Of a DNA stretch of 64,000 nt, positions 1 through 64,000 are shown in pieces. Within the stretch, counting starts at the first letter, position 1, and each line of letters starts with the position of its first letter. Source of the stretch: Nitrospirota bacterium (GTDB lineage: Bacteria; Nitrospirota; 9FT-COMBO-42-15; HDB-SIOI813). Position numbers and translations under genes: made by a program. The stretch spans positions 192,285-256,284 of the forward strand of contig JADZCV010000044.1 of assembly GCA_020851375.1 (NCBI GenBank). Direction: 5' to 3'. The notes under the pieces were generated by a model that was not told the origin of the DNA, searched no databases, and worked only from the letters and a program-made list of their open reading frames with translations.

Positions 1-479
1 TCATTTTGCGTAATCAGTCCATCAATCCCCCTTTTGAGGATTAGCCTCTCAAGCCTTTTTACTAATATGCGTGCCGGCGCGCACTGTTCCCCATAGAGTT
101 CAAAAGGATAATAAACCAGGCGGGCCCGCAGGATCCGTGAAGCGATCCAGCCAATGACCAGCATCTGAGGCATCGTCACTATAATCAGTGAAGGCGACCT
201 CCGTAGCGTATTGCAGAAAGGACGCCAAAGGGCCATCATTTCATAGGTTACGATCTGAAGGGCCTTTATCAGGAGTGAAATAAGATTCCCTGACTCAGAC
301 AGCAGCGGTGGATAGAGCGGGATATGGTCATACTGTTTTGCCTTTTCTGATGCCTTATCAATGACTGTCAGACTATACCCATGATTCATAAGCGACTCTG
401 CTGCAATGCAGATGAATGGATGCCGGAGGTGATCGTCAGAATAGAGCCACACAACTACTTTTTTATTACCCTCTTTCAT
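1..479 (-). CDS. glycosyltransferase-like protein (GT-B/GT4-like N-terminal region); 3' end runs off the left edge of the window
   Basis: Open minus-strand frame absent from the ORF track because its stop lies outside the window. ATG at 477-479 gives MKEGNKKVVVWLYSDDHLRHPFICIAAESLMNHGYSL...MPQMLVIGWIASRIL...KRGIDGLITQN and stays open to position 1. An in-frame stop lies upstream at 573-575. Family assignment from general sequence character only. Confidence 0.4.
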   Translation of the reverse strand, partial: MKEGNKKVVVWLYSDDHLRHPFICIAAESLMNHGYSLTVIDKASEKAKQYDHIPLYPPLLSESGNLISLLIKALQIVTYEMMALWRPFCNTLRRSPSLIIVTMPQMLVIGWIASRILRARLVYYPFELYGEQCAPARILVKRLERLILKRGIDGLITQN

Positions 480-547
480 CTTATTTATTTTGAAGCAGCA
501 GATCCACAATCCGGCCGGCAATATGGTTTCTTCAATCTTAGTGCGGC

Positions 548-1162
548 CTATTTTGCAGCCACTGTCCACAAATTCATAAACAGCTCGAAATACCCGGACC
601 TCATCTTTCCCTGGCTGAATCCGCCTTTGCATAGGAGCGCTGCTATCTTTGAATGGCTGTAGACGTCTTTATGCTCCAGGATCTCTTCAGGGCTGACCAA
701 TCCAAGCGCTGCCATCATTCTTAACAACTTGTCAGTCCAGAAGGCAGGGGTCGTAATGATCAACAGCCCGCCATCATTCAATACCCGGCGGCATTCGTTT
801 AAAACACCGGCAACCCGGTCAGGCTCGAGATGCTCTATGACCGCCAGCATGGTAACTACATCGAAGTAGCCTTCACGGAACGGCAGTGTGTCGTCATTTT
901 CAAAGTCAAAGCTGGACAACGATAAAGGGCCGGCCTGAACAACACCTGATCCTATCCCTTTATCTATCCCGAATTTCTCTTTAAAACTGGTGTTATTTAA
1001 AAAATACGGAAATGTCCCGCAGCCAACATCCAGCAATCGTCCATTCCTCTTCTCCGGAGGTATCAGAGCATTGGCGATCCTGGCCCTTTTTTTTGCAAGA
1101 AGGCCTTCCAATAGCCCGCTGCCCCTTGTTGGTTTCGTATATCCCTCTTTTGTACTCATCAT
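548..1162 (-). CDS. class I SAM-dependent methyltransferase
   Basis: Motif [12 protein letters not shown] and post-motif LAVIEHLEP. 4-nt overlap with the upstream GT2 gene. Confidence 0.8.
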
Positions 1163-1848
1163 CTTCTAAGCAGGTTGTATTTTACTATACACCAGAATGC
1201 CCTGACGCCATCCTTCCACCCTATCTTCTTGCCTTCAGAATAATTCCTGCCGCTGTAAGATATTCCAATCTCGTAGATCCGATACCCCCTTTTGGCAATC
1301 TTTGCTGTAATCTCCGGCTCAAAGCCGAAGCGCTCCTCCTCAATAACTATGTCCTTGAGCACATCCGCCTTGAATACCTTATAGCATGTCTCCATATCAG
1401 AAAGATTAAGATTCGTGCACATATTTGAGATTAATGTCAGAAATGTGTTTCCCAGAGAATGCCAGAAAAACAATACCCGGCGCTCCTCAGTCGTCAGGAA
1501 ACGGGAGCCGTAGACTACATCTGCCCTGCCGTCCAGGATAGGTTTTATCAGTCTGGGGTATTCCTGAGGATTATATTCAAGATCAGCATCCTGAATGATC
1601 ACAACATCACCGCTCGCCTGTTTGAACCCTGTCCTTAGCGCAGCCCCTTTCCCCATATTCTTCTGATGATAGAAGATACGGATATTTGCGTCCCCTTCCA
1701 TGCTTTTCAGGACGTCTCTTGTACCATCAGAAGAATAATCATCAACTATAACCAGCTCCTTGTCCAAATCAACTTCCCCGACCTTTTTGATGATATCTCT
1801 TATAGTATTGACTTCGTTAAAAACAGGGATTACGACTGACAGCTTCAT
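1159..1848 (-). CDS. GT2 glycosyltransferase (polyprenyl-phosphate sugar synthase / DPM1-like)
   Basis: N-terminus [29 protein letters not shown] and DADLEY (DxD-type) motifs, 229 aa. Confidence 0.8.
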
Positions 1849-1864
1849 ATTTACTCCTTCAATG

Positions 1865-2590
1865 TTATGAAATCCTTTCGGCTATACAGACTAACGTCTT
1901 ACCCCAGAACATGGGTATTATTCTTTCAACCAATCGTTGCAGCGGAACACAATAAATATCAAAGAATCTCATGAATGCTGAGACAGATGAATCCTGCACA
2001 GCAGGAGTAACACCAATACACCCGGAAATATACCAGGCCACGCCACCCAACGGATCGGTATAATGCAGTGACCTTATGGTCATATTCGTATCCTCAATTA
2101 TTGCCCGCAGACTGCTTTTTGTGTAGCGACGATAATGTCCAACTGAGCGATCCCACTTACTGAATAACTCCGGTCGTGCGGGAACATATATGCACATCTT
2201 TCCGCCGACAGCCAACATGCTACTTAATTGCCGGACAGCAGCGCGATCATCCGCAAAGTGTTCCAATGAATTTATGCAAATTACAACATCGAATGGGCCA
2301 ACTGCCGGCACGGACATTTCTTCAATTGGAACATCAATTACCGTAACATCAGGATAAGTCCTCCTGATTTCACCGGCAAACAGAGGATCTGGTTCTAATA
2401 CGTATATAGAAGATGATACGGCCTGGTAATGTGGAATATAAGTACCTATTCCAGCGCCAACTTCAATAATCTTCCCGTGTAAATATGGCAGAAAAAAACT
2501 CATAACCCAGCTTGTATAGTGCGGCATGGAAGCCATGTGAGACAATCCTGCAGTCATTTCCTTATCATGTATAGAAATTTGATTAGACAT
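1865..2590 (-). CDS. class I SAM-dependent methyltransferase
   Basis: [11 protein letters not shown] glycine-rich motif and [10 protein letters not shown]. Confidence 0.75.
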
Positions 2591-3289
2591 TTACGTATTT
2601 TTTTTCAACAAGCCGACCCAGAATAAAGGGACCGGCATCAACGTAATAACAGGGACATAATGATACTCCTGCAAGGTATAACCGTTATTGCAATAATAGT
2701 GGATTATATCCTTCGCCGCATGATAATGATCCAACGGTTTACTCTTATTAACAATGATGCGGCCAAGCCGGTACAGAATATTTTCAGTGGGAAGACTCAG
2801 GAGCAGGAGGCCACCACGTCTAAGGGCCTTCTTCAGAAACTGATAAGGTTCATTTAAATCAGCAAAGTGTTCAAACACATCTGTAGCTACAACAAGGTCG
2901 TATAATATATTTGTATCAAATGAATTCATATCCTGCTCAAAGAATCTGATATTAGTCATTCTGTAGTACGTTGCAATCTCCCGTGCATCCCCGAGATCAA
3001 GATCAAGAACAGATACCTCTGTAAATAGATTTCTCAGGGTGGGGAGGAATGCGCCACTCCCTCCACCGCAATCTATCACGTTATAATTCCTGGCAGTGTG
3101 TTTGCCCAGAATCTTATGCGCACAACTCAAGCGCTGCCAGAAGATATTACGGGCTAATGGATTTGGGTGTATGTATATATTGCGTACGTTTGCAGTATCC
3201 GTAAGTGTACACAGGACATCCATCGGTATCCTGACAAATTCACGCAAACCCCCGTTATCACCTGAATGGGTCTTAATTGCCGGCGTCAT
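2591..3289 (-). CDS. class I SAM-dependent methyltransferase
   Basis: VIDCGGGSGAF motif and VFEHFADLNEP. True start may be the internal Met at about 3223 (MDVLCTL), because 3289 overlaps the upstream gene by 17 nt. Confidence 0.75.
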   Translation of the reverse strand: MTPAIKTHSGDNGGLREFVRIPMDVLCTLTDTANVRNIYIHPNPLARNIFWQRLSCAHKILGKHTARNYNVIDCGGGSGAFLPTLRNLFTEVSVLDLDLGDAREIATYYRMTNIRFFEQDMNSFDTNILYDLVVATDVFEHFADLNEPYQFLKKALRRGGLLLLSLPTENILYRLGRIIVNKSKPLDHYHAAKDIIHYYCNNGYTLQEYHYVPVITLMPVPLFWVGLLKKNT

Positions 3290-4214
3290 CTCGTCTTATC
3301 TTCTGATTCAACACCTTTTTAAAGAGCAGGAAATTCTCATGCTGATATTTGCTTATTGTATCAAGTATAAGTCCAATGCTTATCATGATGGCGCTCAAGA
3401 TTCCACAGCTTGCCGCAAGAATTGACAATGGCACATGGTATACATACCTTGTGGTAATATAATCGCGGATAGGCAGATAACCGGTTATAAGACTTGTCGC
3501 GAGGAATATGGCAGCAAGCAAAGAAAAGAATAACAGAGGTTTATAATCTTTTAGTATCATAAATAAGGCCTTCAGTATGAGAATGCCGTCACTGAAGGTA
3601 TTTATCTTGGAATGGCTCCCCTCCGGTCTCAGACCATAATGAACAGGGATCTCTTTTATGGCAAAATTCTTTGTTATCGCCTGCAATGTTAATTCTGTCT
3701 CAATCTCAAATCCTTTTGATTTAAGGGGGACTGATTTTACAAATTCGCGGGAAAAGACCCTGAACCCGGATAATACATCTGTAACCGTTATGGAAAATAG
3801 CCTTGAAACAAGCAGCTTGACCATCCAATTTCCAGCCTTATGGAATACTCTGAATGATCCGGGCATATGGTGTTGAAGCCGGGCGCCTACGACCATCCCT
3901 GCATCACTCCTTTTCAGCGCTTCAATAAGTTCTTTAACAGCGCCTGACGGATATGTATCATCTCCATCACACATAACATAAATATCTGCATCTATCTCTT
4001 CAAACATATGTTTTACAACATTTCCCTTTCCACGATTCGGGGAATGTATGACAATTGCACCTGCATCTTCAGCACATCCGCTGGTCCCGTCAGTTGAATT
4101 ATTATCAAATACATAGACCTCCGCATCTGGCAGAGCCGCCTTGAAGTCTTTTACAACCTTTGCGATCGTCAATTCTTCATTAAGACATGGAATCATCACT
4201 GCTATTTTTTTCAT
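3273..4214 (-). CDS. GT2 glycosyltransferase with C-terminal transmembrane helices (GtrB/ArnC-like polyprenyl-phosphate glycosyltransferase)
   Basis: MKKIAVMIPCLNEE, DNNSTDGT and DGDDTYP motifs; two hydrophobic helices at the C-terminus (LLFFSLLAAIFLATSLITGYL, LSILAASCGILSAIMISIGLIL). Start placed at internal Met 4214 to avoid overlap; the track start is 4247. Confidence 0.75.
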   Translation of the reverse strand: MKKIAVMIPCLNEELTIAKVVKDFKAALPDAEVYVFDNNSTDGTSGCAEDAGAIVIHSPNRGKGNVVKHMFEEIDADIYVMCDGDDTYPSGAVKELIEALKRSDAGMVVGARLQHHMPGSFRVFHKAGNWMVKLLVSRLFSITVTDVLSGFRVFSREFVKSVPLKSKGFEIETELTLQAITKNFAIKEIPVHYGLRPEGSHSKINTFSDGILILKALFMILKDYKPLLFFSLLAAIFLATSLITGYLPIRDYITTRYVYHVPLSILAASCGILSAIMISIGLILDTISKYQHENFLLFKKVLNQKIRRDDAGN

Positions 4215-4234
4215 AAGGGTACCAAAGCCACCTG

Positions 4235-5911
4235 TTAATCGAGACATACAACTGTCTCGGTCCTGACCAGCGGCAGAGTCTTTCTACATGTCACGAGTTC
4301 ATCCCTTCCAATTTCAGTTGCAGAAATTCCCATATCATTGAACCTGATGCGATTTGCATAAAAATTAGAAAAATAAACTTTGACCGGCTTGTTAAGATCT
4401 ATTAAATAACTGAGTTGAGTTTTGAACAGTTCATTATCCTTTAAAACCGCAGTGATTCTTACAGTAGAGATTAAGGCTATGTCTAAAATTAAGACAAAGA
4501 TCACAACCAGTCCTATCCTGGATAAAATCTCCCTCGGCCTGAAGTAAAAACACAGGCCTGCACAAATGACAGGTACCAGCCATAGCTGAGGGGCGTAACG
4601 ACTATACCATGCAACTGGATTTATAATGATTGATATTATTAATAGGAGAATGACTGATATACTCAAAAAAGCAGCCGATGTCCAATTAAAGATTAATACT
4701 ATAATTAAAGAGATTACACTTAAGACCATAGCCCCGCCGAACAGGGGGCCAAAACCTGCCACCCTCACATCCACCTCAATGAACCTCATCAGTTCATCCA
4801 TTTTAAATGTAAAGGGTAATTTCCACGGGCTATCCCATGCAACTGCAGACTCAGAAAAGATGGTCGCAAATATCTTCTCAAGACGATTATAGGATTTCCA
4901 TGTTTCAGGCATGCCAATCTCGATGAGATCAACAGGTGATGAAGTAGTTCCAGGCCAGTATTGCGCTCCAATAGGATAAAAGGGATTTTGATGCATCAAC
5001 AGATTATTAATATAAGGATTATACCCTAAGATAGCAATCCCTATAATGAATGCGAAGGCCGCAGTCCCGGAAATTAAAGCGAGCCTTGCCCTGCCAAGTC
5101 CTCCAAGGATATAAAAAAGAGGCAATATCCCTGTTATCAGTAAGCCGGCATAAACCATACCGGTAGTCTTCACATTTATCACAAGCGTTAAAGAACATGC
5201 CAGTAAAATTAACAATGGAATAATGTCTTTCTTTTCATATATGCAATAGAAGGCCAAACAACATACTATCGTTAGCATAGAAAAGAGATGACCATCCACA
5301 TAATTAGATGGAACCTGGAGAATATTTACCGGATTCAAAGAAGCCAACAACGAAATGATGAATATCAATCCTGATTTAATGTTTGTAGCTTTAAGCATAA
5401 TGCCCATTATCAGGCAGAAAGCGGAAAACATAATTGGGAAATTAAACACCTTGGCGTATTCTATGTATTTTGTTACCTTGTAAATTGATGCCTCATAAAT
5501 CCATGGCGCCTTTGGGTAATACGTTAATCGCGCATCAATATCATTCTTCTCATAACTCCAAATGGGATTCCAGCCATTAGCCAGTCTGTCAATTGCCTCC
5601 TGGTGATAGGTTTGACCGTCCGGAGACAGGTCATAGATCTTTCCGGAAAAATAGAGTGATAACAACAGTAGCGCTATAAATGAGGTGATGAGGATTATAA
5701 ACATGGAAAGATACTTGTCAGGAAAATATTTTTTAGAGGTAAACCATACCCAGTATAACACGCCTATTAGTGATAACAATCCGAAACGTGACAGCGGCAT
5801 ATTCATTAATAAGGTAATGGAACCAATGAAAAACAATCCAAAGATAAATATGATATGTAATGAGCCAGCGATAAACAGAAAGGATGCCGTTCTTTCCCTT
5901 AATCTTTTCAT
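4235..5911 (-). CDS. polytopic integral membrane protein, possible GT-C type glycosyltransferase partner of the adjacent GtrB-like enzyme
   Basis: At least 10 hydrophobic segments, AT-rich gene, no recognisable soluble catalytic motif. Function inferred from adjacency to the GtrB-like GT2. Start set at MKRLRERTASFLF (5911); the track start is 5947. Confidence 0.35.
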   Translation of the reverse strand: MKRLRERTASFLFIAGSLHIIFIFGLFFIGSITLLMNMPLSRFGLLSLIGVLYWVWFTSKKYFPDKYLSMFIILITSFIALLLLSLYFSGKIYDLSPDGQTYHQEAIDRLANGWNPIWSYEKNDIDARLTYYPKAPWIYEASIYKVTKYIEYAKVFNFPIMFSAFCLIMGIMLKATNIKSGLIFIISLLASLNPVNILQVPSNYVDGHLFSMLTIVCCLAFYCIYEKKDIIPLLILLACSLTLVINVKTTGMVYAGLLITGILPLFYILGGLGRARLALISGTAAFAFIIGIAILGYNPYINNLLMHQNPFYPIGAQYWPGTTSSPVDLIEIGMPETWKSYNRLEKIFATIFSESAVAWDSPWKLPFTFKMDELMRFIEVDVRVAGFGPLFGGAMVLSVISLIIVLIFNWTSAAFLSISVILLLIISIIINPVAWYSRYAPQLWLVPVICAGLCFYFRPREILSRIGLVVIFVLILDIALISTVRITAVLKDNELFKTQLSYLIDLNKPVKVYFSNFYANRIRFNDMGISATEIGRDELVTCRKTLPLVRTETVVCLD

Positions 5912-5919
5912 AATCCTTT

Positions 5920-6699
5920 TTAACTTTCTTTGCGGGCTACAGCCCACGCCATATTCTTCTTTTGTCCAACATCCCCTTCGATCCCTATCAGATCACAACC
6001 GCCGTCATTCAGGAACCGCTGCAGGTTGCGGCAGGAAAGAGGGACACCTACCCAGCTCGTGTGTTTTGTCAGGGAAGGTATCAATCCACTGAGCACGAAG
6101 CTTCTATGTTCAAAATTGTACACCCATGTCCTGTCTCTTGAATTTAATCTGCGAAAGGGAGGATCAAGGGTCCGGAATTGCAGCTTCACTATCCCCCCGG
6201 GTTTTAAGATACGGCACATCTCGGCAATTGCTGATCGAACATTGCTCAAAACATGAATATGCTGGATTACTGCATAGGAATAGATGAAATCGGCTGAGGC
6301 ATCAGGAATATCACAATGTCCATGTTCATCGAGTAAAGAAAGACGTGTAACTTCGGGAACAATCTTGCGACTATAGCCCAGCATAGTTGGTGATATATCA
6401 ATGCCGGCGCATTCATAACCAGCGGCCTTCACCGCTCTTAGAATCCTTCCCATGCCTGAACCATATTCTACTATAAAAGTATTACCGGGATTCAGTGGGA
6501 TTCTATCGAGAACAGGGCGCAGGAAGTTGTCAAACATGAATTGTCCCTTTGCAAAGAATACCTCAAGATCTTCCGCTGACCAGTCTTCAGGATTAGAACT
6601 CTTGTCCGCAAATTGCTCCGCCGACATTACGGCAAAAAGTGGATTCTGTTTTGCCTTTTCTTCCCATGAAAGCCTGTGCCTGAACGTTTCGTTAGCCAT
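5920..6699 (-). CDS. class I SAM-dependent methyltransferase
   Basis: IVEYGSGMGRILRAV motif I and following acidic residue pattern. Confidence 0.75.
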   Translation of the reverse strand: MANETFRHRLSWEEKAKQNPLFAVMSAEQFADKSSNPEDWSAEDLEVFFAKGQFMFDNFLRPVLDRIPLNPGNTFIVEYGSGMGRILRAVKAAGYECAGIDISPTMLGYSRKIVPEVTRLSLLDEHGHCDIPDASADFIYSYAVIQHIHVLSNVRSAIAEMCRILKPGGIVKLQFRTLDPPFRRLNSRDRTWVYNFEHRSFVLSGLIPSLTKHTSWVGVPLSCRNLQRFLNDGGCDLIGIEGDVGQKKNMAWAVARKES

Positions 6700-8354
6700 T
6701 ACTTCAACCTTTCCGCCGGGTAAATGAACGGCCTGTTGTTTAATATTCCGTCACAGATCACATCAAGTCCTGGATCCCGGCCCTGCATTAATTCATCAAG
6801 ACCGGAAATATTAAGTGAGAATGCATATTTCTCCGGTGAGGTGATAAACGGGAGCGGTATCATCCTCCGGAAAAAGAAGTGGAATGCATATTTCCTTGCC
6901 AGAATCAGCTTATCTTCACTCAGGCGCTCTTTCAGCGGCAGCTGTTCCAACAGCTTGAAGTACCCCTCAGGGTCTGTCGCGTCGAGCGAAAACCCCTTGT
7001 TCCGTATCCAGGCCTCGCCGGCCACAAGGACGGGGATCCCCATGCCCGATAACTCAATCCCTGTCTTGGTGTTGTAGATGATCACCGAGTCGCAATGCTC
7101 CATCACGGCATAGGTGCTCACATGACTCTCCGGGTGGATCACAAAGACATTCGGAGGGAGAGAGGGAAAGACGCTCCGGATCTCCGCCGCTATCGGCTGA
7201 CGGGACGGGACCATCCCGCGGACTTCCGCGGGGTGGATCCGGATGATCAACTGAAGCTCCGGCCTCCTGGCAAAATAGCGGATCGTCTGCATCACCCATT
7301 CGAGCTGATTCGGAAAGGCATTCGAGCGATAGTGCAACTGGGCGTCCCACATCACACTGGTGAGCATGCCGATCCACGGTTTTGTTGTGTCAATCCCGAC
7401 CTCACGGATGATCTCCGGCAAGTCCTCCCTGGGGGACTCATGAAACCAGATCCAATCCCCGGTCCCCTGCCAGCGGCTCTTCAGATAGTCGAGGGTCATC
7501 CTCTCGGTCTCAGGGGTCCAGGAGATGTCTTGCCAAGTGCTGACAGTCTCTGTGATCATCGTGTGGTGATAAGAATCGCCGTGGCTGAAGATAAAGGTCT
7601 GCTTCCGGTACGAGGGATTCCAGTTGACAATCCTTAACCCCTTCTTCCTGCAGACCTCTCCGATAATCCCCTGGGGGACATAGATCCCGTGATGAAAACA
7701 GGCCACATCGTACGCGTTCTCTTCGATCAACCTCTGCACAGCAAAGACCGTCATCAGCGACGCCTCAAGATAGCGGCGCAGCACCGCCTCCCCGAGAGGC
7801 TCGCCGCCAAGATCGCCCCTGCCGTAGTAGCGCAGGGCGCCGGCCATCGCTTGCTCGCCGACCGCCAGGCCTTCAAACTTGTATTCACCGATCTCCTCCA
7901 AAGGAACAACGGCCGCCATATCCATAGCACGCTTCACCTGTTCAGGACCGACCAGTTTGCTATAGCGTTGGATTGAAAGACCGAGCGGTTCAAACAGCCT
8001 ACGACCGGCACTGAAACAGTCCCGGCACAGAGACACCTGACCATGACCCGTCAGATCCTCCGGGGAAATTTTGGCAAACTTCGTCATCTGACAGGACGGC
8101 AGAAACTCATCGCACAACAACATATCAACCCGTGCACCGCGGAGGGTCAGTGCCACTGCCAGGGCGCTTTCCAGCACAGCCCCCTGGTCATAGCCCCCAA
8201 GACTGGTCGCCATCAGGACGCGTGGACCAGATTGGGCTGATTTTTTTGATTGATCCCACTGTGGATGATTATTTCTGAGCAGGGGAGCCCACGAAAATGT
8301 TTTACCTCCACCAAAAATAAATTGGGAGATTGTATTTTTTGCCTGATGAATCAT
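6699..8354 (-). CDS. hypothetical protein, possibly a capsule-polysaccharide-biosynthesis-type (KpsC/KpsS-like) glycosyltransferase
   Basis: 551 aa soluble protein with LIIRIHPAE and VFVIHPESH, resembling HP motifs of Capsule_synth-family enzymes. Markedly higher GC than neighbouring genes. Weak call. Confidence 0.3.
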   Translation of the reverse strand: MIHQAKNTISQFIFGGGKTFSWAPLLRNNHPQWDQSKKSAQSGPRVLMATSLGGYDQGAVLESALAVALTLRGARVDMLLCDEFLPSCQMTKFAKISPEDLTGHGQVSLCRDCFSAGRRLFEPLGLSIQRYSKLVGPEQVKRAMDMAAVVPLEEIGEYKFEGLAVGEQAMAGALRYYGRGDLGGEPLGEAVLRRYLEASLMTVFAVQRLIEENAYDVACFHHGIYVPQGIIGEVCRKKGLRIVNWNPSYRKQTFIFSHGDSYHHTMITETVSTWQDISWTPETERMTLDYLKSRWQGTGDWIWFHESPREDLPEIIREVGIDTTKPWIGMLTSVMWDAQLHYRSNAFPNQLEWVMQTIRYFARRPELQLIIRIHPAEVRGMVPSRQPIAAEIRSVFPSLPPNVFVIHPESHVSTYAVMEHCDSVIIYNTKTGIELSGMGIPVLVAGEAWIRNKGFSLDATDPEGYFKLLEQLPLKERLSEDKLILARKYAFHFFFRRMIPLPFITSPEKYAFSLNISGLDELMQGRDPGLDVICDGILNNRPFIYPAERLK

Positions 8355-8360
8355 TTTTTT

Positions 8361-9305
8361 CTATAGCACCCGCTGTTTTGTCCTGGATCCTCCGCTCTTA
8401 ATAGCCCATTTAAATTCTTTCAGGAGAAAGCCTTTCTTTCTCCTCAGGTGAAGATATGCCATATAAGGGCCCAGATGAGCATTGGCATAATTACCGGCCG
8501 GTGGCCGTAAGCTCAGATGGTAGATAATGCCCAGCGCCTGGCTGAGCACCGGAAATCGAGAGTGCCACGGAGCTGCTCCTTCAGGAAAAAGCGAATAACG
8601 CTGACGCTCAACTTCCTTTTCGTAGTCCGGCTTAGACTTAGGATAGCGTCTGTACCATAGTTCCCTGTTAATCTGTTTAAACGTCCCGTACACAGACATC
8701 TCAAGTAACAGTAGTCTGTCCGGCATAACGCAGTAGGGAAAGACTCCGCATTTCTCAAGAACATTTGTCCTGAAGAGGCCATAGATCATATTTCCAGCCC
8801 CCTCCATTTCCGTACATGCTGCACGGACCCGCTTGATCTTGCTCATGCCCACCGTCTCAAACCGTGACGGCCCGATGGGGAGCCGTTCATCTGTCGGCCC
8901 GATGGCCGCCGTAAGGGGATAGGCCATAACTATCTCAGGATCTTCATTTAAGACATTTACGTGCGCCTGGAGCCACTCGGGATGCCACAGATCATGGTCA
9001 GCAGCCCAGGCGAAATAGTCTGCGCCCATCCTGACGGCCTCAGTAAATGCCTTGCGCTTGTTCATGATCATCCCGAGGCGCTTATCATTCCGGCTATAGG
9101 TGATTCGTTGATCAATAGAGGCATAATGCCGCATGATCTTTTCAGTGCCATCCGACGAACAGTCGTCTGAGGCAACTATTTGAAAATCAGCATAGGATTG
9201 CTTCCGTAGTGAGTCCAATGCAGCATGGAGGTACTGATCCGCGTTGTATAAAACCATGCCGAAGCAGACTTTTGGTGAAGCTGACGTAGTTGTCTTTGTT
9301 TTCAT
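8361..9305 (-). CDS. GT2 glycosyltransferase
   Basis: VCFGMVLYNADQYLHAALDSLRKQSYADFQIVASDDCSSDGT, typical GT2 N-terminus. Confidence 0.8.
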   Translation of the reverse strand: MKTKTTTSASPKVCFGMVLYNADQYLHAALDSLRKQSYADFQIVASDDCSSDGTEKIMRHYASIDQRITYSRNDKRLGMIMNKRKAFTEAVRMGADYFAWAADHDLWHPEWLQAHVNVLNEDPEIVMAYPLTAAIGPTDERLPIGPSRFETVGMSKIKRVRAACTEMEGAGNMIYGLFRTNVLEKCGVFPYCVMPDRLLLLEMSVYGTFKQINRELWYRRYPKSKPDYEKEVERQRYSLFPEGAAPWHSRFPVLSQALGIIYHLSLRPPAGNYANAHLGPYMAYLHLRRKKGFLLKEFKWAIKSGGSRTKQRVL

Positions 9306-9320
9306 CCCAAGGCGGAATGC

Positions 9321-10391
9321 TTATTTTGAAAGAGTTCCTATCAAATGTCTATATTCGTAAATTAATCGTTTTCTATTCGTATCACTTTTCCATAGGATTT
9401 TTTGAGTAAGAGTTTTGGTCGTCGTCATCGGAACAACCAGGTCCGTATATGGAACATCAAGCACACGTTGTTCTGTCACATTATAATATCCACTTAAAAT
9501 CGAACTAACTGTCGTAAGTTGGCGATTGTGCTTCGAGCGATCCCTATTGTGGCTGTATATATTTGGACACTTCAGTTCAGCTAAACAGCGAATGTACGAA
9601 TCAACCTGTTCACCAGTCATCTCCTGAAAAGATGCAATGTTGATCGCAAGGTCAATCTTGGTAGTTTTTATTGCACTGAAAAAGAAATGGGGAAGAAAAA
9701 TAATATCATAGTTATTATATTCATCAAGCAAACTTTCTACAGGCTTATCACCATAAAAAAGAACTGAAGCGTCAGGAAATAGAGTCTTCAGATATACTCC
9801 AGAAAATAGGATCGTTTGAGGCAGATCAACAATAATATAGCATGTATTTGGAAACAGACTCTTGAACTGATAGGCAAATCCCCCCCATCCAGCACCAATC
9901 TCAATGATAACCTTTTTATCACCGACATTCTGCCGTAATGGAGCAAGTAATCCAGCCTTATTTAAAGCTAAAAACGATTCGTAAAATTTAAGCGTGTCCA
10001 GATTGATCAACATATCATCAATTAGATAACCAAATCCTCCAAGAAGTGGAGACTCCGGAACCAAAAGACCATTTGCGTCTTGCTCTCGCAATGCGTTTAA
10101 TTTCTTCTTAAAGGACTCTATTTGATGTGCATGATGCTCCCGATAGTCATAAGCCCGCAAACCGGTAAGATGATAACAATGTTCACGCAATTTCTGAATG
10201 ATCAATGGAGATGCATCAAACATGTAGTCAAATCCGGCCAATTCTTCTTCCCAATAATTGCTTGGCCGATTGCTTTGCTTTTGTTCCTCTTCAAGCAAAT
10301 AAAAGATATGGTCGCGAACATGAAGATAATTATGCCACCAACTCTCCTGTTTGTACCGCTCAATCTGCTCTTTAAATTGCAATCTATTCAT
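9321..10391 (-). CDS. SAM-dependent methyltransferase (possible sugar O-methyltransferase)
   Basis: IIEIGAGWGGFAYQF motif. Start set at internal ATG 10391 (MNRLQFKEQ) to avoid a 95-nt overlap with the acetyltransferase; the track start is 10478. Confidence 0.6.
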   Translation of the reverse strand: MNRLQFKEQIERYKQESWWHNYLHVRDHIFYLLEEEQKQSNRPSNYWEEELAGFDYMFDASPLIIQKLREHCYHLTGLRAYDYREHHAHQIESFKKKLNALREQDANGLLVPESPLLGGFGYLIDDMLINLDTLKFYESFLALNKAGLLAPLRQNVGDKKVIIEIGAGWGGFAYQFKSLFPNTCYIIVDLPQTILFSGVYLKTLFPDASVLFYGDKPVESLLDEYNNYDIIFLPHFFFSAIKTTKIDLAINIASFQEMTGEQVDSYIRCLAELKCPNIYSHNRDRSKHNRQLTTVSSILSGYYNVTEQRVLDVPYTDLVVPMTTTKTLTQKILWKSDTNRKRLIYEYRHLIGTLSK

Positions 10392-11052
10392 TTTGGAACC
10401 TATCGGGTACCCAATGTTTATTAACAAATTTATCAACATCGCTTGTAAGCAACATAGTCTCAAAGCGAATCTTTTCAATAGGCCAATTCCACCATTGGAT
10501 TTGTAATAGTTTTTTGATCATATCTTCGTCAAAACGGTATCTGATAATCTGTGCTGGATTACCGAGAACTATGGCGTATGGAGGTATATCTCCCCGAACA
10601 ACAGAAAACGCCCCTATCACAGCACCATCTCCAATTCTTGCTCCCACTATGCTTGCACCGTATGCAATCCATACATCGTTTCCAATTACAATATCGCCCT
10701 GTCTTTTTGGAATATCAGCACCAACCTCATTAAGAAGGAAATGTCTCATCGGATATGTTGTACCCGTAAGCTTATGATTTCCATTTACAAGAAATGTAAC
10801 ATTTTGAGCGATCGAGCAAAACTTGCCGATTCTTATCTGATCATCTGTATCATAGCCTCTAAACTCACAGGTCGGCTGGTAATAAGACCATGGACCGACA
10901 ACAACGTCGCACTTAATTCCCCTAAATTTCCGCTCAAATCCGATCTCGGCAAGTTTATTCTGAAAAATATCTTGCTTATCTGCCTTATGGTGCATAGACT
11001 CACCCAGAAGGCGGAGTTTAAGAATGGCGGCAGCACGATCTATCAGCCACAT
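10384..11052 (-). CDS. hexapeptide-repeat acetyltransferase, XAT (Vat/CAT-like) family, likely sugar O/N-acetyltransferase
   Basis: Left-handed beta-helix repeats IGNDVWIAYGASIVGARIGDGAVIGAFSVVRGDIPPYAIVLGNPAQIIRYRF; about 220 aa. Confidence 0.8.
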   Translation of the reverse strand: MWLIDRAAAILKLRLLGESMHHKADKQDIFQNKLAEIGFERKFRGIKCDVVVGPWSYYQPTCEFRGYDTDDQIRIGKFCSIAQNVTFLVNGNHKLTGTTYPMRHFLLNEVGADIPKRQGDIVIGNDVWIAYGASIVGARIGDGAVIGAFSVVRGDIPPYAIVLGNPAQIIRYRFDEDMIKKLLQIQWWNWPIEKIRFETMLLTSDVDKFVNKHWVPDRFQNE

Positions 11053-11129
11053 CTCAGATTACCTCATTTACCACAACATGGATATTCTCAATCTCGAAAT
11101 CAAAATGATTTAAATTAACCATATTATAT

Positions 11130-12407
11130 CTATCCCTCTTTTTCTGTCACCCAGCTCAATAATGGACGAATTACCCCAGGGACGTCTCCCCCCCAATCTC
11201 CACGGGCAGAATCACCAGTCATATTATCTACAATCTGGAAGGAAATTACATCTTTCTCATATACCCGCTTTGTCGTGGGACTAATTGTGCTAATACTCGC
11301 CAAGACAGAGATATTCCCTTCTGCCAAGAGGTCCCCGGGTATTTGTAACTTAGTTATATATTGTCCGGTAGGGCGTCGTTGTTTCCGCCAATTGGTATCA
11401 ACGTCTATAGCAGTAAACAAAACAATACCTTCCTGGTTGGTCAGACGAATAATCGGGGTTAGCACGGCACCGGATTTAAGAACATCGTAGCGCATTTCAA
11501 GCACAAACGGGTATCGGATGTCAATTGAATCACTGATCTTCCCCTCTTCAGTCTGAACGCTTACAGCCCTCAGCCGCACGACATCATCTCCAGGGGCTTT
11601 GTTCAGATCAGGCCATTCCCGCATTGCAGTGGTTCCCAGGTCAGAATGAAAATACGAAGTTACCACCTGGTGTGCAGGTCCATCCTGCAGCACGCGGCCT
11701 TCACCGAACATTAATGCACGCTGACACAAGCGCGTGACTGCCGGCATGCTGTGGGAGACAAAGAGCACTGTCCGGCCCTCTTTACTTACATATCCCATCC
11801 TGTCCATGCATTTCCGTTGAAAGCGAATATCCCCCACCGCCAGCACTTCATCCACAATCAGGATTTCCGGCTCCAGGTGGGCAGCCACTGCAAAAGCAAG
11901 CCGGACGTACATTCCGCTTGAATATCTCTTTACCGGTGTATCCAGGAATTTCTCGATCTCTGAGAAGGCGACAATCTCATCGAATCTCGCCTTGATCTCC
12001 TGTCTGCTCATGCCGAGGAGTGCGCCGTTCAGAAATATATTTTCCCTGCCTGTGAGCTCCGGGTGGAATCCTGTGCCGACCTCGAGGAGGCTTGCCACCC
12101 GGCCCCTCATGACGATACGCCCCGAGGTCGGTTCTGTGATCCGTGAGAGGATCTTTAACAGGGTGCTCTTGCCTGCCCCATTCCTCCCGATAATGCCTAT
12201 GACCTCACCCTCCTGAACGTTGAACGAGACGTCCCTGAGCGCCCAGATGGTGTTATCCTCCTCCCCTGTTCCCAGGGCCCGGACACCGCGCCTGAAAGGA
12301 GCTGCTATCGCCTGCATGATCTCATCACGCAAGCTCCCGTAGGCCTCCTTCCTGCCGATGGTATATTGTTTGGATATGTTTCGTATCTCGATTATGGGAC
12401 GGCTCAT
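11130..12407 (-). CDS. wzt: polysaccharide ABC exporter ATP-binding protein with C-terminal carbohydrate-binding extension (Wzt/TagH-like)
   Basis: Walker A GIIGRNGAGKSTLLKIL and ABC signature region YSSGMYVRLAFAVA, plus a roughly 170-aa C-terminal beta-rich extension typical of Wzt proteins. Confidence 0.8.
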   Translation of the reverse strand: MSRPIIEIRNISKQYTIGRKEAYGSLRDEIMQAIAAPFRRGVRALGTGEEDNTIWALRDVSFNVQEGEVIGIIGRNGAGKSTLLKILSRITEPTSGRIVMRGRVASLLEVGTGFHPELTGRENIFLNGALLGMSRQEIKARFDEIVAFSEIEKFLDTPVKRYSSGMYVRLAFAVAAHLEPEILIVDEVLAVGDIRFQRKCMDRMGYVSKEGRTVLFVSHSMPAVTRLCQRALMFGEGRVLQDGPAHQVVTSYFHSDLGTTAMREWPDLNKAPGDDVVRLRAVSVQTEEGKISDSIDIRYPFVLEMRYDVLKSGAVLTPIIRLTNQEGIVLFTAIDVDTNWRKQRRPTGQYITKLQIPGDLLAEGNISVLASISTISPTTKRVYEKDVISFQIVDNMTGDSARGDWGGDVPGVIRPLLSWVTEKEG

Positions 12408-13225
12408 ATCACATCCGCGAAATAGCGCTCAACCCGCCGGAAATAGAAGACGCCACCCAGGAATATCACGATCCCCGTTGCAGCAGATATCCCGAGTGAT
12501 ATCCACGGCACCGGCAGATGGCCGAGTACAGCGGGACGGAATGCCTCGATAACCCCGCTCATCGGATTTAGTGCAAGGATCCAGGCGTAACGTTCATCAA
12601 AGAGGCTCGTCGGGTAGATGACGGGGGTCACGAACATCCATATCTGTATCCCAAATGGTATGACATACTGAATATCCCTGTACCTCACATTGAGCGCCGA
12701 GAACCACATCCCGAATCCAACGGCGTTCATCATAGTGAGCACAACGAGTAAAGGCACGAGGAGTATAGTGACGCTCACCGCTATGCCGTAGTATATCATC
12801 ATCAATCCCAGGACAACGGCGGCAATGGCTAAATCCAGGATGGCGGCGATTGATGTGCTCGCGGGCATCAGTATCCTGGGAAAATAGATCTTGCTGACCA
12901 TGTCCGCACCGCTCACCACACTGTTTGTAGATTGAGAAAGCACGGAGGCGAAGTATTGCCAGGGTAGAAGCCCTATGTAAACAAAAATGGGATACGGGAC
13001 ACCATCAGAAGGGATTTTTGCAAGGCGGCCGAAGAGCAATGAGAATACCACCATGGTCATAACAGGCTGCAGGATCGCCCACATCACGCCGAGGGCCGTC
13101 TGCTTGTATTTGACCTTGACGTCCCGCCAGGCAAGAAAATAAAGGAGTTCACGGAACTTCCATATCTCCCGGAAGTTGACCGGCACCCAGCCTTTTTGGG
13201 GCTCTATGACGATCATCTCTTTCAT
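12404..13225 (-). CDS. wzm: ABC-2 type polysaccharide exporter permease (Wzm/TagG-like)
   Basis: 273 aa, 6 predicted TM segments, immediately upstream of and 4-nt overlapped with the Wzt gene. Confidence 0.8.
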   Translation of the reverse strand: MKEMIVIEPQKGWVPVNFREIWKFRELLYFLAWRDVKVKYKQTALGVMWAILQPVMTMVVFSLLFGRLAKIPSDGVPYPIFVYIGLLPWQYFASVLSQSTNSVVSGADMVSKIYFPRILMPASTSIAAILDLAIAAVVLGLMMIYYGIAVSVTILLVPLLVVLTMMNAVGFGMWFSALNVRYRDIQYVIPFGIQIWMFVTPVIYPTSLFDERYAWILALNPMSGVIEAFRPAVLGHLPVPWISLGISAATGIVIFLGGVFYFRRVERYFADVI

Positions 13226-14178
13226 CTTCGTTTCAGTTCATCCTCCATCATCATCTTCACCACGTCATGCATCCTGTATTTAGCCTGCCAGTGGAGCACC
13301 CTTTGGGCCTTTGCGGGATTGCCCCTGCCAGTGGCTATTTCTGTGGGCCTAATGAGTGACGGATCGGTTACCACATGGTCTTTCCAGTTCAGCCGGACAC
13401 ACCCGAAGGCCGTCTCCACAAACTCCTCCAGGCTGTGACTCTCCCCGGTCGCGATCACAAAATCTTCAGGCCGTTCCTGATGCAGCATCAGCCACATGGC
13501 CTCCACATACTCCGGAGCCCAGCCCCAGTCTCTGCAAATGGTAATATTGCCCAGACAGAGTTTCTCCCTGCTTCCAGAAGCGATCCGTGCGGCTGCTGAG
13601 ACGATCTTCCGGGTCACAAAACGCTCAGGCCTCAGGGGGGATTCATGGTTAAACAGGATGCCTGAAGAGGCAAAGAGGCCATAGGCCTCGCGGTAGTTGG
13701 CCACCTCCCAGAAGGCAGCGGCCTTTGCCACGGCATAGGGGCTCCTCGGGCGAAATGGGGTCGCTTCATCCGCCGCCTCTTCGCCGATATCGCCGAAGCA
13801 CTCGCTGGAACAGGCATTGTAGAGCCTGACCGGAAGCCCTATGAACCGGATCGCCTCCAGGAGGTTCAGTGTCCCGATACTGTTGCTCTCCAGCGTTTCC
13901 ACAGGCTGCTGAAAGGAGAGGCCAACGGAACTCTGTCCCGCCAGGTTGTATATCTCATCAGGCTTTATCCTGGCAATCGTCTGCAGCACGCTTCTAAAAT
14001 CGGTCAGGACCATAGACTCAAGCATCACCCGGTCCCGGATGCCAAGCCGGGCCAGATTGCTGAAACTTGCCATCTGTGCGTCACGCGACGTCCCGCATAC
14101 CTCGTAACCCTTGTTCAATAAAAGTTGGGCAAGATATGTCCCGTCCTGCCCGGATATACCGCAGATAAGCGCTTTCAT
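13222..14178 (-). CDS. gmd: GDP-mannose 4,6-dehydratase (short form)
   Basis: MKALICGISGQDGTYLAQLLLNKGYEV and YAVAKAAAFWEVANYREAYGLFASSGILFNHESPLRPERFVTRKI closely match Gmd signatures. Confidence 0.75.
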   Translation of the reverse strand: MKALICGISGQDGTYLAQLLLNKGYEVCGTSRDAQMASFSNLARLGIRDRVMLESMVLTDFRSVLQTIARIKPDEIYNLAGQSSVGLSFQQPVETLESNSIGTLNLLEAIRFIGLPVRLYNACSSECFGDIGEEAADEATPFRPRSPYAVAKAAAFWEVANYREAYGLFASSGILFNHESPLRPERFVTRKIVSAAARIASGSREKLCLGNITICRDWGWAPEYVEAMWLMLHQERPEDFVIATGESHSLEEFVETAFGCVRLNWKDHVVTDPSLIRPTEIATGRGNPAKAQRVLHWQAKYRMHDVVKMMMEDELKRR

Positions 14179-14879
14179 GAGTATCCCCCGTTGATAATGA
14201 CCTCGGCCATCCTGAAATCGAGCGGGGTATTGATGTCAACTGACTCCATCTCGTCCATTATGAAAGGGACGATGAGGTCGCCGGTCGGGGATTTCTTGTT
14301 CCGGATCGTAGCCGGTTTGGTAATATAGATGCTCGCGTTCTGGATGTAGACCGTCGGCAATAGTTGATATGAGAAGGTATGGATATTCGGGTCTTTTCCT
14401 TTGACGAAAGGCGTCAGATAACCCTCTTCCGTTACCCACATCTTGTACGGGTGTTCCGCGCACAGCCGGACCGAGCGGAGGGAGTCCGCCTCAGGATGCC
14501 GCAGCATCTCTTCGATAGCCCTGTCAATTGTCTCTGTTCTTCTGAACGGGGACGTGGGATAGAGGAGGACTATCAGGTCAGGCTCATAATTTTCGTTCTC
14601 AAGAAACCAGTCGAGGGCATGTTCGAAAAATTGCATCTCGGTCGAGTCGCTCTGTGAAATCTCAACCGGCCTCAGGAACGGGACATCTGCACCGTATTGC
14701 CTTGCAACGGATGCTATCTCTTCCGAGTCTGTAGTCACGACGATGCGGTTAATATGTCCGGACTTGGCAGCAGCCCCGATCGTATGGGCTATCAGAGGCT
14801 TGCCCCCGAGGGTACGGAGGTTTTTGTTGGCTACCCTCTTTGAGCCAGCTCGGGCTGGGATGAAGGCTAAGATGTCCAC
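14175..14879 (-). CDS. acylneuraminate cytidylyltransferase-family protein (CMP-nonulosonic acid synthetase, NeuA/PseF/LegF-like)
   Basis: ILAFIPARAGSKRVANKNLRTLGGKPLIAHTI N-terminus; 234 aa. GTG start at 14879 immediately after the repeat-borne SD. Confidence 0.75.
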   Translation of the reverse strand: MDILAFIPARAGSKRVANKNLRTLGGKPLIAHTIGAAAKSGHINRIVVTTDSEEIASVARQYGADVPFLRPVEISQSDSTEMQFFEHALDWFLENENYEPDLIVLLYPTSPFRRTETIDRAIEEMLRHPEADSLRSVRLCAEHPYKMWVTEEGYLTPFVKGKDPNIHTFSYQLLPTVYIQNASIYITKPATIRNKKSPTGDLIVPFIMDEMESVDINTPLDFRMAEVIINGGYS

Positions 14880-15106
14880 CTGAAAATAACTCCTATCTGT
14901 GTGTCATTCCCACGGAATGTGTCCCCGCAGGATTTAAGCGGGGAGTGGGAATCCAGAACCAGACCCAGGTCTGGATTCCCGCTTTCGCGGGAATGACGTT
15001 TTCATTAAATCCTGCAGGGACAGGTTCCGCGGAAATAACGTTTTTCATTACACCTTGTGAGCCCTGAGCTGTGGGCCTGCCGAACAGCCGAAGGGCTCAT
15101 CGCGCT
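14880..15106 (-). repeat. composite palindromic intergenic repeat, copy 1 (leader + hairpin + core + module C)
   Basis: Contains aggag-N10-GTG leader, ccccgcaggatttaagcgggg hairpin, nested palindrome gtcattcccacgg...gggaatccagaacc...ggtctggattccc...cgcgggaatgacg, and gtgagccctgagctgtgggcctgccgaacagccgaagggctcat palindrome. Confidence 0.85.
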
Positions 15107-17023
15107 TCACTTATAAATCCTCTCAGCCAGAGACGCCCCGTCCACCCGGTGATATTTCAGAACCTCCTGTGGCGTCCCCCAGACAGGGTAGTCGTCTATG
15201 GCGATTTTATCGTATCGCCTGCCTCTCAGTTTTTCTGATTCGTTCAATTTATTAAGCAGGGAATCGCCCAATCCGCCGCGGGAGAAGTGATTGTCCAGAA
15301 CATAAATAACGCGGCATCCGCCGACAACCCATGCAAACCATTCTTTGTCCACACGGTTCAGCCAGGGCATATTGACAACCTTCAGCGAAAAACCCTTCTC
15401 ACTCAATAACTCTGATGCAAGGAGCGCTTCATTTAACATCACCGGGCCGTAAGCAAAGAGCACGGCATCCCCTCCATCCATCAGGACAGTTCCCTTCCCC
15501 ATCTCAAACCTGTAATCTTCGGGAAGGTCTATCTTTCGCGGAGAGGGCGAGATGGCAAGTCTCATCATGCAGTTCTCCTTTGTCCTGTTGACGCTCCACT
15601 CAAGGACTGCCTTGGTCTCCTGACTATTGCCTGGTTCCATTATGACAAAGTTCGGCAGGGCAGCAAAAAGGGATATGTCCCTCAGGCTCTGGTGCGACTT
15701 GCCGGGGCCTGCAGGGATCAGGCCCGCGTAATGGCATACATAGATTATCTTTGTCCCCTCTGTAGCATTATTGTATATCTGCTCATTGGCCCGTGAGGAT
15801 AGAAAGACGCCGAATGAATTGACGACCGGTAGAAGGCCCTGCAACGCAAGCCCTCCGGCCATGGAGACCATGTCCTGCTCTGCTATCCCGTTCTCGATGA
15901 AGCGGTCCGGAAAGGCCGTCTCAAAGGGGCGCAGTCCGCAGTCAGCAGACAGGTCGGCATCAAGTACAACAATATCCTCTCTCCCCTTCCCTGCCTCTAC
16001 CAGCGCCTCACCGAAGGCAGTAACTACCTTCTCTGCAGTATCCTTTAGCCTGGTCCTGTTCTTCTCCCTTGTCTCAACCACTTCAAGGGACAGAGGTTCC
16101 ATGCTGCATTTTTTGAGATCCGTGTTGATCCTGTCGAGTACCTCCTGCAAGCCCCTTTCATAGGCATCATCATCCGGGGCGCCTGAATGCCAACGATAGA
16201 GTCCATTCCCCTCTTTCAATGAGGCCGGCCCCTCCATAAAGGAAATCCCCTTACCCTTGACAGTGTCTGCAATCAGGAGTTTTGGCTTATCTGAAATACT
16301 GCTCAACTTGCCAAACACCTTGTCCATGGCAGCAAAATCGTGCCCATCGCACCGCTCCACATGCCATCCAAAGATCTGAAACTTCTTCCCGATGTCGCCG
16401 AGGTTTATGATCTCTCCCACAGGCTTGTCTGTCTGAATCTTATTATGGTCAACGATCACCGTGATATTGCATATCTTCTGATGGGCTGTCGTCTGCAGGG
16501 ACTCCCAGATCTGCCCCTCCTGGAGTTCTCCGTCTCCGGTCATCACAAAGACTCTTCCCCCGGACCCCTGCATCTTCCTGGCCCAGGCCATCCCCTTCCC
16601 CTTCGATATCCCCATCCCGAGGGAGCCGGTGTTAGCCTCCATCCCAGGAATGCTCACATCAGGGTGGCCGTCTAATCCGCCAAGGCGCCTTAATTTTAGA
16701 AGGTGATCCCATGAGAGGATGCCGGCGGCAAAGAGTGCTGCATACTGACCTGGACAGTCGTGCCCCTTCGATGAATAATAGATGTCCCTGTCAGGGCTGC
16801 TGAGGCCTGCCTTCACTGTGTTCAGCTCGTCGAAGTAGAGCATCACGTTGATGTCCAGGGCGCTCAGGCTGGAGCCCAAGTGGCCCGAGCCTGCCTTTTT
16901 CACGGCTGACAGCGCATTGATACGGCACATGTCGCTGACAATCCGCAGTTTCCAAAACTTATCTGACCTTGAGTTCCATACCCGCTGAAATTCACTGTAT
17001 GGAATAAATGAAATGTTCAGCAT
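15107..17023 (-). CDS. transketolase-family protein, fused N-terminal (TPP-binding) and C-terminal (pyrimidine-binding) subunits
   Basis: SGHLGSSLSALDINVMLY and GDGELQEGQIWES (TPP site) in the N-half; FIENGIAEQDMVSMAGGLALQG in the C-half; 638 aa. Confidence 0.75.
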   Translation of the reverse strand: MLNISFIPYSEFQRVWNSRSDKFWKLRIVSDMCRINALSAVKKAGSGHLGSSLSALDINVMLYFDELNTVKAGLSSPDRDIYYSSKGHDCPGQYAALFAAGILSWDHLLKLRRLGGLDGHPDVSIPGMEANTGSLGMGISKGKGMAWARKMQGSGGRVFVMTGDGELQEGQIWESLQTTAHQKICNITVIVDHNKIQTDKPVGEIINLGDIGKKFQIFGWHVERCDGHDFAAMDKVFGKLSSISDKPKLLIADTVKGKGISFMEGPASLKEGNGLYRWHSGAPDDDAYERGLQEVLDRINTDLKKCSMEPLSLEVVETREKNRTRLKDTAEKVVTAFGEALVEAGKGREDIVVLDADLSADCGLRPFETAFPDRFIENGIAEQDMVSMAGGLALQGLLPVVNSFGVFLSSRANEQIYNNATEGTKIIYVCHYAGLIPAGPGKSHQSLRDISLFAALPNFVIMEPGNSQETKAVLEWSVNRTKENCMMRLAISPSPRKIDLPEDYRFEMGKGTVLMDGGDAVLFAYGPVMLNEALLASELLSEKGFSLKVVNMPWLNRVDKEWFAWVVGGCRVIYVLDNHFSRGGLGDSLLNKLNESEKLRGRRYDKIAIDDYPVWGTPQEVLKYHRVDGASLAERIYK

Positions 17024-17035
17024 TACACCTCCTCC

Positions 17036-18526
17036 TCAATCCTTCTTTTCAAATTGGACATTCTGGATCTTTGCACTGTAGTCCACATACAATGTCTTTA
17101 CCTCAGAGAAGGCCTCGATGGCCGCCCATCCGGACTCACGGTAACCCAATCCGGAATCCTTGAGCCCTCCGAAGGGCATGTGCGGCTCCCCGCCGAAGGT
17201 AGGGGCATTGATATAGCAGACCCCTGTGTCTGCGTCGTCAAAGAAAGAAAACGCGCGGTTTACATCTCTCGTAAAGAGTGAGGCCGAGAGTCCATAGGGG
17301 GACGCATTGTGGATCCTTATGGCATCCTCATAGGAGCCGGACTTAAAGAGAGTCAGCACAGGGCCGAAGACCTCTTCGCGAGCGATCTCCATCTCAGGGG
17401 TGACATTGTTTAAGACAGTCGGTGCGATGTAATACCCCTTGTCATACACTCCCCCTTTTAGCTGTTCTCCCCCGGTCATGACCTTTGCCCCCTCTTTTTT
17501 GGCACGCCCGAGATAACCCATAACCCGGTCAAACTGTTTCCTGCTGATAAGCGGGGTAACATCAGAGCCCGCATCACTCCCCGGGCCGACCTTTTGTTTT
17601 CCGGTCCGTTCAAGGAGCCTCTCAAGAAAGGCGTCATACACGCGTTCGTGGACGATCACCCGGCTGGTGGCTGTGCAGCGCTGACCGGAAATGGAGAATG
17701 CCCCGCAAACCACACCATCCACTGCGAGGTCTATATCTGCATCCTCCATGACAATCACTGCGTTTTTTCCGCCAAGCTCAAGCGATATCTTCGCCAGCCT
17801 TGCAGAGCAGTTTTTCCCTATGATCTTTCCGGTCGAACTTGAACCAGTAAAAGATATCATGGAGACATCAGGGTGGAGAGTCATGGCCTCTCCTGCTTCC
17901 TGACCAAATCCATGGATAAGGTTCAGGACGCCCCTCGGCAATCCGGCCTCTTCCAGGATCTTTACAAAATGCACAGCCGTTTCCGGTGTATTCTCCTCAG
18001 ATTTTAAAACAACGGTATTACCGCAGAGGAGTGCAGGAAATGTCTTCCAGGCGGTGATTGCCATCGGAAAGTTCCATGAGGTGATGATCCCAACCACGCC
18101 AACAGGATATCTCTTTGTCATTGCAAAGCGCTTCCTTAGACCTGAATGGGACGTCCTTCCGAAGAGCCTGCGCCCCTCGCCAGCAGCGTAAAAGGCCATG
18201 TCAATCCCGGACTGCACATCACCCATTGCGCCATTCACGGTCTTTCCATTCTCCCCTGAGATTACCTCCGCAAGCTCCCTCTTCCTGGAGGTCATGATCC
18301 GGCCCGCCTCATAGAGGATCTTCCCCCTCTCAGGTGGCGACACACCCTTCCACGCTTCAAAGGCAGACCGGGCGGCAGAGACCGCCCTGCCGACATCCTC
18401 CGCAGTTGAGCGCGGGAAGAGGCCGAGAACCTCATCAATATTGGATGGATTCCGGTTCTCGAAGGTCTGTCCTGAGACCGAGTCTACCCACTCTCCGTTG
18501 ATATAATTCTTAAAGGTAACTGTCAT
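17036..18526 (-). CDS. NAD(P)-dependent aldehyde dehydrogenase family protein
   Basis: LELGGKNAVIVMEDADIDLAV and catalytic-Cys region FSISGQRCTATSRVIVHE; 496 aa. Confidence 0.85.
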   Translation of the reverse strand: MTVTFKNYINGEWVDSVSGQTFENRNPSNIDEVLGLFPRSTAEDVGRAVSAARSAFEAWKGVSPPERGKILYEAGRIMTSRKRELAEVISGENGKTVNGAMGDVQSGIDMAFYAAGEGRRLFGRTSHSGLRKRFAMTKRYPVGVVGIITSWNFPMAITAWKTFPALLCGNTVVLKSEENTPETAVHFVKILEEAGLPRGVLNLIHGFGQEAGEAMTLHPDVSMISFTGSSSTGKIIGKNCSARLAKISLELGGKNAVIVMEDADIDLAVDGVVCGAFSISGQRCTATSRVIVHERVYDAFLERLLERTGKQKVGPGSDAGSDVTPLISRKQFDRVMGYLGRAKKEGAKVMTGGEQLKGGVYDKGYYIAPTVLNNVTPEMEIAREEVFGPVLTLFKSGSYEDAIRIHNASPYGLSASLFTRDVNRAFSFFDDADTGVCYINAPTFGGEPHMPFGGLKDSGLGYRESGWAAIEAFSEVKTLYVDYSAKIQNVQFEKKD

Positions 18527-18559
18527 GTCCTGACCTCCACTATGATGTTCACAGAAATT

Positions 18560-18645
18560 CCTTTCGCATCGTCATTCCCACGGAAGTGGGAATCCAGAAC
18601 TATGCCCGCATTCTGGATTCCCGCTTGCGCGGGAATGACGGGTCC
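18560..18645 (-). repeat. palindromic repeat, copy 2 (core module only)
   Basis: cgtcattcccacggaagtgggaatccagaactatgcccgcattctggattcccgcttgcgcgggaatgacg between the ALDH start and the SDR stop. Confidence 0.85.
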
Positions 18646-18647
18646 GC

Positions 18648-19457
18648 TCACCAGCAACTGAATCCACCGTCAATGATCAGGTTGCTACCTGTCATATAGG
18701 ACGAGGCGTCTGATGCAAGAAACAATATTGCACCGTTGTATTCATCCTGCCCCGCCATGCGGCCGAGGGGAACCTTGTTGCTGTAATTACTGAGAAAGGT
18801 CTCATCCTGATTGTTAAAGACACCACCGAGTGTCAGCGTATTCACCCGGACGCCGCTCTTCGACCAGTAGGTCGCAAGATACTTCGTAAGGTTGATGACT
18901 CCACCCTTGCTGACCGCATAGGTGACTGGTTTAAAAAACGGTTTTTCCCTGTACTCATATATCCTCTGGTCCGGCGACAGTATCCCGTAGATTGACGAGA
19001 TGTTGATAATTGACCCGCCGCCCGATTTTGCCATATGGCCTCCGATCACCTGACAGCACAGGAAGGTCCCTTTCAGGTTTACATCCATCATTATACTCCA
19101 CGATGCCTCGGGATAGTCCTCGAATGGGCCGGTCTCCTGCTCATCCGCGTTCGGCGGTGCGTCTATGGCGGCATTGTTGATCAGAATCCCGGGGTCCCCG
19201 AACGTGGATATGACCTTCTCCAATCCCTGTTCAATTGATTTCCTGTCAATGATGTTGACTTGTACCAGGAGCAGTTTGTCTGAAACAATCTCACTGAGCC
19301 TCCCCTTTGGATTGCCGGGATTGAGATCAAAAGCGGCCACAGAGGCGCCTGCGCCAAGAAGGGCGCGCACATATTCCCCACCGAGCTGCCCGGCCGCGCC
19401 GGTAACGATGGCTACTTTGCCGGAGAGGTTAAATAGCTTGTCAATTATTTGTTTCAC
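18648..19457 (-). CDS. SDR-family oxidoreductase
   Basis: GKVAIVTGAAGQLGGEYVRALLGAGASV Rossmann motif; YAVSKGG catalytic YxxxK; GTG start preceded by repeat-borne GGAG. Confidence 0.8.
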   Translation of the reverse strand: MKQIIDKLFNLSGKVAIVTGAAGQLGGEYVRALLGAGASVAAFDLNPGNPKGRLSEIVSDKLLLVQVNIIDRKSIEQGLEKVISTFGDPGILINNAAIDAPPNADEQETGPFEDYPEASWSIMMDVNLKGTFLCCQVIGGHMAKSGGGSIINISSIYGILSPDQRIYEYREKPFFKPVTYAVSKGGVINLTKYLATYWSKSGVRVNTLTLGGVFNNQDETFLSNYSNKVPLGRMAGQDEYNGAILFLASDASSYMTGSNLIIDGGFSCW

Positions 19458-19787
19458 CTGAAAATGCTCCTATTCACCCTTCATTCCTACCGAACCAGTC
19501 CCCGCATGATTTAAGCACCCGTCATTCCCACGGAAGTGGGAATCCAGAACCAGGCCCACGGTCTGGATTCCCGCTTACGCGGGAATGACGTTTTCATTAA
19601 CCCTGGTGAGCCCTGAGCTGTGAGCTTGTCGAACAGTCGAAGGGCTCATGACGGTTCACCTTAAAATCCCCGTTATTTACCGCAAAGGCACAAAGGACAC
19701 AAAGAATTATATTTCAGATACATCATCCAAAAATGCTCCTATATACCCGTCATTCCTGCCTTCGCGGGGATGACGTTTTCATGATAC
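19458..19787 (-). repeat. composite palindromic repeat, copy 3 (full element plus truncated second copy)
   Basis: Leader acctgaaaatgctcctat, hairpin, core gtcattcccacggaagtgggaatccagaaccaggcccacggtctggattcccgcttacgcgggaatgacg, module C gtgagccctgagctgtgagcttgtcgaacagtcgaagggctcat, a CAAAG-repeat tract, and a second short copy (aaaaatgctcctatatacccgtcattcctgccttcgcggggatgacg). Confidence 0.85.
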
Positions 19788-20306
19788 CTATTTTCCACCA
19801 GTTTTTACGTCAATAATAAAATCACAGAACTCTCTGATTGCACCGTGCCCCCCCATGGCGCTGGTGATATAGAGTGAGACGGCCTTGACAGAGGGATAGG
19901 CATCGGCAACACAGACCGGGAGGCCGACGATATTCAGACATTCTATGTCGTTGATGTCATTTCCCATGTAGGCGATGTTTTCGAGTGGGACTACCAGTCT
20001 TCGAGCCTCCTCTTTAAGCCTTTCCCCTTTATGGTCGCACCCCTGTATGCAGGGGATATCCAGCTTCCTGCACCTGGCGCTGACAACAGGATTCTTTTCC
20101 TTTGAGAGGACCAGGAGTTTTATTCCCGCGCGTCTGGCTGCTTCAAGGCCAAAACCGTCCGACCTGTTGCAAAAGACCCCCTCTGTCCCATCCTGCATCA
20201 CCAGGACGCGGTTATCAGTAAAAACACCGTCGAAATCAAAGACGATCATCTCCACCCTGCGGGCCAGATTGTACAGTCGCTCTCTGTCTTGCATATCGCT
20301 TGTCAT
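19788..20306 (-). CDS. HAD-superfamily phosphatase, KdsC family (nonulosonic acid 9-phosphate / KDO 8-phosphate phosphatase-like)
   Basis: MIVFDFDGVFTDNRVLV DxD motif, about 170 aa. Start set at internal Met near 20306; the track start 20345 overlaps the NeuB-like gene by 38 nt. Confidence 0.7.
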   Translation of the reverse strand: MTSDMQDRERLYNLARRVEMIVFDFDGVFTDNRVLVMQDGTEGVFCNRSDGFGLEAARRAGIKLLVLSKEKNPVVSARCRKLDIPCIQGCDHKGERLKEEARRLVVPLENIAYMGNDINDIECLNIVGLPVCVADAYPSVKAVSLYITSAMGGHGAIREFCDFIIDVKTGGK

Positions 20307-20307
20307 T

Positions 20308-21354
20308 TTACTCAAGGCACTCAAACGAAAGTGGCGCCTCCTCATCCAGGTCTACCTTCAGTTTCCTCCCTACCATATCTTTCGCAGCAAACGGGGGGAT
20401 GCCATTCGCCGGGGTCTTGAGGCATATGTCATCCCATGAGAGTATTGTTCCTGAGCGTAATGGCCTTGAGGCATAGACCCCCTTCCCCATCTTTTTCCGA
20501 GCCTCCATCTCAAAATCATAAATTATGCGGTTGCCGGTTCCAAGGGAAATATCCACACGCCTTAAGTCGCGGATCATCTTGCGCATACCCTCAGGTTCCA
20601 GTGAAAACTTGTGATCCGTTCCCTTCCATGCATGATTTAGTGTAAAGTGTTTCTCAACCACTGCAGCGCCGAGCATATATGCAATCACCGGCGCCACTAT
20701 CCCGTTATCATGCCCCGAGTATCCGATAATCGCCTCCGGAAATTCCCTCTTTAATGTCTCTATCACCCTTAAATTCAGGTCATGATATTCTGCCGGATAA
20801 CCTGCAATACAATGAAGGAGACAAAGTTTGTTATTATACTTGAGAATCGTCTCATAGGCTATTCTAATTTCTTCAAGATTTGCAGCGCCGGTAGAGACTA
20901 TCATCGGTTTGCCCAATCTGGCTATGTATTCTATCAGGGGGGTATTCGTTACATCTCCGGATGCAATCTTATAACTTGTAATCCCTATATCTTCAAGAAA
21001 ATCCACGCTCTTAAAATCAAATGCCGTAGACATGAATTCAACACTGTTTTCTTCTGCACATTTCTTTAGTGCTGCATACTCATCTCTTCCAAATTCAAGA
21101 AATTCCCTGTGCTCGCCATAAGTAGCCCCGTAACTGTTCTCATTATCATATGGCTTATTATAAAAGGCCTTCGTATATAAGGCCTTATTATCCCTTTTTT
21201 GAAATTTCACCGCCTGAACCCCGCATGATGCTGCAACTTTGACCATTTTCAATGCTGTTTCAAGATTTCCCTGATGGTTATGACCGATCTCAGCGATTAC
21301 ATAACAGGGACCATTGCCTGAAAGAACACTCTTCCCGAAATTAATTGTCTTCAT
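20308..21354 (-). CDS. nonulosonic (sialic-acid-like) acid synthase, NeuB/PseI/LegI family
   Basis: CYVIAEIGHNHQGNLETALKMVKVAASCGVQAVKFQKR is the NeuB TIM-barrel signature; a C-terminal SAF-like domain is present. Start probably MKTINFGK (21354) rather than the track start 21435. Confidence 0.8.
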   Translation of the reverse strand: MKTINFGKSVLSGNGPCYVIAEIGHNHQGNLETALKMVKVAASCGVQAVKFQKRDNKALYTKAFYNKPYDNENSYGATYGEHREFLEFGRDEYAALKKCAEENSVEFMSTAFDFKSVDFLEDIGITSYKIASGDVTNTPLIEYIARLGKPMIVSTGAANLEEIRIAYETILKYNNKLCLLHCIAGYPAEYHDLNLRVIETLKREFPEAIIGYSGHDNGIVAPVIAYMLGAAVVEKHFTLNHAWKGTDHKFSLEPEGMRKMIRDLRRVDISLGTGNRIIYDFEMEARKKMGKGVYASRPLRSGTILSWDDICLKTPANGIPPFAAKDMVGRKLKVDLDEEAPLSFECLE

Positions 21355-22372
21355 AAAATTCTCCATTAGATGTGTTGACCCTGCCAGGTCGTTTACATAA
21401 CCATCTTGACGCCACATAATATGCCATATAGTCACCTATCGTTGCCTCGCCTCCGAATTCCTCTCTGCGGGACAGCGGATGCGTCATCAGGTAAAACATA
21501 CGACGCGCCTCTTTTCTGTTTAGAGGATGGCGGTTGCGCACCGTCTGGGGAATTGCCCGCACGAAATCCATCAGCGACCGCAGAGGAAAGAGAAAACTCA
21601 GGCTTCGGACAGCAATTCCGGTGTACAGGATGACATTCATCATGCTCATCGCCATAGCTTCGAAAAAAGGCAAACTCTTCCAGATCCCTGTCAGGGTATT
21701 CCTAAATGAGAAGTAGTTAATGGTGCTACTGGTCTGCCTGTGCGGGTTCGCCTTGTGACATACGACAACATCAGCATAGTAGTATGTAAGGAGACCTGCC
21801 TTAGACATCCTGTAGGAGAAATCAAGCTCTTCACCCTGGCGGAAAAATGTTTCATCAAAATAACCGATCTTATCGAAAACATATTTTCTGAAGAATGTCG
21901 AGCTGCCATTGAAACCAAAGGCAAAAAAGGATTTGTCGTGATAAAGGTCCCTGTTATGTGCGAACATAAAACCCTCGTCCTCCCTGGTATGGAAATTGAT
22001 TATCTTTGCAGTAATAACATCCGCTCCTGTTTCCTCAAACTTTGAAGCCACCTTCAGAAATGCCTCTTCATCTGCAAGTTCAGCATCATCATCCAGTATA
22101 AATATGATCCCGCCTTTTGCCTCAGCAACCCCCTTATTCCTCGGGGCAATAACACCTGTATTTTTATCCATCCGGATATATCTGATATAAGGGTATTGCC
22201 CCTGATATTTCGAAATCAGATGCTCCGTACCATCCGAAGAATCATTGTCAATAACAATGACCTCCTTTTCAACACCTTTCTGACTTGCAACGGAATCTAT
22301 CGCACCGGCCAAATCATCCTTTCTGTTCCAGGTCCCTATAATGACACTAAACAATATTGAGTTTGATGGCAT
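21341..22372 (-). CDS. GT2 glycosyltransferase
   Basis: FSVIIGTWNRKDDLAGAIDSVASQKGVEKEVIVIDNDSSDGT. Confidence 0.8.
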   Translation of the reverse strand: MPSNSILFSVIIGTWNRKDDLAGAIDSVASQKGVEKEVIVIDNDSSDGTEHLISKYQGQYPYIRYIRMDKNTGVIAPRNKGVAEAKGGIIFILDDDAELADEEAFLKVASKFEETGADVITAKIINFHTREDEGFMFAHNRDLYHDKSFFAFGFNGSSTFFRKYVFDKIGYFDETFFRQGEELDFSYRMSKAGLLTYYYADVVVCHKANPHRQTSSTINYFSFRNTLTGIWKSLPFFEAMAMSMMNVILYTGIAVRSLSFLFPLRSLMDFVRAIPQTVRNRHPLNRKEARRMFYLMTHPLSRREEFGGEATIGDYMAYYVASRWLCKRPGRVNTSNGEFYEDN

Positions 22373-24311
22373 TAGGATCTTCGCCCCGGATAAATATCCT
22401 GCACCACATTTCCATTAAGATAATTTTATAGGAAAAGAATAAATCTTCCCCCCTGGAAATACTCCTGTCTATAAATGCCATTACCGCATCCCTTTTCACC
22501 ACGCCGCCTGAGACCAGGCAGCCGTCATGGCATAAACTGCCATACCTGCTGATCACGGCATTATACCAATCCTTTACAGGCGGCGTAAATCCCCTCTTCC
22601 GCCTGTTCAGTATTTCATCAGGCACAATACCCTTCATTGCATCAATAAACCATTTCTTATACCCCAGCTTATAGTCATCTTTATATGTCTTTCTCAATCC
22701 CATTATCAGTTCTACAAACCTGTAATCAAGAAAGGGGAGACGGAGTTCAACAGAAGAGGCCATACTCATTCTGTCCCCCAGGGCAACACAATTGGAATAG
22801 AGCCATGTCTGATACAGGATTTTGCAGATTTCAATCGGGACCTCATCCCAATCTTTGCCGGTAAAAAAGGAAAATAATTCTTCCTCCTGGATCTTCTGTT
22901 TGAACTCCTCCCTGTAAAGGGTTTCCAGATAACCAAAGGCTGATAAAAAATCATCATCATCATAAAGAATAAATGTGTCTGGTTTGGATAATACCTTGTC
23001 GTACCGAACCCTTATATTTTTAAAATTGTTAATCACAGAGATTACAGCCGGTATCATCTGCTGTCTTTTTCCGATATTTCTGATATCTGTATAAATATTT
23101 TTTATGAGTAACTGCAGGGATTGTACTTCATTATTGGAAATGGACTTTTGTTTCTGCAGGTTTTTTTCAACCGCTGTTGTAACCCCCAGATATCCCCAGA
23201 AAAGCTCATCCCCTCCTATGCCGCTCAATATAACCGGGACATTGTGCCTCCTGGCGAGTTTGTTGACAGAGTAATAACCAAAGGCTGCAATATCTGCAAT
23301 AGGATCATCCATGGCATAGACCATTTCAGGAAATGAGTTGACAAGGTCTTCTGTGTTTAATTCTATTTCATGATATGAAAAGCCAAGCTGATTTGATAAC
23401 CCCATGGCCATCTCTCTCTCATCGTTCTGCGGATGTCCCGGATATCCGACACTGAAGGCATGCATCTTTTCCTTGTAATATCTGGCGCCCAATACAGCAA
23501 TCGCGCTTGAATCTATACCACCTGATAAAGAAATGCCCACAGGCACATCGGACCTGATGATAATCCCCGACAGGTCTTCAAATGCCTCTCTGATGAGCTG
23601 GGATGGGTTTCCGGACACGGGTTTCACGTCTTCAAAATCCCAGTACTTTCTCAGTTCATATTCAAAGGGATTTAAAGAGACCATCATGTAATGGGCGGCA
23701 GGGAGTTTCAACACCCCCTCAATGCATGTATAGGGTTCCGGCACGTACTGATAGTGAAAGTACATATTTACTGCATCCGGATTTAACCTGACATCCTTTT
23801 CGCGCAGGCAGACCAGTAAAGATTTCATCTCTGATGAAAAAACGACCCCATCCTCTGTCTTATAGTAGTAGAGTGGTTTTTCGCTTAAACGATCCCTTGC
23901 AATAAAAAGCGTCTGTCTCTTTTTATCAAAGAGCGCAAAGGCGAACATACCCCTGAGGTTTTGAAGGCATGCCTCTCCTGATTCCTCGTAGAGATGCAGG
24001 ATCGGCTCACAATCACTTTGAGTTTTAAATTTGTGACCCCTGTTTTCCATCTCTTTGCGAAGTTCGATATAATTATAAATCTCGCCGTTAGCCACCAGCA
24101 CAAGGGATCCATCCTCATTGTACAGCGGCTGATTCCCGCCTGCGAGGTCTATTATCTTCAAACGCCGCATGGCAAGGGCAATATTCGTATCCTGATAAAA
24201 ACCCATGCTGTCCGGGCCGCGGTGAACCAGCGCATCATTCATCCTGTTCAGGATTGCGATATCCGCTGGCTTCAATGGATTGCTGCTTATCAGGCCTGTG
24301 ATGCCGCACAT
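22347..24311 (-). CDS. asparagine synthetase (glutamine-hydrolysing) family amidotransferase, polysaccharide-associated (WbpS-like)
   Basis: MCGITGLIS N-terminal nucleophile Cys2; SGGIDSS PP-loop; 654 aa. Confidence 0.8.
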   Translation of the reverse strand: MCGITGLISSNPLKPADIAILNRMNDALVHRGPDSMGFYQDTNIALAMRRLKIIDLAGGNQPLYNEDGSLVLVANGEIYNYIELRKEMENRGHKFKTQSDCEPILHLYEESGEACLQNLRGMFAFALFDKKRQTLFIARDRLSEKPLYYYKTEDGVVFSSEMKSLLVCLREKDVRLNPDAVNMYFHYQYVPEPYTCIEGVLKLPAAHYMMVSLNPFEYELRKYWDFEDVKPVSGNPSQLIREAFEDLSGIIIRSDVPVGISLSGGIDSSAIAVLGARYYKEKMHAFSVGYPGHPQNDEREMAMGLSNQLGFSYHEIELNTEDLVNSFPEMVYAMDDPIADIAAFGYYSVNKLARRHNVPVILSGIGGDELFWGYLGVTTAVEKNLQKQKSISNNEVQSLQLLIKNIYTDIRNIGKRQQMIPAVISVINNFKNIRVRYDKVLSKPDTFILYDDDDFLSAFGYLETLYREEFKQKIQEEELFSFFTGKDWDEVPIEICKILYQTWLYSNCVALGDRMSMASSVELRLPFLDYRFVELIMGLRKTYKDDYKLGYKKWFIDAMKGIVPDEILNRRKRGFTPPVKDWYNAVISRYGSLCHDGCLVSGGVVKRDAVMAFIDRSISRGEDLFFSYKIILMEMWCRIFIRGEDPNAIKLNIV

Positions 24312-25438
24312 AATATAGCCTCTTTGACCCCTTCGGCGGTATGTTCGGCGCCGTAGTTTCTTATCATTTGCCTGGATGCGTCAGCCATTTTCTGCCTCAG
24401 GCCGTTGTCTGCAGTCATCTTCTTCATGGCATTATATAATTCATGGGGATCACTGTCCCGTACAACAAAACCATTTACACCGTCTCTTACCAGATCAGCC
24501 GATGCCCCCACTTTATCCGTTGTGATTACAGGCAGGCCGGATGCCATCGCCTCGTTGATTACCAGTCCCCAGACCTCTTCATGAGAGGGTAGCAGGAACA
24601 GATCAGCGAGGCCGAAATACCGCGGCAACTGTTCATATTCAACAAAACCTGCGAATACCACATCGTCTATATTTTCCTGAAGGCATCTCTTTTTCATGGC
24701 ATCTTCTTCCATACCAGCGCCGGCAATCAATAATGTCACATCTTTAATATCTTTCTTTAACCAGGAAAATGCAGATAACAGATCATATACCCCTTTTCTT
24801 TCTATCAACTGACCTGCATACAACAAGGCTAATCCTGTCTTTATCCCCAGCTTGAATCTTAATGCCTCCCGCTCCTCAGTTGTCATTCTGGAATTAATTT
24901 CAAAGAAAGAGTTGTCCACTGTATTCCATCCCATGAATATCCTGTCTTTCTCTGCGCCCAGATCCATAAGATATTCCTTTGCCCTCGTCCCATAGGCAAT
25001 ATACGAATCCGAATTCCTTACAAGGTATTTTACAAGAGGCTTGCTAACCGTCCTGCGCCACGAGGGCTCATTGATCGTACTCCCTGACCAGAGGATGAAT
25101 TTCTTATTGTAAATCCTGCAATAGATGTACGCCATGTATGATGCGAGAGAATCCCAGCCGCAGGATACAACGACATCGGGACAGGCATTCTTAAGCTCTG
25201 AAAAGGCCGTGTAATTGATGTGCATGGTGAAGATGTCTTTTCCCTTCATCCTAAACGGTGTGTCTGGAAGGATTTTGTATTTAAATCTCAGGCGGGAGAG
25301 GTCAAATCTCCAGTTCCTGTTCATATCCGTTTCATTCTGAAAGAAGACTGTCAGATTATTATCCAGGACTTCGTTAAGGACATTGAAGCGTTTAATCTCA
25401 TAAGGCGTTATGACATTTTCTATGATTACAATCCTCAC
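24290..25438 (-). CDS. GT4 (group 1) glycosyltransferase
   Basis: EVWGLVINEAMASGLPVITTDKVGASADLVRDGVNGFVV, the E-x7-E GT4 motif region. GTG start at 25438 directly downstream of repeat-borne GGAG. Confidence 0.8.
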   Translation of the reverse strand: MRIVIIENVITPYEIKRFNVLNEVLDNNLTVFFQNETDMNRNWRFDLSRLRFKYKILPDTPFRMKGKDIFTMHINYTAFSELKNACPDVVVSCGWDSLASYMAYIYCRIYNKKFILWSGSTINEPSWRRTVSKPLVKYLVRNSDSYIAYGTRAKEYLMDLGAEKDRIFMGWNTVDNSFFEINSRMTTEEREALRFKLGIKTGLALLYAGQLIERKGVYDLLSAFSWLKKDIKDVTLLIAGAGMEEDAMKKRCLQENIDDVVFAGFVEYEQLPRYFGLADLFLLPSHEEVWGLVINEAMASGLPVITTDKVGASADLVRDGVNGFVVRDSDPHELYNAMKKMTADNGLRQKMADASRQMIRNYGAEHTAEGVKEAILCAASQA

Positions 25439-25557
25439 CTGAAAATGCTCCTATATACCCGTCATTCCTGCGTAAGCGGGAATCCAGACCGATGGCCTGG
25501 TTCTGGATTCCCACTTCCGTGGGAATGACGTTTTCTCTGTCCCTTTTTCTTATCCAT
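25439..25557 (-). repeat. palindromic repeat, copy 4 (leader + core)
   Basis: ctgaaaatgctcctatatacccgtcattcctgcgtaagcgggaatccagaccgatggcctggttctggattcccacttccgtgggaatgacg. Confidence 0.85.
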
Positions 25558-26292
25558 CTAATTTTTTTCTGCCTTGACAATGATGTCGCCTGAAAGAAGA
25601 GAGACCCACCAATTTCTAAGGCTGCTGAAGATACCGGCGCCGGAGACCCCTGTGACCTTAAATCCCTGTTCCTCCAGAAAGACCTTCATCGAACCCACGG
25701 TAAAGTAGTGCAATGTGCCTCCATCCCAGCCTCCGGCGCCGGATGTCCTCGATAAATTGCCGAAAAGAAGGCTTATTCTCCTCGGAAGCCAGGCCATGTT
25801 CGGGACTTCGAGCATCAATACGCCCCTTTTTTTTAAGACACGCCGGAGCTCATCTATAACAAAATACGGGTCATAAATAAGTTGAAACGTCGCAATACAT
25901 GTCACGGTATCAAAGTATCCGTCTGCATACGGCAGTCCCGTATCAATATCCACTACCCGGAAACTGATGTTGGCTTTTGGATGCCTTTCCTCCTTTAACC
26001 TGTTGGCATCATGGACCCTGTTGGAAGCGATATCTATCCCATGCAGTTCTTTAAATTTATCCTTTACCTTAAATATGAATGATCCACCACCGCAGCCCAT
26101 GTCCAGTAATTTCTCTCCCCGCGGAATAAGCCGGGCCACGGCATCTTCCCGATGGAGTTCAAATCGTCTGAATTTATCATAAAGGGCATTTAAAAAAGCA
26201 TCTATGAGATTATACCTCCCCTGATGCAACTGCCCCGTATCCGTCTGATAAATCTTTTCATGAAATCCCTTTTTGCGTTCGGCCTTACCCAT
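25558..26292 (-). CDS. class I SAM-dependent methyltransferase
   Basis: LLDMGCGGGSFIFKV motif I. Start placed at MGKAERKKG (26292); the track start 26331 overlaps the aminotransferase by 47 nt. Confidence 0.7.
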   Translation of the reverse strand: MGKAERKKGFHEKIYQTDTGQLHQGRYNLIDAFLNALYDKFRRFELHREDAVARLIPRGEKLLDMGCGGGSFIFKVKDKFKELHGIDIASNRVHDANRLKEERHPKANISFRVVDIDTGLPYADGYFDTVTCIATFQLIYDPYFVIDELRRVLKKRGVLMLEVPNMAWLPRRISLLFGNLSRTSGAGGWDGGTLHYFTVGSMKVFLEEQGFKVTGVSGAGIFSSLRNWWVSLLSGDIIVKAEKN

Positions 26293-27406
26293 AATGGTTA
26301 ACCTCTTCCGTAATTGTTGATACCTCCGCATCTGTTAACTGGGGAAACATGGGGATGGAGACAATCTCCCTGGCAAGTCTCTCTGCAACAGGAAAACTTC
26401 CTGCCGGACATCCGAGGTCTTTATATGCCTCCTGCAGATGGACCGGCACAGGATAATGTATCGTTGTCTTAATCCCCTTTTCTTCTAAATAACCCTGAAG
26501 CCTATCCCTTTCAGGGTGTCTTATCACGTAGAGGTGAAACACATGCCTGCCATAGCTCATTACAGGAGGTTTTTCAACACGTGGGTTTGTGATCCCGTTA
26601 CTATAGTAGTCCGCAATCTTTCTGCGGCGACTGTTCCAGTCATTCAAATAGTTTAACTTGACCCTCAGGATTGCGGCCTGCAGCTCGTCCAGTCTGCTGT
26701 TGAACCCTTTGATCTTGTGATAGTAGCGTCTATCCTGACCATAGTTCCTAAGCATCTTCAGCCGTTGTCCCTCTCCGGCATCACGCGTCACGATAAGCCC
26801 TCCATCTCCATAGGCGCCAAGATTCTTGCTCGGATAAAAACTAAACGCGGCATAATCCCCCATAGTACCCGCCTTCCGGCCCTTGTACTCAGCCCCGTGG
26901 GCCTGACAGGCATCTTCTATCACCTTCAGACCAAACTCTGTCGCGATCTCAAGGATCGGATCCATATCCGCACACTGGCCATAGAGGTGTACCGGGACGA
27001 TGGCCTTAAGCCTGTTCCCCCAACGCCTCTTCTCCCTCGTAACAACCTCTCTGAGCTGGGCAGGGTCCATGTTGTAACTGCGCGGGTCCACGTCAACAAA
27101 CAGCGGAATCGCCCCTGCAAGACTAATAGCCGAAACAGTGGGCACTGCGGTATTGGGGACAGTAATGACGAGATCGCCATATTCTATACCCGCTGCCACC
27201 AGAGCAAGATGTATGGCCTCGGTACCGGACCCCACCCCCACGGCATGGACATCGCTCCCAAGGTATTTAGCGAATGCTGACTCAAAGCGCTCCCCTTCCT
27301 CACCGAGAACAAACCAACCCTTTTCACACACCCCCCTGATAGCCTGCCCCAGTTCGCCCGTAAGCTCCCGGTATTCCCTGCTCAAATCACCAAACGGTAT
27401 CATCAA
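26285..27406 (-). CDS. DegT/DnrJ/EryC1/StrS-family PLP-dependent sugar aminotransferase
   Basis: MIPFGDLSREYREL... AVGVGSGTEAIHLAL... IVPVHLYGQCADMD... KVIEDACQAHG. Confidence 0.85.
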   Translation of the reverse strand: MMIPFGDLSREYRELTGELGQAIRGVCEKGWFVLGEEGERFESAFAKYLGSDVHAVGVGSGTEAIHLALVAAGIEYGDLVITVPNTAVPTVSAISLAGAIPLFVDVDPRSYNMDPAQLREVVTREKRRWGNRLKAIVPVHLYGQCADMDPILEIATEFGLKVIEDACQAHGAEYKGRKAGTMGDYAAFSFYPSKNLGAYGDGGLIVTRDAGEGQRLKMLRNYGQDRRYYHKIKGFNSRLDELQAAILRVKLNYLNDWNSRRRKIADYYSNGITNPRVEKPPVMSYGRHVFHLYVIRHPERDRLQGYLEEKGIKTTIHYPVPVHLQEAYKDLGCPAGSFPVAERLAREIVSIPMFPQLTDAEVSTITEEVNHYG

Positions 27407-27586
27407 TGATGGCCACCCATTCCCGTCATTCCTGACATCCCCGTCATTCCCGACATTCCCGACATCCCCGTCATTCCCGACATCCCCGTCATTCCTGACA
27501 TCCCCGTCATTCCTGACATCCCCGTCATTCCCGCGGAAGCGGGAATCCAGATCCCTGCATAAACCCTTCGGCAGTTTCCCGCCTTA
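27407..27586 (-). repeat. repeat copy 5: 18-bp tandem array plus terminal hairpin
   Basis: About 6.5 tandem units of ccccgtcattcc[c/t]gacat between about 27419 and 27540, then cccgcggaagcgggaatccag hairpin. The unit is an expansion of the cgtcattcc arm of the repeat family. Confidence 0.85.
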
Positions 27587-27871
27587 AAGAATCTCTTCAC
27601 ACAAATCTCGCCAATCAGGATTCTGCTTCTCTATCAATTCCAGCTTCCAGCTTCTATTCCATTTCTTTATCTGTTTTTCTCTGCTAATAGCCGATTCCAT
27701 ATCTTCATGTAATTCGTAATAGACAAGACGATGAATACCGTATCTTTTCGTGAAACCCTCGACCAAATCATTTTTGTGTTCCCACGTTCGCTTGATAAGG
27801 TCGCTAGTCACTCCAATATAAAGAGTACCGTTTCTCTTGCTGGCAAGGATATAAACCGCTGGTTGCTTCAC
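27587..27871 (-). CDS. GIY-YIG nuclease-superfamily small protein (COG2827/UPF0213-like)
   Basis: VKQPAVYILASKRNGTLYIGVTSDLIKRTWEHKNDLVEGFTKRYGIHRLVYYELHEDMESAISREKQIKKWNRSWKLELIEKQNPDW, the canonical GIY...YIG...R...E...N architecture. GTG start at 27871 preceded by GGAG with 8-nt spacing. The longer track ORF (to 28003) merely translates the upstream repeat. Confidence 0.8.
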
Positions 27872-28113
27872 CTGAAAATGCTCCCATTTACCCGTCATTC
27901 CCACGGAACCTGTCCCCGCATGATTTAAGCGGGAAGTGGGAATCCAGATCCAGGCCTCGGTCTGGATTCCCGCTTTCGCGGGAATGACGTTTTTCTTGAT
28001 CATTTCTGGATTCCAGCTTCCGCGGGAATGATGTTTTTCTTGACCATTTCTGGATTTCCGCTTTCGCTGGAACGACGTTTTCGTGACACCTTGCGAGCTC
28101 GAGGCTCATGACG
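27872..28113 (-). repeat. composite palindromic repeat, copy 6 (leader, hairpin, core, two degenerate core half-copies, module C)
   Basis: ctgaaaatgctcccatttacccgtcattcccacggaacctgtccccgcatgatttaagcgggaagtgggaatccagatccaggcctcggtctggattcccgctttcgcgggaatgacg... then ttccgcgggaatgatg / ttccgctttcgctggaacgacg degenerate arms, then gcgagctcgaggctcatgacggttcacc. Confidence 0.85.
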
Positions 28114-28115
28114 GT

Positions 28116-29117
28116 TCACCAGTACATCGCCCTGTGCTGTCTGTAATATTCAATGGTCTTTAGAAGGCCGTCTCTCAATGTTGTTCCGGGATGCCAGCCT
28201 GTTGTCTCCCTGATCCTGCTTATATCAGGATAGAAATCTCCGGGCTCCTGCGCAGCCCGCTCCCTCGTGAAAGGTGCATATTCCCACCTGCCGCTGCCTG
28301 CAACATCAATGATTGTATTCACAAGCTCCATAAAACTGCAGTTCTCTTCATTACCCACATTAAATGTGCCCCCGAAGGCCTGTTCCGAGGCCCCTGTCTG
28401 CAGGATTGCATCCACACAATCAGCTACATACAGAAAATCCCTGCGTATCTTTCCATCGCCGAATACCTTAATGGTCTCGTCTTCCAATGCCTTTCTCACA
28501 AACCAGTTCACGACCCCGAATTTACTGTGCCTCATCTGGGCCCGCTCGCCATAGATATTAGAGAGCCTCAGGTTGATCACCTTCAACCTGTGAATCTCCC
28601 CGTAGAAATTTATGATCTTCTCTGCCGTCAGGTTGGATATCTCATAAAGCCCCTTTGGGTTAGTCGGCGAACCTTCGCCTGCAGGCAGTTGCTCTGCATG
28701 CCCGTAAACACCACGGGTGCTCGTGTAGACGGTGACCGCCTCAGGGGCCCTTTCACGGATCGCCTCCATCAGTATCGCGGTCCCCCTTATATTGATGTCT
28801 ATATCCGGATACGGATCCACCTGACCAAGGACATGGCTGCACTGGCCTGCCAGATGAAAGATGAAGTCATGGTTCCTCACGAGGGTCTCGACCGCGTACT
28901 TGTCACGTATGTCACAGATGTTGACAGTCAGATCCTTTCGGACCGGATCCACATTATACGGGTTCCCGCCGTGGTCAGGCCACAGGATGTCAAGTACCGT
29001 CACCCTTGCCCCCAATTGCACCAGACGGATGGCAAGATTACTCCCGATAAACCCCAATCCGCCTGTGATTAGAACCTGCTTTCCGTTATAGGCGCTCAAC
29101 TCCTTATGCTGCACCAT
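28116..29117 (-). CDS. NAD-dependent nucleotide-sugar epimerase/dehydratase (extended SDR)
   Basis: VLITGGLGFIGSNLAIRL Rossmann motif; YxxxK region YEISNLTAEK; 333 aa. Confidence 0.8.
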   Translation of the reverse strand: MVQHKELSAYNGKQVLITGGLGFIGSNLAIRLVQLGARVTVLDILWPDHGGNPYNVDPVRKDLTVNICDIRDKYAVETLVRNHDFIFHLAGQCSHVLGQVDPYPDIDINIRGTAILMEAIRERAPEAVTVYTSTRGVYGHAEQLPAGEGSPTNPKGLYEISNLTAEKIINFYGEIHRLKVINLRLSNIYGERAQMRHSKFGVVNWFVRKALEDETIKVFGDGKIRRDFLYVADCVDAILQTGASEQAFGGTFNVGNEENCSFMELVNTIIDVAGSGRWEYAPFTRERAAQEPGDFYPDISRIRETTGWHPGTTLRDGLLKTIEYYRQHRAMYW

Positions 29118-31437
29118 AGAATATATCCTCTATCCGGTTGATGATCTTTTCCCAGTCATAGTTTTGCCTTATTAAATTTTTCGCCTTTTCAGAGACATTT
29201 CCACCGAGAGAATGATGATAAAGCACTTTCTCCAGGGCAGACTCTAATTCCCTGACATCATACCTGACCGTTACCCCTGCCCCTGATTCTCCGAGCCCGG
29301 GGATCTCACATTGTTCAGTGATCACAACCGGCGTCCCGCATGCAAGGGCTTCAAGGGCTGCAGTGGAGGTCTCCTCGTAATGAGAAGGGGCAAGACAGAA
29401 GACATCAGAATCCATATAGGCAGACACCTTGTCCTTATCATATAGCGGACCCGTAAATATGTACCTGTCCTCTCTGTCTTCCAGTTTTCTCTTTGCCGAG
29501 TCAAGATAGCCGTCGTCCCGTCCCACAATGACCAGTTTCAGATCAGGATGCCTGTCAGACAGGTTCCTGAAGGCCTGGATAAAGACCGGTGTAAATTTTA
29601 GGACATGGATGCGGCCAAGGAAGAGAATAATCTTGTCCTCCGGGGCTATGGCGTATTTTTCCCGGAAGGCCCCTTTGTTAATCTGAACATTTTCAAAATC
29701 ACTGTATTCTATCCCGAGGGGGACCCATTCAATGTTCTCTTTCTTTACCCCAAGCTTCATATATTCTCTTTTTTCGTTATCCGTCTGAGCGAAGACCTTC
29801 ACTGCATTTTTGAGGATATCGTAACCCCACAGCCTGTCATATATAAATTTCAAATACTTCTTGATCTTTCCCACGCGGGGAAGACTCCCATAGACAGAAA
29901 CAAAATAGGGGAGCCTGTATCTCCGGAATACTTTATAGGCAGCTGAAATCTGCATGGTTCTTAAATCAGAGATAAAACCTATATCGAATTGCCTTATCCT
30001 CTCCTCCAATGCCTTTTTCTGTCCCCTTGGCCAGAAGATTTTCTGGTTCCATGCCAGATAATTGCTGTAATTCCTTAAATAATGGACACGGATCCCCTCG
30101 ATAACACTAAAGGGCGTATCAATTCTTTTGTCCTTCTCAAAGGCATCTGTCGTGAAAACAGTTACAGAATGCCCTCTCTGGACCAGTTTCCTCGAAAACT
30201 CATACACAATCCTCGGAGGCCCTCCATAAGCCCATGACGGGGCATAATAGGCAATCACAATGGCCACGCTTAACCTTTGTGTCTTCTTTAACCCTGGTTT
30301 CCATCCGGCCATTACCCTCAAAAAAGAGACAGTGTCGAGCGCCGTATTTTCCCAACTGAATTCCTTTGCCCTTTTAAAACCCTCTTCAATCAAACCGAGG
30401 CGTTGGTTGTGGTTTTCAAGCACGGACAAGACCCCTTCGGCAATATTCTCAGGATCATAGGGGTCCACAAAAAGTGCCCCGTTTCCCGCAATCTCTTTTA
30501 TAGGCTCAATGCCTGAGCAGATGACCGGCACACCGCAGCCCATAGCCTCCAGAATGGGGATTCCAAACCCCTCATGCAGGGAAGGGAACACAAAGACATC
30601 CGAGGCACAATAGAGCAATGGTATGTCTTCAAAAGGAAGCCATCCGAGGAAGACAACGTTATCCTGTAACCCCAGGTTATTGATCTTTTCTGCGATCACA
30701 TCATATCCCTTGTCCCTTGCCCCGATCAGTACCAGCTTCATATCCTTCCATCTTTCCCTGATTTTTTTATACGCCAGAAGGAGCCTCTCATGATTTTTAT
30801 GCGGCAGGGAAGAGGCTGGGTACAGCATAAAACGTTCAGGGAGATGATATTTTTCTCTGATCCGCGCTACATCACTTTTATCCCGCGGCCTGAAGGTGTT
30901 GTGGTCAATTGCAAGATAGGTGACGGCAATTTTTTCAGGCAGGATCCTGTAATATTTCACAATATCCTGTCTGACCTTTTGGGAAATGGTAATGATCCCA
31001 TCAGCCGATTTGGCGCTTAGATAGATAATAGCCCTCAGAAACACCAGATAAGGTTTCGAAAAATTATCAGGCTGATTAATGTGCTGAAGATCAAAGATCA
31101 CAAGTACGGAGGTTACAGGACAGAAAAATGGGGCTGTCATACCTGCGGAGAGAAGGATGTCTATCCCGTAACGTTTTATCTGGAATGGCAATATAAATTG
31201 TTCCCACAATATCCTGGCGGGACGGCTTGCCGCACGAACCCGGCATGATACAATATTTATCCCCGTGGCAATCTGTTCAAAAACTCCCTGACTTTCCCGG
31301 TTGATAAAGATAAAATATTCATTGTCCCTGTCCTCGCTCACAAGCAGCCTGACAAGATTCCTGATGTAGACTTCACTCCCTCCGACTTTGCCTGGAAGCA
31401 GATAGAGTGCGTTTATTCCTATCCGCAAAGTCCACAC
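29104..31437 (-). CDS. bifunctional glycosyltransferase with two GT4 (group 1) modules
   Basis: 777 aa with two GT-B C-terminal signatures: HEGFGIPILEAMGCGVPVICS in the first half, and a second EETSTAALEALACGTPVVITE-type region near the C-terminus. Confidence 0.75.
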   Translation of the reverse strand: MWTLRIGINALYLLPGKVGGSEVYIRNLVRLLVSEDRDNEYFIFINRESQGVFEQIATGINIVSCRVRAASRPARILWEQFILPFQIKRYGIDILLSAGMTAPFFCPVTSVLVIFDLQHINQPDNFSKPYLVFLRAIIYLSAKSADGIITISQKVRQDIVKYYRILPEKIAVTYLAIDHNTFRPRDKSDVARIREKYHLPERFMLYPASSLPHKNHERLLLAYKKIRERWKDMKLVLIGARDKGYDVIAEKINNLGLQDNVVFLGWLPFEDIPLLYCASDVFVFPSLHEGFGIPILEAMGCGVPVICSGIEPIKEIAGNGALFVDPYDPENIAEGVLSVLENHNQRLGLIEEGFKRAKEFSWENTALDTVSFLRVMAGWKPGLKKTQRLSVAIVIAYYAPSWAYGGPPRIVYEFSRKLVQRGHSVTVFTTDAFEKDKRIDTPFSVIEGIRVHYLRNYSNYLAWNQKIFWPRGQKKALEERIRQFDIGFISDLRTMQISAAYKVFRRYRLPYFVSVYGSLPRVGKIKKYLKFIYDRLWGYDILKNAVKVFAQTDNEKREYMKLGVKKENIEWVPLGIEYSDFENVQINKGAFREKYAIAPEDKIILFLGRIHVLKFTPVFIQAFRNLSDRHPDLKLVIVGRDDGYLDSAKRKLEDREDRYIFTGPLYDKDKVSAYMDSDVFCLAPSHYEETSTAALEALACGTPVVITEQCEIPGLGESGAGVTVRYDVRELESALEKVLYHHSLGGNVSEKAKNLIRQNYDWEKIINRIEDIFYGAA

Positions 31438-31452
31438 CCCCGATTGACAACA

Positions 31453-32376
31453 TTAACAGGTTTCAATTCTCGCCCCCTTCTCCCTCCGCACGAAATCAAT
31501 GAAACCATGCACCATTCCCTGCAGCGGCCGGGCATTCCCTGCGGCCAGACACCTGAATCCGGATAACAGACCATACATGGCCAGGAAAATAATAGAGCGG
31601 GGATCGTAGCTGCGGAGAAAAGCAAAACCGTTCCGGGTCCAGTAATAGTACTGGGAAAAGGATCTTTGCCCGGCTGAGGCAGAGACCTTGTGCCATATGT
31701 GCGAGTCCGGCACAAAAAGCACTCTGTAATTATGCTCCGCTGCCCTCGCACACCATTCTACATCCTCCCAGTAAAGGAAGTAGCTCTCATCCATTAATCC
31801 GATGTCCTGAATGACCGCAGCACGAATCAGCATGCTGCACCCAGAAACTGATCCCATCTCACATATCCTGTCAAACTGGCCTTTGTCCAATTGCTGTGCG
31901 CCGCGATGGCGCAGCCGCAGCCGCCCCTTCTCCCATAGCCCTCCGGCAAACCAGATGCGGAGGGGATCGTCATAGTAGTAGATCTTGGAACCGGCAATGC
32001 CGGCTGATGCATCTCCCTCCATGGCTTCAACCAGCCTGGTCAAAGCCTCAGAGTCCGTCACAGCGTCATTGTTCAGGAGCCACACCAGATCCGCACCGCT
32101 GTTGAGCGCGTAACGGATCCCCACGTTGCATCCCCCGGCAAAACCGAGGTTTGAACCGCTCTGAATGACCTCCACGTCCGGAAGCTGCCTGCGAAGGCGC
32201 TCTTCAGAGCCGTTTGTTGAACCGTTATCCACCAGCACAATCCGGAAATTCGGCCAGGTCAGTCCCCGGCATGACTCAACGCATTGAAGTGTATCACGCC
32301 ATCCGTTCCAGTTAAGGATCACGATGCAGACGAAAGGAAACCGCACGTCTCTATTCATGGTATTCTTCAATGCCAC
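31453..32376 (-). CDS. GT2 glycosyltransferase
   Basis: FVCIVILNWNGWRDTLQCVESCRGLTWPNFRIVLVDNGSTNGSEE. Confidence 0.8.
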   Translation of the reverse strand: MALKNTMNRDVRFPFVCIVILNWNGWRDTLQCVESCRGLTWPNFRIVLVDNGSTNGSEERLRRQLPDVEVIQSGSNLGFAGGCNVGIRYALNSGADLVWLLNNDAVTDSEALTRLVEAMEGDASAGIAGSKIYYYDDPLRIWFAGGLWEKGRLRLRHRGAQQLDKGQFDRICEMGSVSGCSMLIRAAVIQDIGLMDESYFLYWEDVEWCARAAEHNYRVLFVPDSHIWHKVSASAGQRSFSQYYYWTRNGFAFLRSYDPRSIIFLAMYGLLSGFRCLAAGNARPLQGMVHGFIDFVRREKGARIETC

Positions 32377-33553
32377 CGGTGAGCCGCATAACGATCTCTC
32401 TCAACCTTTCATTAAACTCTTTCTCTCCCCATGAGGCCGCCCGCCTCTTCCCCCTCTCAGCAAGTTCCGTACACAAGCGGTCATCGGTCCATAGCCTCCG
32501 GATACAGTCTGCTATCTCCTCCACAGAATCGGGATTGAAGAGCAATGCCGCATCACCGGCCTGCTCCGGCATCCCGTAGATGCCGGATATAGCCACCGGA
32601 CAGCCGGCAACAAAGGCCTCCATGGGGGGTATGTTCGTAGGTCCATAGTAGGTCGGCATAACCAGCGCCCTGGCACGGCGGTATAATTCATGCATGTATT
32701 CATCCGGAACGTATCCTGGGAAAAAGACATCTTTGTCAAGACTAAGGCTGTGGATGAGACTGACAACCTCATCATAGGAATCGTAAGCGCCTGATTTCGT
32801 TCCGACCAGAACCAGTTTTATATCTGAAATCTCTTTTTTCAATAGCCCCATGGCCTTAATCAGATTACGGTGATTCTTATGCGCCCAGAATCGCGCCGGA
32901 TAAAAAATAAATTTACCGGGCAACCTGTAGCGGGAATCGAAATCAGCCGGGGTTTGCCCGCTTCGTATGTATCTGGGTGCCAGAAGTGGAAGAACGTAAA
33001 CAGGGCCTGCCGGTGCGCCATACGATTCAATCACCTGTTTGCGCCCGAGCTCAGATTCAACAAGGATGCCTTTTGCCCACCGGCAGATGTTTGTGTAAGT
33101 CCGTTCCCGGTTCAGGTATTCCCACCACGAGGCAGATTCCGGGAAACGCCTCTCATAACGGTGCATCAGATCCTGGATGCTGATAAGGGCCGGGACAGGG
33201 ATCTGGAAACCCCGCACATCCTGAGATGGGAATATCCACAGATCGCAATGCTCCCGAATGAGCGCCCTGGCCATGGGATGAAACAGGGGACAGAGCCTGC
33301 GCCATAAACCCATCGGCAGGCCGAGGAGAGTCCAGGCCAGGCCAAAGGCCCGGCCCCAGAAGCCGCGCGGTATCAAGACCGTTTTCAGATTGTACCCTGC
33401 CAGATAGTCCTGCCACAGATCCGACGTGAACCCGACCACCACAGAAAATCTGTCTGAGGGCAGCGCTGCCACAGCATCTATCATGACCTGATTGTACTGG
33501 AATGTGCCGCCTCCCGCCGGTTCGTATTCGAGAAAAAGCCCGATCTTCTTCAT
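32351..33553 (-). CDS. GT4 (group 1) glycosyltransferase
   Basis: C-terminal MPTYYGPTNIPPMEAFVAGCPVAISGIYGMPEQAGDAALLFNP. Confidence 0.75.
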   Translation of the reverse strand: MKKIGLFLEYEPAGGGTFQYNQVMIDAVAALPSDRFSVVVGFTSDLWQDYLAGYNLKTVLIPRGFWGRAFGLAWTLLGLPMGLWRRLCPLFHPMARALIREHCDLWIFPSQDVRGFQIPVPALISIQDLMHRYERRFPESASWWEYLNRERTYTNICRWAKGILVESELGRKQVIESYGAPAGPVYVLPLLAPRYIRSGQTPADFDSRYRLPGKFIFYPARFWAHKNHRNLIKAMGLLKKEISDIKLVLVGTKSGAYDSYDEVVSLIHSLSLDKDVFFPGYVPDEYMHELYRRARALVMPTYYGPTNIPPMEAFVAGCPVAISGIYGMPEQAGDAALLFNPDSVEEIADCIRRLWTDDRLCTELAERGKRRAASWGEKEFNERLREIVMRLTGGIEEYHE

Positions 33554-34686
33554 CCCTTCACCAATGCTGCCCTGAGATGAGTAACGATATAATCCAGCTC
33601 TTCATCAGTCAGATTGGGCGTGCTGGGGAGATAAAAGCCATTCATGGCCACAGCATTTGCCTTCGGACAATCATCAAAATGCGTCCACCCCTTCTGTATA
33701 AAAATGTCCTGCATATTATAAGGGATAAAACCTTCCCTGGTTTCAATGCCTTTTTCAAGCAGCCTTTTCATAATCACAGACCGCTGACCTGCAACATCAC
33801 CCTTTAAGACGACATGATACATCCAGTAAACATTACGGGCATAAGGTTTCTCAACAGGAAGCTGCAGCAGAGAACCCAGGTCCCTGAGCCTGTCCGTATA
33901 GAACGAGGCTATTCTCCTCTTGCCGCTGATAAAAGCCTCTATCTTTTCAAGCTGCGCACAACCGATAGCAGCCTGCAGATTGGTCATCCTGTAATTATAT
34001 CCGATATCCCGGTGCATGAACTTGTTGCTCTCACCGAACGCAAGTCCCCTGATCATACGGGCCCTCTCATAAACAGCACTGTCATTGGTCGTGATCATCC
34101 CGCCTTCTCCGGTCGTGATGATCTTGTTCGCATAAAAACTGAAACACCCGGCTGTGCCGAGGCTGCCGACCTTCCTCCCTTTATATGTCGCCCCATGCGC
34201 CTCAGCGCAATCCTCGAGGACCGGTAAATTATATTTACCAGCAATCTCTGTCACGGGGTCCATATCTGCCGGATGACCAAAGAGATGGACAACGATAATG
34301 GCCCTGGTCCTCGGTGTAATCCTGGATTCCAGCAGGGCTGGGTCAAGGTTCCATGTGTCCTCCTCGATATCAATGGGTATCGGGGTGGCGCCCTCATAAA
34401 TTACTGCAAAGAAGGTGGCCATGTTGGTTAATGTGGAGACAAGAACCTCATCCCCTTTTTTGAGGGACAGGGCAAGCAATGCCAGATGGAGCGCCGTTGT
34501 CCCGCTTGTTGTTGCAACGCCATGCCTGCAGTCCGAATAACCGGCAAAGCCTCTCTCGAATCTTGAAATGTATTCCCCGAAAAAACCTGAAATAGCGCCG
34601 TTAGCCAGTGCATCATTGACATAATTCGTCTCCGCTTCTCCCAATAGCGGCTGCGACACCGGGATATGTCTGCCTTTTACAGTCAT
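33550..34686 (-). CDS. DegT/DnrJ/EryC1/StrS-family PLP-dependent sugar aminotransferase
   Basis: HIPVSQPLLGEAE... ATTSGTTALHLAL... IVVHLFGHPADMD... LEDCAEAHGA. Confidence 0.85.
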   Translation of the reverse strand: MTVKGRHIPVSQPLLGEAETNYVNDALANGAISGFFGEYISRFERGFAGYSDCRHGVATTSGTTALHLALLALSLKKGDEVLVSTLTNMATFFAVIYEGATPIPIDIEEDTWNLDPALLESRITPRTRAIIVVHLFGHPADMDPVTEIAGKYNLPVLEDCAEAHGATYKGRKVGSLGTAGCFSFYANKIITTGEGGMITTNDSAVYERARMIRGLAFGESNKFMHRDIGYNYRMTNLQAAIGCAQLEKIEAFISGKRRIASFYTDRLRDLGSLLQLPVEKPYARNVYWMYHVVLKGDVAGQRSVIMKRLLEKGIETREGFIPYNMQDIFIQKGWTHFDDCPKANAVAMNGFYLPSTPNLTDEELDYIVTHLRAALVKG

Positions 34687-35057
34687 GCCAGCGGCTCCTC
34701 AATCCTGAAAGTATCGCTCTCATATTCCTTCCCCCCTCTGGGTCCTTTCGTAAGGACCAGCAGCTCCGAATATTCCAGCCCCACCAGGGCATGATGTTCT
34801 TCAGGAACTGTCAGCGCAAAATCACCCTTACCGAGGACCGTTTCTGTCTTGTCTTCACCTGGCATGCGGGTTACAAGTTTTACCCTGCCGGACATGACAT
34901 AGTTCCATTGAAATGTATTTTTATGATAATGATTCGCCCGGACAGCGCCTTTTTGAAAGGTAATCACGGTAACGGCATTAATCGCCTCGTTCTCGAGAAG
35001 GTCTGTGATTTTTCCCCTTTCATCATCAAATGAAACAGGCAGACTGATTTTTTTCAT
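34683..35057 (-). CDS. cupin-fold protein, likely NDP-4-keto-6-deoxyhexose 3,4-ketoisomerase (FdtA/QdtA/WxcM-like)
   Basis: 124 aa; HYHKNTFQWNYVMSGRVKL beta-barrel His pair; placed between an aminotransferase and a C-methyltransferase. Confidence 0.55.
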   Translation of the reverse strand: MKKISLPVSFDDERGKITDLLENEAINAVTVITFQKGAVRANHYHKNTFQWNYVMSGRVKLVTRMPGEDKTETVLGKGDFALTVPEEHHALVGLEYSELLVLTKGPRGGKEYESDTFRIEEPLA

Positions 35058-35081
35058 GGATACCCTCCCTGATTAATTTCT

Positions 35082-36308
35082 TCAGCCGGCAATCCTCGGC
35101 ATCGGGATTGGAATGATAAACTTTCCTCCGCCTTCCCTGAACTGTTGAAGATTTTTTATGATTTCATCAGCAAAATTCCAGGCCAGAAGCAATGCGTAAT
35201 CGGGCTTTTCTTCAAGCAGGTACGAGTCAGGCACGACAGGTATATGCATCCCCGGTGTAAATCTCCCTATTTTCAATTCAGATTTCTCACTGACCACATC
35301 CAGCAGCTCAGTGCCGATCTTGCAGTAATTCAACAGTGTCATTCCTTTTGCCGGCGCACTTACCCCCACAATCCTTTTACCTTCATGCTTCAGCGAATGG
35401 AGAAGCCAGGTCAGCTCCCTCTTATTCTTTCTTACTGCCTCCGCAAAATGATCCATGGTCTGATGGGAATAGAGGTTCATGGCCTCCTCTTCGCCTGACA
35501 ACTGCGCTATCACAGGAGAAACATGCTGCCGGGATTTCCTCCCGACATAGACACGGAAGGAACCTCCATGAATATCCACGAGCTCAATATCAAAAACCTC
35601 CATGTCGAACAGTTGAAAAAATCTTAACAGGGGCTTGACTGAAAAATAGGATAAATGCTCATGATAGATTGTATCGTATTCAAGCATCCGGATCAGATTC
35701 ACAAAATAAGGGGCCTCAAAAATAAAGACCCCGTCTTCTTTCAGGAGCATTAAAATATCCTTCATCAGGCGATAAAGGTCATCTATATGAGCGAATACGT
35801 TGGTTGCGGTTATGACAGATGCGGGTCCCTTTTCCCTGAGAATTTTCTCCGCTGTCTCATGGTTAAAGAAATCACAAATGGTATCAATACCCCTTTCATG
35901 GGCCAGCATAACGATGTTTGCAGCAGGATCCACACCCTGAATGAGCGTCCCCTGCGACTTGAACGCCCCAAGCAATACGCCGACATTACTGCCGATATCC
36001 ACAACCAGGTCCTCACCTGTGAGATTCAACCGTCTTACGACGGTCCTGGCAAAAACATTCCAGTGTTCCCGTCCTGTTATTGTCGTTGATGATTCATAGG
36101 GATAATCCATCCGGTAAAGCACTTCCGGAGAAACCACATGGCCTAACTGTGCCAGCCCGCAATCATCACACATGTAGACTTCGAGCGGATAGTGCGTCTC
36201 AGGCTCTTTCAATTGATCCTTTCTCCTGAACTGGTCTGCAGGGGGTGTAAACCCCAAATCAAGAAACCTGTAGAGGTTCTTGCTCTGGCACATCCGGCAT
36301 GTCAGCAT
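35082..36308 (-). CDS. NDP-sugar C-methyltransferase (TylCIII-like; Zn-ribbon + SAM MTase + C-MT C-terminal domain)
   Basis: N-terminal CRMCQSKNL...CDDCGLAQL 4-Cys zinc ribbon, central VVDIGSNVG SAM motif, about 100-aa C-terminal domain; 408 aa, typical of sugar C3-methyltransferases. Confidence 0.7.
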   Translation of the reverse strand: MLTCRMCQSKNLYRFLDLGFTPPADQFRRKDQLKEPETHYPLEVYMCDDCGLAQLGHVVSPEVLYRMDYPYESSTTITGREHWNVFARTVVRRLNLTGEDLVVDIGSNVGVLLGAFKSQGTLIQGVDPAANIVMLAHERGIDTICDFFNHETAEKILREKGPASVITATNVFAHIDDLYRLMKDILMLLKEDGVFIFEAPYFVNLIRMLEYDTIYHEHLSYFSVKPLLRFFQLFDMEVFDIELVDIHGGSFRVYVGRKSRQHVSPVIAQLSGEEEAMNLYSHQTMDHFAEAVRKNKRELTWLLHSLKHEGKRIVGVSAPAKGMTLLNYCKIGTELLDVVSEKSELKIGRFTPGMHIPVVPDSYLLEEKPDYALLLAWNFADEIIKNLQQFREGGGKFIIPIPMPRIAG

Positions 36309-37177
36309 ATCGTCTCCTTTTCAGAACGCATCCATGATGATTCTGGTTTTCTTAATCTGAATATAAAACCCTTGTGGACAGCCTCTCTTCCTTCCAGGTT
36401 AATTATCCCGTCATTTGAGTCAAAATCTTCTATCATGTCATACCGGTCTTTAAAATGTTTCAGAAACTTCTCCAGATTAAAAAACCAGGCAGGAAAACTT
36501 GCCTCATAATGGGCCGGCGGCACATTCTGTATCGTAATCCTGTCACGGGTGTTGTCAGTGAAAAAAAGGGTACGGTCTATAAGAATATATTCGAATGGAT
36601 ATCTGAATATTTCGCCGAGCATCCCGTAAGGATCTTCAAGATACTGCAGAACGCCTGAAAATATGATGACATTGGGTGACTGCGCTTCACAACAGGAGTC
36701 AATGTCATCATAAAATTTCAGTTGTTCGTCTTCAAAATATTTTCTCCCGCACTCAACAAAGTTCCTCTGTTCCACAATATTCCAGTGAAGTTCTTTAAGA
36801 TCCTGCAGAAATTTCCTGTTCTGGAAATAGGTCGTTCCGAGTGACCCGCCAAAATCAATGAGACTGAGCTTATTGCCGCCCTGTGAGGCGCACCACATCA
36901 GCGCCGTCAGCAATGGCCACGAATATTTAATCCTGTCAAAAAGCATGGAATCCGTTTCATGAACAGCCAGACCCTTTTTAACCTGCAGGAGCGAATCTCT
37001 TACCTTTCTCAGAATGACATCAGAGTCATAACCAGTAGAATGTTTTTTTGCATCCCCCCATGTGGCATAATTTCCCGAAAAAGGGGTACCGCAATACAGT
37101 GGGCGCAGGAGGAGCGGGAGCACAGGAGGGGTCAATAATTTTATCATCTTTTTTATTTTATACTGCCTGTCCTGCAT
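36302..37177 (-). CDS. putative methyltransferase, TIGR04325-like family common in LPS clusters
   Basis: PFSGNYATWGDAKKHSTGYDSDVILRKV... LIDFGGSLGTTYF; 291 aa. Confidence 0.55.
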   Translation of the reverse strand: MQDRQYKIKKMIKLLTPPVLPLLLRPLYCGTPFSGNYATWGDAKKHSTGYDSDVILRKVRDSLLQVKKGLAVHETDSMLFDRIKYSWPLLTALMWCASQGGNKLSLIDFGGSLGTTYFQNRKFLQDLKELHWNIVEQRNFVECGRKYFEDEQLKFYDDIDSCCEAQSPNVIIFSGVLQYLEDPYGMLGEIFRYPFEYILIDRTLFFTDNTRDRITIQNVPPAHYEASFPAWFFNLEKFLKHFKDRYDMIEDFDSNDGIINLEGREAVHKGFIFRLRKPESSWMRSEKETIC

Positions 37178-38468
37178 GTTCCAGACCCTGATATTTCCTT
37201 ATGTACACTGTAACGATCGTATACTCCGTTATCAGATAGACCAAATGCGTCAAAAAGGAAGACGCCGCAGCGCCGTAAATACCGTATCCCGGCACCAGCC
37301 ACAGATTCAGTAAAATACAGATTCCCCCTATAAAAAAGCCGACGGTCGGAATAAGATAAGTCTTTTCAAAGTAAATAAGGTAATTGCTGTAGAGCGGCAC
37401 AATGGAACTGAGTATCTGAGTCAGTAATACAATGGGAAGCACCCTCATGACGGATCGGTATTCTGAACTAATGATGCCGAAACTCAGCAGAAGTTCTACA
37501 GCGAACAAGGTAACCAGGGAAATCCCGATCAGAAAGCAGGCGAGGTAGACGATCAGTTTTCTTGTTTTTATGATATTCATCGAGATGTCATTTTCCTTGA
37601 AAAAGAGGGGTTGCCATACATTCTGGACTGTCATGAATATAATAGGTATGACGGCTGAGAGAGAAAATGCCAGATAATAGATGGATAAATCAATAAAGTT
37701 CCCGTACCGTTCCAGAAAGAATTTATCTCCGGAGTTGATGATGATACCCACAATAGCAGCAAGCATCATGGGAAATCCCAGTTTTACAGACCTTACAGCC
37801 TGGCTCAGGTTGAACCTCAGGAACATGCTTTTCAGATACGGATAGCTGAAAATCAGAATAACAAGCCCTTCGATCAGGAAGGAGTACTTAAGCCTGACCA
37901 TAACACTGTCAACAGGCATCATATAAAGCAGAATAATAACTACCCCATGGACAAGGATCAGTTTCAGAAAACCGAATTTCCGGACCAGACTGATCTTTTC
38001 ACTGGTCAGGAAATAATTGATAAGGATTAATGAATAAACAGAAACAATGACCGCGAGTAAGACAGCAGGTCTGTAACTTTCATAATCAATTTCATTCTTG
38101 AAAAGCAGGGAGATAAGCCTGTAATCTAATTTCAGAAAATAAAGAATGAATAAGACTCCGGATAAGAAAAGAAGCTGGATCATGTTCAGTGTAAAGAGGA
38201 AGGTTCCCCGTTCTTCATCGTCTTTGTAGGCATGATACAGTTTGCTTTGGGCAACTGATAATCCATAGTTGAGAATGAGAGAGACCGTGGTGATAATTGT
38301 CAGAAGATAGTTGAATAGTCCGAACTCCGCCTGAGTCATCAGCTTCAGATAAACCGGGAGCAGCAGGACACCGGACGCACTCACCAGGCCGTCAATGCTG
38401 AATAACTTAACGAATCTGTCAACAAGGATGTTCTCTTTATATTTTTTTATATGTCTTGCTGCCTGCAT
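37158..38468 (-). CDS. wzx: Wzx-type polysaccharide biosynthesis / oligosaccharide flippase (MOP superfamily)
   Basis: 436 aa, about 12 TM segments, low-complexity hydrophobic sequence typical of O-unit flippases. Confidence 0.65.
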   Translation of the reverse strand: MQAARHIKKYKENILVDRFVKLFSIDGLVSASGVLLLPVYLKLMTQAEFGLFNYLLTIITTVSLILNYGLSVAQSKLYHAYKDDEERGTFLFTLNMIQLLFLSGVLFILYFLKLDYRLISLLFKNEIDYESYRPAVLLAVIVSVYSLILINYFLTSEKISLVRKFGFLKLILVHGVVIILLYMMPVDSVMVRLKYSFLIEGLVILIFSYPYLKSMFLRFNLSQAVRSVKLGFPMMLAAIVGIIINSGDKFFLERYGNFIDLSIYYLAFSLSAVIPIIFMTVQNVWQPLFFKENDISMNIIKTRKLIVYLACFLIGISLVTLFAVELLLSFGIISSEYRSVMRVLPIVLLTQILSSIVPLYSNYLIYFEKTYLIPTVGFFIGGICILLNLWLVPGYGIYGAAASSFLTHLVYLITEYTIVTVYIRKYQGLEHAGQAV

Positions 38469-38493
38469 CCCATGCCTTATCTTTTTCTCTGCC

Positions 38494-39318
38494 TTATCCT
38501 TTCAACAGAGAAGCCTGTTTCCCTGCTATGACAGCCATATTCCAGTCATGTTCTGTCAGAGGTTTATTCAATTCCGGAAAGGGACACAATTCCAGAACCC
38601 TGAATCCGGCTGTTTCCAGATAATATCTGATCTCCTGTGGAAAGAGATAGCGCAGAAGATGGGATTCCTGTGTCTCGCCCACCAGCCTGTCTCCCTCAAT
38701 TCTCAGGACCCTGAACCGGGTCTCTACAGTATGAGACAGGGGATCAAGCACAGGTTCCGAAAACCGGATAATCCGCTTCTCTCCTCTATTACCGCCCCCC
38801 TTGCCCTTATGCATCACTATTTCCTTCATCCTCATCCCAGGCCTCTCTGTCAGAACCGCATTGCCGTGCCAGCAATCAAATATGAACAACCCGCCGGAGA
38901 CCAGATGGCTTGCTGCCACGCCACATGCGGCAGCTATTGAGGCATTTGTAGTTTGATAACCCATCACGGCAAACATGGAGATTACAGCATCAAATTTCCG
39001 GCGCAGACGGATGCCGGTAATATCTCCCTGATAAAATTCAGCGGAAGATTTCTTTTTGTTTCCCTTTGCCTCTTCCTTCGCCTTTCTCCTGGCTATCCGG
39101 ATCATCTCACGCGACCGGTCAATTCCGACGACCTGATACCCGCGGCGGCTGAGGATAAGGGCGTGCCCTCCTGTGCCGCAGCCCAGATCAAGGATAGTCT
39201 TTACCCGGCATCCGTTTTTTTTAAATGCCGCCTCAATAAAATCGCACTCCCTCTCATAATCCTTATCCTGATAGAAGGCATCGTAGAACCGGGCATACCC
39301 TTTTTTAAAGACTGTCAT
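38494..39318 (-). CDS. class I SAM-dependent methyltransferase
   Basis: ILDLGCGTGGHALIL motif I and FDAVISMF. Confidence 0.8.
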   Translation of the reverse strand: MTVFKKGYARFYDAFYQDKDYERECDFIEAAFKKNGCRVKTILDLGCGTGGHALILSRRGYQVVGIDRSREMIRIARRKAKEEAKGNKKKSSAEFYQGDITGIRLRRKFDAVISMFAVMGYQTTNASIAAACGVAASHLVSGGLFIFDCWHGNAVLTERPGMRMKEIVMHKGKGGGNRGEKRIIRFSEPVLDPLSHTVETRFRVLRIEGDRLVGETQESHLLRYLFPQEIRYYLETAGFRVLELCPFPELNKPLTEHDWNMAVIAGKQASLLKG

Positions 39319-39331
39319 CTTGTATCCTTAT

Positions 39332-41314
39332 TCATCTGATAAACACACTCACAGGTTCCATGGACCACGCCAATGTATAAACATTTCCTCCATGAATATG
39401 CCTCTCCCCAGGAACGGCATTCACAGAAATAATCGCGCATGGAGTAAAAGATGCACCTGCAGATGATTTGACTGCAGAGATATTTTTTACTCCTATGTGT
39501 TCAATCCGGGTCTTCTGTCCATGATCAGCTTGCAGCAGCGCCCAGAATGGGTATTCCCAATCATCCCCTCCCATATATAATCCAATGTCCCGGCATTTCT
39601 GAGACCTGACAAAGGCCGCCGCCTCCCTGTACGGGGTTCCGAGATTCCGCCGGATGCTGAAGTATTGATCAGTCCTGTCACTGGTCAGGATGCTCCTGCC
39701 TTCTGTAAGTGGGATAGGCCTGCTCCCGTAAATCCATGATGGAAACATTGAGACGATATGCCCGGGTGCAATAACGGGGCGGGATACGTTGAAAAAAATC
39801 CAGGGGAGGGCTGATAAAATCAGGATGATCCCTGTCACTTCAGCTAACCTTGCACTTAAGACATCAGACAGCACCACGGCAACAAATGCCGACAGCAGAA
39901 CAAACAGCGGCAGGTGCAGGCGGCTATGCCAGGGCTGCCACTTAAGACAGAGGCTGAACAAGAGGAAAGCGCTACTGACCGCAGCAAAGTAGTACAGGAG
40001 GATCCGTCTGCGGAGTAAATCCCTTTTAATAAAAAGTAGTGCGATGGCAATCCATACTATGAGAAGGTGAACAGGATTTCCCGAAAAGTCTTCAAGCGGC
40101 GCCAATGGCGGGATATGGAATTTTGTCCCGGCCAATGTAGTGCGGGCATCGTTTATCTCCATGCCCATAAGGGTATGAAGCCGGGCAATTCCCCCCTCCA
40201 CTGCAGAGTTAAGCCTTTCAACAGGCGTGCTCATGTGCAGTCCCACGTTTCTGGTTATATTGGAAATCAGGGCCGGCAGTGTATAGGCTTCATTTACAAA
40301 TTTTAATTCCCCGTATGCTCCTTCAGCGCCAGGACCCAGGGGGGAGCCGTACAGATCAAGATTACGGGAATAATGCCCCAGATTGAGGATGACGGCAATG
40401 ACTATCATAAAGCTGATGGATTTCCATGCCTTCCAGCGAAACCTTTGGAAACCCGAACAAATAAGCCAGACCAGGAATGGAAATGTATAAAGATAGGCTG
40501 TCCCCTTTGTCAGCAGGGCAAGACCCAGGCTGCATGCCGCTCCCGCAGACCAGATACTGCCGGCCTGCCCACCCCTCAATTGCATAGTGCAGCAGACGAA
40601 AGAGACCAGCCAGAAAGAGATGACATAATCATTCTGGGTACCTGACGCCTGAAGGATACCCATCGGGATCGTTACAGTGATAACGGCAGCGAGGATCTGG
40701 CTGCGCATATCTCCGCCAAGTTGTTGAACAATCAGCGTAACCCCGATTATACTGCCAATCATACTGAACCATTGAACCAGATTGGCAAACCAATCTCCGG
40801 AGCTTAAAATCTGCAGGTGTGTTACGGCAAATTCAGCCCAGGGGCTTAAATACAACTGCCTTGGGATCGGTGTGGGATAGAACGAAACACTCTGGTTTTG
40901 AATCCAGTGTGCGACCCGGCTCATGTGATAGGTCATGGAATCCCAGTTGTTCGGAGGCGATGCGAGGGCAATCAAACCAGTGACTGAAACAATAAAAATG
41001 ACACCGAATAACCACACATAGGGAATCCTGGATGACCAGGAACTCTTAAACTGTCTGGCCGGATACCTCCTGTTTGTGATCAGGATAATCAAAGCAGCGA
41101 TACAGGCCAGTGTCCAGAGTCCGATCACCCATTCATACACAAGGGCATGAAAAAGACTCAGGATTTCAGTAAAAATTACAAGCAGGACTCCACAGACAAT
41201 GGAGGCAAGTATGAAAGAGCTGCGCCAGTCAAGTCTGTCCGGCATCCTGTAAATTACAAGGAAAATAGCTATGAAACAAAGCAAAGGAATTATTGCCGGT
41301 ATAACTGACATCAA
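39332..41314 (-). CDS. large polytopic membrane protein (possible GT-C fold glycosyltransferase or polymerase/ligase-type enzyme)
   Basis: 660 aa, at least 12 hydrophobic segments plus about 180-aa C-terminal soluble region; first gene of the long co-directional operon. No family motif recognised. Confidence 0.35.
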   Translation of the reverse strand: MMSVIPAIIPLLCFIAIFLVIYRMPDRLDWRSSFILASIVCGVLLVIFTEILSLFHALVYEWVIGLWTLACIAALIILITNRRYPARQFKSSWSSRIPYVWLFGVIFIVSVTGLIALASPPNNWDSMTYHMSRVAHWIQNQSVSFYPTPIPRQLYLSPWAEFAVTHLQILSSGDWFANLVQWFSMIGSIIGVTLIVQQLGGDMRSQILAAVITVTIPMGILQASGTQNDYVISFWLVSFVCCTMQLRGGQAGSIWSAGAACSLGLALLTKGTAYLYTFPFLVWLICSGFQRFRWKAWKSISFMIVIAVILNLGHYSRNLDLYGSPLGPGAEGAYGELKFVNEAYTLPALISNITRNVGLHMSTPVERLNSAVEGGIARLHTLMGMEINDARTTLAGTKFHIPPLAPLEDFSGNPVHLLIVWIAIALLFIKRDLLRRRILLYYFAAVSSAFLLFSLCLKWQPWHSRLHLPLFVLLSAFVAVVLSDVLSARLAEVTGIILILSALPWIFFNVSRPVIAPGHIVSMFPSWIYGSRPIPLTEGRSILTSDRTDQYFSIRRNLGTPYREAAAFVRSQKCRDIGLYMGGDDWEYPFWALLQADHGQKTRIEHIGVKNISAVKSSAGASFTPCAIISVNAVPGERHIHGGNVYTLAWSMEPVSVFIR

Positions 41315-41473
41315 TTAAGCAACCTATAGTTTATCACAGGCAGGTTCAAAGATCCTCTGATTCGCGCTGAATCCCTTTGATCTTCAGGCAGGCTGCCGCC
41401 ATTACGGGCGCCCCCGTCCATGAGAAATCCGGGTATGAAACCTTTCCTGAAACCCCTGCTCCCTTCCTGCCTT
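41315..41473 (-). promoter_or_regulatory. probable promoter/leader region of the polysaccharide operon
   Basis: 159-bp non-coding gap immediately upstream of the first gene (39332..41314) of a roughly 41-kb minus-strand gene train with almost no other gaps. Confidence 0.3.
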
Positions 41474-42154
41474 TTACTGCAGAAAACAGATCCGATTCGC
41501 TTCTACACCATATTGCCGCAAATGTTCCGCTGCGCTCTCAACCGATTCGTCGGCCGTGATTATCAGCCGGTCAAACGCAATCTGCCGGAGTACATCAACC
41601 GGCAGAACCCTGTAGCCAAGGAACTTCCTTCCTGTCCCAACATCATCCACAATAGCCACAAGGTCCAGTGAGCTGTTCTGAAGCGCCATCAACGCAATCT
41701 CCGTGACAACCGTTGTCTTATAGAAGACGATGGACTCCACGCCCTCCATTTCCATGGCCCTCAGAAAGTCTCCAACCCTTTCACGGGCCTCTGTGAAGAC
41801 CTGATAAGACTTTTTCAGGTAGCGATATGCGAGAACACTCTTTTCGGCTATTCCCATTGGGGTCAGCAGGTAGTGAAGGCGCTTTCTCTCTGCCTGAGTA
41901 ATCTGGATGTAGCCCTCTCTGGCCAGGCGATTGAGGTAACTGTTGACCATTCCCAGGCCTATGCCAAGTTTTTTGCTGAGGGCCCTTTGGGTAACGGAAT
42001 CACCCTTTGCGATTTCATCAAGTATCTGGAGGGTATGTACGGAATTTAAATGATCTTCTTTATTGTTCTGATGCATCATCATTCTTAGAGAATGTTTTAC
42101 ATATGAACATAGCAATATTGATGCCACCTGAAAGAGAATGACATATTTCACCAA
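41474..42154 (-). CDS. winged-helix transcriptional regulator with C-terminal domain of unknown function
   Basis: DSVTQRALSKKLGIGLGMVNSYLNRLAREGYIQ is HTH plus wing-like. Start may be the internal MMMHQNNK (about 42082). It sits between the polysaccharide block and the TMTC-like block. Confidence 0.5.
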   Translation of the reverse strand: MVKYVILFQVASILLCSYVKHSLRMMMHQNNKEDHLNSVHTLQILDEIAKGDSVTQRALSKKLGIGLGMVNSYLNRLAREGYIQITQAERKRLHYLLTPMGIAEKSVLAYRYLKKSYQVFTEARERVGDFLRAMEMEGVESIVFYKTTVVTEIALMALQNSSLDLVAIVDDVGTGRKFLGYRVLPVDVLRQIAFDRLIITADESVESAAEHLRQYGVEANRICFLQ

Positions 42155-42353
42155 TTAATCAAGAAGTTATTTTATTTTACCATAAAAATTGGTATCAATG
42201 AAGTACAGTTTTTTGCTCGACATGATTGTTTAATTTATTCTTTATGTTTTTTTTTAGAACATCAAATCTAAAGAGAGGTCTCAGCATAAAGATTCTTGCT
42301 TAAAAATCAAATAGTTATGAAATAATGACCCTAAATTACCAACCCCTGTATCC
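42155..42353 (-). promoter_or_regulatory. AT-rich intergenic region, probable promoter of the regulator gene
   Basis: About 200 bp of strongly AT-rich non-coding sequence (tttttttagaacatcaaatctaaag...) upstream of 41474..42154. Confidence 0.3.
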
Positions 42354-44237
42354 TTATTTCACACCCTTCTTTAGCCCATAGGCACGCCTGAGATTGTTTT
42401 CCGCCTCTGCAAAACCAGGCTTCACACTCAAGGCAGTCCTGAATTCTGCGATTGCATCGTCTATACGGCCCTGATTGGCATATATGATCCCTATGTTATT
42501 ATATGCCTCGGCAGAATCAGGCTTCAGTCTGATCGTTGTCCTGAATTCTTCTTGGGCCTTGTCCGGATGTCCCTTCCTGAGCCAGGCAAGACCAAGATTA
42601 AAGTGGGCCCAGGCAAGCCCAGGATTCAGGTTTATGGCAGTTGTAAATTCCTCAATCGCCCTGGCCGTATCCCCTTTGGCTGAATAGGCAAGTCCAAGGT
42701 TTAGGTGGCTCAGTGCAACTTCAGGTTTCAGTCTTAAGGCAGTCTTATACTCCTCTATCGCCTCGTCTATCCTGCCCTGACTATAGTAAACAAGCGCCAG
42801 GTTATTATGGACGCTTGCTATCCCTGGTTTGAGCCTTATGGCAGTCCTGTATTCCCTGACCGCCTCCTCTGCCAGCCCCTGGTTAAATGAGGCATACGCA
42901 AGGTTCGAGTGCGTCCTTGCCTTAAGCGGGCTCTTACTCACAACATCCCTCCAGAGGGTTACGTGATCTTTCCAGACACGGTTTCTCTGATAAGAAGCCA
43001 CTGAAAGTGGCAGCACTGTAACCACAGCAAGTATCAGTACGGCAATCCGCAGAGACACCCGGCTGCCTGATTGTCTTCTCCAATAATCAATCCCATAAAT
43101 CATCGCCGAACAAAAGGCAGACGATGCCCCGGCAAACGGCAGATAGAGCCTGTGCTCGAAGATCACATCCCTGATGGGAATGACGCCCGACTCCACAGAC
43201 AGGGTGATAAAAAACCAGAATATCCCGAAAGAGCTCAGCAGGAGATAACCGTTCCTGCCTTTACGTGACCGGATAAAAAGCCAGACCGCAAGCCCAAAGA
43301 TGGCCAGGAGAAACATAAAAGACAAAAAGACCCCTGGTGCAGCAAAGGAGTGTAATACCGGGTAGTCGTAATCGAGATTCTGCCTTACCGGAAGCACCAG
43401 CAGCCTGATGTAGGTCACAATGACCCTGAACTGTGTCATCAGATAATCACCCCGTGAGATGCTCTCCGTCTCCTGGGCAGCATCTCTCACCTCTCCCACA
43501 ATATCCCCAATAGGCTTATCCGTATCCAGATTTATGAAGACTAATGGAATGATAGACAGGGTCAGGAGGAAGGGGATCAGAAAAAACGGCCTCTTCCACC
43601 TGTTTCCAAAAAAGAAAAACTCGTAAAGGAGGATAATAAAAGGGAGGGTAATGCTGATCTCCTTTGTCCTCATGGCAAGGACAGCAGCAAGTATTGAAAA
43701 GACATAATATATGCCCCTGAACCTGCTGCCTGGCTCAAGCGACTGCAGCCTCCACTTTGCAAAAAGCGCTACAGAAAGGAGATAAAACAGAGTTGCAAGG
43801 GAGGTATACCTCTGGACTATATAGGTCACAGCCTGTGTCTGTACAGGGTGGGCTACAAAGAGGAGGGCTGCTATCAGTGCAATGAACCCGCCGGATTGCT
43901 GCAGGCTGCCGGAGCCGCCCCCCATCCCCGGAGACCTGAATGTCAGGGTGATAAGCCACCATACGAGGATACCGTTTATAATGTGGATGACGATATTAAC
44001 CAGGTGATAGCCGGTAACGTTCAGTCCCCCAAAATAGTAGTTTAGGGCAAAAGAGAGTGTCCCTATGAAGCGTACCCCTTCTAAATCAGAAAATTTTGAG
44101 AGTTCTCTTATCTTCTGATATTCAATAATCTCAAAGTTGTCATCGAAGTGGAATGGGGATGAGAGGGTATTTGAATAGATTAAAACGGCTGATAGCGCAA
44201 TGAAGATTACAGGAATGACAAAACGGTATCTTGTCAA
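42354..44237 (-). CDS. TMTC-like protein: N-terminal polytopic membrane domain (DUF1736/PMT-like) fused to C-terminal TPR repeats
   Basis: About 10 TM segments with first-loop SSPFHFDDNFEI acidic motif; C-terminal 6 TPRs (LGLAYSAKGDTARAIEEF..., AEAYNNIGIIYANQGRIDDAIAEF...). Confidence 0.7.
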   Translation of the reverse strand: MTRYRFVIPVIFIALSAVLIYSNTLSSPFHFDDNFEIIEYQKIRELSKFSDLEGVRFIGTLSFALNYYFGGLNVTGYHLVNIVIHIINGILVWWLITLTFRSPGMGGGSGSLQQSGGFIALIAALLFVAHPVQTQAVTYIVQRYTSLATLFYLLSVALFAKWRLQSLEPGSRFRGIYYVFSILAAVLAMRTKEISITLPFIILLYEFFFFGNRWKRPFFLIPFLLTLSIIPLVFINLDTDKPIGDIVGEVRDAAQETESISRGDYLMTQFRVIVTYIRLLVLPVRQNLDYDYPVLHSFAAPGVFLSFMFLLAIFGLAVWLFIRSRKGRNGYLLLSSFGIFWFFITLSVESGVIPIRDVIFEHRLYLPFAGASSAFCSAMIYGIDYWRRQSGSRVSLRIAVLILAVVTVLPLSVASYQRNRVWKDHVTLWRDVVSKSPLKARTHSNLAYASFNQGLAEEAVREYRTAIRLKPGIASVHNNLALVYYSQGRIDEAIEEYKTALRLKPEVALSHLNLGLAYSAKGDTARAIEEFTTAINLNPGLAWAHFNLGLAWLRKGHPDKAQEEFRTTIRLKPDSAEAYNNIGIIYANQGRIDDAIAEFRTALSVKPGFAEAENNLRRAYGLKKGVK

Positions 44238-45913
44238 TTAGCCCCCCCTGAGTCCCCGTTATTGTAATTAATTTTATACAACACAAGAAGGTATTCCTCA
44301 GGGTCTTCTTTGGAGCTTATCCAGAAGACCTTCTCCATTTCAGGCACATTGACACCCTGATCCAGTAAAAATGACAACTCTGGCCGGAGCGCTACGGTGT
44401 TCCTGTCCACGCTTAAGATATCAACATGCCTGTTTTTTGCAAATTTCAATATCTCCTGATATTCTCCGTAAGGCAACACAACCCAGTCAGCGCCTGCATA
44501 CCAGGGGACAAAAGGGGACCTCGCCATTATAGTTGCATTATCTGGACCCCGTTTTATCACACGTTTTTTAATTTCTGTCCCTGCCAATTCAGATAATTCG
44601 GTCTTATGCTTTAAGGCAGCCAGGGTATGTTTTGTATTGATCAGACCCTTTTTATTACTCATCAAAATAAATCCAAGACACAAAAAAGATATAATCATTC
44701 CTGCATGTCTTAATCTGACTTTCTCTGCAAGATGACATATCTTGCATATCCCTCCTACTGCCCATACACCCAGGACCGGAATCAGGGGAACAAGGTATCT
44801 TTCCGGTCCAATAGCGCCGGTAAAGCCCCCTGCAAGGCTATAGAAAAGTATATATAAGATTACGTAGACACCGGGAAACAGTATAGCCCAGGCAGCGCCA
44901 TCACCCCCCCCTTTCCAATAAAATGCCGCTGCCACGAGGCCTATGAAGACAAAGACCAAAAACACTGTCCCCAGTATAAGGTGAATGGATTTCGCAATCT
45001 CTGTCCAATTGATTGCAACTCTCTTTAAAATAAAATCTGAGTGTCTTAAAACGTCCCCTATGGAGACGGGGGTTTTCATATCGTCAACAAAGGCATAACC
45101 TGTGCCGTCTTGATTGATCCTGCCCAGGAACCACTCACGTTCCATGTCATCCCGTAAATCAGGCATCATCAACTGACGGGTGATACTGTGTGCTGGCAGG
45201 CCGGAGACATTTCTTAGATCAAGGGACATGATCATTTTTAAAGGTCCTGCAATCAATAAAATTCCGAGGATCAGGAGCGCTGCATTCCTGATTATATTTG
45301 AAACCGGCTGCCTGTTAAACCATCTGTCCGCTATCACCCAGCAGATTGAGATAAAAGGGATGATAATACCAACATCACGCGTCATCCATGCAGCCCCGCT
45401 GAGCATCCCTGCAGCACACCACATCCACGGTATTTTACTCTTCAGTGCGCTATAGGTGACAAATATGCTGGCAAGGAAAATCAGGGTAAACAATGCCTCG
45501 GTTAATGGAAGTGATGAATATAATAGATAATATGGGTTTAGAATAGTTACAGGTACAATAAACCATGCAACCCTTTCTCTATAAAAACATCTTGTCAGAA
45601 AAAATACCGGGATCACAAGAAGTGTTGACGCTGCAATAGATACTATAGTCCCTGCCCTTTCAAAGCCTGTGAAAAACCACTCTGAAATTGCCACTATCAA
45701 TGGATATAGCGGGGGGGCGGTGTATGCACCTCTTAACCAGTGATCAATATGCCAATGGCCTTTCTGAATCTCCTGGGCCATCCTTAAGTACATGGTAGCA
45801 TCCGTCATACTGATGCGCCAGGGGCTGAGATATGCCACAAGAATAGCTGTACACAACATTAAAATACCTGTGGGTAGAAAAACTGAAAGGAGCTTAGATG
45901 ACTTGTCCCTCAT
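44234..45913 (-). CDS. ArnT/PMT-family (COG1807-like) GT-C membrane glycosyltransferase
   Basis: 559 aa, about 11 TM segments with large loops; general architecture of dolichyl/undecaprenyl-phosphate-sugar dependent GT-C enzymes. 4-nt overlaps with both flanking TMTC-like genes. Confidence 0.5.
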   Translation of the reverse strand: MRDKSSKLLSVFLPTGILMLCTAILVAYLSPWRISMTDATMYLRMAQEIQKGHWHIDHWLRGAYTAPPLYPLIVAISEWFFTGFERAGTIVSIAASTLLVIPVFFLTRCFYRERVAWFIVPVTILNPYYLLYSSLPLTEALFTLIFLASIFVTYSALKSKIPWMWCAAGMLSGAAWMTRDVGIIIPFISICWVIADRWFNRQPVSNIIRNAALLILGILLIAGPLKMIMSLDLRNVSGLPAHSITRQLMMPDLRDDMEREWFLGRINQDGTGYAFVDDMKTPVSIGDVLRHSDFILKRVAINWTEIAKSIHLILGTVFLVFVFIGLVAAAFYWKGGGDGAAWAILFPGVYVILYILFYSLAGGFTGAIGPERYLVPLIPVLGVWAVGGICKICHLAEKVRLRHAGMIISFLCLGFILMSNKKGLINTKHTLAALKHKTELSELAGTEIKKRVIKRGPDNATIMARSPFVPWYAGADWVVLPYGEYQEILKFAKNRHVDILSVDRNTVALRPELSFLLDQGVNVPEMEKVFWISSKEDPEEYLLVLYKINYNNGDSGGAN

Positions 45914-47649
45914 TTCTTCTTTTCCCCGGTACTATCCAGGAGGGCCTGAAGACGCACCCTCGTTTCCGCATGTGAGGGGTCCAGGGCAGCGGCATTCTGA
46001 TAGGCACGAATCGCCTCCTCGAACCTCCCCTCCTTCGTGTAGAGCACTCCCAGGTTAAAGAATGGCAGGTAGTTGTTGCTGTGACGCTGTATTGCCTTCA
46101 TAAAGATCTCTTCTGCAAGCCCCGGCCTGTTCTGTTCATAGTATATGATCCCGAGGTCATTATATATCTGCAGATTACCCGGATTGCCTTTAAGCAGATC
46201 TTCCAGTTCAGTGGCCGCAAGGTCCAGTTTCCCCTGGACTATATATATCTGGGCAAGGTTGTGTCTCGCTGTCAGACTCTCCTGTCCATCATGGATCGAG
46301 ATACTTGTGCGCAATGACTCAATGGCCTGATCATACATCTTCATGTCTTTGTATGCAATCCCAAGTCCTGCATGTGCGATGGATGAACCCGGGGCCTTTT
46401 TTACTGTATCTGTCCAGAGGGTCAGGTCATCCCTCCACTCCGTGTTCCGTATAATGGTCACTGCAGAATATGCTGCGCAAAGGGCAATCAAGAGAAACAG
46501 GGCAGCGGCCCGGGACACAGAACTACTCAATTTATCCAGGACAACACCTGCAAACACTGCCATAGTTATTATTGCCAGATATCCCCTGTGCTCCTGCAGT
46601 ATCAGGTTAAGGGGGATAACTGTCGTAGGCAGAAGCACGATAAAAAACCAGAACATGAAGAATGAAACAACCCGCCAGGACGCTGTGGATGACCGGAAAA
46701 GAAGCAGGGCAACTGCAGTATAGACAGAAAGCACAACTGCAGAAAAGATGACTGGAATCGTGACAGTCCTGTAGACCTCCATGTCGTGGACCAGGGTTAA
46801 TGGTATGGGGACAATAAACATCTGCAGATATTTAACAAGTGCAGGAAGTTCCGTAAAAAACTGGGTTACCGGATCCCTCTTAAATGAGTGAGGCGCCCCG
46901 CTGAAGGCAACCCCCCAGACATAGAGATAGGGTATGACCACAATAAGGATAAATGGAAGGTAGGGGGTATATTTGCGCCAGTCCTTTAAGTGGCGCTGTG
47001 CAGGGGTGCGTCGTTCCCGGAGGAGGTATACGTCATATAGCCATAATACGAGGGGAAGGGTGACGGCAGACTCCTTGCTCAGCATCCCTGCTGCAAAGGA
47101 AAGCAGGGATGCAATATAAAAAAAAAGGTTTAGATCCCTCCGGAACCTGACCCAGCAATAAAAGGCAGACAGATAGAAGAAACCGCTCATGACGCTGGAG
47201 CGCGTTGATATGTAATTTACGATCTCTGAGTTGAAGGGGTGGACGAGAAAGATGATGCCTGCTGACAGGGCCGCAAAAAAGGCCGGGGTGGTGAATATGG
47301 CCCGGACTATCAGAAAGAGCAGAAAGGCTGACCCGGCATGAAAGGCGAGGTTGACTATGTGGTATCCTGCAGGGTTTAGACCATTTACCCGGAAATTCAG
47401 TGCATAGGTCAACATCAGGAGGGGCCTGTACGGAGAGCCCCTTTTCATCCCCTCATTGCTGAATGTGGAGGGATCGGAAAAAAGGGAAGATAGCCCGGAC
47501 AGGTCCCGTATACCGGGATTCATGGTGATATGGTGGGCATCATCGTAGTGAAATGGATTGTGTATCGAGTTGTAGTAGAGCAGTCCTGCGATCAGTACAA
47601 AGGAAAGGAAGGTAGTGCAGACTATAACCCGGTTACTGTAACGACTCAT
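45910..47649 (-). CDS. TMTC-like protein (membrane domain + TPR), paralog 2
   Basis: First-loop HNPFHYDDAHHI motif, LVHPFNSEIVNYISTRSSVMSGFFYL block shared with the paralog at 62353, C-terminal TPRs (LGIAYKDMKMYDQAIESL...). Confidence 0.7.
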   Translation of the reverse strand: MSRYSNRVIVCTTFLSFVLIAGLLYYNSIHNPFHYDDAHHITMNPGIRDLSGLSSLFSDPSTFSNEGMKRGSPYRPLLMLTYALNFRVNGLNPAGYHIVNLAFHAGSAFLLFLIVRAIFTTPAFFAALSAGIIFLVHPFNSEIVNYISTRSSVMSGFFYLSAFYCWVRFRRDLNLFFYIASLLSFAAGMLSKESAVTLPLVLWLYDVYLLRERRTPAQRHLKDWRKYTPYLPFILIVVIPYLYVWGVAFSGAPHSFKRDPVTQFFTELPALVKYLQMFIVPIPLTLVHDMEVYRTVTIPVIFSAVVLSVYTAVALLLFRSSTASWRVVSFFMFWFFIVLLPTTVIPLNLILQEHRGYLAIITMAVFAGVVLDKLSSSVSRAAALFLLIALCAAYSAVTIIRNTEWRDDLTLWTDTVKKAPGSSIAHAGLGIAYKDMKMYDQAIESLRTSISIHDGQESLTARHNLAQIYIVQGKLDLAATELEDLLKGNPGNLQIYNDLGIIYYEQNRPGLAEEIFMKAIQRHSNNYLPFFNLGVLYTKEGRFEEAIRAYQNAAALDPSHAETRVRLQALLDSTGEKKK

Positions 47650-48443
47650 GGAGACTTAGCGCACCGGAAGCCCTGATCATAAGTAGTATGCCAGTCAAGC
47701 CCTCTCGTAGCAAGAGAGGACTCAATTGCATAACGGGAAGACGTTCGGGCATAACGATACAGGGGGGTCACGTACGACCCTCCACGCACTGACCTGTAAT
47801 TTCCACTGTAATATCCGTCCGGCAATGTATTTCCAGGATAGGCCTCATACCACCCGCCAGTCCACTCCCGCACATTACCGGTCATGTCATAGACTCCATA
47901 GGGGCTGACATCTTCAGGATAACTTCCAACAGGCGCACTCCATTTTCTACCTGACTCGAGGGTATTTGCCTTCCCTGCAGCATACTCATCCCCCCAGGAC
48001 CAGAGCCTGCCGTCCGTTCCACGGGCTGCCTTCTCCCACTCCGCCTCTAATGGGAGCCGCTTGCCAACCCATGTGCAATAGGCATCTGCATCCATCCAAT
48101 CTACATCAACGACCGGATGGTCATGCTCACCCTTTTCAAAGGTTCCCATCTCAGCCCAGGGAGCCGGGCGGTATACATTGTTTGTTTTAATTAGAAATTC
48201 ATAAAACTGGGCATTGGTGACCTCGTAACGGTCTATGTAAAAATCCTTTACATAAACCCTGTGCCTGGGGATTTCATCCACTCCTATCGTCATACCAAGC
48301 CGTCCTTCAGTTCCGCTGCTCCCCATCTCAAACCATCCAGCCGGTACAAAGACCATATTCTCCGGAGGTGAATTGCCGCGCATATTATACTGATGACTGC
48401 AGCCAAACAGTAGGGTTGCTAAAAGAAAGAGCACAGGAAGCAT
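47646..48443 (-). CDS. FGE-sulfatase (SUMF1/formylglycine-generating enzyme) domain lipoprotein, paralog A
   Basis: Lipobox MLPVLFLLATLLFGC at chosen start 48443 (the track start is 48614). Domain motifs RVYVKDFYIDRYEVTN, YCTWVGKRLPLEAEWEKAARGTDGRLWSWGDE, GVYDMTGNVREWT, RGGSY. Confidence 0.75.
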   Translation of the reverse strand: MLPVLFLLATLLFGCSHQYNMRGNSPPENMVFVPAGWFEMGSSGTEGRLGMTIGVDEIPRHRVYVKDFYIDRYEVTNAQFYEFLIKTNNVYRPAPWAEMGTFEKGEHDHPVVDVDWMDADAYCTWVGKRLPLEAEWEKAARGTDGRLWSWGDEYAAGKANTLESGRKWSAPVGSYPEDVSPYGVYDMTGNVREWTGGWYEAYPGNTLPDGYYSGNYRSVRGGSYVTPLYRYARTSSRYAIESSLATRGLDWHTTYDQGFRCAKSP

Positions 48444-48471
48444 CTTTTGTCTCCTTTCACCGGGAATATCA

Positions 48472-49302
48472 TCATAGACCATCCACAGCACACCGGAATC
48501 CGTGGGCCGGGTGGTCCCACTTTGGGGCAACTGCATGCCTGTAGGCACTCCTCGCAAAGGGCACGGACGGGTTCTCCCATGACCCGCCGCGTAAAACCTT
48601 GTATTTCTCACCAAATGCCTCCCTTTGAAGGGTACTGCCTGGATACGGCTTATACCATGATGATGTCCACTCCATCACACTCCCGGCCATATCGTAAATC
48701 CCGTAAGGGCTCACACCCTCAGGATAACTTCCGGCCGGTGTTGTCCAACCTGCTCGGGCCTCTCTCGTATTTGCCATTATCTTTCCTTCCGGACCAAAAA
48801 AATCATTTCCCCAGGGCCATTGACGGCCATCGGTTCCCCTTGCGGCCTTTTCCCACTCCTCTTCTGTCGGGAGCCTCTTACCAGCCCAACGGCAATAAGA
48901 ATCCGCATCATACCAGGATACGCCCTTCATCGGGTGAGTATCTTCCGGTTCAGGATAAACATTAATATATGACTCAATTGTCCATATCCTCGGGGCCTTT
49001 CTACCCGTGACATCCAAAAACCTCCTGTATTTCTCAACCGTAACCTCGAAACGGTCCATATAAAACCCATTCACATAGACACTGTGCTGAGGGATTTCAT
49101 CTACCCCCACTGATTGGCCAGGGATGCCATCATCTTCCCTGCTGCCCATAAGAAACCACCCTTCAGGTATATACACCATATCCGTGGTGTCTGGAACCGG
49201 TTTCACGCTGCTCACGGTATGAATGCACCCCGCAAGTAAGAGGACCGTCGTAAGACACACTGCAACCCGGCAGTTATTAATGAGCCCTGTCATCTTCCGC
49301 AC
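48472..49302 (-). CDS. FGE-sulfatase domain lipoprotein, paralog B
   Basis: Lipobox VCLTTVLLLAGC. Motifs YMDRFEVTVEKYRRF, YCRWAGKRLPTEEEWEKAARGTDGRQWPWGND, GIYDMAGSVMEWT, RGGSW. Confidence 0.75.
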   Translation of the reverse strand: MRKMTGLINNCRVAVCLTTVLLLAGCIHTVSSVKPVPDTTDMVYIPEGWFLMGSREDDGIPGQSVGVDEIPQHSVYVNGFYMDRFEVTVEKYRRFLDVTGRKAPRIWTIESYINVYPEPEDTHPMKGVSWYDADSYCRWAGKRLPTEEEWEKAARGTDGRQWPWGNDFFGPEGKIMANTREARAGWTTPAGSYPEGVSPYGIYDMAGSVMEWTSSWYKPYPGSTLQREAFGEKYKVLRGGSWENPSVPFARSAYRHAVAPKWDHPAHGFRCAVDGL

Positions 49303-50134
49303 AACGAAAACCTATTCCCCTGTGCCTGTAATCAGGCTTGAAGGTATTGGCCCGGTATGCTGCCCTGCTGTATGGCATGGCCGGCATAACTAACGACCCG
49401 CCCCGTGTGACTTTGTATGTCTCTCCAAAGGAATCCCTCTTAAGGGTGCTCCCAGGGTAGGGGAGGTACCAGGAGCTGGTCCATTCGCTCACATTACCGC
49501 ACATATCATAAACTCCATAAGGGCTTACGTCATCGCTGACACTTCCCGGAGGAAGGATCTGTCCCGGGCCTGCATACCGGGTGTTGCAGGTATGTCCTCT
49601 AAGATCACTCCCCCAGGGCCATTGGCGGCCGTCTGTGCCCCTTGCAGCCTTTTCCCACTCCTCTTCTGCAGGGAGCCTCTTTCCAGCCCAACGGCAGTAG
49701 GCATCCGCATCGTACCAGGTTATATTCGAGACAGGGATGTCTTCAGTTCCTTCTGGCGGGGTGTTGCCTTTCCACGAAGATGCCCCGGGATGTTTATCAT
49801 CAGGCGCTGAATGGCCGGTCGCATCAATGAAGGCCTTGTACTGACGGTTAGTCACCTCGTACCTGTCAATATAAAATGCCTTCAGATATACTGACCGCTG
49901 GGGAATCTCATCCACCCCCACGGACTGGCCCACCAACCCATCCTTCTCAGTGCTACCCATGATGAACTCTCCTGCAGGTACATGCGCCATCTGTTCCTCA
50001 GTCACCGTCTGACCGGCAGATGATGCAGTCACGACCATTCCTGCCAGGAAAACCTGCACTAATAAAAACAATGCGCCTGCCTGCTTCACCTGATTTTCAT
50101 CTGCCTTTGTGAGCCCTGGCTCATGACGGTTCAC
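49277..50134 (-). CDS. FGE-sulfatase domain protein, paralog C (signal-anchor N-terminus)
   Basis: YIDRYEVTNRQYKAF, YCRWAGKRLPAEEEWEKAARGTDGRQWPWGSD, GVYDMCGNVSEWT, RGGS. GTG start at 50134; the first roughly 10 codons lie inside the repeat's module C. Confidence 0.75.
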   Translation of the reverse strand: MNRHEPGLTKADENQVKQAGALFLLVQVFLAGMVVTASSAGQTVTEEQMAHVPAGEFIMGSTEKDGLVGQSVGVDEIPQRSVYLKAFYIDRYEVTNRQYKAFIDATGHSAPDDKHPGASSWKGNTPPEGTEDIPVSNITWYDADAYCRWAGKRLPAEEEWEKAARGTDGRQWPWGSDLRGHTCNTRYAGPGQILPPGSVSDDVSPYGVYDMCGNVSEWTSSWYLPYPGSTLKRDSFGETYKVTRGGSLVMPAMPYSRAAYRANTFKPDYRHRGIGFRCAEDDRAH

Positions 50135-50332
50135 CTGAAAACGCTCCTATTCTCCCGTCATTCCCACGGAACCTGTCCCCGCAGGATTTTTCACCCCGTC
50201 ATTCCCACGCAAGTGGGAATCCAGAACCAGGCCCACGGTCTGGATTCCCGCTTACGCGGGAATGACGTTTTCATGAACCCTGGTGAGCCCCGAGCTCATG
50301 ACGGTTCATCCAAAAATGCTCATGTGTAGCTG
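50103..50332 (-). repeat. composite palindromic repeat, copy 7 (module C inside the CDS N-terminus, leader, hairpin, core, second module C)
   Basis: gtgagccctggctcatgacggttcac + ctgaaaacgctcctattctcccgtcattcccacggaacctgtccccgcaggat... cgtcattcccacgcaagtgggaatccagaaccaggcccacggtctggattcccgcttacgcgggaatgacg ... gtgagccccgagctcatgacggttcat. Confidence 0.85.
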
Positions 50333-53023
50333 TCATTGCGTTACCTCTCCTGCAGTACCGGCGCACCAGTCAGGCCTGTTTGGCACATTGGCCGATGGCT
50401 TGTAGTGACACGTTGACATCGTGATGTTATGACACCTTAAATCACACCGGAAGCGGTTAAGATCGTCATCGCCCTCCAGGTACCATCTCGGTCTCAAGTC
50501 CGTGCCTCCTGTGACCAGCTCAGGGGCAAAATTGATCAGGTGGGTCGAAACAACCCCGTCAATCATACCATCCTCTTCATCAGGCGGCAGACACCCCGGA
50601 GGATCGGTCATTGGGTTTCCTCCCGGATTTCCCGGGGAACCAGCTCCGCAGTTCGGGTAGATCCTGCCTCTTCCGTCTCCATAAACCGTATTTTTCGCCT
50701 CTATGTTACTGTGAACATTATTGTGGCACTCATGACAATAAGAGCCCCCCAGCAATAAGTGATACATGTGAAGATTGATATCCCACGTGGTTTGAATACT
50801 TTGGGGGTTCCCGAAGAAGTTCGTCCACGAGGAATCACCTCCGTTCGCCCCTGCTGCAGTGGGGTCAAATGCCCTCCGGTCGTGACATTGAAAGCATAAG
50901 AGGAAGTTATCATAATAGGAGCTGCTCTGCCCGTCATTGATAAAGTCTCTGTTCGGATTCCGGATATCAGTGTTGTAGTTATTTCTCAGGATGCGCGGAT
51001 ATAATGAACCATGAGGTCCCTGGGGTTTCGTTGGATCGAAGTTTGTAAGTTCACTAATGTTAGACGCTGAATCCGTTATCCTGCGGTATGATGTCCCATC
51101 AGGAAGACCAGTTACAGGTCCTTTGATATCTCCAATTCCTGTAACATTGTTGTTGTGGCAATCGGTACACTGGATGGTAATGTTTCTGAGCGCCCCTGCC
51201 GGGTCGGCATCGCAACTCCCGTTCGTCCCTCCGGGATTGAAACGCGACGCAATGTTAAAGGCAACAGAAAGCTGATTACAAAGCTGGCCTGTACCATTCC
51301 TGCCAGGCGCTGCTACAGGGTGATAGGAAGGATTTCTTGCCTGCCTGGTATGATTTTCATCTATATCCTGACTGTTAGGATCAAACTCCTTTCGCTTATT
51401 GCTATACCCCCTGAAACTCAAATTTGCATCCGTTGGCATTACATCCCTGGGGTCTGACCGGAAAATGGTCTCTTCAGGATAGCGGTTGCCTATAAACAGG
51501 TTTGTATAGCTGTTCCCGTGACACCGGAGACAGACCTCATAGACATAAGGCTCGCGGCTGTTTCCCGGTATCTTTGCACCAACCACATTTCCGTTAATAT
51601 CTATCCCCTTCATCCCTTTAAGCCTGTTGGTCTTTGTCGCCTGATGGGGGTTATGGCAATCCACACATTCGACATGTACGGTATCCATGAGGGTTGTGCC
51701 AGGCGGATATTCATTAAAGAGAGGAGGTGCAAAACTCCACAGTTCCACACCTTCCTGCGGTCTGGCAACAAATACAGGCTCATGTCCCTGCCCCATCGTC
51801 AGGTTCATAGCACTCCCCCTGCCGCCCCTTCCGATATTTTTGTCTTTATAGAATTCGCTCCTTATGTCCGGAGGCGGATTCGCGGGATTTCCCATCTCAG
51901 ATGCCGGCCTGTGACAAAGATAACATGTATTCTCTATGGCAAGATTATTGTTGAAATCAACCCCCTCCCGAAGGAGCCGCTTGGCACCCTGTGCCGTATG
52001 GGGATCATGGCAGGCACGGCATGCGTACTTGCCCACAGTGTGAGTGCCGTCAAAGTTATATGGATTCGCTGCTGAAGGACTTGCCGTTGGTACAAACACA
52101 TCTGTATCATGTGTACTCCCGTTCCAGCCCGGCTTATCGTGGCAGTAAAGACAGATAATCTTCCCTCTTGCAGGGTCCTCAGGCTCATTGAAGTAGTTGG
52201 CCCGCAGGAACTTTGGAAAAGTTACAGCATGCGGGTTATGGCATGAGGTGCACTGTACTGAATCGTAGAGATTTGGCACACTGCCCGGATATCTCCGCAT
52301 GGGTGAAATTGGGGTAGTATCACTCACCTTTTGAGGCGGAACAAGCGGCGGACCCGGGTCCACGAGTTCTTCATCCCTTGCAGCAAGCAGACTATCATAT
52401 ACAAACGATACCGGATGGTCGTTTTGGAGGTTCGTACCTATGACCCTCGTGTCCGCTGATGTTACCCCTGAGCCGGACGGCATTGTCCCCGCGCCTCCTG
52501 CAGGGGTCTGCCCGGTTGGATAGATCATATCAAACGGCGATAAGGATGTCCCTGACCCAGGCGCATTGACAACCGTGCCCAGTGCTATTGTCCCGTCATG
52601 ACATGAAAGGCACAGTCTTGAGTATCCAGTAGGTGCATTCGGTTTTGGTTTGGTCTCATAACCCTCAAAGCTTGTGCTCCATACCTGGTCGTAGAGGATA
52701 TAACGTGCTGTAGAAAGCCTTCTGTTCCATATGGGGGCGCTCAATCCTGCAGCCTCTTCATCACCAACAGCGCCATGCGGCGTGTGACAGAATACACATA
52801 TCTCTGTTGTCTGTGTTGTAAACACAGCCCGGTCCGCCGGTCCTATTGATGAGAGGTTGTGCTTTGTGTTCCGAATGTCTTCAAGCACGGATGGGACTAA
52901 CGGTATCGGTGCAGGTGGCAGTGCCGGCGGCTGGGAATGTCCCCTTTCCTCCTGCCAGAAAAAAATGGCAAGAAAGATTAATACACCTATGAATGTAACC
53001 GGCAGCAGAATTTTTTTAAACAT
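50333..53023 (-). CDS. multiheme c-type cytochrome (11 CxxCH plus one CxxxCH), N-terminal signal/anchor
   Basis: CVFCH, CLSCH, CTSCH, CLYCH, CRACH, CYLCH, CVDCH, CLRCH, CTDCH, CFQCH, CHECH and CDLRCH; N-terminal MFKKILLPVTFIGVLIFLAIFF hydrophobic segment; 896 aa. Confidence 0.85.
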   Translation of the reverse strand: MFKKILLPVTFIGVLIFLAIFFWQEERGHSQPPALPPAPIPLVPSVLEDIRNTKHNLSSIGPADRAVFTTQTTEICVFCHTPHGAVGDEEAAGLSAPIWNRRLSTARYILYDQVWSTSFEGYETKPKPNAPTGYSRLCLSCHDGTIALGTVVNAPGSGTSLSPFDMIYPTGQTPAGGAGTMPSGSGVTSADTRVIGTNLQNDHPVSFVYDSLLAARDEELVDPGPPLVPPQKVSDTTPISPMRRYPGSVPNLYDSVQCTSCHNPHAVTFPKFLRANYFNEPEDPARGKIICLYCHDKPGWNGSTHDTDVFVPTASPSAANPYNFDGTHTVGKYACRACHDPHTAQGAKRLLREGVDFNNNLAIENTCYLCHRPASEMGNPANPPPDIRSEFYKDKNIGRGGRGSAMNLTMGQGHEPVFVARPQEGVELWSFAPPLFNEYPPGTTLMDTVHVECVDCHNPHQATKTNRLKGMKGIDINGNVVGAKIPGNSREPYVYEVCLRCHGNSYTNLFIGNRYPEETIFRSDPRDVMPTDANLSFRGYSNKRKEFDPNSQDIDENHTRQARNPSYHPVAAPGRNGTGQLCNQLSVAFNIASRFNPGGTNGSCDADPAGALRNITIQCTDCHNNNVTGIGDIKGPVTGLPDGTSYRRITDSASNISELTNFDPTKPQGPHGSLYPRILRNNYNTDIRNPNRDFINDGQSSSYYDNFLLCFQCHDRRAFDPTAAGANGGDSSWTNFFGNPQSIQTTWDINLHMYHLLLGGSYCHECHNNVHSNIEAKNTVYGDGRGRIYPNCGAGSPGNPGGNPMTDPPGCLPPDEEDGMIDGVVSTHLINFAPELVTGGTDLRPRWYLEGDDDLNRFRCDLRCHNITMSTCHYKPSANVPNRPDWCAGTAGEVTQ

Positions 53024-53102
53024 TGAATTATTATATATATAATTTAAAACCTGTCAACGGAATCTGCCCTGATTCATAAAGACAGCCATAGGGCGACTCA
53101 GG

Positions 53103-53846
53103 TTACCACAGTCCGGATCGTTTCAGCCTGTACAGTCTGAATACAACCAGAGGTGAAAACAGAGACAACAGCCCGGCAACAGCGCCTCCGGAAGTGGTTG
53201 GGCGGCTGCCCTGAGTCATGATAGTCCCGCATCCCAGCCCGCTTCCACTGCCAGAGCCTGAGTTAACTGACGATTCCTTTGATAACACTAACTGAAACAA
53301 CCTTGGATCTTTACCGGCCGATATATAGGAATAGCCGGAGTCCCGCGTAATATCTGCCAGCGCCATCTCCTGGCCGGCCCCGGCTCTATGAACATCCTTC
53401 AGGAGAAGGACCTCACCAGGTTTTAACTGACCCGGCAGGACATTCCAGCTCAGATCAACCTTTTTACCTGCAGGCACAGAATCTACGGTAATCTCCCATG
53501 AACTATCCCCGTTAGTTGATGTCCCTCTTATATCCTTCCATAGATATTTTGCCGCATCTGCAGCCCCATCCCTGCCCCGGATATAAGCCCTCAACAGCAC
53601 AGGATTCTCAGAATCATTGGCAGGATCAGACAGGGAAATCAGTGCAGGTGTATCCCAGAGGTTGTCAAAATCATCTGTAGCGCCCTGCTCTATGCCTACT
53701 ATCAGCTTGTTGTACAGCCTCGTATTGTCCCCGCCGGTTGTGGAAATCTCAATCGGCACCTTCCACGCGAAGGCAGATGTCAGGAATATACATTGCAGGA
53801 AAAAAATAAAAAAAGATATTGTGGATCTGCTAATCACTTTGCTCAT
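53103..53846 (-). CDS. secreted protein with C-terminal sorting-signal-like tail (Gly/Ser-rich linker, hydrophobic helix, basic end)
   Basis: Signal peptide MSKVISRSTISFFIFFLQCIFLTSAFA (start 53846; the track start is 53891). C-terminus GSGSGSGLGCGT...SGGAVAGLLSLFSPLVVFRLYRLKRSGLW. Confidence 0.6.
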   Translation of the reverse strand: MSKVISRSTISFFIFFLQCIFLTSAFAWKVPIEISTTGGDNTRLYNKLIVGIEQGATDDFDNLWDTPALISLSDPANDSENPVLLRAYIRGRDGAADAAKYLWKDIRGTSTNGDSSWEITVDSVPAGKKVDLSWNVLPGQLKPGEVLLLKDVHRAGAGQEMALADITRDSGYSYISAGKDPRLFQLVLSKESSVNSGSGSGSGLGCGTIMTQGSRPTTSGGAVAGLLSLFSPLVVFRLYRLKRSGLW

Positions 53847-53847
53847 C

Positions 53848-55908
53848 TTATTCCGGCCTCCTGAATACAATCTCCAGACCATCTCCGCCATTTACATATA
53901 ACCAGTACCCTGTCCAGGGCTCAAACGCTGCCGGCGGGTCGTCATTAAAAGAGGTGAAATCATAGTTACCGTCTTTTAGATAGTAAAGGGTATTTCCTGC
54001 CAGACCGTTCTTTATCGCCTCTGTAAATGGCTTCTCCTCTCCGGTTGAGTGATCTCTCACAACGACGTCTTTCATCAGAATCCTGTGTTCATATGGTGTT
54101 CCGACCATATTCCATCCTGTCTGTAACTCCATGCCATATTCCGGACTTTCAATCCTTACCCCATCAATAAACAGGTTGATGCCATCAACAGGGGAATAGA
54201 GGAAATATCCAAGTCCCGGAGATACCGAATCCTCTGAATAATACTGCGGAGGTGTGAGCCCGGGGTAGGCGGAATACCACCGGTATAATGCAACATCAGG
54301 ACCCACACTCGGTGCAAACAGGGATACCGCGTCATTCGGTACAGGCAGCAGAGGGAGGGATATGAGATTGTATCCCTTTCTAAGCGTAAGCGGTGATGTC
54401 AGTTTCACAAAACCTGATGTGCCTGCTGCATAGGACTGAGACGACAACGGAAACATTACGATGTTTGACACCGGAGACACGTGCCCTGACGAATCCACGC
54501 TCTTTATAGCGATGCAGTAGGTCCTGCCAGCCTCAAGCCCTGTCATCGTGTAGGTCTGCAACACCCCTTTCTGGGGTCTCTGTTCCCCTGTCACTTCAAT
54601 AGCCCTGTCCCACTCCCCATCAGCCAATACTGAGGATGCGGAACATTCCAGGTAGCGCAGGTCATACAGGGCTGCAGTGCCGGACATGCCGTCGTCTGAC
54701 GGCGCTGACCACATCAACAGTACTGAGGTATCTGTTACATAGAACCCCTGCAGGTCGCGGATCGCATCCGGTGGAAGGCTGTCGTCCGGCTCTGTCACTG
54801 AGATCCTGATCCTTCTTGAGGCGGTTGCCCCGTTCACATCCCTGATACCAGCAACAAATTCATATATACCCGGAACAATCAAATCCCCTGACAATACTCC
54901 CGTACTGCTGTCTAATGTTACCCCCTCAGGAAGGTTGCCTATAATGCTCCATACGATGGGCTTACTCCCTCCTGTGACTGAAATCCGGCCGGTGTATGCC
55001 TCTCCGGCAACTCCGTCAGGAAGCATGGCAGCGTCAATCTCAGGTATTGAATTGATATTGAGCGTATAGTCCCGCGAGCGGCTGTATCCATTTACAGTAT
55101 CATCCCCGATAATTACAAATCTGTATAAACCGGTTGCTGAGGGTGCGCCGGTAATTTCTCCAGTCTCCGGATTTAAAGTCATACCAGGCGGAAGCATCCC
55201 CTCTGAAAGTCTCCACACAGCGGTTCCACCAACTGCCGATAACTTCTCATTATAGAAGTTGTCCATTGTTCCATCAGGTAGATAGGGAGGGGTGATGAAA
55301 AGTCCTTTCGCCATCATCCTTATCTCAAAATCCCGGATCCCATACTTTTTACCTGATTCAACCGGGATGTTGTTGGTATAGAGATAACGGGATGAGCTCC
55401 TCATGTCTATAATGTTTGCCGGATTAGAAAGGTCAACAAGTAATATATCCATTTGAGCAGGCTTGTTTTCGAAATTCCAGTTCAGTGTGACAGTCCCTCC
55501 GTTCACTGTGGAGATGATACGGAATGTCCAGACTTTACTTTCGCCAAATGGCCTGATATCACGCCAGAGGGAACACTCCTGGTCCGTATAGCCTTCACCC
55601 GGATTGCTGCACGTCCAGTTAACCAGCTTGCCATACTTATCCCTGTATTCACTGAGGGTGCCATGGGTAAACATGGCCTGAACAGGGTCATCTGCTCCGG
55701 CCATGGAGAGGGTATCCCAGGAGCTGTCAAAGCCATCTGTTGCCCCTTCCATAGTCCCTGCAATAAGGTGATTCCAGACCGTACCATCGCTACCCCTCGA
55801 ATCAGGAACTGATACCTTTACATGCACAGACCAGTCCGTCTCTGCCGCATAGACAGCGGATACGAAGCTAACCAGGATCATGATTGTAATCAGTAATCGT
55901 TTTAGCAA
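53848..55908 (-). CDS. secreted cell-surface protein with putative Ig-like (cadherin/He_PIG-type) and fibronectin type III domains and a conserved C-terminal domain
   Basis: Signal peptide MLKRLLITIMILVSFVSAVYA; LPPGMTLNPETGEITGAPSATGLYRF (putative Ig domain motif); FN3 LLMWSAPSDDGMSGTAALYDLRY; C-terminal domain shared with the 1779-aa protein. Confidence 0.65.
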   Translation of the reverse strand: MLKRLLITIMILVSFVSAVYAAETDWSVHVKVSVPDSRGSDGTVWNHLIAGTMEGATDGFDSSWDTLSMAGADDPVQAMFTHGTLSEYRDKYGKLVNWTCSNPGEGYTDQECSLWRDIRPFGESKVWTFRIISTVNGGTVTLNWNFENKPAQMDILLVDLSNPANIIDMRSSSRYLYTNNIPVESGKKYGIRDFEIRMMAKGLFITPPYLPDGTMDNFYNEKLSAVGGTAVWRLSEGMLPPGMTLNPETGEITGAPSATGLYRFVIIGDDTVNGYSRSRDYTLNINSIPEIDAAMLPDGVAGEAYTGRISVTGGSKPIVWSIIGNLPEGVTLDSSTGVLSGDLIVPGIYEFVAGIRDVNGATASRRIRISVTEPDDSLPPDAIRDLQGFYVTDTSVLLMWSAPSDDGMSGTAALYDLRYLECSASSVLADGEWDRAIEVTGEQRPQKGVLQTYTMTGLEAGRTYCIAIKSVDSSGHVSPVSNIVMFPLSSQSYAAGTSGFVKLTSPLTLRKGYNLISLPLLPVPNDAVSLFAPSVGPDVALYRWYSAYPGLTPPQYYSEDSVSPGLGYFLYSPVDGINLFIDGVRIESPEYGMELQTGWNMVGTPYEHRILMKDVVVRDHSTGEEKPFTEAIKNGLAGNTLYYLKDGNYDFTSFNDDPPAAFEPWTGYWLYVNGGDGLEIVFRRPE

Positions 55909-56162
55909 GGCTGCACCCCTGATTATTCACCACAAAGACACAAAGTACACAAAGATAACAAATTCATAATATAATTCTTTTAATACCCTTTTTTAAAATT
56001 TCCACGTTGAAATTTATCAATAAACCTAATCGTAAATTCATTAGTTTCAAATATGACAGTATTCTCATAATCTATCGTTATCTCCTGAAGATTTTCCTGA
56101 TTTATAATTTTAGTTCTACTATCCATCTTTGTGTCCTTTGTGCCTCTGTGGTTAATCTTCTG
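55909..56162 (-). promoter_or_regulatory. AT-rich intergenic region bounded by inverted CACAAAG-triplet repeats; probable promoter/operator of the 686-aa protein gene
   Basis: 254 bp non-coding, strongly AT-rich centre. 55931-55954 cacaaagacacaaagtacacaaag on the plus strand; its imperfect reverse complement at 56127-56151 ctttgtgtcctttgtgcctctgtgg. Confidence 0.4.
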
Positions 56163-59100
56163 CTAATACGGTACCAGTAATTCAAATGCGCCGCCAACAG
56201 CCTGCAATCTGATCCAGTAGGCCTTCCATGGCTGCATCACAGGGCTGCAGCGGGTGCCTTGATGCTCTCCTGCCACGTCACTGGCACAGGTCTCAAACGT
56301 ATAATTGATGCCATTGTAGGTATAAATAGACCCATCAAGCCAGTTCAGGGCTGCAACTGCATCCTGGAATGACGCTACCTGCACCTGTCCCTGAACCGTC
56401 CGCCTGACATACAGGCCCTGCTCCCGCTCTTCTATACTGCCATTGCCATTGGCATCTACAGGGCTGAAGTTTGTCTCCTTGTCAAACGGGTTGCCGATCA
56501 TGTTCCATCCACCCTTAATTGATAATGCGTAGCACTCAAAGGCGCCCCCATTATCGTCAGTACAGGTCTCAGTGGAAGACTGAGTTGACGCAGGGGGGAC
56601 ATCAAGCGTGAACTTTCCAGCCGGTGCCCAAAGTAAATATCCGGTACCTTCGCTGACAGAGGTCAGCCTTGAACATGTATATTGTGCCGGATTTGAACTG
56701 AAAGGGCCCGGCTCTCCATCATAACAGCCGCTGTCAAAGTCTGATCCCCTTGAATCCCACCGGTATACCTGCAGCTTATAGTCCGGGGTCACTACGTCAT
56801 CACCAAATACATCCTTAGGTGTATCAGGATTGGGATGATACGGCACAGATATCAGGTTGTATGCATAGGGGGCAAGGGGTGTCATACCCTTTGCCGGCCC
56901 GGTTGAGATAAGGGACCTATGGTCCTCAGCTACTGAGGAGTTCGCATCCGCCCCCCTCTCATCCAGTGCCCTGATAGCAAAATAGAACCTTGTATTCAGT
57001 GTCCTGTCGTCAATCACCCCGCCGCCTGTGTCTATCTTATTCTCAACAGGGACAATGTAGCATTCCTTCATTCCTGGTGTGCGGGGGGCCAAAAACCCTT
57101 CTGCCGGTGCAGCAAGTATTGCATTGGAGAATGGAATCTGGCCGGGACCAGGTGCTGAACTATCAACGACGATCTCTCTCGTGGAATAGCGCATGTCATA
57201 TCCTGTAACAGCCCCTGAGGACATATCTGACCCGTCGTCCGGCGGCGCAGTCCAGCAGAGTGTCATGGTGTCTTTTGACGCATCTGTTACCGAAAGGTCT
57301 GAAATAGCGCCAGGCCTTGTTGTATCATCCGATACGAGCGTGTGTGCCGGACATCCGGAACAGGTCGAGATAGAAGAGACATTGCCTGCATCATCCGTTG
57401 TCTTAAGTGCAATGTAATAATTGGTATTGGCAAATAGCTGCGAAATCGTGCATGACTCAGACTCCCCTGCAGATTTGGGCTTTCCAGGTATACTTTCTCC
57501 GGCTTTACAACTGACTGCCCTGGCCGCCTGTATGAAGTTGCCATCTGTAATAGGGGATGTTGAATACCGCAGGTCATAGTATGCTGCGGTATCACTCATA
57601 CCGTCATCTCCTGGTGACGTCCATGAGACCTTGAAAGAGGTTGCAGTAATATCGCTAATGTCAAGGACTACAGAGGCAGGGGGTGTCGTATCACTACTGT
57701 TGATAACCGCCCTGACTGAATCAACCTTTCCGCTGTCCCCGGTTGAACGAATATCAAACAGGATCGTCTCAGAACCTGAGGTAAATGACGAAGGCGGGGT
57801 AATCCGGAAAGTAAAGAATGGGAACTCTCCCCCGTTATAGTTCGCCGGATTCCCTGCAGTTGCAGTCGGTACATTCACAGGGGAGCTGTACTCAACAACA
57901 CTGCCGTCATTTAGTCTCTCCTGCATCACAACACCCCAACCGCCGGATGGCGTGTTCCAGGAAATAAGATAGCTGTCTGCAATATTCCCTTCATTCTGTA
58001 CGCCAACCGTTATCTCCTTAGATGAGCCGTTTGAGATGTCAAGTGCGGTGCAACCACCGTTGCCTAAACCCAGCGCCCCGTATATGTTGTCCCCGGCCCC
58101 CGCTGTACCACAGCCTGCACCCAAAGTTCCGTAGCCTGAAATAGTACCTCCCGCATTATAACCAAAACCATAGATGACCCCGTCAACTTTGTAGGTCGCC
58201 TTTAAATCGAGGCGGGCCTTGAGCGAGTCCATATATTGTGCAGCGCCGTTAGAATAGATATTGACGTCAATATCTGCTGCCCGGGGCTGGCCTGCCGGAA
58301 TAATTTTTAATGTAAATATCTGTTCAAAATCACTGTGGGGCTGAGACCTTACCGGCGCAGTGGTAAACCCGACTGATGCTGTAATGCCATGATCGCCTGA
58401 ATCGTCACTGATAACTGCTGTCCAGCCAACAGGGAGAGGGTTTCGGAGAGAGAGGGTATAGGTATCCGGAACATTCCCCTCATTTTGCAGGGTAATAGTA
58501 TATGAGATGCTGTCCCCTGGCCCCGCCTCCTTAATCTGGGACGTGCCACCTCCTCCGGTGCGGGCCGGGTCATACTGGTTGTTTCCATCTCCGTCAATCA
58601 GGCCATCCGCCTGATAAATACTGTTGATTTGTGTGGCTGCCCGGATAGAATCTACCTTCGCATAATCATTTTCCGAGCGGAGATTAACGATAATGTCCTG
58701 CGTGACAGCGCCCGGGGCATATGCAGAAGGGGTAACCTTCAGTGTATAGGCCTTTTCCGAACCCGCGTTCAGTGATACGGAGGCAGGGGATGTCAGGTCA
58801 GCGTTGCTGTCATTCAATAAGACCGCCCAGTCCCCGGATATATCTGAAGGGGTGTTCCAGGAAATAATAAAGGTATCGTCCACACTCTGAGATGTGCCGT
58901 CATTTTGAACCTGTATATCATACGTAAGCGGCTGCTGGAGCCTGAATCCGGGATCTGCGTTCTTTGAAGCCTCCCCTCCTGCACCTGATCCAAAGGACCC
59001 GTAAGCATTATCACCATTTGCCTCAATGATCAGGTCAGGCTGGTACACACCACTCGCTGTAAAATAGCCGATCCGGCTTTCACGTAAAAACGGGGTCACT

Positions 59101-61502
59101 GTACCCAGCTCTGAAAACAGGATGACCCTGTATTGCAGCCACTGGTCGTTATTATTGCCGCTATAGCCGCTCCTGTGGGCCGGGTTTATCGGCTCCCTTC
59201 CATCAGGGTCAGTATAGGTATCTGTAAAGGTAGATCCGGATGAATATGTATAAGAAGTGGCTGAGTCAAGTGTAATAACAGATGTTGCCAGATTGACATC
59301 TGTGATCTTTTTTGTTTCATTCTGATTGGCGTTTGCACTATTGGTAATAGTGACCCTGCCGCCGGCACTGAAGCCGGCCGCACTTCCCACGGAAATCTGA
59401 GAAACACCTTTTGCGGCTGAAAATGTCGTTGAATGGGGCCCATACCACTGACTCCATGAGGAACCGTTAGGAGATGTCCTTAACTGGAGCGAAACATCAG
59501 TACCTGCGGGGATATCCTCTGACCATTTCCAGCGATTGATGACATCAGCTGTATCTGTTGTATCATAGGGTGAACTGATCAGCATCTGCAGGGAGGGTAT
59601 CTCCTCAAAATTTATCGTTACATCGTTTAGTTTCGGGTCATATGCCGGGTCAATCTCAGGCCTCTCGAAAAAGGCCTTGAAACGTATGTAGCGCCGTTCA
59701 TTATGACCCTGATTAATGGTGGCCCCGGGGCTTACATAGTCATAACCAGACTCCCCTGGAAGCTCCTCATAATTCCACGTCTGGTTATCGTTATTCGTGG
59801 CAATCTGAAACTTAAGTGATGAACCTGCAGGCACAGTAGCGCCCCATGTAATGGATTTAAAAAAGGCCCCGCCAGTACCAATATCAAATGAAGGGGACTC
59901 ATAGGCGCCGAGAAGAAAAGAAGCCAATCCATAATTAACCGTCACATCCTGCAGTACAGGACTGTCGGCAAGATCGGTCGTCGCCCGGTGGAAAAAGGCC
60001 TTGTACCGGACATAGCGGTCTCTGTCATGGACTGAAGAGATGGCAGCAGGAGAACTGTCATAATATGTGCCTGATGTCCCGTCCGGCCCCTTAAAATTCC
60101 ATGTCTGGTTATCGTTATTTGTGGCAATCTGAAATTTCAGAGTAGACCCTGAAGGTACGGTCGCGTTCCAGACAAGGGTATGCAGGAGGGCCCCCCCGGG
60201 ACCTGTATCAAATGAAGGGGACTCGTAACTGCCGTCAGTAAATCCGGCGGCAATCCTTAAAGAGGCATTCACGTCAGGATAGGCGGTTTTCACATCAAAG
60301 GCATCTACTCCTACCGCTACATTTAATGCACTGTTGTTTTTCTTCCCTGTGACCACAATCCTCAGGGTATGTGCGGTGTTGCTCAGACCGCTGACTGTAA
60401 ACAGGGATTGCCTGGACAGGAGTGTGCTGCTGTAAAGGTCAACACTCCCCTGAAGCTGCCCGTCGAGGAAGACATTTGCTATTCCAAAATCACGGTATTT
60501 TGGACCATACCAGGTCGCCTGCGTCCCTGTAAAGGCAAGGGTAGCAGAAGCGCCTGTTTCAATGGAAAATATAATGGTCCCGCCATAGGCACCTGAAGAA
60601 AACCACTGCCCGGTCGTGACCACAGCAGGATTTGTCTCCTCATATGTTGTCGTGGCATAGTATCCGGTCCCAACCAGTTGCAGGTTAGTCAGTGTCCCCC
60701 TGTCAAAATCAAGCAGATCTGCCTTCTGCGTAACAGAAGATGTCCCATCAACGAAGGTTATGTATGCACCGGCGTCCGGGTTCGGAACACCTACAATAAA
60801 GGCATACACTCCCACGGCAGGATCGGATGAACTGCTGTTTTTCCTGCCTGTGACCACAATCCTGAGGGTATGCTGTGTGTTGCTCAGACCACTGGCTGTA
60901 AAGAGGGTCTGCTGAGACTGGAGTGTGCTGCTGTACAAGTCAACGCTCCCCTGAAAGTTTCCATCCAGATAAACATCTGCAATTCCAAATGAATTGTATT
61001 TCGGCCCAATCCATGTCGCCTGCGTTCCTGTAAAGGTAAGGGTAACCGTAGCGCCTGTCTCTACAGAAAAAATATACCTTCCACCGGAAGGATTATATAA
61101 CGTTGAAGAATACCACTGCCCGGTCTTGCTGACTACCGACGTATTATCTTCCTGATATGTTGTGTAATTATACCCACCTGTCCCGACCAGTTTGAGATTG
61201 GTCAGGGTACCCCTGTCGAAATCATTCAGGTCTGCTGTCTGAATTATGGAGGCAGGTTGAGGGAAAATAGAAAGCTCTCCGGCTATTGAGGTACTTACAT
61301 ATGGGTCCTTACTGTAAAATTTGGTCCATCCGGTTTGTCCACCAGGATGGACTGCAGTGGCAGAGGTATCAGCTCCTCCTGTCCAGTCGCTCTGGACCCA
61401 GTTATAATTGGAGGCATAAAGGGACCCAGGTGTACATAACAGAATAAGGGTCAAAATTTGCACTATAAATGCCTTTGCCTTATCTCTCATGTCTGTATCC
61501 AT
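56163..61502 (-). CDS. giant secreted surface protein (1779 aa) with internal tandem duplicated domains, FN3 domains and a conserved C-terminal domain
   Basis: Signal peptide MDTDMRDKAKAFIVQILTLILLCTPGSLYA. Two roughly 173-aa tandem repeats (ADLNDFDRGTLTNLKLVG... / ADLLDFDRGTLTNLQLVG...) and a second repeat pair (GSTLKFQIATNNDNQTWNF / GSSLKFQIATNNDNQTWNY). FN3 motifs SWTSPGDDGMSDTAAYYDLRYS and CWTAPPDDGSDMSSGAVTGYDMRYS. Ser/Thr-rich. Confidence 0.7.
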   Translation of the reverse strand: MDTDMRDKAKAFIVQILTLILLCTPGSLYASNYNWVQSDWTGGADTSATAVHPGGQTGWTKFYSKDPYVSTSIAGELSIFPQPASIIQTADLNDFDRGTLTNLKLVGTGGYNYTTYQEDNTSVVSKTGQWYSSTLYNPSGGRYIFSVETGATVTLTFTGTQATWIGPKYNSFGIADVYLDGNFQGSVDLYSSTLQSQQTLFTASGLSNTQHTLRIVVTGRKNSSSSDPAVGVYAFIVGVPNPDAGAYITFVDGTSSVTQKADLLDFDRGTLTNLQLVGTGYYATTTYEETNPAVVTTGQWFSSGAYGGTIIFSIETGASATLAFTGTQATWYGPKYRDFGIANVFLDGQLQGSVDLYSSTLLSRQSLFTVSGLSNTAHTLRIVVTGKKNNSALNVAVGVDAFDVKTAYPDVNASLRIAAGFTDGSYESPSFDTGPGGALLHTLVWNATVPSGSTLKFQIATNNDNQTWNFKGPDGTSGTYYDSSPAAISSVHDRDRYVRYKAFFHRATTDLADSPVLQDVTVNYGLASFLLGAYESPSFDIGTGGAFFKSITWGATVPAGSSLKFQIATNNDNQTWNYEELPGESGYDYVSPGATINQGHNERRYIRFKAFFERPEIDPAYDPKLNDVTINFEEIPSLQMLISSPYDTTDTADVINRWKWSEDIPAGTDVSLQLRTSPNGSSWSQWYGPHSTTFSAAKGVSQISVGSAAGFSAGGRVTITNSANANQNETKKITDVNLATSVITLDSATSYTYSSGSTFTDTYTDPDGREPINPAHRSGYSGNNNDQWLQYRVILFSELGTVTPFLRESRIGYFTASGVYQPDLIIEANGDNAYGSFGSGAGGEASKNADPGFRLQQPLTYDIQVQNDGTSQSVDDTFIISWNTPSDISGDWAVLLNDSNADLTSPASVSLNAGSEKAYTLKVTPSAYAPGAVTQDIIVNLRSENDYAKVDSIRAATQINSIYQADGLIDGDGNNQYDPARTGGGGTSQIKEAGPGDSISYTITLQNEGNVPDTYTLSLRNPLPVGWTAVISDDSGDHGITASVGFTTAPVRSQPHSDFEQIFTLKIIPAGQPRAADIDVNIYSNGAAQYMDSLKARLDLKATYKVDGVIYGFGYNAGGTISGYGTLGAGCGTAGAGDNIYGALGLGNGGCTALDISNGSSKEITVGVQNEGNIADSYLISWNTPSGGWGVVMQERLNDGSVVEYSSPVNVPTATAGNPANYNGGEFPFFTFRITPPSSFTSGSETILFDIRSTGDSGKVDSVRAVINSSDTTPPASVVLDISDITATSFKVSWTSPGDDGMSDTAAYYDLRYSTSPITDGNFIQAARAVSCKAGESIPGKPKSAGESESCTISQLFANTNYYIALKTTDDAGNVSSISTCSGCPAHTLVSDDTTRPGAISDLSVTDASKDTMTLCWTAPPDDGSDMSSGAVTGYDMRYSTREIVVDSSAPGPGQIPFSNAILAAPAEGFLAPRTPGMKECYIVPVENKIDTGGGVIDDRTLNTRFYFAIRALDERGADANSSVAEDHRSLISTGPAKGMTPLAPYAYNLISVPYHPNPDTPKDVFGDDVVTPDYKLQVYRWDSRGSDFDSGCYDGEPGPFSSNPAQYTCSRLTSVSEGTGYLLWAPAGKFTLDVPPASTQSSTETCTDDNGGAFECYALSIKGGWNMIGNPFDKETNFSPVDANGNGSIEEREQGLYVRRTVQGQVQVASFQDAVAALNWLDGSIYTYNGINYTFETCASDVAGEHQGTRCSPVMQPWKAYWIRLQAVGGAFELLVPY

Positions 61503-61562
61503 TTATAAGATAAGTATTGCAAATAACATGCCCCCTTTCCAGCTCATCTCAACTGATACGGG

Positions 61563-62378
61563 TTACTTTCTACCCTCCCTGGGTGTGTCAAGTGCAGCCA
61601 ACCGCTGTTCTGCAAGTTTGACAAAGTTTTCTGTCTGAGGCCTTTTTGAGGCCCTCTCCCTGACGATCTTGTATTGCCTGGATGCCAGATCTCTTTTCCC
61701 CTGGGCCTCATAGACCCTGGCCAGGTTAAAGTAGGTTGGGTAGTAATCCGGGTTTCGCTTTATAGATGCCCCAAATGCCTGGATCGCCCTGTCAAAATTC
61801 TTCATGTTCGCATAAATCGTCCCTGCATTGTTGAACACCTGGTAGGAGGCGGGATCCTTCTTGCCCACCTCATGATACACCTGCAGCGCCTTTTCCAGCC
61901 TCCCCATCCTCTGGTAGGTCACCCCAAGTGAATACATTACATCCACACGGTCAGGGGCAAGCTTCAATGTCCTCTCAAAGGACTCAACTGCCTTATCATA
62001 ATCCTGTGCCCTCATATAGGATAAAGACAAACCATAGTTGGCTGCAAAAGCGTCTGGTTTTGCACTTACACTTTTCTGGAACTCTTTAATGGCCTGCCCA
62101 TAATTCCCTGCCTTAAAGAAATCCTCACCCATCTTCTGATGTTTGGTGTAATAATTCGGGTCAGACTTCTCCATATACTTAAAGACATAAATCCCAGCCG
62201 GGATAACCACCAGCAACGCCACAAACAAAATCACAATATACTTCCAGGGCAGGCGTCTGCTCAGGGAAGGTCCACCCTCCAGGTTCTCCCCAGACCCGCG
62301 GGCCTGTTGAATAATTTCCTCTCCTGCAGTGTCATCCCTGTCCATGCCTTCTCTAATTTCCGGACTCTTGTCGTCCAT
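61563..62378 (-). CDS. TPR-repeat protein with single N-terminal membrane anchor
   Basis: WKYIVILFVALLVVIPAGIYVF TM then 5 TPRs (AIKEFQKSVSAKP..., YSLGVTYQRMGRLEKALQVY..., FNLARVYEAQGKRDLA...). Confidence 0.7.
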   Translation of the reverse strand: MDDKSPEIREGMDRDDTAGEEIIQQARGSGENLEGGPSLSRRLPWKYIVILFVALLVVIPAGIYVFKYMEKSDPNYYTKHQKMGEDFFKAGNYGQAIKEFQKSVSAKPDAFAANYGLSLSYMRAQDYDKAVESFERTLKLAPDRVDVMYSLGVTYQRMGRLEKALQVYHEVGKKDPASYQVFNNAGTIYANMKNFDRAIQAFGASIKRNPDYYPTYFNLARVYEAQGKRDLASRQYKIVRERASKRPQTENFVKLAEQRLAALDTPREGRK

Positions 62379-64000
62379 TTTCCCTTCTCCTTGCCTTAAT
62401 GTTATATTGTTTCAGTCTTTCGAGGCGTATGCCTGCCTCGCTGGAAAGGTCCCCTTCATCTCCATGCGCATTTTCCGCCACTATGCGATATTGTTCAGCC
62501 GCCTCCTCCTTTTTGCCGGATTCCTCCAGCAGCATCCCGAGGTTAAACCGTGAATACAGGTCGCCGGCAGATAAAGAAATGGCCTGTTTATAGGCATGGA
62601 CTGCCTCTTCAAGCCTGCCCTCTTTAGTATACAGGACACCCATGTTGTAATAGGCTTTATAATATCCGGGGTTTAATCTCGCAGCCTCCCTGAAATGCTT
62701 CTCAGAAAGATCAAGCCGGTCCATCCGGAAATAGGCCACAGCAAGATCATGATGAGTCTCTGCCTTAAAATAAAACGCCCTGAGGGCCTTCTCAAATTCC
62801 TGAGCCGCCATATCCCAGTTCTTCCGGGTCATATAGATCCTTGCCATAGCATCGTGTACAATAAAGTTGTCCTCCCCCCCTAATATCAGCGCCTTTTGAA
62901 ATGCATCAAATGCATCATTATACATTCCCCGCCAATGGTATGCAACCCCTAACGCCGTGTACCCCAGAGGAGATTGAGGTTCCTTTTGGACTGTGTCCCT
63001 CCATAAGGTCAGGTCATCCTTCCAAACCCTGTTCCGCTGGATAACGAGCGCCGAATATATGACGATCAGAAAGACAAGAAGAACGACCCCGGTCTTCCCC
63101 CGCATTTTTTTATCAAGCTCTCCTATGGCTATGCCTGCCAATACCACAAAACTGACACAGGCAAGATATCCCCTGTTTTCCTGAAAGATGGCATTCAACG
63201 GAATGATCGTGGTAGGCAATAGAACAATGAAAAACCACAACATAAAAAATGAGATATTCTTAAGCAAACGGGAAGAGGAGCGCAGAAGGAGTATCGCAAT
63301 AATAGTATAAACTGTAAGGAGAATGGCAGAAGAGATCACTGGAAAAGACCAGAAGGTCCTGAGTATCTCTACATGGTGGACCGGGGTCAGGTGAAGCGGG
63401 ATCAGGAACAGCTTCCAGTGCAGGATAAGGACAGGCAGGGAGGTCAATATCTGTGAAAATATGTCACGCTTGAAATGTGGCAGCACTCCGCCGGGAGAAT
63501 AAAACCACATGACAACATATGGGATCACAAATATTATAACAAAGGGGAGATAGGGGATGTATGTGCGCCAGTTAAATAAAATCCGGAGCGCTGAATGCCG
63601 GGCATCAGGTTCAGAATACCGGTTTTTTTTAAAATACAGATCATATAGCCATAGCACAATGGGCAGAGTTATTACAATCTCTTTACTCAGCATGCCGAGT
63701 ATAAAGACAAGGAGGGAGGCTGCGTAGTAAATTCCCCTTTCCCCCACTTTGTTAACGGTGGAAAAAGGGGGAATATTCCTGAACATTACCCAGCAGTAGA
63801 AGCCGAGCAGGTAGAAGAACCCGCTCATCACACTGAACCGTGCGGTAATGTAATTCACCGCCTCGGAGTTAAACGGGTGGACAAGAAAGATGAGACCGGC
63901 TGCCAGCGGGGTCAATATTCCCCCGGACCCTGCCCCCCCCAACATGGCCTGCAGGATCAGAAAGACCAGAAATGCCGACCCTGCATGAAAGGCCAGATTT
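62353..64000 (-). CDS. TMTC-like protein (membrane domain + TPR), paralog 3; 5' end beyond window
   Basis: LIFLVHPFNSEAVNYITARFSVMSGFFYL block homologous to residues about 120-150 of the 579-aa paralog, so the true N-terminus lies beyond 64000. C-terminal TPRs (LGVAYHWRGMYNDAFDAF..., YNMGVLYTKEGRLEEAVHAY...). Confidence 0.65.
   Translation of the reverse strand, partial: NLAFHAGSAFLVFLILQAMLGGAGSGGILTPLAAGLIFLVHPFNSEAVNYITARFSVMSGFFYLLGFYCWVMFRNIPPFSTVNKVGERGIYYAASLLVFILGMLSKEIVITLPIVLWLYDLYFKKNRYSEPDARHSALRILFNWRTYIPYLPFVIIFVIPYVVMWFYSPGGVLPHFKRDIFSQILTSLPVLILHWKLFLIPLHLTPVHHVEILRTFWSFPVISSAILLTVYTIIAILLLRSSSRLLKNISFFMLWFFIVLLPTTIIPLNAIFQENRGYLACVSFVVLAGIAIGELDKKMRGKTGVVLLVFLIVIYSALVIQRNRVWKDDLTLWRDTVQKEPQSPLGYTALGVAYHWRGMYNDAFDAFQKALILGGEDNFIVHDAMARIYMTRKNWDMAAQEFEKALRAFYFKAETHHDLAVAYFRMDRLDLSEKHFREAARLNPGYYKAYYNMGVLYTKEGRLEEAVHAYKQAISLSAGDLYSRFNLGMLLEESGKKEEAAEQYRIVAENAHGDEGDLSSEAGIRLERLKQYNIKARRRENGRQESGN

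Follow-up and report, generated by a model that had tools for sequence, protein, structure and literature searches.

A methyltransferase-rich putative surface-glycan locus with a Wzm/Wzt exporter and a predicted ulosonic-acid cassette in an uncultured Nitrospirae bacterium

Layout of the locus

We examined a 64,000-nucleotide stretch (the window) from an uncultured Nitrospirae bacterium known from a MAG, in which all genes of positions 1-42154 lie on the minus strand (Table 1). The first ORF runs past the left edge of the window (Glyco_trans_4_4 16.9 bits, under threshold), indicating that the locus extends leftwards, and the regulator at the other end (TIGR04176 54.9 bits, cut-off 88) is probably its upstream boundary. 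We read the region as one long co-directional surface-glycan locus of O-antigen or EPS type, from before base 1 to ~42 kb and of the ABC-transporter-dependent class overall; to this reading, together with the mechanism proposed below, we give a probability of about 0.6. The window yielded no initiating phosphoglycosyl transferase, no WaaL, no Wzy and no Wzz. In a related locus, whose Wzt is 81% identical, the order gmd-wzm-wzt...GT2-551aa-MT-GT2-MT recurs, and four methyltransferase genes lie within 8 kb.

The GC content per gene ranges from 38% to 56% across the locus, a spread that would fit modules acquired separately and combined into a mosaic. The fusion of two unrelated clusters at the GIY-YIG/repeat site, a possibility raised in the first-pass annotation, was also considered. 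The GIY-YIG gene has REP-like palindromes on its flanks, a 9-nt-period tandem array (27400-27551) on one side and three 44-nt repeats (27961-28092) on the other. Since the same palindrome fills at least 8 intergenic gaps, including within the ulosonic-acid cassette and outside the locus, the site is not a fusion scar, and the GIY-YIG gene is a selfish insertion outside the pathway.

Table 1 Features identified within the window
Position	Strand	Feature	Evidence
1..545	-	ORF off left window edge	Frame open for 181 aa; weak GT4 N-terminal domain likeness
548..1162	-	Class I SAM methyltransferase, 204 aa	Methyltransf_23 47.9 bits, Methyltransf_11 43.1 bits, above gathering score
1159..1848	-	GT2 glycosyltransferase, 229 aa	Glycos_transf_2 118 bits
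1865..2590	-	Class I SAM methyltransferase, 241 aa	Methyltransf_23 50 bits, Methyltransf_12 40 bits
2591..3289	-	Class I SAM methyltransferase, 232 aa	Methyltransf_23 43 bits, Methyltransf_31 33 bits
3273..4247	-	GT2 with C-terminal membrane helices	Glycos_transf_2 78.6 bits; hydrophobic segments, residues 235-301
4235..5947	-	Polytopic membrane glycosyltransferase, GT-C fold, 570 aa	AlphaFold model (pLDDT 92.5) and fold search
5920..6699	-	Class I SAM methyltransferase, 259 aa; adjoins the gene for the 551-aa protein	Methyltransf_11 59.8 bits
6699..8354	-	551-aa "capsule biosynthesis protein" family, Capsule_synth-like	Capsule_synth 23.6 bits (gathering score 20)
8361..9305	-	GT2 glycosyltransferase, 314 aa	Glycos_transf_2 77.8 bits
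9321..10478	-	Putative sugar O-methyltransferase, NanM family	TIGR04371 105.8 bits (cut-off 44)
10384..11052	-	Hexapeptide-repeat acetyltransferase, Vat/CatB/WbbJ group likeness	Hexapep 29.4 bits
11130..12407	-	Wzt ABC ATPase	ABC_tran 88.6 bits; Wzt_C just 16.5 bits
12404..13225	-	Wzm ABC-2 permease	ABC2_membrane 70.6 bits; Wzm/RfbD and KpsM likeness
13222..14178	-	GDP-mannose 4,6-dehydratase-like enzyme	GDP_Man_Dehyd 369 bits
14175..14879	-	CMP-ulosonic acid synthetase	CTP_transf_3 87.7 bits; PseF 146 bits (cut-off 205)
15107..17023	-	Transketolase-like ThDP enzyme	Transketolase N, Pyr and C domains; below equivalog cut-offs
17036..18526	-	Aldehyde dehydrogenase	Aldedh 561 bits
18648..19457	-	Short-chain dehydrogenase/reductase (SDR)	adh_short_C2 142 bits
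19788..20345	-	KdsC-type HAD phosphatase	KdsC 117 bits
20308..21435	-	NeuB-family PEP-condensing ulosonic acid synthase	NeuB 278 bits and SAF domain
21341..22372	-	GT2 glycosyltransferase, 343 aa	Glycos_transf_2 103 bits
22347..24311	-	AsnB-type glutamine amidotransferase	Asn_synthase 223 bits, GATase_7 163 bits
24290..25438	-	GT4 glycosyltransferase	Glycos_transf_1 135 bits
25558..26331	-	Class I SAM methyltransferase, 257 aa	Methyltransf_31 78 bits, Methyltransf_11 68 bits
26285..27406	-	DegT/PseC-like sugar aminotransferase	DegT_DnrJ_EryC1 379 bits; PseC 244 bits, below cut-off
27400..28092 (ORF 27584-28003)	-	Small GIY-YIG (UPF0213-like) gene and flanks	GIY-YIG 57 bits
28116..29117	-	NAD-dependent sugar epimerase/dehydratase	Epimerase 153 bits
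29104..31437	-	Two-GT4-module glycosyltransferase, 777 aa	Glycos_transf_1 and Glyco_transf_4, two stretches each
31453..32376	-	GT2, weak rhamnosyltransferase likeness	Glycos_transf_2 77 bits; TIGR01556 86 bits, below cut-off
32351..33553	-	GT4 glycosyltransferase	Glycos_transf_1 103 bits
33550..34686	-	DegT/LegC-like sugar aminotransferase	DegT_DnrJ_EryC1 382 bits; LegC family 316 bits (cut-off 420)
34683..35057	-	Small cupin	Cupin_2 33.7 bits; FdtA just 18 bits
35082..36308	-	NDP-hexose C-methyltransferase architecture	Methyltransf_14 185 bits, Methyltransf_13 84 bits, Methyltransf_23 55 bits
36302..37177	-	TIGR04325 (LIC12133) family methyltransferase	233 bits (cut-off 80)
37158..38468	-	Wzx-type (MOP superfamily) flippase	Polysacc_synt 45.2 bits (gathering score 28.2)
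38494..39318	-	Class I SAM methyltransferase, 274 aa	Methyltransf_25 65 bits, Methyltransf_11 54 bits
39332..41314	-	GT-C membrane glycosyltransferase (PMT_2, ArnT/PMT-like), 660 aa	PMT_2 37.4 bits (gathering score 26.1)
41474..42154	-	Winged-helix regulator, MarR-type EPS-associated family likeness	HTH_24 37.7 bits

Methyltransferases, glycosyltransferases and sugar-modifying enzymes

The description of the region as exceptionally methylation-rich, with nine methyltransferases in ~41 kb, held. Each of the nine coordinates in the first-pass annotation marks the low end of an intact ORF, and all nine ORFs score above curated HMM thresholds: Pfam class-I methyltransferase models exceeded their gathering scores in seven (548, 1865, 2591, 5920, 25558, 35082 and 38494), while 9321 and 36302 were missed by Pfam and lie above NCBIfam cut-offs. 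With each enzyme assigned to an HMM family, the alternative of non-methylating Rossmann proteins was not borne out. A glycine-rich motif-I-like loop was detected in all nine, five by a strict regular expression and four by eye (e.g. IIEVGAGIG in 1865..2590 and VIDCGGGSG in 2591..3289). Methyltransferases make up 9 of the 37 genes, whereas the background across 80 related polysaccharide loci is 4.8% (binomial P 4.7e-5), and their density of 2.2 per 10 kb exceeds that of each of the 80 (mean 0.40, maximum about 1.9). The counts for these comparison loci omit TylF/CmcI-type enzymes and are thus lower bounds. When all nine were compared, the best pair was 37% identical over 117 aa, and they are mutually unrelated, with no recent paralogues among them.

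Most methyltransferase genes overlap or abut glycosyltransferase genes. The gene at 548..1162 and the GT2 gene upstream of it share 4 nt, and this GT2-229/MT-203 pair is kept in loci L006 and L007. Relatives of the 5920..6699 enzyme occur as fusions with the 551-aa family in L025/P0281, and a class I methyltransferase gene lies directly beside the 551-aa gene in 18/77 loci. In 9321..10478, the methyltransferase domain occupies residues 171-308; translation probably begins downstream of the TTG given as its start, and its counterpart on an independent contig (L001) was called as 372 aa. The 35082..36308 protein combines zinc-binding, class I methyltransferase and C-methyltransferase C-terminal domains, while TIGR04325 relatives of 36302..37177 adjoin DegT-like and MT38494-like genes in another locus (L093).

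Eleven glycosyltransferases were found where about 10 had been claimed: five GT2, three GT4 genes, one Capsule_synth-like and two GT-C. The best matches of the GT2 at 1159..1848 are polyprenyl-phosphate sugar synthases (AglJ 121 bits, ArnC 77, PpgS 72), all below equivalog cut-offs, while the GT2 at 3273..4247 was matched end to end by the AglJ model (232 bits, under the 325 cut-off), resembling an AglJ/ArnC-type polyprenyl-phosphate sugar synthase. The adjoining protein (4235..5947) showed no Pfam or NCBIfam match and belongs to a family with no Pfam model; among its 56 homologues, two carry DUF2142, and D106 and D110 are invariant. The top fold matches of its model were AftA, PglB, ArnT, ALG12, Pmt4 and AftD. 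As the sole polymerase-like membrane protein in the window it was considered as a Wzy polymerase, a reading rejected on its predicted GT-C fold. The other GT-C protein (39332..41314) has ~12 hydrophobic segments.

The acetyltransferase, the AsnB amidotransferase and the two aminotransferases that had been called were all confirmed by profile matches, as a hexapeptide acetyltransferase (138 bits with the Vat family model, short of its equivalog cut-off), an AsnB (TIGR01536 431 bits, cut-off 267) and two DegT enzymes. The AsnB presumably amidates a sugar carboxylate, and the cupin is possibly a sugar ketoisomerase. The epimerase/dehydratase reached 146 bits, below cut-off, with the dTDP-glucose 4,6-dehydratase model. 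The GDP-mannose 4,6-dehydratase-like gene (TIGR01472 gmd 359 bits, cut-off 415), which may represent the entry to a 6-deoxyhexose, is directly upstream of wzm here and in loci L001 and L007.

The ulosonic-acid cassette

Seven genes form the cassette: a NeuB-like synthase, a KdsC-like phosphatase, an SDR, an aldehyde dehydrogenase, an atypical transketolase, a CMP-transferase and the 551-aa HP-motif transferase. Its members were counted over 80 genome loci with a 551-aa family member, across which the family is linked to the cassette: the synthase in 32-33 (about 52% identity), the phosphatase in 13-19, the SDR in 28 (median identity 57%), the aldehyde dehydrogenase in 32-34, the transketolase-like enzyme in 38-40 and the CMP-transferase in 37-41. 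All six enzymes occur together in 13, most commonly in the order NeuB-HAD-SDR-ALDH-CMPS-TKT-551aa. A separate class of NeuB matches in other loci (about 27-33% identity) is presumably canonical NeuB.

All six enzymes scored below NCBIfam equivalog cut-offs. Unlike canonical sialic, pseudaminic and Kdn enzymes, the synthase (NeuB_NnaB 306 bits vs 400; PseI 239 vs 340), the phosphatase (just under, with KdsC 117, TIGR01670 102.5 vs 106.95 and Kdn-9-P phosphatase 88.6 bits) and the CMP-transferase fall under the respective thresholds, and no NeuC, PseBCHG set or LegBCHG set is present at the locus; a canonical sialic, pseudaminic or legionaminic pathway was therefore rejected. The aldehyde dehydrogenase is nearest to alpha-ketoglutaric-semialdehyde dehydrogenases (GucD 541 bits, cut-off 770). 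The transketolase family retains the GSGH, KGH, GHP, GDGxxxEG and SHQ motifs in family-wide column counts, whereas, in the alignment to human transketolase, an invariant Asp takes the place of Ser345 and no Arg stands opposite Arg318 or Arg474. Cofactor and catalytic residues are thus retained, and those that bind the substrate phosphate are not. With the SDR, the aldehyde dehydrogenase and the transketolase-like enzyme as members of this distinct cassette, the sugar may have another chain length or end group than a nonulosonic acid; the roles of these three are chemical inference. Hence, of the nonulosonic acid predicted earlier, the NeuB/CMP-transferase route to an ulosonic acid stood, but the nonulosonic identity was not supported.

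The Capsule_synth match of the 551-aa protein spans residues 334-459. From this 23.6-bit match and the invariant RVHPAE (HP) motif, the protein is predicted to be the transferase of the CMP-ulosonic acid. Its homologues are 55-68% identical across phyla, and it has no sequence relative in the PDB.

Export and proposed assembly

The Wzt comprises a nucleotide-binding domain (residues 1-255), nearest to that of A. aeolicus Wzt, and a C-terminal domain (residues 256-425; window 11130-11642). The model of the latter (pLDDT 88.5) retrieved as top fold matches solely solved Wzt carbohydrate-binding domains (6o14/8dky, 2r5o and 5hno; probability 1.0, TM about 0.6), and full-length homologues, ~60% identical across phyla, often carry PF14524. 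The carbohydrate-binding extension called in the first-pass annotation is thus borne out, being by its predicted fold a genuine carbohydrate-binding domain (CBD). Its proposed recognition of a methylated or phosphomethylated terminus did not find the same backing, with 6-16% identity to solved CBDs and no WbdD-like kinase/methyltransferase architecture at the locus.

The ligands of solved CBDs are 3-O-methyl-mannose, methyl-phosphate or beta-Kdo. With a CMP-ulosonic-acid transferase interleaved with wzm/wzt, an ulosonic acid is as good a terminator candidate as a methylated terminus, and such a cap is a candidate signal for the CBD. In the Nitrospirae loci L013 and L023, too, the cassette and wzm/wzt are interleaved. 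However, around the nearest Wzt homologues outside the lineage (62-64% identical; L008 and L009) a 551-aa gene is absent within 10 kb, and only 16/49 long cassette loci have wzm/wzt nearby, so co-occurrence gives the link between CBD and ulosonic cap no support. As for two export routes, the case is weaker than first put: Wzm/Wzt and a Wzx-family protein (about 12-13 hydrophobic segments, no sequence relative in the PDB) are both present, but the window holds no Wzy, Wzz or initiating transferase, and its only polymerase-like membrane protein has the GT-C fold noted above.

Under the main reading, a polymer with a GDP-mannose-derived 6-deoxyhexose would be assembled on a lipid carrier at the cytoplasmic side. 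The cassette would condense PEP with a sugar phosphate, take off the phosphate and then remodel the far end of the 3-deoxy-2-ulosonic acid, by a two-carbon change, by oxidation that yields a second carboxylate, or by both; the product would be CMP-activated and attached by the 551-aa transferase. Adjacent methyltransferases may O-methylate ulosonic and other residues, while the C-methyltransferase would work at the nucleotide-sugar level. Wzm/Wzt export would be licensed through the CBD by a terminal cap, which could be a methyl group or the ulosonic acid, itself possibly methylated. The GT2/GT-C pairs could add more sugars periplasmically from polyprenyl-phosphate donors, and Wzx with the adjoining amino- and C-methyl-sugar genes might be used for a side branch or for a second lipid-linked unit. 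We found no published description of the seven-gene cassette, which recurs as an operon in >10 phyla; it is widely conserved and apparently unstudied, and we infer that it makes and attaches a modified sialic-acid-like sugar.

The ulosonic-acid cassette and its predicted transferase

The NeuB-like synthase, the KdsC-like (HAD) phosphatase and the CMP-transferase of the cassette all scored below the NCBIfam equivalog cut-offs; the synthase reached 306 against 400 for NeuB_NnaB and 239 against 340 for PseI, the CMP-transferase 146 against 206 for PseF, and the phosphatase 89 against 180 for the Kdn-9-P phosphatase. HMM searches of the window revealed no NeuC, no complete PseB/C/H/G or LegB/C/H/G set and no Epimerase_2. 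The nonulosonic acid proposed by the first-pass annotation is thus retained in part: a ulosonic-acid route with a NeuB-family synthase and a CMP-transferase is present, but its enzymes stay under the sialic, pseudaminic and Kdn cut-offs and the upstream sets are absent from the window.

The known sialic, pseudaminic, legionaminic and Kdn pathways (NeuB, PseI or LegI with a CMP-synthetase, and the Kdn-9-P synthase and phosphatase of Bacteroides) share with the cassette a NeuB-family PEP-condensing synthase, a KdsC-family phosphatase and a CTP_transf_3 cytidylyltransferase. Apart from the scores and the missing NeuC, PseBCHG and LegBCHG, they differ in using none of the three enzymes which accompany the set here, namely a short-chain dehydrogenase (SDR), a transketolase-like protein and an aldehyde dehydrogenase (ALDH). 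The genes for these three sit between those of the synthase and phosphatase and that of the CMP-transferase, and the ALDH is nearest to alpha-ketoglutaric-semialdehyde dehydrogenases.

Co-occurrence was counted in 80 genome loci with a member of the 551-aa family, the last component of the cassette, taking genes within 10 kb of the 551-aa gene. The transketolase was found in 38-40 of the 80 loci, the CMP-transferase in 37-41, the ALDH in 32-34, NeuB in 32-33, the SDR in 28 and the HAD phosphatase in 13-19, with all six partner genes together in 13 loci. The most frequent fixed order, with the genes co-directional, was NeuB-HAD-SDR-ALDH-CMPS-TKT-551aa, where CMPS is the CMP-transferase and TKT the transketolase. 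Cassette carriers were identified in Acidobacteriota, Chloroflexota, Gemmatimonadota, Nitrospirota/Thermodesulfovibrio, Desulfobacterota, Cyanobacteria, Gammaproteobacteria, Armatimonadota and CPR bacteria.

The cassette transketolase, with matching genes in the loci L012-L091, retained the ThDP and catalytic motifs. In transketolase structures, the positions of Ser345, Arg318 and Arg474 hold the substrate phosphate; this family has an invariant Asp aligned to human Ser345 and no Arg at the columns of Arg318 and Arg474. As these phosphate-binding residues are replaced or absent, the enzyme is unlikely to be a housekeeping one, and its substrate is probably a non-phosphorylated sugar. The possibility that transketolase, ALDH and SDR form a housekeeping insert was refuted by this altered substrate pocket together with their linkage to the 551-aa gene in 28-40 of the 80 loci.

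Based on its genomic linkage to the CMP-transferase and NeuB genes, the 551-aa protein is predicted to be a CMP-ulosonic-acid transferase. Over residues 334-459 it matched Capsule_synth (PF05159) with 23.6 bits (gathering score 20), and an RVHPAE motif (R372, H374, P375, A376 and E377) was invariant in 34 sequences of the family. A His-Pro motif is typical of transferases using CMP-activated ulosonic acids. The 551-aa protein therefore resembles the KpsC/KpsS beta-Kdo transferases in a match above the gathering score over a segment with an invariant His-Pro, and in the position of its gene near those of a CMP-transferase and a NeuB-type synthase. On the other hand, it differs from them in that the match is weak and limited to the C-terminal half, while no relative is known for the N-terminal half, in which four cysteines are conserved; its family is also tied to another sugar pathway, is 55-68% identical from Nitrospirae to Chloroflexota, Cyanobacteria, Acidobacteriota and CPR bacteria, and is fused to a GT2 or a class I methyltransferase (MT) in some genomes. 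No relative was detected in the PDB with a sequence profile, and 419 relatives were found among the scanned GTDB species-representative genomes. An MT gene directly adjoins the 551-aa gene in 18 of 77 loci.

Two 551-aa paralogues per locus were observed in some genomes (L013 and L023, both from Nitrospirae/Nitrospirales MAGs, and L017, L056, L068 and L077). The paired paralogues are ~50% identical to each other's lineage, which hints at two linkages or at an oligo-ulosonic acid segment.

In the route that we propose, PEP and a sugar phosphate would be condensed, the phosphate would be removed from the product, and its terminal alcohol would be converted to an aldehyde and then to a carboxylate and/or undergo a two-carbon change; CMP activation and transfer by the 551-aa enzyme would follow, with frequent O-methylation after transfer. 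In the Kdo8N pathway of Shewanella, KdnB oxidises C8 of Kdo and KdnA transaminates it, a precedent for remodelling the distal end of a free 3-deoxy-ulosonic acid via an aldehyde before CMP activation. The cassette differs in having an ALDH instead of an aminotransferase, which would give a carboxylate and not an amine, and in adding the transketolase-like enzyme. In the open-access literature, we found no description of the cassette or of bacterial heptulosaric acid biosynthesis.

Transporter, flippase and membrane glycosyltransferases

Wzm matched ABC2_membrane with 70.6 bits and Wzt matched ABC_tran with 88.6 bits, their genes adjoin, and the Wzt nucleotide-binding domain was nearest to Aquifex aeolicus Wzt (E = 4e-64); judged by these matches, both assignments are unambiguous. 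The 170-residue C-terminal extension of Wzt stayed under threshold for Pfam Wzt_C (16.5 vs 30.4), and its sequence profile found no relative in the PDB. An AlphaFold model of this domain, from 22 homologues, reached a pLDDT of 88.5, and its 13 best fold matches were solved Wzt carbohydrate-binding domains (CBDs) of A. aeolicus, E. coli O9a and Klebsiella/Raoultella O12, the A. aeolicus domain being the best. The earlier claim of a C-terminal CBD on Wzt is thus borne out by its fold. Full-length homologues of ~60% identity (~50% in the C-terminal domain) are abundant in many phyla.

Solved Wzt CBDs bind 3-O-methyl-mannose, methyl-phosphate or beta-Kdo, with 3-O-methyl-mannose being the ligand of the A. 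aeolicus domain (PMC9445017). The ligand of the window CBD is not inferable from them because it is only 6-16% identical to the solved domains. The first-pass suggestion that Wzt reads a methylated terminus over-reaches on this ground, and also because no MT here bears a kinase domain. The window resembles the ABC O-antigen systems of E. coli O8/O9a, Klebsiella O12 and A. aeolicus in its Wzm permease, in a Wzt nucleotide-binding domain followed by a C-terminal jelly-roll CBD and in gmd beside the transporter genes, the candidate cap makers here being the MTs and the predicted CMP-ulosonic-acid transferase. In addition to the low CBD identity, it differs from them in that no WbdD-type kinase/methyltransferase ruler and no GT99 WbbB were recognised, the Capsule_synth-like HP-motif transferase of the locus being by sequence not a GT99, and in having far more MTs as well as additional GT-C and Wzx modules.

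Interleaving of the cassette with wzm/wzt is shared by the window and two further Nitrospirae MAGs (L013 and L023). Of 49 long loci, 16 have wzm/wzt no more than 10 kb away from the 551-aa gene, and Wzt homology runs through the CBD in 12 of the 21 Wzt proteins of such loci. The glycan exported by Wzm/Wzt here thus plausibly contains the ulosonic acid, which is also a candidate export cap. The closest outside Wzt homologues (62-64% identical; L008 and L009) are found in loci with no 551-aa gene within 10 kb, which speaks against a strict link of this CBD type with that gene; L009 carries no MT either.

The first-pass annotation had also read two export routes from the locus. A Wzx-family flippase does accompany Wzm/Wzt, an assignment which holds at family level (Polysacc_synt, 45.2 bits vs a gathering score of 28.2; ~12 transmembrane segments), but the remainder of such a route was not found in the window, where no ORF gave a Wzy-type Pfam match and no Wzz, GNVR, Bac_transf or Glycos_transf_4 (chain-length regulator or initiating transferase) was detected; these could lie outside. 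No PDB sequence relatives were found for Wzx and the PMT_2 protein.

The 570-aa membrane protein had no Pfam match. Its AlphaFold model (pLDDT 92.5) has AftA, PglB, ArnT, ALG12 and Pmt4 as fold neighbours, by which it is a GT-C enzyme, and this fold rules it out as a Wzy polymerase. Its upstream neighbour, with C-terminal membrane segments, aligned over the whole AglJ model but stayed under its cut-off (232 vs 325). A second, shorter enzyme resembling AglJ/ArnC-type polyprenyl-phosphate sugar synthases and a second GT-C are also encoded, and no GtrA- or ArnE/F-type flippase was found in the window. Taken with the two GT-Cs, these synthase-like enzymes lead us to predict that the locus encodes periplasmic decoration from lipid-phosphate donors.

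The 570-aa GT-C and its homologues (P0122-P0176) form a family of proteins of ~550 aa that carry a hypothetical annotation and have no Pfam model, with members in Anaerolineae, Omnitrophota, Brevibacillus, Neobacillus and the archaeon Methanolobus. D106, D110, K146, D218 and K260 are invariant in this family.

Features of the glycan locus and of its surroundings (window coordinates)
Feature	Coordinates	Remark
Second, shorter AglJ/ArnC-type synthase-like enzyme	1159-1848	
AglJ-like enzyme	3273-4247	upstream neighbour of the 570-aa gene
570-aa GT-C (modelled fold)	4235-5947 (-)	
551-aa predicted transferase	6699-8354 (-)	
Putative sugar O-methyltransferase	9321-10478	TIGR04371
Wzt	11130-12407	
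Wzm	12404-13225	
Cassette transketolase	15107-17023	
C-methyltransferase architecture and zinc domain	35082-36308	Pfam
LIC12133-family methyltransferase	36302-37177	TIGR04325
Second GT-C	39332-41314	
MarR/EPS-like regulator	41474-42154	probable upstream edge of the locus
Palindrome copies	14972-14997, 18614-18639, 19564-19589, 19749-19774, 25507-25526, 27524-27549, 27963-27988, 28005-28031, 50241-50266	last copy outside the locus
9-nt-period tandem array	27400-27551	downstream of the GIY-YIG gene
Three 44-nt direct repeats	27961-28092	upstream of the GIY-YIG gene
Low-GC islands	3273-5947, 9321-11052, 20308-26331, 36302-38468	
Four large polytopic membrane proteins	42354-47649, 62353-63945	fourth protein at 44234-45913
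Three FGE-sulfatase paralogues	47646-50134	
Multihaem cytochrome c and fn3 proteins	50333-61502	

Methyltransferase identity and density

An intact ORF was found at each of the nine MT coordinates in the window. Seven of the nine MTs scored above the Pfam gathering score of class I MT models, and the other two above the cut-offs of NCBIfam families, one of which, TIGR04325, takes its name from the Leptospira locus tag LIC12133. A motif-I-like glycine loop was present in all nine, in five by a strict regular expression and in four as variants recognised by eye (DVGCGTF, EYGSGMG, DIGSNVG and DFGGSLG). As all nine pass HMM cut-offs and keep motif I, no non-methylating Rossmann protein emerged among them and the nine calls of the first reading stand. 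Mutual comparison revealed no recent duplicates, and Pfam revealed no kinase domain on any window MT.

The exceptional richness in methylation claimed for the locus was confirmed against the 80 loci with a 551-aa gene, whose ORFs were searched iteratively using the nine window MTs. The window has 9 MTs in 40.8 kb (2.2 per 10 kb), five of them within the first 10.5 kb, vs 53 in 1,315 kb (0.40 per 10 kb) for the comparators, a count which is a lower bound as TylF/CmcI-type enzymes were missed by the search; the top comparator locus by this count has 4 in ~21 kb. MTs account for 9 of 37 window genes vs 4.8% of comparator ORFs (P = 4.7e-5). At least six methylating enzymes were found in the comparator L010/L025 once Pfam annotation was applied, and a close relative locus, with a Wzt 81% identical, has four MTs in 8 kb. 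The window tops the range of MT density but has company.

L010/L025 (Thermodesulfobacteriota MAG CALOBW010000020.1; locus 1-22637) is another very methylation-rich locus. It encodes two C-methyltransferase-like enzymes, CmcI-type and TylF-type MTs, a radical-SAM enzyme, an 878-aa fusion of the 551-aa family with an MT, and a 3,367-aa protein joining methyltransferase, GT2 and GT4 domains.

The mycobacterial polymethylated polysaccharide loci (for methylmannose and methylglucose polysaccharides) and the Leptospira rfb locus are known cases which, like the window, have several SAM MT genes interleaved with glycosyltransferase genes. Their products are cytoplasmic polysaccharides or Wzx/Wzy-type O-antigens, and we know of no such locus that joins a CBD-bearing Wzt with a ulosonic-acid cassette and GT-C modules.

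A candidate export cap and the extent of the locus

All genes from 1 to 42154 lie on the minus strand, with most junctions overlapping or <30 bp, and local junctions were reproduced in independent short assemblies from several sequencing runs. An ORF is open at the left window end, so the locus is truncated there, and a MarR/EPS-like regulator is probably its upstream edge. A small GIY-YIG gene, flanked by inverted copies of a palindrome and accompanied by short tandem arrays, occupies the gap at 27.4-28.1 kb. This REP-like palindrome, TGGATTCCCGC-N4-GCGGGAATGAC, is present in the majority of the larger gaps between genes and always in the same orientation; against 0 expected, the search gave seven matches, and terminator and repeat scans added two more copies. 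Several of the gaps which bear it lie within the cassette, a tight operon in other phyla. The palindrome is therefore a genome-wide intergenic element and not evidence of fusion, and the suspicion that two unrelated clusters were fused at the GIY-YIG/repeat site was not borne out, as the same palindrome lies in other gaps, in the cassette interior and outside the locus.

One of the arrays has a 9-nt period (CATTCCCGA/CATCCCCGT, ~12 copies). Since the listed ATG of the GIY-YIG gene, at 28003, falls within the 44-nt repeats, its real start is probably the GTG near 27870. Gene GC content from 1 to 41314 is strongly mosaic (38%-56%), as is typical of polysaccharide loci built by horizontal exchange, and the related locus L006/L007 lacks the 3273-5947 island and two MTs. 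Rfam and tRNA scans found nothing.

We tentatively propose, with a probability of roughly 0.3, that the cassette makes and installs an undescribed and widespread 3-deoxy-2-ulosonic acid, with a distal end that would be a second carboxylate and/or two-carbon-changed, often O-methylated by an adjacent or fused MT, and that in lineages like this one it would be an export-licensing cap read by the Wzt CBD. If so, a ulosonic-acid cap would join methyl, methyl-phosphate and beta-Kdo as the fourth type of O-antigen cap. What remains of the first-pass annotation is a methyl-rich locus with a CBD-bearing Wzt, a Wzx and a ulosonic-acid route, while it over-reaches on a methyl cap, on two export routes and on a nonulosonic acid.

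The methyl cap itself, as in E. coli O8/O9a or A. aeolicus, would have one of the nine MTs set chain length by a terminal methyl or phosphomethyl group which the Wzt CBD reads. The confirmed CBD fold agrees with it, with a top structural match that binds 3-O-methyl-mannose (PMC9445017), and so do gmd immediately upstream of wzm, as a D-rhamnose/mannose-type polymer would predict, and two MT genes <5 kb downstream of wzt. It is nevertheless doubtful, as specificity is not transferable at 6-16% identity, all window MTs are devoid of a kinase domain, related Wzt proteins occur in MT-free loci such as L009, and the predicted CMP-ulosonic-acid transferase is placed equally well as terminator. Far less credible is that several MTs are housekeeping or small-molecule enzymes located here by chance, with a functionally meaningless enrichment: seven of the nine do match generic class I models only, with no substrate-specific family, but the enrichment is significant, most MT genes overlap or abut same-strand glycosyltransferase genes, GT2/MT and 551-aa/MT pairs are kept and even fused in other genomes, and the TIGR04371 and TIGR04325 families are sugar- or O-antigen-associated.

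Perhaps there are two adjacent and independent glycan loci, one for an ABC-exported ulosonic-acid polymer (from before base 1 to ~27.4 kb) and one for a Wzx-flipped amino/C-methyl-sugar oligosaccharide (28.1-41.3 kb), passed to a GT-C or to a polymerase/ligase encoded elsewhere. Wzx, the C-methyltransferase, a cupin, one DegT, the TIGR04325 MT and the PMT_2 GT-C are indeed grouped at the right, on other contigs, where wzm/wzt was not in view, relatives of the TIGR04325 MT adjoin DegT-like and MT38494-like genes, the locus with the 81%-identical Wzt has left-hand gene types only, and the GC mosaic fits as well. We regard this as possible but on the improbable side, given that every gene is co-directional with short or overlapping junctions and that Wzx comes with no Wzy, Wzz or initiating transferase. 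The sole large gap consists of a selfish GIY-YIG gene and a palindrome which recurs inside the conserved cassette, and so does not mark a boundary; promoter- and terminator-like sites in the window were not in excess of shuffled sequence. The search for relatives of the Wzx-side module gave only four, of which three lie on short contigs. An acceptor other than lipid A-core, with the GT-Cs as oligosaccharyl- or mannosyl-transferases glycosylating S-layer, pili or other surface proteins, is unlikely. Several GT-C/PMT_2 membrane proteins, TPR-tailed membrane proteins immediately upstream (42354-47649), a best match of the 3273-4247 product to AglJ, an archaeal S-layer N-glycosylation enzyme, and homologues of the 570-aa GT-C in LPS-less Bacillales and a methanogen would favour it, but a CBD-bearing Wzm/Wzt is a hallmark of polymer export and no PglB-, PglL- or Wzy_C-type domain was found in the window.

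Beyond the locus, TPR arrays form the C terminus of three of the four large polytopic membrane proteins, and the membrane part of these three has no Pfam match, while the fourth gave a weak PMT_2/DUF2079 match; all four may be further GT-C-type glycosyltransferases. Three tandem formylglycine-generating-enzyme-like paralogues (276-322 aa) follow, and then an 896-aa multihaem cytochrome c with paired CXXCH motifs, a 686-aa He_PIG and fn3 protein and a 1,779-aa fn3-containing protein, which are probably cell-surface or extracellular electron-transfer components.

The locus is an ABC-transporter-dependent glycan locus in a new form, and offers a concrete and testable case of an uncultured lineage with extreme glycan methylation. 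Of most interest in it is the conserved and apparently uncharacterised ulosonic-acid cassette with its predicted dedicated transferase. Identifying the cassette sugar would widen the known chemistry of sialic-acid-like sugars and assign a function to thousands of proteins annotated just as "capsule biosynthesis protein", and it might expose a new chain-termination signal in ABC-type polysaccharide export.

Follow-up and report, generated by a model that had tools for sequence, protein, structure and literature searches.

A conserved gene cassette combining a transketolase with NeuB-family ulosonic acid synthesis in Nitrospirota, and its predicted product

Six minus-strand genes at positions 14175–21354 of a 64,000-nt stretch of a Nitrospirota contig (hereafter, the window) form a real conserved operon-like unit, which is found from Nitrospirota to Chloroflexota and adjoins glycan-assembly genes. 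The transketolase (TK), aldehyde dehydrogenase (ALDH) and SDR oxidoreductase encoded in this cassette are dedicated partners of the NeuB-family synthase and the NeuA-family cytidylyltransferase, and no passengers. Its product is probably a CMP-activated acidic sugar not described before and destined for a surface glycan; in the literature and in curated models the cassette is described nowhere.

Gene content, conservation and repeats

All six genes were identified by Pfam and NCBIfam profile matches exactly where the first-pass annotation had placed them (Table 1): a NeuB-like synthase, a KdsC-like phosphatase and a NeuA-like cytidylyltransferase are present, with the 638-aa fused TK, ALDH and SDR between NeuA and NeuB. 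The gap between TK and ALDH is 12 nt, and KdsC and NeuB abut. NeuB starts at ATG 21354, with GGAG 6 nt upstream; the KdsC ORF extends to 20345, and initiation at in-frame ATG 20306, one base past the NeuB stop, yields a protein of 172 aa, as in orthologues. None of the six proteins reaches the equivalog score of a characterised enzyme by NCBIfam cut-offs. The annotated lack of an adjacent UDP-GlcNAc 2-epimerase or Pse/Leg set holds, as the block and its immediate surroundings contain neither the epimerase nor an equivalog-level Pse/Leg enzyme; two DegT aminotransferases and an NDP-sugar dehydratase/epimerase sit 5–13 kb upstream of it.

Table 1. Features of the cassette and its surroundings in the window.
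Feature	Coordinates	Strand	Comments
KpsC/KpsS-like glycosyltransferase	6699–8354	–	551 aa; PF05159 23.6 bits (cut-off 20)
ABC-2 exporter pair	11130–13225	–	Wzt/TagH-like ATPase 11130–12407, permease 12404–13225; Pfam ABC_tran, ABC2_membrane
CMP-ulosonic acid synthetase, NeuA/PseF/KdsB family	14175–14879	–	234 aa; CTP_transf_3 87.7 bits, E 1.3e-24
Repeat, CMP-transferase/TK junction	14880–15106		ATTCCC-N8-GGGAAT-type palindromes and second shared segment
Fused short-type transketolase (TK)	15107–17023	–	638 aa; Transketolase_N + Transket_pyr + Transketolase_C
NAD(P)-dependent aldehyde dehydrogenase (ALDH)	17036–18526	–	496 aa; Aldedh 561 bits
Repeat, ALDH/SDR junction	18527–18647		Two ATTCCC-N8-GGGAAT palindromes, 18574–18593 and 18617–18636
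Classical SDR oxidoreductase	18648–19457	–	269 aa; accessory; adh_short_C2 142 bits
Repeats, SDR/KdsC junction	19458–19787		Palindromes 19524–19543, 19567–19586; degenerate copy 19752–19771
KdsC/YrbI-type HAD phosphatase	19788–20306	–	172 aa; accessory
NeuB-family PEP-condensing synthase	20308–21354	–	348 aa; TIM barrel + SAF/AFP-like domain
DegT aminotransferases (two)	26285–27406, 33550–34686		Upstream, in cassette's gene array; below PseC/LegC/LegB cut-offs
NDP-sugar dehydratase/epimerase	28116–29117		Upstream, in cassette's gene array; below PseC/LegC/LegB cut-offs

The same synteny, a search for which had been suggested with the annotation, recurs in most of 56 independent, non-duplicate genomes with at least 5.5 kb of upstream flank, representing at least eight phyla. 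Beside TK, NeuB is present in 53 of these loci, the cytidylyltransferase in 52, ALDH in 51, SDR in 38 and KdsC, never without SDR, in 25; NeuB, CMP-transferase and ALDH are all present in 47, on one strand and in constant order. TK, the most conserved of the six proteins, serves as the signature of the cassette and shows 57–72% identity across phyla, its relatives spanning 57–96% in many phyla. SDR and KdsC are missing from 16 Anaerolineales loci and ALDH from three loci, ALDH being kept where SDR is absent, and the TKs of the cassette variants, SDR-less ones included, carry no variant-specific substitutions. A Streptomyces locus has the order NeuB–SDR–TK, sharing the TK substitutions described below, followed by a class III aminotransferase in the place of ALDH. 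NeuC and Pse/Leg enzymes do not accompany the related cassettes, and no isomerase or reductase suited to a new ketose end co-occurs with them. In 55 of the 56 informative loci TK, ALDH and SDR are not conserved beside unrelated neighbours; a single locus (L012) has TK without the other cassette genes.

The repeats that had been annotated at each junction are real, but fill only three of the five, the TK/ALDH and KdsC/NeuB junctions being free of them. Segment 15042–15120 is approximately 84% identical to 19591–19669, and the 71-nt unit of the ALDH/SDR junction is 92% identical to 19520–19590. The window contains 12 copies of the motif ATTCCC-N8-GGGAAT, compared to 0.39 expected by chance, and none of the 87 related loci examined carries such repeats. 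The repeats do not belong to the module: as an intergenic family spread over the whole window, they are incidental, unrelated insertions outside the pathway.

Features of the encoded proteins

The synthase matches the Pfam NeuB domain with 278 bits, together with SAF, while scoring 306 bits against NeuB_NnaB (cut-off 399.65) and 239 against PseI (cut-off 340), and is therefore neither equivalog. Out of 13 active-site residues of NmNeuB (PMC6795526), ten are kept among 62 cassette NeuBs, including PEP, metal and sugar residues; the hexose contacts Gln55, Asn74, Tyr186 and Asp247 are retained. Arg314, which in NmNeuB positions the N-acetyl group, is replaced by Ser or Thr in 60 of the 62 proteins (Thr here), and Phe288 by Met in 61, this one included. 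From the lost acetamido contacts and the absent amino-sugar genes we infer that the substrate is a non-acetamido sugar. The phosphatase scores 117 bits against the KdsC equivalog (cut-off 208), 102.5 against the YrbI subfamily (106.95) and 88.6 against the Kdn-9-P phosphatase family NF058599 (180); KdsC-type phosphatases act on omega-phosphates of ulosonates. The best NCBIfam match of the cytidylyltransferase is PseF with 146 bits (cut-off 205.7), KdsB models yielding at most 62 bits.

TK scores 392 bits against its equivalog NF004559 (cut-off 488), and its best PDB matches are human TK (3.6e-69) and also the split TK of Carboxydothermus. All cofactor and catalytic residues are retained, including the catalytic His pair engaging the donor C1-OH; His37, His77, Arg101, His110, Asp155, Asn185, Lys244, His258 and Glu366 do not vary among the 80 proteins compared. 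On the contrary, the substrate binders located on the other subunit (residue set from PMC8016368) are altered in all or nearly all of the 80, with Arg318 deleted and substitutions Ser345Asp, His416Tyr and Asp424Pro, and Lys260 is also replaced by Gly in the family. A conserved Arg (74 of 80; R496 in the TK of the window), located three residues beyond the equivalent of human Arg474, could still serve to bind anions. These substitutions argue against a role in the pentose phosphate pathway and for a bulky non-phosphorylated substrate, so that a non-canonical two-carbon transfer on an ulosonic acid pathway is a sensible reading, although we know of no transketolase with an ulosonic acid as the donor.

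The best matches of ALDH are alpha-ketoglutaric semialdehyde dehydrogenase GucD (541 bits, cut-off 770) and 2,5-dioxovalerate dehydrogenase (507 bits), and the same two families are at the top for the ALDHs of the other two cassette variants. The substrate of these enzymes is the omega-aldehyde of a 2-keto-3-deoxy acid. The NCBIfam matches of SDR, all under cut-offs, are PRK09186 (171 bits), gluconate 5-dehydrogenase (156), D-mannonate oxidoreductase (149.5), KduD (122.5) and PtmA (115); the products of gluconate 5-dehydrogenase, D-mannonate oxidoreductase and KduD are in each case sugar acids with a hydroxyacetyl terminus. Removal of two carbons followed by oxidation, yielding a shorter, dicarboxylic ulosaric acid, thus would fit the closest relatives of both enzymes.

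Homologues of the KpsC-like protein (45–58% identity) are present in 16–19 related loci, mostly directly after the cassette; 11 of 15 family members match PF05159, and His374-Pro375 is invariant. The protein has no sequence-level PDB match, while the best folds for its AlphaFold2 model (pLDDT 90.7) are KpsC beta-Kdo transferases 6mgb, 8fuw, 8fux and 6mgc (E 6e-8, TM normalized by target 0.55–0.57); it is likely the transferase for the CMP-sugar of the cassette. The ABC-2 pair, with homologues in 15–17 of the related loci, is likely the export route of the glycan; its ATPase carries approximately 170 extra C-terminal residues, the NCBIfam Wzt/RfbE and TagH matches spanning only residues 47–257 of 425.

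Predicted pathway and alternatives

The reading that we tentatively prefer on the basis of these sequence features, and that we consider quite possible, is a Kdn-like nonulosonate whose tail is shortened by SDR, TK and ALDH, leading to a CMP-3-deoxy-heptulosaric acid of the Dha type. NeuB would join PEP and a non-acetamido hexose 6-phosphate (e.g., mannose 6-phosphate) into a Kdn-like 3-deoxy-nonulosonate 9-phosphate, KdsC would strip the 9-phosphate, leaving a free C9 hydroxymethyl, and SDR would oxidise the C8-OH, creating the HOCH2-C(=O)-CHOH- end, that is, the transketolase-donor motif. TK could then cut the C7–C8 bond, with the two-carbon ketol passed to an acceptor aldose or released, and leave a C7 aldehyde, the product of mild periodate treatment of sialic acids; ALDH would irreversibly convert it to the carboxylate, giving 3-deoxy-hept-2-ulosaric acid (C7H10O8). 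The cytidylyltransferase would form the CMP-sugar, the KpsC-like transferase would attach the sugar to a glycan, and the neighbouring ABC transporter would export it. The genes in the window are arranged almost in the sequence of these steps, and the aminotransferase in the place of ALDH in Streptomyces fits the TK product being an aldehyde. Against this reading count the loci that lack SDR and KdsC, or ALDH, with TK unchanged: either unlinked enzymes supply the missing steps, or SDR does not act upstream of TK.

A rather unlikely alternative is a route to the same product class with TK acting before NeuB: TK would cut a hydroxyacetyl-ended aldonate or ketouronate to a four-carbon uronate semialdehyde, NeuB would condense the latter with PEP to 3-deoxy-heptulosaric acid, and ALDH would merely clear glycolaldehyde. 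Possible TK substrates are 5-keto-gluconate, formed by KdsC and SDR from 6-phosphogluconate, or fructuronate or tagaturonate from uronate catabolism, D-tagaturonate being expected to yield genuine D-lyxo Dha. This order explains the identical TK in SDR-less variants and the dispensability of SDR, KdsC and even ALDH, compared to the near-universal NeuB, TK and CMP-transferase; it also agrees with gluconate 5-dehydrogenase and mannonate oxidoreductase being the best characterised relatives of SDR, with the transketolase of the AHBA pathway, and with Pro in the place of the Asp that enforces the donor 4R configuration in canonical TKs. However, NeuB keeps all four hexose contacts, KdsC belongs to a family known for ulosonate omega-phosphates and its gene is coupled to NeuB, and the nearest families of ALDH take keto-acid semialdehydes rather than glycolaldehyde. 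Moreover, with a carboxylate in place of the phosphate group of fructose 6-phosphate, the Arg/His/Ser anion site should be retained, and this site is dismantled.

Terminal oxidation without shortening, whereby a Kdn-like sugar would become a nonulosaric acid through the action of SDR and ALDH on its C9, with TK involved in supply or unrelated, seems very unlikely: TK, the most conserved protein, almost never occurs without NeuB and, having lost the sugar-phosphate residues, is unlikely to supply a precursor, the relatives of SDR oxidise secondary omega-1 alcohols rather than primary ones, and ALDH persists in SDR-less loci. Still, SDR followed by ALDH is a plausible pair leading from alcohol via aldehyde to acid, and NeuB, KdsC and CMP-transferase alone constitute the known Kdn route. 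The annotated idea of a TPP-dependent two-carbon transfer with aldehyde oxidation gains from the remodelled TK site and the dedicated partners, whereas its higher-carbon sugar is less likely, given the relatives of ALDH and SDR. Addition by TK of a two-carbon ketol to a sugar aldehyde, producing a C10–C11 ulosonic acid, is compatible with the reversibility of transketolase reactions and the intact catalytic His pair, but is at least as improbable as terminal oxidation: the product of such addition has no aldehyde and so offers no substrate to the near-universal ALDH, the Streptomyces aminotransferase also requires an aldehyde or ketone product, and no isomerase or reductase for the new ketose end accompanies the cassette. 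That housekeeping TK, ALDH and SDR genes landed here with the repeats, next to a cluster for ordinary Neu5Ac, Leg, Pse or Kdn, could be suspected from the repeats flanking several genes and from the locus with TK alone; this reading is contradicted by the data and extremely improbable, as the synteny holds in 47–53 of 56 loci across phyla, all repeat-free, a close orthologous operon (L001) is compact, TK has no canonical phosphate site, and the NeuB, PseI and PseF scores stay under the equivalog cut-offs.

Comparison with known systems

The repeats resemble the Neisseria dRS3/NIME repeats, which are intergenic, often paired and have the core ATTCCC-N8-GGGAAT; the likeness is by pattern only, the host of the window being a Nitrospirae MAG. 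The KpsC-like protein shares with the retaining beta-Kdo transferases KpsC/KpsS (PF05159) the fold and the invariant His-Pro, as in CMP-sugar-dependent enzymes, but is only about 12% identical to the solved KpsC domains and exceeds a single KpsC module by approximately 230 residues. With canonical TKs (human TKT, E. coli TktA) and split or short types the cassette TK shares the three-domain fold, ThDP, metal and catalytic His; it differs in the family-wide replacement of sugar-phosphate and stereo-selecting residues and in the genomic context, which is NeuB and CMP-transferase rather than the pentose phosphate pathway.

Kdn (3-deoxy-D-glycero-D-galacto-nonulosonate) is made in Bacteroides thetaiotaomicron by Kdn-9-P synthase, Kdn-9-P phosphatase and CMP-Kdn synthetase. 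The cassette likewise has a NeuB-type synthase, a KdsC-type HAD phosphatase and a CMP-transferase, and no amino-sugar-forming enzymes, but adds dedicated SDR, ALDH and TK, and its predicted end product is two carbons shorter and dicarboxylic. The predicted product class is that of Dha, a seven-carbon Kdo-like 2-keto-3-deoxy diacid whose incorporation calls for an activated donor as well as a Kdo-type transferase; from a Kdn-type precursor the L-arabino form would be expected, in contrast to D-lyxo Dha. Dha is documented in bacteria (PMC4019464, PMC5713287), whereas its biosynthesis and activated form are unknown (PMC3355719, PMC12168206). The only TKs on rhizobial plasmids are unrelated split ones with approximately 30% identity.

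The transketolase of the aminoshikimate/AHBA pathway splits aminofructose 6-phosphate, and the resulting iminoerythrose 4-phosphate is joined to PEP by a homologue of DAHP synthase. In the Shewanella 8-amino-Kdo pathway (KdnA/KdnB) the tail of the free ulosonic acid is oxidised to an aldehyde and then converted by the second enzyme before CMP activation. The partner families and products differ from those of the cassette, and neither system pairs NeuB with ALDH; both provide precedents in logic, the former for a dedicated TK making the aldehyde partner of a PEP-condensing synthase, and the latter for tail modification of a free ulosonic acid.

Composition of the cassette and its intergenic repeats

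The cassette consists of six genes encoding a NeuB-like synthase, a KdsC-like phosphatase, an oxidoreductase (SDR), an aldehyde dehydrogenase (ALDH), a fused transketolase (TK) and a cytidylyltransferase (CMPt). The gene calls and coordinates of the first-pass annotation proved correct, with the starts of neuB and kdsC fixed from the DNA itself.

Features of the window and of related loci (L012, L019, L039, L054 and L088 are fetched loci carrying TK relatives, with positions numbered within each locus)
Feature	Coordinates	Strand	Remarks
KpsC/KpsS-like protein	6699-8354		551 aa; PF05159 23.6 bits (gathering score 20)
CMPt (CTP_transf_3)	14175-14879	-	Top NCBIfam match PseF, 146.1 bits (cut-off 205.7)
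Fused TK	15107-17023	-	638 aa; all three TK domains; top equivalog NF004559, 392.4 bits (488)
ALDH	17036-18526	-	Top match alpha-ketoglutaric semialdehyde dehydrogenase (NF042993), 541.5 bits (cut-off 770)
Classical SDR	18648-19457	-	
KdsC/YrbI-type HAD phosphatase	ATG 20306	-	172 aa, as in orthologues; ATG one base past NeuB stop
NeuB synthase with SAF domain	ATG 21354	-	348 aa, as in orthologues; GGAG 6 nt upstream
Repeat elements (ATTCCC-N8-GGGAAT palindromes)	14880-15106; 18527-18647; 19458-19787		3/5 cassette junctions
Further repeat copies	25464-25526; 27527-27546; 27966-28029; 50201-50263		
GIY-YIG nuclease ORF	27584-28003		139 aa; between repeat copies 27527-27546 and 27966-28029
Glycan gene array around the cassette	8361-14178; 21341-37177		Long, single-strand
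1779-aa ORF	56163-61502	-	Near the window end
~470-aa families (examples)	L039 14883-16259; L054 11981-13396; L019 14689-15703; L012 12145-13548		
Divergent cassette relative, Streptomyces	L088 5105-12419		Linear plasmid NZ_CP108509

The window NeuB has a NeuB domain (278 bits in Pfam) and a SAF domain (23.9 bits), and belongs to the NeuB superfamily of PEP-condensing, metal-dependent enzymes with a TIM barrel and SAF. Its score against TIGR03569 (NeuB/NnaB), 305.9 bits, lies under the curated value of 399.65, as does that of an Anaerolineales cassette NeuB (316.6 bits). Its placement among synthases was judged from score cut-offs and PDB ranks. The KdsC-like phosphatase falls just below the cut-off of the KdsC/YrbI subfamily TIGR01670 (102.5 vs. 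106.95 bits), and scores 117.1 bits against the KdsC equivalog (cut-off 208) and 88.6 bits against the Kdn-9-P phosphatase (cut-off 180). For the window CMPt, KdsB models score far lower than PseF. The second-best match of the window ALDH is 2,5-dioxovalerate dehydrogenase (NF052305, 506.8 bits, under the cut-off of 750), and ALDHs from all three cassette architectures share the same top two matches in the same ranking, both being 2-keto-acid semialdehyde dehydrogenases. Among characterised families, the SDR is closest to gluconate 5-dehydrogenase, D-mannonate oxidoreductase and KduD, all of which give a sugar acid a HOCH2-C(=O)- terminus.

The pseudaminic acid pathway was considered and rejected, as the scores against PseI (TIGR03586, 239 bits, cut-off 340.25) and PseF (TIGR03584) are under the cut-offs, and the best DegT proteins of the window reach 244–259 bits against PseC, compared to the required 423.5. 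Neither PseB nor PseC, nor NeuC or any other Pse or Leg enzyme, travels with the cassette in related loci.

The repeats, initially described as present at every junction, are real, but two of the five junctions do not have them. The ATTCCC-N8-GGGAAT pattern occurs in 12 copies in the window, compared to 0.39 expected by chance, and is found in none of the 87 related loci searched for it; given this, and its presence elsewhere in the window, the repeats are not part of the module. In the orthologous operon of locus L001, whose proteins are 76–90% identical, the genes are tightly packed. Short-read assemblies of identical sequence end at the repeat elements (locus L087). We observe no Rfam match in 14000–22000 and no excess of promoters or terminators over chance, the palindromes being terminator-like on the antisense strand only. 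They constitute an intergenic repeat family specific to this lineage, which has come to lie between genes of an operon that already existed. The GIY-YIG nuclease ORF and the repeats flanking it could together form a small mobile unit tied to this family. By core pattern alone, the repeats resemble the Neisseria dRS3/NIME elements, in which such units flank intergenic mosaic segments; the host is not Neisseria but a Nitrospirae MAG, the product of 6699-8354 being 100% identical to the protein P0121.

Conservation of the gene order

TK homologues of approximately 70% identity are found in Thermodesulfobacteriota, Dehalococcoidia, Scalindua and others, and the first three contexts inspected (a metagenome, Thermosulfuriphilus ammonigenes and Ca. 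Scalindua) have the order NeuB-(KdsC)-SDR-ALDH-TK-CMPt. In the cultured T. ammonigenes, the cassette (locus L004) lies at approximately 1,786,661-1,794,544 of CP048877. Scanning a single genome for each GTDB species yielded 395 TK relatives. Carriers among these approximately 395 species representatives include anammox Scalindua, sulfate reducers, Anaerolineae and Acidobacteriota, and the best 80 of the 395 loci come from Desulfobacterota, Chloroflexota, Nitrospirales, Planctomycetota, Omnitrophota, Acidobacteriota, Gammaproteobacteria and one archaeal MAG.

Partners were counted in 56 non-duplicate loci extending 5.5 kb or more upstream of TK, where they share its strand and keep a fixed order. 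NeuB accompanies TK in 53 of them, CMPt in 52, and ALDH in 51, all three being present together in 47; SDR (38/56) and KdsC (25/56) are less frequent. The synteny of TK, ALDH, SDR and NeuB, which the first-pass annotation had proposed to seek in other genomes, is widely found. TK, ALDH and SDR are not passenger genes, and little weight is left to the reading in which they are. The most conserved protein is TK (57–72% identity), while the identity of NeuB falls to approximately 50%, and that of ALDH, to approximately 44%.

Three architectures are observed: the window type, ending with ALDH-TK-CMPt; one with CMPt ahead of TK; and the Anaerolineales type, NeuB-ALDH-CMPt-TK, without SDR and KdsC. 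In the Anaerolineales loci without SDR, the search for an oxidoreductase to take its place turned up nothing but a trio of GFO/IDH/MocA, acetyltransferase and DegT proteins, typical of another amino sugar. The sole informative locus with TK (67% identity) and without NeuB, ALDH and CMPt is L012 from Desulfobacterales bin36 (CP070746), where TK adjoins an FGGY sugar kinase and a PLP-dependent decarboxylase, and one of the downstream ~470-aa families is still present. A complete window-type cassette with a KpsC-like gene, 50–72% identical, is seen in a Methanobacteriota archaeon MAG (locus L057, JBDRAY010000154), which points either to horizontal acquisition by archaea or to misbinning.

A search of a plasmid collection with TK, aimed at cultured producers of Dha (3-deoxy-heptulosaric acid-type sugar, a seven-carbon 2-keto-3-deoxy diacid), yielded nothing above 43% identity; the matches on rhizobial plasmids are unrelated split TKs. 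A divergent relative of the cassette is present on a linear plasmid of Streptomyces sp. NBC_01237 (L088; NeuB 48%, SDR 46%, TK 43% identity), in the order NeuB-SDR-TK, followed by an RmlD-like gene, a HAD phosphatase and, at the place of ALDH, a class III aminotransferase. As both ALDH and CMPt are absent and hydroxyphenylglycine-type genes adjoin, this cluster probably belongs to a natural-product pathway. Its TK carries the same active-site signature as the cassette TKs.

Active sites and a candidate pathway

Eighty cassette TKs were aligned to human TK, with the active-site residue set taken from PMC8016368 in human numbering. The PP-domain and cofactor residues His37, His77, Arg100/101, His110, Asp155, Asn185, Lys244, His258 and Glu366 are invariant in all 80; with three domains, the GDG-N motif of metal and ThDP binding, the activating Glu and those catalytic His residues to which the C1-OH of the donor binds, the cassette TK is assigned by sequence to the transketolase superfamily of ThDP-dependent ketol transferases. 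In TKs of the pentose-phosphate type, Arg318, Ser345, His416, Asp424 and Arg474 form the phosphate and stereo site (PMC8016368). In 78–80 of the 80 cassette TKs Arg318 is deleted, Ser345 is replaced by Asp, His416 by Tyr, Asp424 by Pro, and Arg474 also by Pro, with a conserved Arg three residues on in a lengthened loop; Lys260 is replaced by Gly in nearly every sequence. Judging by these positions, the cassette TK is not a pentose-phosphate transketolase. No residues specific to one architecture, which could be a sign of a different substrate, were found across the TK variants.

Sixty-two cassette NeuBs were compared at the 13 active-site residues of NmNeuB given in PMC6795526, and ten of the 13 are conserved. 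The metal ligands His215 and His236, as well as Glu25, Gln55, Thr110, Lys129, Ser213 and Glu234, are retained in 60–62 sequences. Arg314, in the AFP-like domain, positions the N-acetyl group; it makes contact with ManNAc, and catalysis depends on it, according to a passage of PMC6795526 citing Joseph et al. (2013). The corresponding residue is Thr in the window NeuB, and Ser or Thr in 60 of the 62 sequences, while the Phe288 position is Met in 61. The site resembles one of the hexose type that lacks an acetamido pocket.

From family membership, synteny and active-site changes, which are the direct results, we infer a possible pathway, tentative as a whole and somewhat short of probable. NeuB would join PEP to a non-acetamido hexose 6-phosphate, KdsC would free the C9 hydroxymethyl group, and SDR would oxidise C8. 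In the D-glycero-D-galacto case, the end produced by SDR, read from C9, would have the D-threo geometry of xylulose 5-phosphate and fructose 6-phosphate. TK would then cut the C7–C8 bond, ALDH would oxidise the C7 aldehyde, its irreversible step drawing the reversible TK step forward, and the resulting 3-deoxy-heptulosaric acid would be activated by CMPt. Each gene would be used once, the gene order being almost matched, and the scheme would explain both the need for phosphate removal and the dispensable phosphate site of TK. The aminotransferase at the place of ALDH in Streptomyces fits an aldehyde as the TK product. Against this scheme, SDR is missing from 16 loci and ALDH from three, with no substitutions that set their TKs apart.

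Such loci with unchanged TKs are better accommodated if TK acts before NeuB, cutting a 5-keto-aldonate or ketouronate to a four-carbon uronate semialdehyde, which NeuB would condense with PEP. The aminoshikimate pathway provides a precedent for TK acting ahead of PEP condensation, and starting from D-tagaturonate this order would yield true D-lyxo Dha. Still, it fits less well than the NeuB-first order with the hexose contacts kept in NeuB, with what KdsC-family enzymes are known to act on, with the relatives of ALDH and with the lost anion site, and we consider it unlikely. Both orders converge on heptulosaric acid. Little weight is given to oxidation of the sugar at C9, or to extension of the chain by TK.

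Glycan context and relation to known systems

The KpsC/KpsS-like protein has homologues of 45–58% identity in 16–19 related loci, mostly directly after the cassette, and PF05159 is matched by 11 of its 15 relatives. While a sequence-level PDB search with it gave no match, a fold search with its AlphaFold2 model, built from database homologues (pLDDT 90.7), has KpsC beta-Kdo transferases as the top PDB matches (E 5.6e-8, TM(target) 0.55–0.57). Two unannotated families of ~470 aa, with no Pfam or sequence-level PDB match, are encoded directly downstream of TK in 18 and 19 loci. As they largely exclude each other and the KpsC-like protein, they may serve in its place as transferases acting on the same CMP-sugar.

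A Wzm/Wzt-like ABC exporter recurs in related loci. In the window, the array around the cassette has such an exporter, the ATPase of which carries approximately 170 extra C-terminal residues, as well as GDP-mannose 4,6-dehydratase, a Vat-like acetyltransferase, a NanM-family sugar O-methyltransferase, several GT2 and GT4 enzymes, an AsnB-like amidotransferase, two DegT aminotransferases and a C-methyltransferase. The array suggests an ABC-transporter-dependent, heavily modified polysaccharide, where the new sugar might serve as cap or linker.

Among key surface determinants are the CMP-activated ulosonic acids (Kdo and sialic, legionaminic and pseudaminic acids), and we know of no thiamine-dependent carbon-carbon chemistry in their known pathways. 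The cassette probably belongs within CMP-ulosonic acid biosynthesis, and is widespread and uncurated: none of the curated models describes it, and a full-text search of a literature library yielded no paper describing it or tying a transketolase or ALDH to a NeuB/nonulosonic cluster. To our knowledge, a transketolase acting as a two-carbon "scissor" on a sugar acid has no counterpart in glycan-precursor biosynthesis. Dha is present in plants, algae, the LPS core of A. haemolyticus and LPS cores of Rhizobiaceae (PMC4019464, PMC5713287), while the literature still gives both its biosynthesis and its activated form as unknown (PMC3355719, PMC12168206).

With such a TK, ALDH and CMP activation, the cassette could, in a reading we favor only with reservation, be the first biosynthetic route to ulosaric sugars such as Dha. 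If true, it would offer candidate enzymes for the making and activation of Dha, whose origin and activated form have long been unknown. If the chemistry holds, a new class of acidic sugars would be defined in bacterial glycans, "transketolase / DXP synthase" annotations beside neuB would be accounted for, the unsolved biosynthesis of heptulosaric acids (e.g., Dha) would gain testable enzymes, and biocatalysis, a transketolase for non-phosphorylated sugar acids. The core of NeuB, KdsC and CMPt resembles the Bacteroides Kdn route, but no cassette protein reaches an equivalog threshold.

Follow-up and report, generated by a model that had tools for sequence, protein, structure and literature searches.

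The palindromic intergenic repeats of the analysed window (the whole stretch of 64,000 nucleotides, originating from a Nitrospirae MAG) are, judged by sequence comparison, very probably NTS/SRM-type hairpin repeats (dRS3/NIME), and the ORF at 27584-27871 on the minus strand very probably encodes their cognate SsnA, a GIY-YIG site-specific ssDNA endonuclease. This system of repeat and enzyme is known from Neisseria and has here invaded a cluster of sugar-coat genes in a Nitrospirae bacterium. In Neisseria, SsnA is a site-specific ssDNA endonuclease which binds the hairpin of the Neisseria Transformation Sequence (NTS), cleaves single-stranded DNA in a strand- and sequence-specific manner using the catalytic residues Y6/Y17/E64, and is encoded in an NTS-ssnA-NTS architecture (Chenal et al., Nat Commun 2025, PMC11893778). 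Neither the NTS/dRS3 hairpin as repeat core nor the cognate ssnA between two loci had been mentioned in the initial annotation.

Mosaics assembled from one set of modules occur at seven intergenic loci, far more often than chance would give, and all seven loci as well as the four modules reported in the initial annotation are present in the sequence where it had placed them. The modules correspond to repeat families D2, D4, D5, D7, D8, D9, D13, D15 and D17, with 61-100% identity to the reference copy (91% for the 167-nt family D9, 88% for the 113-nt family D13). The motif GTCATTCCC occurs 16 times in the window (0.8 expected), the dRS3 core ATTCCC-N8-GGGAAT 10 times (0.01 expected), the inner palindrome GGGAATCCAGA-N10-16-TCTGGATTCCC six times (0 expected) and GGAGCRTTTTCAGGTG four times (0.02 expected). 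Every element is located between genes of the same orientation; the minus strand carries all genes here and hence also the sense of the elements. In the interval from 11.1 to 53 kb, the loci occupy 1419 of 1866 intergenic bases (76%), and the earlier statement that they make up nearly all intergenic space holds roughly, with two spacers (41315-41473 and 42155-42353) being repeat-free. The host operon is a conserved, otherwise compact nonulosonic-acid operon (sugar-coat or surface-polysaccharide cluster).

The assignment is based on a 28-nt hairpin unit which matches the NTS, CGTCATTCCCGCGMAVGCGGGAATCYRG, including its dRS3 core. With up to three mismatches allowed, the NTS consensus is matched 13 times in the window, three times perfectly (0 expected), and the published SRM pattern five times (0.25 expected). 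The 75-bp element formerly read as one nested palindrome consists of two inverted NTS-type units. Most units are paired in this way as inverted, non-identical (heterotypic) doublets with a 13-nt spacer and one sense copy per DNA strand, in which a G-type arm is combined with an A-type arm (ACGNAAGT) differing by 2-3 mismatches from the Neisseria NTS consensus. Such doublets are present at six of the seven loci, while locus 27407-27586 contains one hairpin and an 18-nt tandem array instead. Doublets 2 (18570-18640, between SDR and ALDH), 3 (19520-19590) and 6 (50197-50267) have the A-type NTS on the plus strand (18570-18597, 19520-19547 and 50197-50224) and the G-type NTS on the minus strand (18613-18640, a perfect match, 19563-19590 and 50240-50267). 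In doublets 1 (14902-14998) and 5 (27893-27989, upstream of ssnA), the plus-strand A-type NTS additionally harbours a module-2 hairpin (14902-14956 and 27893-27947), and the minus-strand G-type NTS is perfect (14971-14998 and 27962-27989). Doublet 4 (25460-25530), with G-type on the plus strand (25460-25487) and A-type on the minus strand (25503-25530), is opposite in polarity to the other five. Just downstream of ssnA, a single plus-strand NTS with one mismatch (27523-27550) has the opposite orientation to the minus-strand copies upstream. The 18-nt array (6.4 copies, 27418-27533, repeat family D1) has the GGGAATGACGG half of an NTS as its building block, and a minus-strand array of 2.8 copies of a 44-nt unit (27961-28081) consists of NTS plus spacer, with degenerate NTS at 28006-28033 and 28050-28077.

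The 8-bp stem of the 28-nt unit is maintained by covariation, since 33 double-change cells were counted in 60 distinct units versus 8.4 ± 2.1 after shuffling, a value reached in 0 of 500 shuffles. The loop has the form G-N-R-A in sense orientation only. Pairs form in 142 of 148 cases within local stems, as opposed to 93 of 148 across the arms, and covariation supports local stems, not a long stem spanning the doublet, which speaks against the nested palindrome. In folding predictions, the doublet prefers one long hairpin of -27 to -30 kcal/mol (as ssDNA, -29.7 kcal/mol, z -6.0, for doublet 1; -27.7 kcal/mol, z -6.6, for the minus strand and -29.4 kcal/mol, z -7.9, for the plus strand of doublet 3), and this long form would be a competitor of hairpins formed locally. 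The single plus-strand NTS downstream of ssnA is predicted to fold into a local hairpin.

Module 2, listed earlier as a module of its own, is not free-standing, as both complete copies are inserted in the loop of one hairpin arm (doublets 1 and 5). Module 4 had rightly been recognized as a second palindrome and is a second CGTCAT-type hairpin, all copies being located on the minus strand. The copy at 19606-19653 (CGTCA-TGAGCCC-loop-GGGCTCA-CC, with GGTGAAC before it) has a predicted ssDNA fold of -13.9 kcal/mol (z -3.85), and that at 15057-15104 carries a mutated 5' end (CGCGATGAGCCC...GGGCTCAC). Short copies are found at 28093-28113, where the GGTGAAC in front of the hairpin contains the TGA stop of the upstream epimerase gene, at 50283-50303, preceded by a degenerate module 1 (50304-50324), and at 50109-50128, directly after module 1. 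Four intact copies are preceded by GTGAAC, the mutated one by GTGAAG.

The leader sequence described as module 1 is indeed present, but represents the reverse complement of a Shine-Dalgarno (SD) sequence and GTG start codon used by downstream genes, and five genes start at a GTG supplied by the repeat unit. On the minus strand, module 1 (TAGGAGCATTTTCAGGTG) provides SD and GTG start of the SDR gene (18648-19457; module at 19455-19472), of a GT4 glycosyltransferase gene (24290-25438; 25436-25453) and of ssnA (27869-27886), while a variant, TAGGAGTTATTTTCAGGTG, at 14877-14895 does so for a cytidylyltransferase gene (14175-14879), whose Pfam CTP_transf_3 match begins at residue 5. At 50132-50149 (minus strand), the module-4 hairpin follows directly (GTG-AAC-CGTCATGAGCC). 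In L132, the SDR orthologue shares its start position with the window gene, behind GGGGCATTTTCAG-ATG; in more distant orthologues, the start lies three codons further on, without a spacer. In the window and in related MAGs, SD and start codon are located 22-23 nt after the hairpin; at 10 of 22 module-1 sites from loci of related MAGs, an ORF of 100 aa or longer begins at +21 to +23 (p about 3e-12).

The putative ssnA (27584-27871, minus strand) starts at this element-borne GTG and encodes 95 amino acids with GIY-YIG as the only domain (Pfam, E=9e-16). Its product is 99% identical to an NCBI GIY-YIG protein labelled 'MAG: Nitrospirae bacterium' and 67% identical (E=3e-48) to a 94-aa protein of N. 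gonorrhoeae, taken as SsnA orthologue, with Y7/Y18/E65 aligning to gonococcal Y6/Y17/E64. The N-terminus reads VKQPAVY versus MSKQPAVY in close homologues. The gene lies between two of the seven loci with inverted NTS hairpins on both sides. Likewise, the gonococcal gene is found among 16 NTS copies in 3.3 kb, the same ACGAAAGT subtype included, and inverted NTS bracket the gene of a 91%-identical homologue (P0002) in all five contigs reaching past both gene ends. In other genomes, an ssnA homologue lies within 8 kb of the doublet at 2 of 120 doublet loci, which is expected for a dispersed repeat but does not demonstrate co-occurrence.

The window elements are insertions into the conserved nonulosonic-acid operon, because orthologous metagenome operons have junctions of 2-30 nt versus 121 and 330 nt here. 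The SDR-to-ALDH junction comprises 121 nt in the window versus 11-30 nt in most orthologous contigs, and the HAD-to-SDR junction 330 nt versus 2 nt or an overlap in L134 and L135 and 29-180 nt in others. The elements vary among relatives 84-93% identical, and two independent short-read assemblies of near-identical sequence (SDR protein 100% identical) end inside doublets. In line with the multi-copy family expected initially, the doublet occurs at 19 loci of one related MAG and in MAGs whose labels span about 20 different groups at phylum or class level, and the 28-nt unit is conserved across phyla in sequence, not only in structure.

The earlier suggestion of a MITE/REP-like mobile or recombining family is thus partly supported: the REP-like class is correct, with the insertions relative to orthologous operons in its favour, but a classical MITE does not fit. 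Hairpin repeats recognized as ssDNA, inverted doublets, mosaic arrays and a small, possibly domesticated nuclease gene flanked by them are shared with the REP/REPIN-RAYT systems and BIMEs of Enterobacteria and Pseudomonas, an analogy drawn by the Ssn paper itself (PMC11893778). It is nevertheless extremely unlikely that the elements are REPs/REPINs mobilised by RAYT (an IS200/IS605-like HUH tyrosine transposase), with inverted doublets being excised and pasted as single-stranded hairpins. Although doublet architecture and long-hairpin fold resemble REPINs and the intergenic head-to-tail mosaics resemble BIMEs, the repeat-bracketed gene encodes, instead of RAYT, a GIY-YIG enzyme, which is hydrolytic and therefore cannot rejoin DNA by itself, and besides SsnA no recombinase, integrase, Y1 or other transposase was found among 41 window ORFs scanned. 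Moreover, the unit is an exact match to the NTS consensus, and its flank reads GTC where a REP would have GTAG. REPs are lineage-specific, whereas this unit sequence is common to several phyla. Classical MITEs, i.e., non-autonomous derivatives of DDE-transposase IS with terminal inverted repeats and target-site duplications, would likewise be short, palindromic, multi-copy and missing at orthologous sites, and the related P0002 ssnA cassette (L123-L128) displays terminal inverted repeats of about 26 bp outside the NTS pair together with apparent 8-9-bp duplications. Yet, this terminal repeat sequence is absent from the window, its copies vary in module content without shared fixed ends, and no duplication was seen at the SDR-to-ALDH insertion, the one junction comparable with empty sites, rendering this origin very unlikely.

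Intercistronic stem-loops stabilising or processing polycistronic mRNA and carrying ribosome-binding sites, with a secondary link to the nuclease, would agree with the position of every element between co-oriented genes, the GNRA-like loops and the start codons of module 1. Such a primarily RNA-level function is highly improbable, however, as no Rfam family matches, a terminator-like tail in sense orientation is lacking, doublet 4 is inverted versus the other five and each doublet has one unit per strand, the unit is conserved across phyla in sequence, and SsnA of Neisseria shows no binding to the hairpin as RNA (PMC11893778). Single genes (SDR, ssnA) bracketed by imperfect palindromes amidst co-oriented genes could also recall integron-like cassettes with the palindromes as attC recombination sites. 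Still, most inter-repeat blocks are multi-gene (up to 22 kb) and the genes form a conserved syntenic operon rather than shuffled cassettes. The cores of attC sites are RYYYAAC/GTTRRRY, whereas the ends read directly from the sequence are GTCATTCCC/GGGAATGAC, and with no integrase in the window this option has next to no probability.

For NTS-type repeats with a cognate SsnA, the Neisseria biochemistry suggests that each unit would fold locally in single-stranded DNA (transforming or conjugative DNA on entry, or the lagging-strand template), where SsnA would bind it sequence- and strand-specifically and cut a few nt 5' of CGTC, whereas duplex DNA and RNA would not be attacked. A cut about 4 nt 5' of CGTC is reconstructed from the oligonucleotide numbering in PMC11893778, which states no such coordinate. 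Single-stranded copies of the surface-polysaccharide cluster would be expected to be cut at module boundaries, modulating recombination and gene exchange there. On the gene-sense strand, the composite unit would comprise the CGTCAT hairpin of module 4, the NTS doublet and SD plus GTG, ending about where the Neisseria cut would fall (GGT^GAAC-CGTCAT). Because units appear to meet head to tail there and five genes use the unit's GTG, we propose that array growth probably proceeded through break-and-repair or insertion at the site cut by SsnA. As GIY-YIG enzymes work hydrolytically, joining would have to come from host repair or recombination. The A-type sites (half of all sites) and all module-4 hairpins may not be substrates of the window SsnA, since a changed stem sequence can abolish activity (PMC11893778) and A-type arms are 2-3 mismatches off.

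Compared with the Neisseria system, the window has an identical 28-nt unit, the same hairpin with the same GTC and C determinants at its flanks, a GIY-YIG gene with catalytic Y/Y/E bracketed by inverted units and repeats clustering around surface-structure genes. It differs in its Nitrospirae host (the word 'Nitrospir' is absent from PMC11893778), in the mostly tight heterotypic doublets and in the combination with a second hairpin and SD plus start codon; heterotypic doublets and the start-codon-bearing end are additions for which no counterpart was found in PMC11893778. The arrays are laid out like NIME/BIME arrays. NIMEs, in which dRS3 flanks RS elements, had not been seen outside Neisseria as of Bentley et al. 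(2007, PMC1797815); they share the dRS3 core and the intergenic mosaics that differ in length and number of units from one relative to another, but contain about 100 families of 50-150-bp RS elements instead of spacers of 13 nt in doublets or 44 nt in the tandem array, and neither a dRS3-targeting phage nor an IS110-type recombinase is present in the window. Correia repeat-enclosed elements (CREE) of Neisseria are likewise small palindromes inserted between genes, often in an upstream position, and affect downstream expression (PMC1797815). They show no sequence similarity to the window elements, which lack their TA duplication and 51-bp terminal repeats and supply SD and start codon, a feature not described for CREE in the parts of PMC1797815 consulted.

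Apart from the complete copies, a collapsed single palindrome, CGTCATTCCTGCCTTCGCGGGGATGACG, is found at 19748-19775; on the minus strand, a degenerate module 1 (19724-19741) follows it. The element that L132 carries between SDR and ALDH has this form, too. A half-NTS with a partial module-2 remnant is located at 19479-19519 (plus strand), with similar remnants at 50156-50195 (plus strand) and, on the other strand, at 15003-15041.

With high probability, the repeats represent an NTS/SRM-SsnA system, i.e. copies of the 28-nt Neisseria hairpin repeat NTS together with the GIY-YIG single-stranded DNA endonuclease SsnA, arranged in NIME/BIME-like mosaics. All seven intergenic loci were present as given in the initial annotation, and their motifs are far commoner than chance would allow. 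In the window, GTCATTCCC occurs in 16 copies (0.8 expected), the inner palindrome GGGAATCCAGA-N10-16-TCTGGATTCCC in six (0 expected), the dRS3 core ATTCCC-N8-GGGAAT in ten (0.01 expected) and GGAGCRTTTTCAGGTG in four (0.02 expected), and the modules were recovered by a repeat finder as families D2, D4, D5, D7-D9, D13, D15 and D17. Between 11.1 and 53 kb, 1419 of 1866 intergenic bases fall within the seven loci. The sole long spacers of the cluster lacking NTS-type repeats, 41315-41473 and 42155-42353, bracket the gene of a 226-aa winged-helix (HTH_24) regulator and are possibly real promoter regions. Families D6, D10, D12 and D16 correspond to three tandem FGE-sulfatase (formylglycine-generating-enzyme-like) paralogues at 47646-50134 (minus strand) and are unrelated to the NTS elements. 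Families D3 and D11 are internal direct repeats of 149-282 nt with 75-77% identity at 59762-61074 (minus strand) within the 1779-aa fn3 gene 56163-61502, presumably repeated protein domains.

Since the minus strand encodes every sizeable ORF between 0.5 and 64 kb, the elements are to be read on that strand. The initial annotation had described a 75-bp nested palindrome; its sequence is confirmed, but it is not a single nested structure, consisting instead of two inverted 28-nt units joined by CCAGA-N12/13-TCTGG, each unit being laid out as GTC + ATTCCC-N8-GGGAAT + CCAG. This unit matches the NTS consensus CGTCATTCCCGCGMAVGCGGGAATCYRG defined by Chenal et al. 2025 (PMC11893778), which includes the older dRS3 repeat of NIME arrays (PMC1797815). 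While one mismatch to the 28-nt motif is tolerated in PMC11893778, 13 matches with up to three mismatches are found in the window (0 expected), of which three have one mismatch and three are perfect (14971-14998, 18613-18640 and 27962-27989, all minus). The published degenerate SRM pattern, as transcribed here, matches only the five units of the G-type subtype and misses the A-type units as well as module 4, a second CGTCAT-type hairpin.

As single-stranded DNA, a single NTS unit folds into an 8-bp stem at -10.1 kcal/mol. Covariation was assessed in 60 distinct units from the window and 120 loci of other genomes: the outer six stem pairs are invariant and the inner two covary (GC/AU/UA/CG and CG/UA/AU), giving 33 double-change cells in the stem compared with 8.4 +/- 2.1 after shuffling (none of 500 shuffles as high), a signal which collapses in slid registers. 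The loop in sense orientation reads G-N-R-A (GAAA, GCAA, GGAA, GTAA, GAAG, GCAG), and GCGAAAGC-type sequences are known for unusually stable DNA mini-hairpins.

The two arms of a doublet, as we call an inverted NTS pair, are usually of different subtype, in the window ACGNAAGT on one strand and GCGNAAGC on the other, with a polarity common to five of the six window doublets and inverted at 25460-25530. Folded as DNA, all six can form a long hairpin across the whole doublet (-27 to -30 kcal/mol, z -6.6 to -7.9). Among 37 distinct doublets, however, the pairs that extend the local stems are formed in 142 of 148 cases, as opposed to 93 of 148 for cross-arm pairs, and the arms are exactly complementary in only three. 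Selection thus keeps the two local hairpins, though thermodynamically one long hairpin is also possible. A small ORF (MKTSFPRKRESR...) starting from ATGAAAA before the G-type unit is conserved in three loci only and was treated as a by-product.

Between repeat loci 5 (27407-27586) and 6 (27872-28113) lies the 95-aa ORF ssnA (27584-27871, minus strand), which encodes VKQPAVYILASKRNGTLYIGVTS... and has GIY-YIG as its sole Pfam domain (E=9e-16). Its product shares 99% identity with an NCBI "MAG: Nitrospirae bacterium" protein, which points to the likely source. Homologues number at least 8000; among the matches listed, the ones with 80-91% identity stem from Nitrospira, Nitrospinae, Armatimonadetes and Deltaproteobacteria MAGs. 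NCBIfam gave only a weak match to a group I intron endonuclease and no specific model, a PDB sequence search returned spurious WD40 repeat matches and a weak UPF0213 GIY-YIG match, and matches in PADLOC and PHROGs were marginal. A tblastn search of PLSDB matched two 2.17-Mb N. gonorrhoeae records, in which a 94-aa ORF lies amid 16 NTS copies in 3.3 kb. This gonococcal protein, taken to be the SsnA orthologue, carries Y6, Y17 and E64, the residues mutated in PMC11893778, and these align with Y7, Y18 and E65 of the window protein. In PMC11893778, homologues are defined by tblastn E<1e-10 to N. meningitidis SsnA; with the gonococcal protein as stand-in, the window SsnA, a single-domain GIY-YIG protein, gave E=3e-48 at 67% identity. 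Both gonococcal records (NZ_CP119140.1, there 1880778-1884056, L212, and NZ_CP119142.1) are filed as plasmids in PLSDB, look like mislabelled chromosomes and carry no annotated feature at the 94-aa ORF.

The window ssnA is bracketed by NTS units, downstream at 27523-27550 (plus) and upstream at 27962-27989, 28006-28033 and 28050-28077 (all minus), which is the NTS-ssnA-NTS architecture of PMC11893778. The same inverted bracket surrounds the gene of the 91% identical homologue P0002 in all five contigs reaching past both gene ends, a sixth contig stopping within the downstream unit. In these P0002 contigs (L123-L128), ssnA and its inverted NTS pair sit inside a discrete unit of ~560 bp found in at least four different flanking contexts, with ~26-bp imperfect terminal inverted repeats (GGGTCTTCTCCCAATCGAGTGGGTA ... 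TACCCACTCACTTTGGAGAAGACCC) and apparent direct duplications TATATTTT (L123) and TACCTATAA (L126); the unit resembles a DDE-transposase-mobilised MITE with a passenger, and its terminal inverted repeat was not found in the window. The gene of P0050 (85% identical; L129-L131, one of them a 3.8-Mb Nitrospiraceae chromosome) overlaps the stop codon of an N6/N4 DNA methyltransferase gene in an island with ResIII helicase, AAA ATPases and toxin-antitoxin genes and has a single, downstream NTS, a setting more suggestive of a defence island than of a repeat array. In the NCBI model of the window protein (P0001; 104 aa, MTGKWEHFQVKQP...), the start ATG lies inside an NTS (GGGAATGACGGG, window 27872-27898), and the mechanical ORFs 27138-27587 (plus) and 27584-28003 (minus) run through repeats. 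Translated repeats, which yield peptides such as SFPRKRES, VIPAKAGIQ and LDSRLRGND, are a likely source of spurious database proteins.

Module 1, the leader of the initial annotation, reads TAGGAGCATTTTCAGGTG on the sense strand, i.e. a Shine-Dalgarno (SD) sequence, an 8-nt spacer and GTG. The cytidylyltransferase, SDR, GT4 and ssnA genes start at this GTG, which for the third FGE paralogue is the first start in frame, and domain positions fit the module-1 starts. The SDR orthologue in L132 has the same start codon position, behind GGGGCATTTTCAG-ATG, and distant orthologues start at an ATG three codons later, where the window has ATA. At related Nitrospirae MAG loci, CGTGGGAATGAC is followed by ATG or GTG at +21 to +23 opening an ORF of at least 100 aa at 10 of 22 sites (ORFs of 118-575 aa; chance per site ~0.02, p ~3e-12). 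Between module-1 copies homology ends at GTG(A), and where no gene follows, AAC-CGTCATGAGCC of module 4 comes next. For the third FGE paralogue, the first listed start, GTG at 50134, reads through the module-4 hairpin, and the second TCAGGTGAAGCA motif, 45 nt downstream of this GTG, may be the real start. Module 4 itself (sense strand CGTCA-TGAGCCC-loop-GGGCTCA-CC; five copies, all minus) is flanked by GTC and a 3' C like the NTS, but its stem differs, which is also the case for the NTSvar of PMC11893778. In both complete copies of module 2, its GC hairpin is placed inside the loop of the A-type arm; three half-NTS remnants contain just a part of module 2. NTS parts have also given rise to an 18-nt tandem array of 6.4 copies (27418-27533) and to a 44-nt array of 2.8 copies, composed of NTS unit plus spacer (27961-28081). 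In collapsed single palindromes of the form CGTCATTCCCGCG-TG-CGCGGGAATGACG (19748-19775 in the window, 1923-2011 in L132), nothing but the outer stems is left of the doublet, which would fit either slippage that removed the top of the hairpin or a precursor.

The elements lie in a surface-polysaccharide/nonulosonic-acid cluster encoding NeuB, cytidylyltransferase, DegT aminotransferase, GT2 and GT4 glycosyltransferases, methyltransferases, epimerases and an ABC-2 exporter, followed by the FGE-sulfatase paralogues, a multihaem cytochrome, TPR and fn3 proteins. Dozens of metagenome contigs share its NeuB-HAD-SDR-ALDH-transketolase block in synteny. The HAD and SDR genes overlap or are 2 nt apart in L134/L135 and are separated by 29-180 nt in other contigs, compared with 330 nt in the window, while the SDR-ALDH junction, usually 11-30 nt in orthologous contigs (e.g. 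TGAgggaggttATG), measures 121 nt. The latter junction is without an element in many contigs, and is occupied in L132 (93% aa identity) by one collapsed palindrome, flanked as in the window, in the window by a doublet, and in L135 (84%) by module 4, a doublet and module 1. By this comparison, the window elements are insertions; no target-site duplication is visible at the SDR-ALDH junction against empty orthologous sites. Two genes, SDR and epimerase, end in TGGTGA directly before an element, the epimerase TGA lying inside GGTGAAC, which hints at a GGTGAA-like insertion target. Unrelated palindromic repeats (e.g. CCGCAGATTACAC...TGCATAATCTGCGG) are found at the SDR-ALDH junction of other lineages (L134 3805-3868, L146, L150, L154, L156), a site that seems to attract hairpin elements of several families.

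According to PMC11893778, the 94-aa single-domain SsnA binds the NTS hairpin only as ssDNA, cuts a few nucleotides upstream and on one strand only, has no activity towards dsDNA and RNA, and reduces transformation with NTS-bearing DNA. From the 20-nt labelled product and the critical positions G26 and C49 reported there, the Neisseria cut would lie ~4 nt 5' of CGTC. By analogy, its window equivalent would be GGT^GAAC-CGTCAT, 1-3 nt from the homology breakpoints. The window hairpins would likewise form only in ssDNA, with SsnA cutting the sense strand 5' of each, and inverted doublets would render both strands cleavable. The plus strand has a negative GC skew throughout the window, and the minus strand, which carries all five SRM-pattern units and all five module-4 copies, would be the lagging-strand template if the skew reflects replication, a reading confounded by gene orientation. 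By analogy with N. meningitidis, a modulation of recombination at a variable surface-polysaccharide locus would be expected. Since GIY-YIG enzymes hydrolyse DNA without rejoining it, copies would most likely multiply by repair-mediated copying or insertion at cut sites. A further-reaching proposal, which we regard as rather improbable, is that the composite [CGTCAT hairpin - NTS doublet - SD - GTG] represents a mechanistically new type of non-autonomous mobile element, spread by SsnA cuts in ssDNA and host repair without a transposase, which enters or recombines at GGTGAA-like gene-boundary sites and brings along ribosome-binding site and start codon. Such an element would rewrite translation initiation inside operons, the SDR gaining three codons compared with distant orthologues.

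The initial annotation had proposed a MITE/REP-like mobile or recombining family; a mosaic arrangement of REP/BIME type and insertion are supported. A classical MITE is, for the window, a weaker explanation, as no target-site duplication accompanies the SDR-ALDH insertion and both module content and ends differ between copies. A RAYT-driven REP/REPIN system would account for the six inverted doublets able to form a long hairpin, but covariation favours the local stems, the element flank is wrong, no RAYT (Y1 HUH transposase), other transposase or integrase was among the 41 window ORFs scanned, and the flanked gene encodes a GIY-YIG protein; this explanation is weaker, too. The same grading applies to a purely RNA-level element, for which there is no Rfam match at gathering thresholds (and no tRNA or tmRNA by ARAGORN), no sense terminator and one inverted doublet, while an added effect on translation is plausible. 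Integron cassettes with attC sites are likewise a weaker reading: no IntI was found in the window ORFs scanned, the element ends are GTCATTCCC/GGGAATGAC (direct reading) without RYYYAAC...GTTRRRY cores, and the genes form a conserved operon. A CRISPR reading was rejected along with the integron and terminator readings; terminator-like matches occur at elements on the plus strand only, antisense to the genes, with no sense U-run and a total not above shuffles.

With the NIME arrays, the window elements share the 20-bp dRS3 unit (ten copies), a unit-plus-spacer array (44 nt, 2.8 copies) and the mosaic layout. In contrast to these arrays, stated in 2007 to be Neisseria-restricted (PMC1797815), the repeats occur here in a Nitrospirae-type MAG and the doublet in many phyla. 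Repeat and enzyme were already published in 2025 (PMC11893778), and the present case is their system in a new lineage, which places it in an uncultured groundwater-type Nitrospirae within a surface-polysaccharide cluster. Text searches of PMC11893778 found no mention of the tight heterotypic doublet as a cross-phylum unit, of a composite unit ending in SD and start codon used by downstream genes, or of unit junctions coinciding with the expected cut site; these three are leads for new features. The range of occupancy at one junction (empty, collapsed, doublet, full composite) and the start-codon end together offer a concrete handle on spread and gene-expression effects.

For an NTS/SRM-Ssn system, tens to hundreds of copies per genome would be expected; the 64-kb window holds 13 units. 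With the inner palindrome as query, GTDB representative genomes yielded at least 120 doublet loci in a single scan. Nitrospirae MAGs contribute at least 19 (JACRHF01, a related MAG) and at least 8 (JAHFER01), the Rhodothermales MAG JBBSMV01 at least 15, often at contig ends, and two Dehalococcoidia MAGs at least 17. Among the matches listed, the doublet also occurs in Saccharibacteria and other CPR groups, Elusimicrobia, Melainabacteria, Verrucomicrobiota, Planctomycetes including Jettenia, Ignavibacteriales, Bacteroidetes, Gemmatimonadaceae and alpha-, gamma- and delta-proteobacteria, the MAGs being labelled with at least about 20 phylum- or class-level groups; two isolates, Altererythrobacter fulvus and Methylocystis suflitae, are included. 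This breadth supports the 2025 claim of a widespread system and contradicts the older Neisseria-only view of dRS3 arrays. When the 120 doublet loci were searched with the window SsnA by tblastn, a homologue was found only at L049 and L073, directly adjacent in both; for a dispersed repeat, this is no general test of proximity. Two independent Logan assemblies encode an SDR protein identical to that of the window on ~930-bp contigs with both ends inside doublets, as expected for a multi-copy repeat. The repeats explain assembly breaks at such loci, besides spurious ORFs and mis-called starts.

Fifteen contigs of JBBSMV01 (L025, L031, L035, L037, L040, L044, L046, L051, L070, L077, L079, L087, L097, L117, L120) carry, at or close to an end, one and the same doublet element, which measures at least 120 bp and has conserved flanks. 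This indicates that a recent burst to high copy number has broken up the assembly. The Dehalococcoidia doublet, with arms GTGAAAAC and ACGAAAGT, forms the core of a longer palindromic element (L009, L011, L047, L048, L054, L083, L084, L104, L106 and others) with conserved inverted flanks ...CTATCGCATATAGAAACC / GATAGGTAAG...TATATGCGAT, which suggests lineage-specific composite elements with the same NTS pair at their centre.
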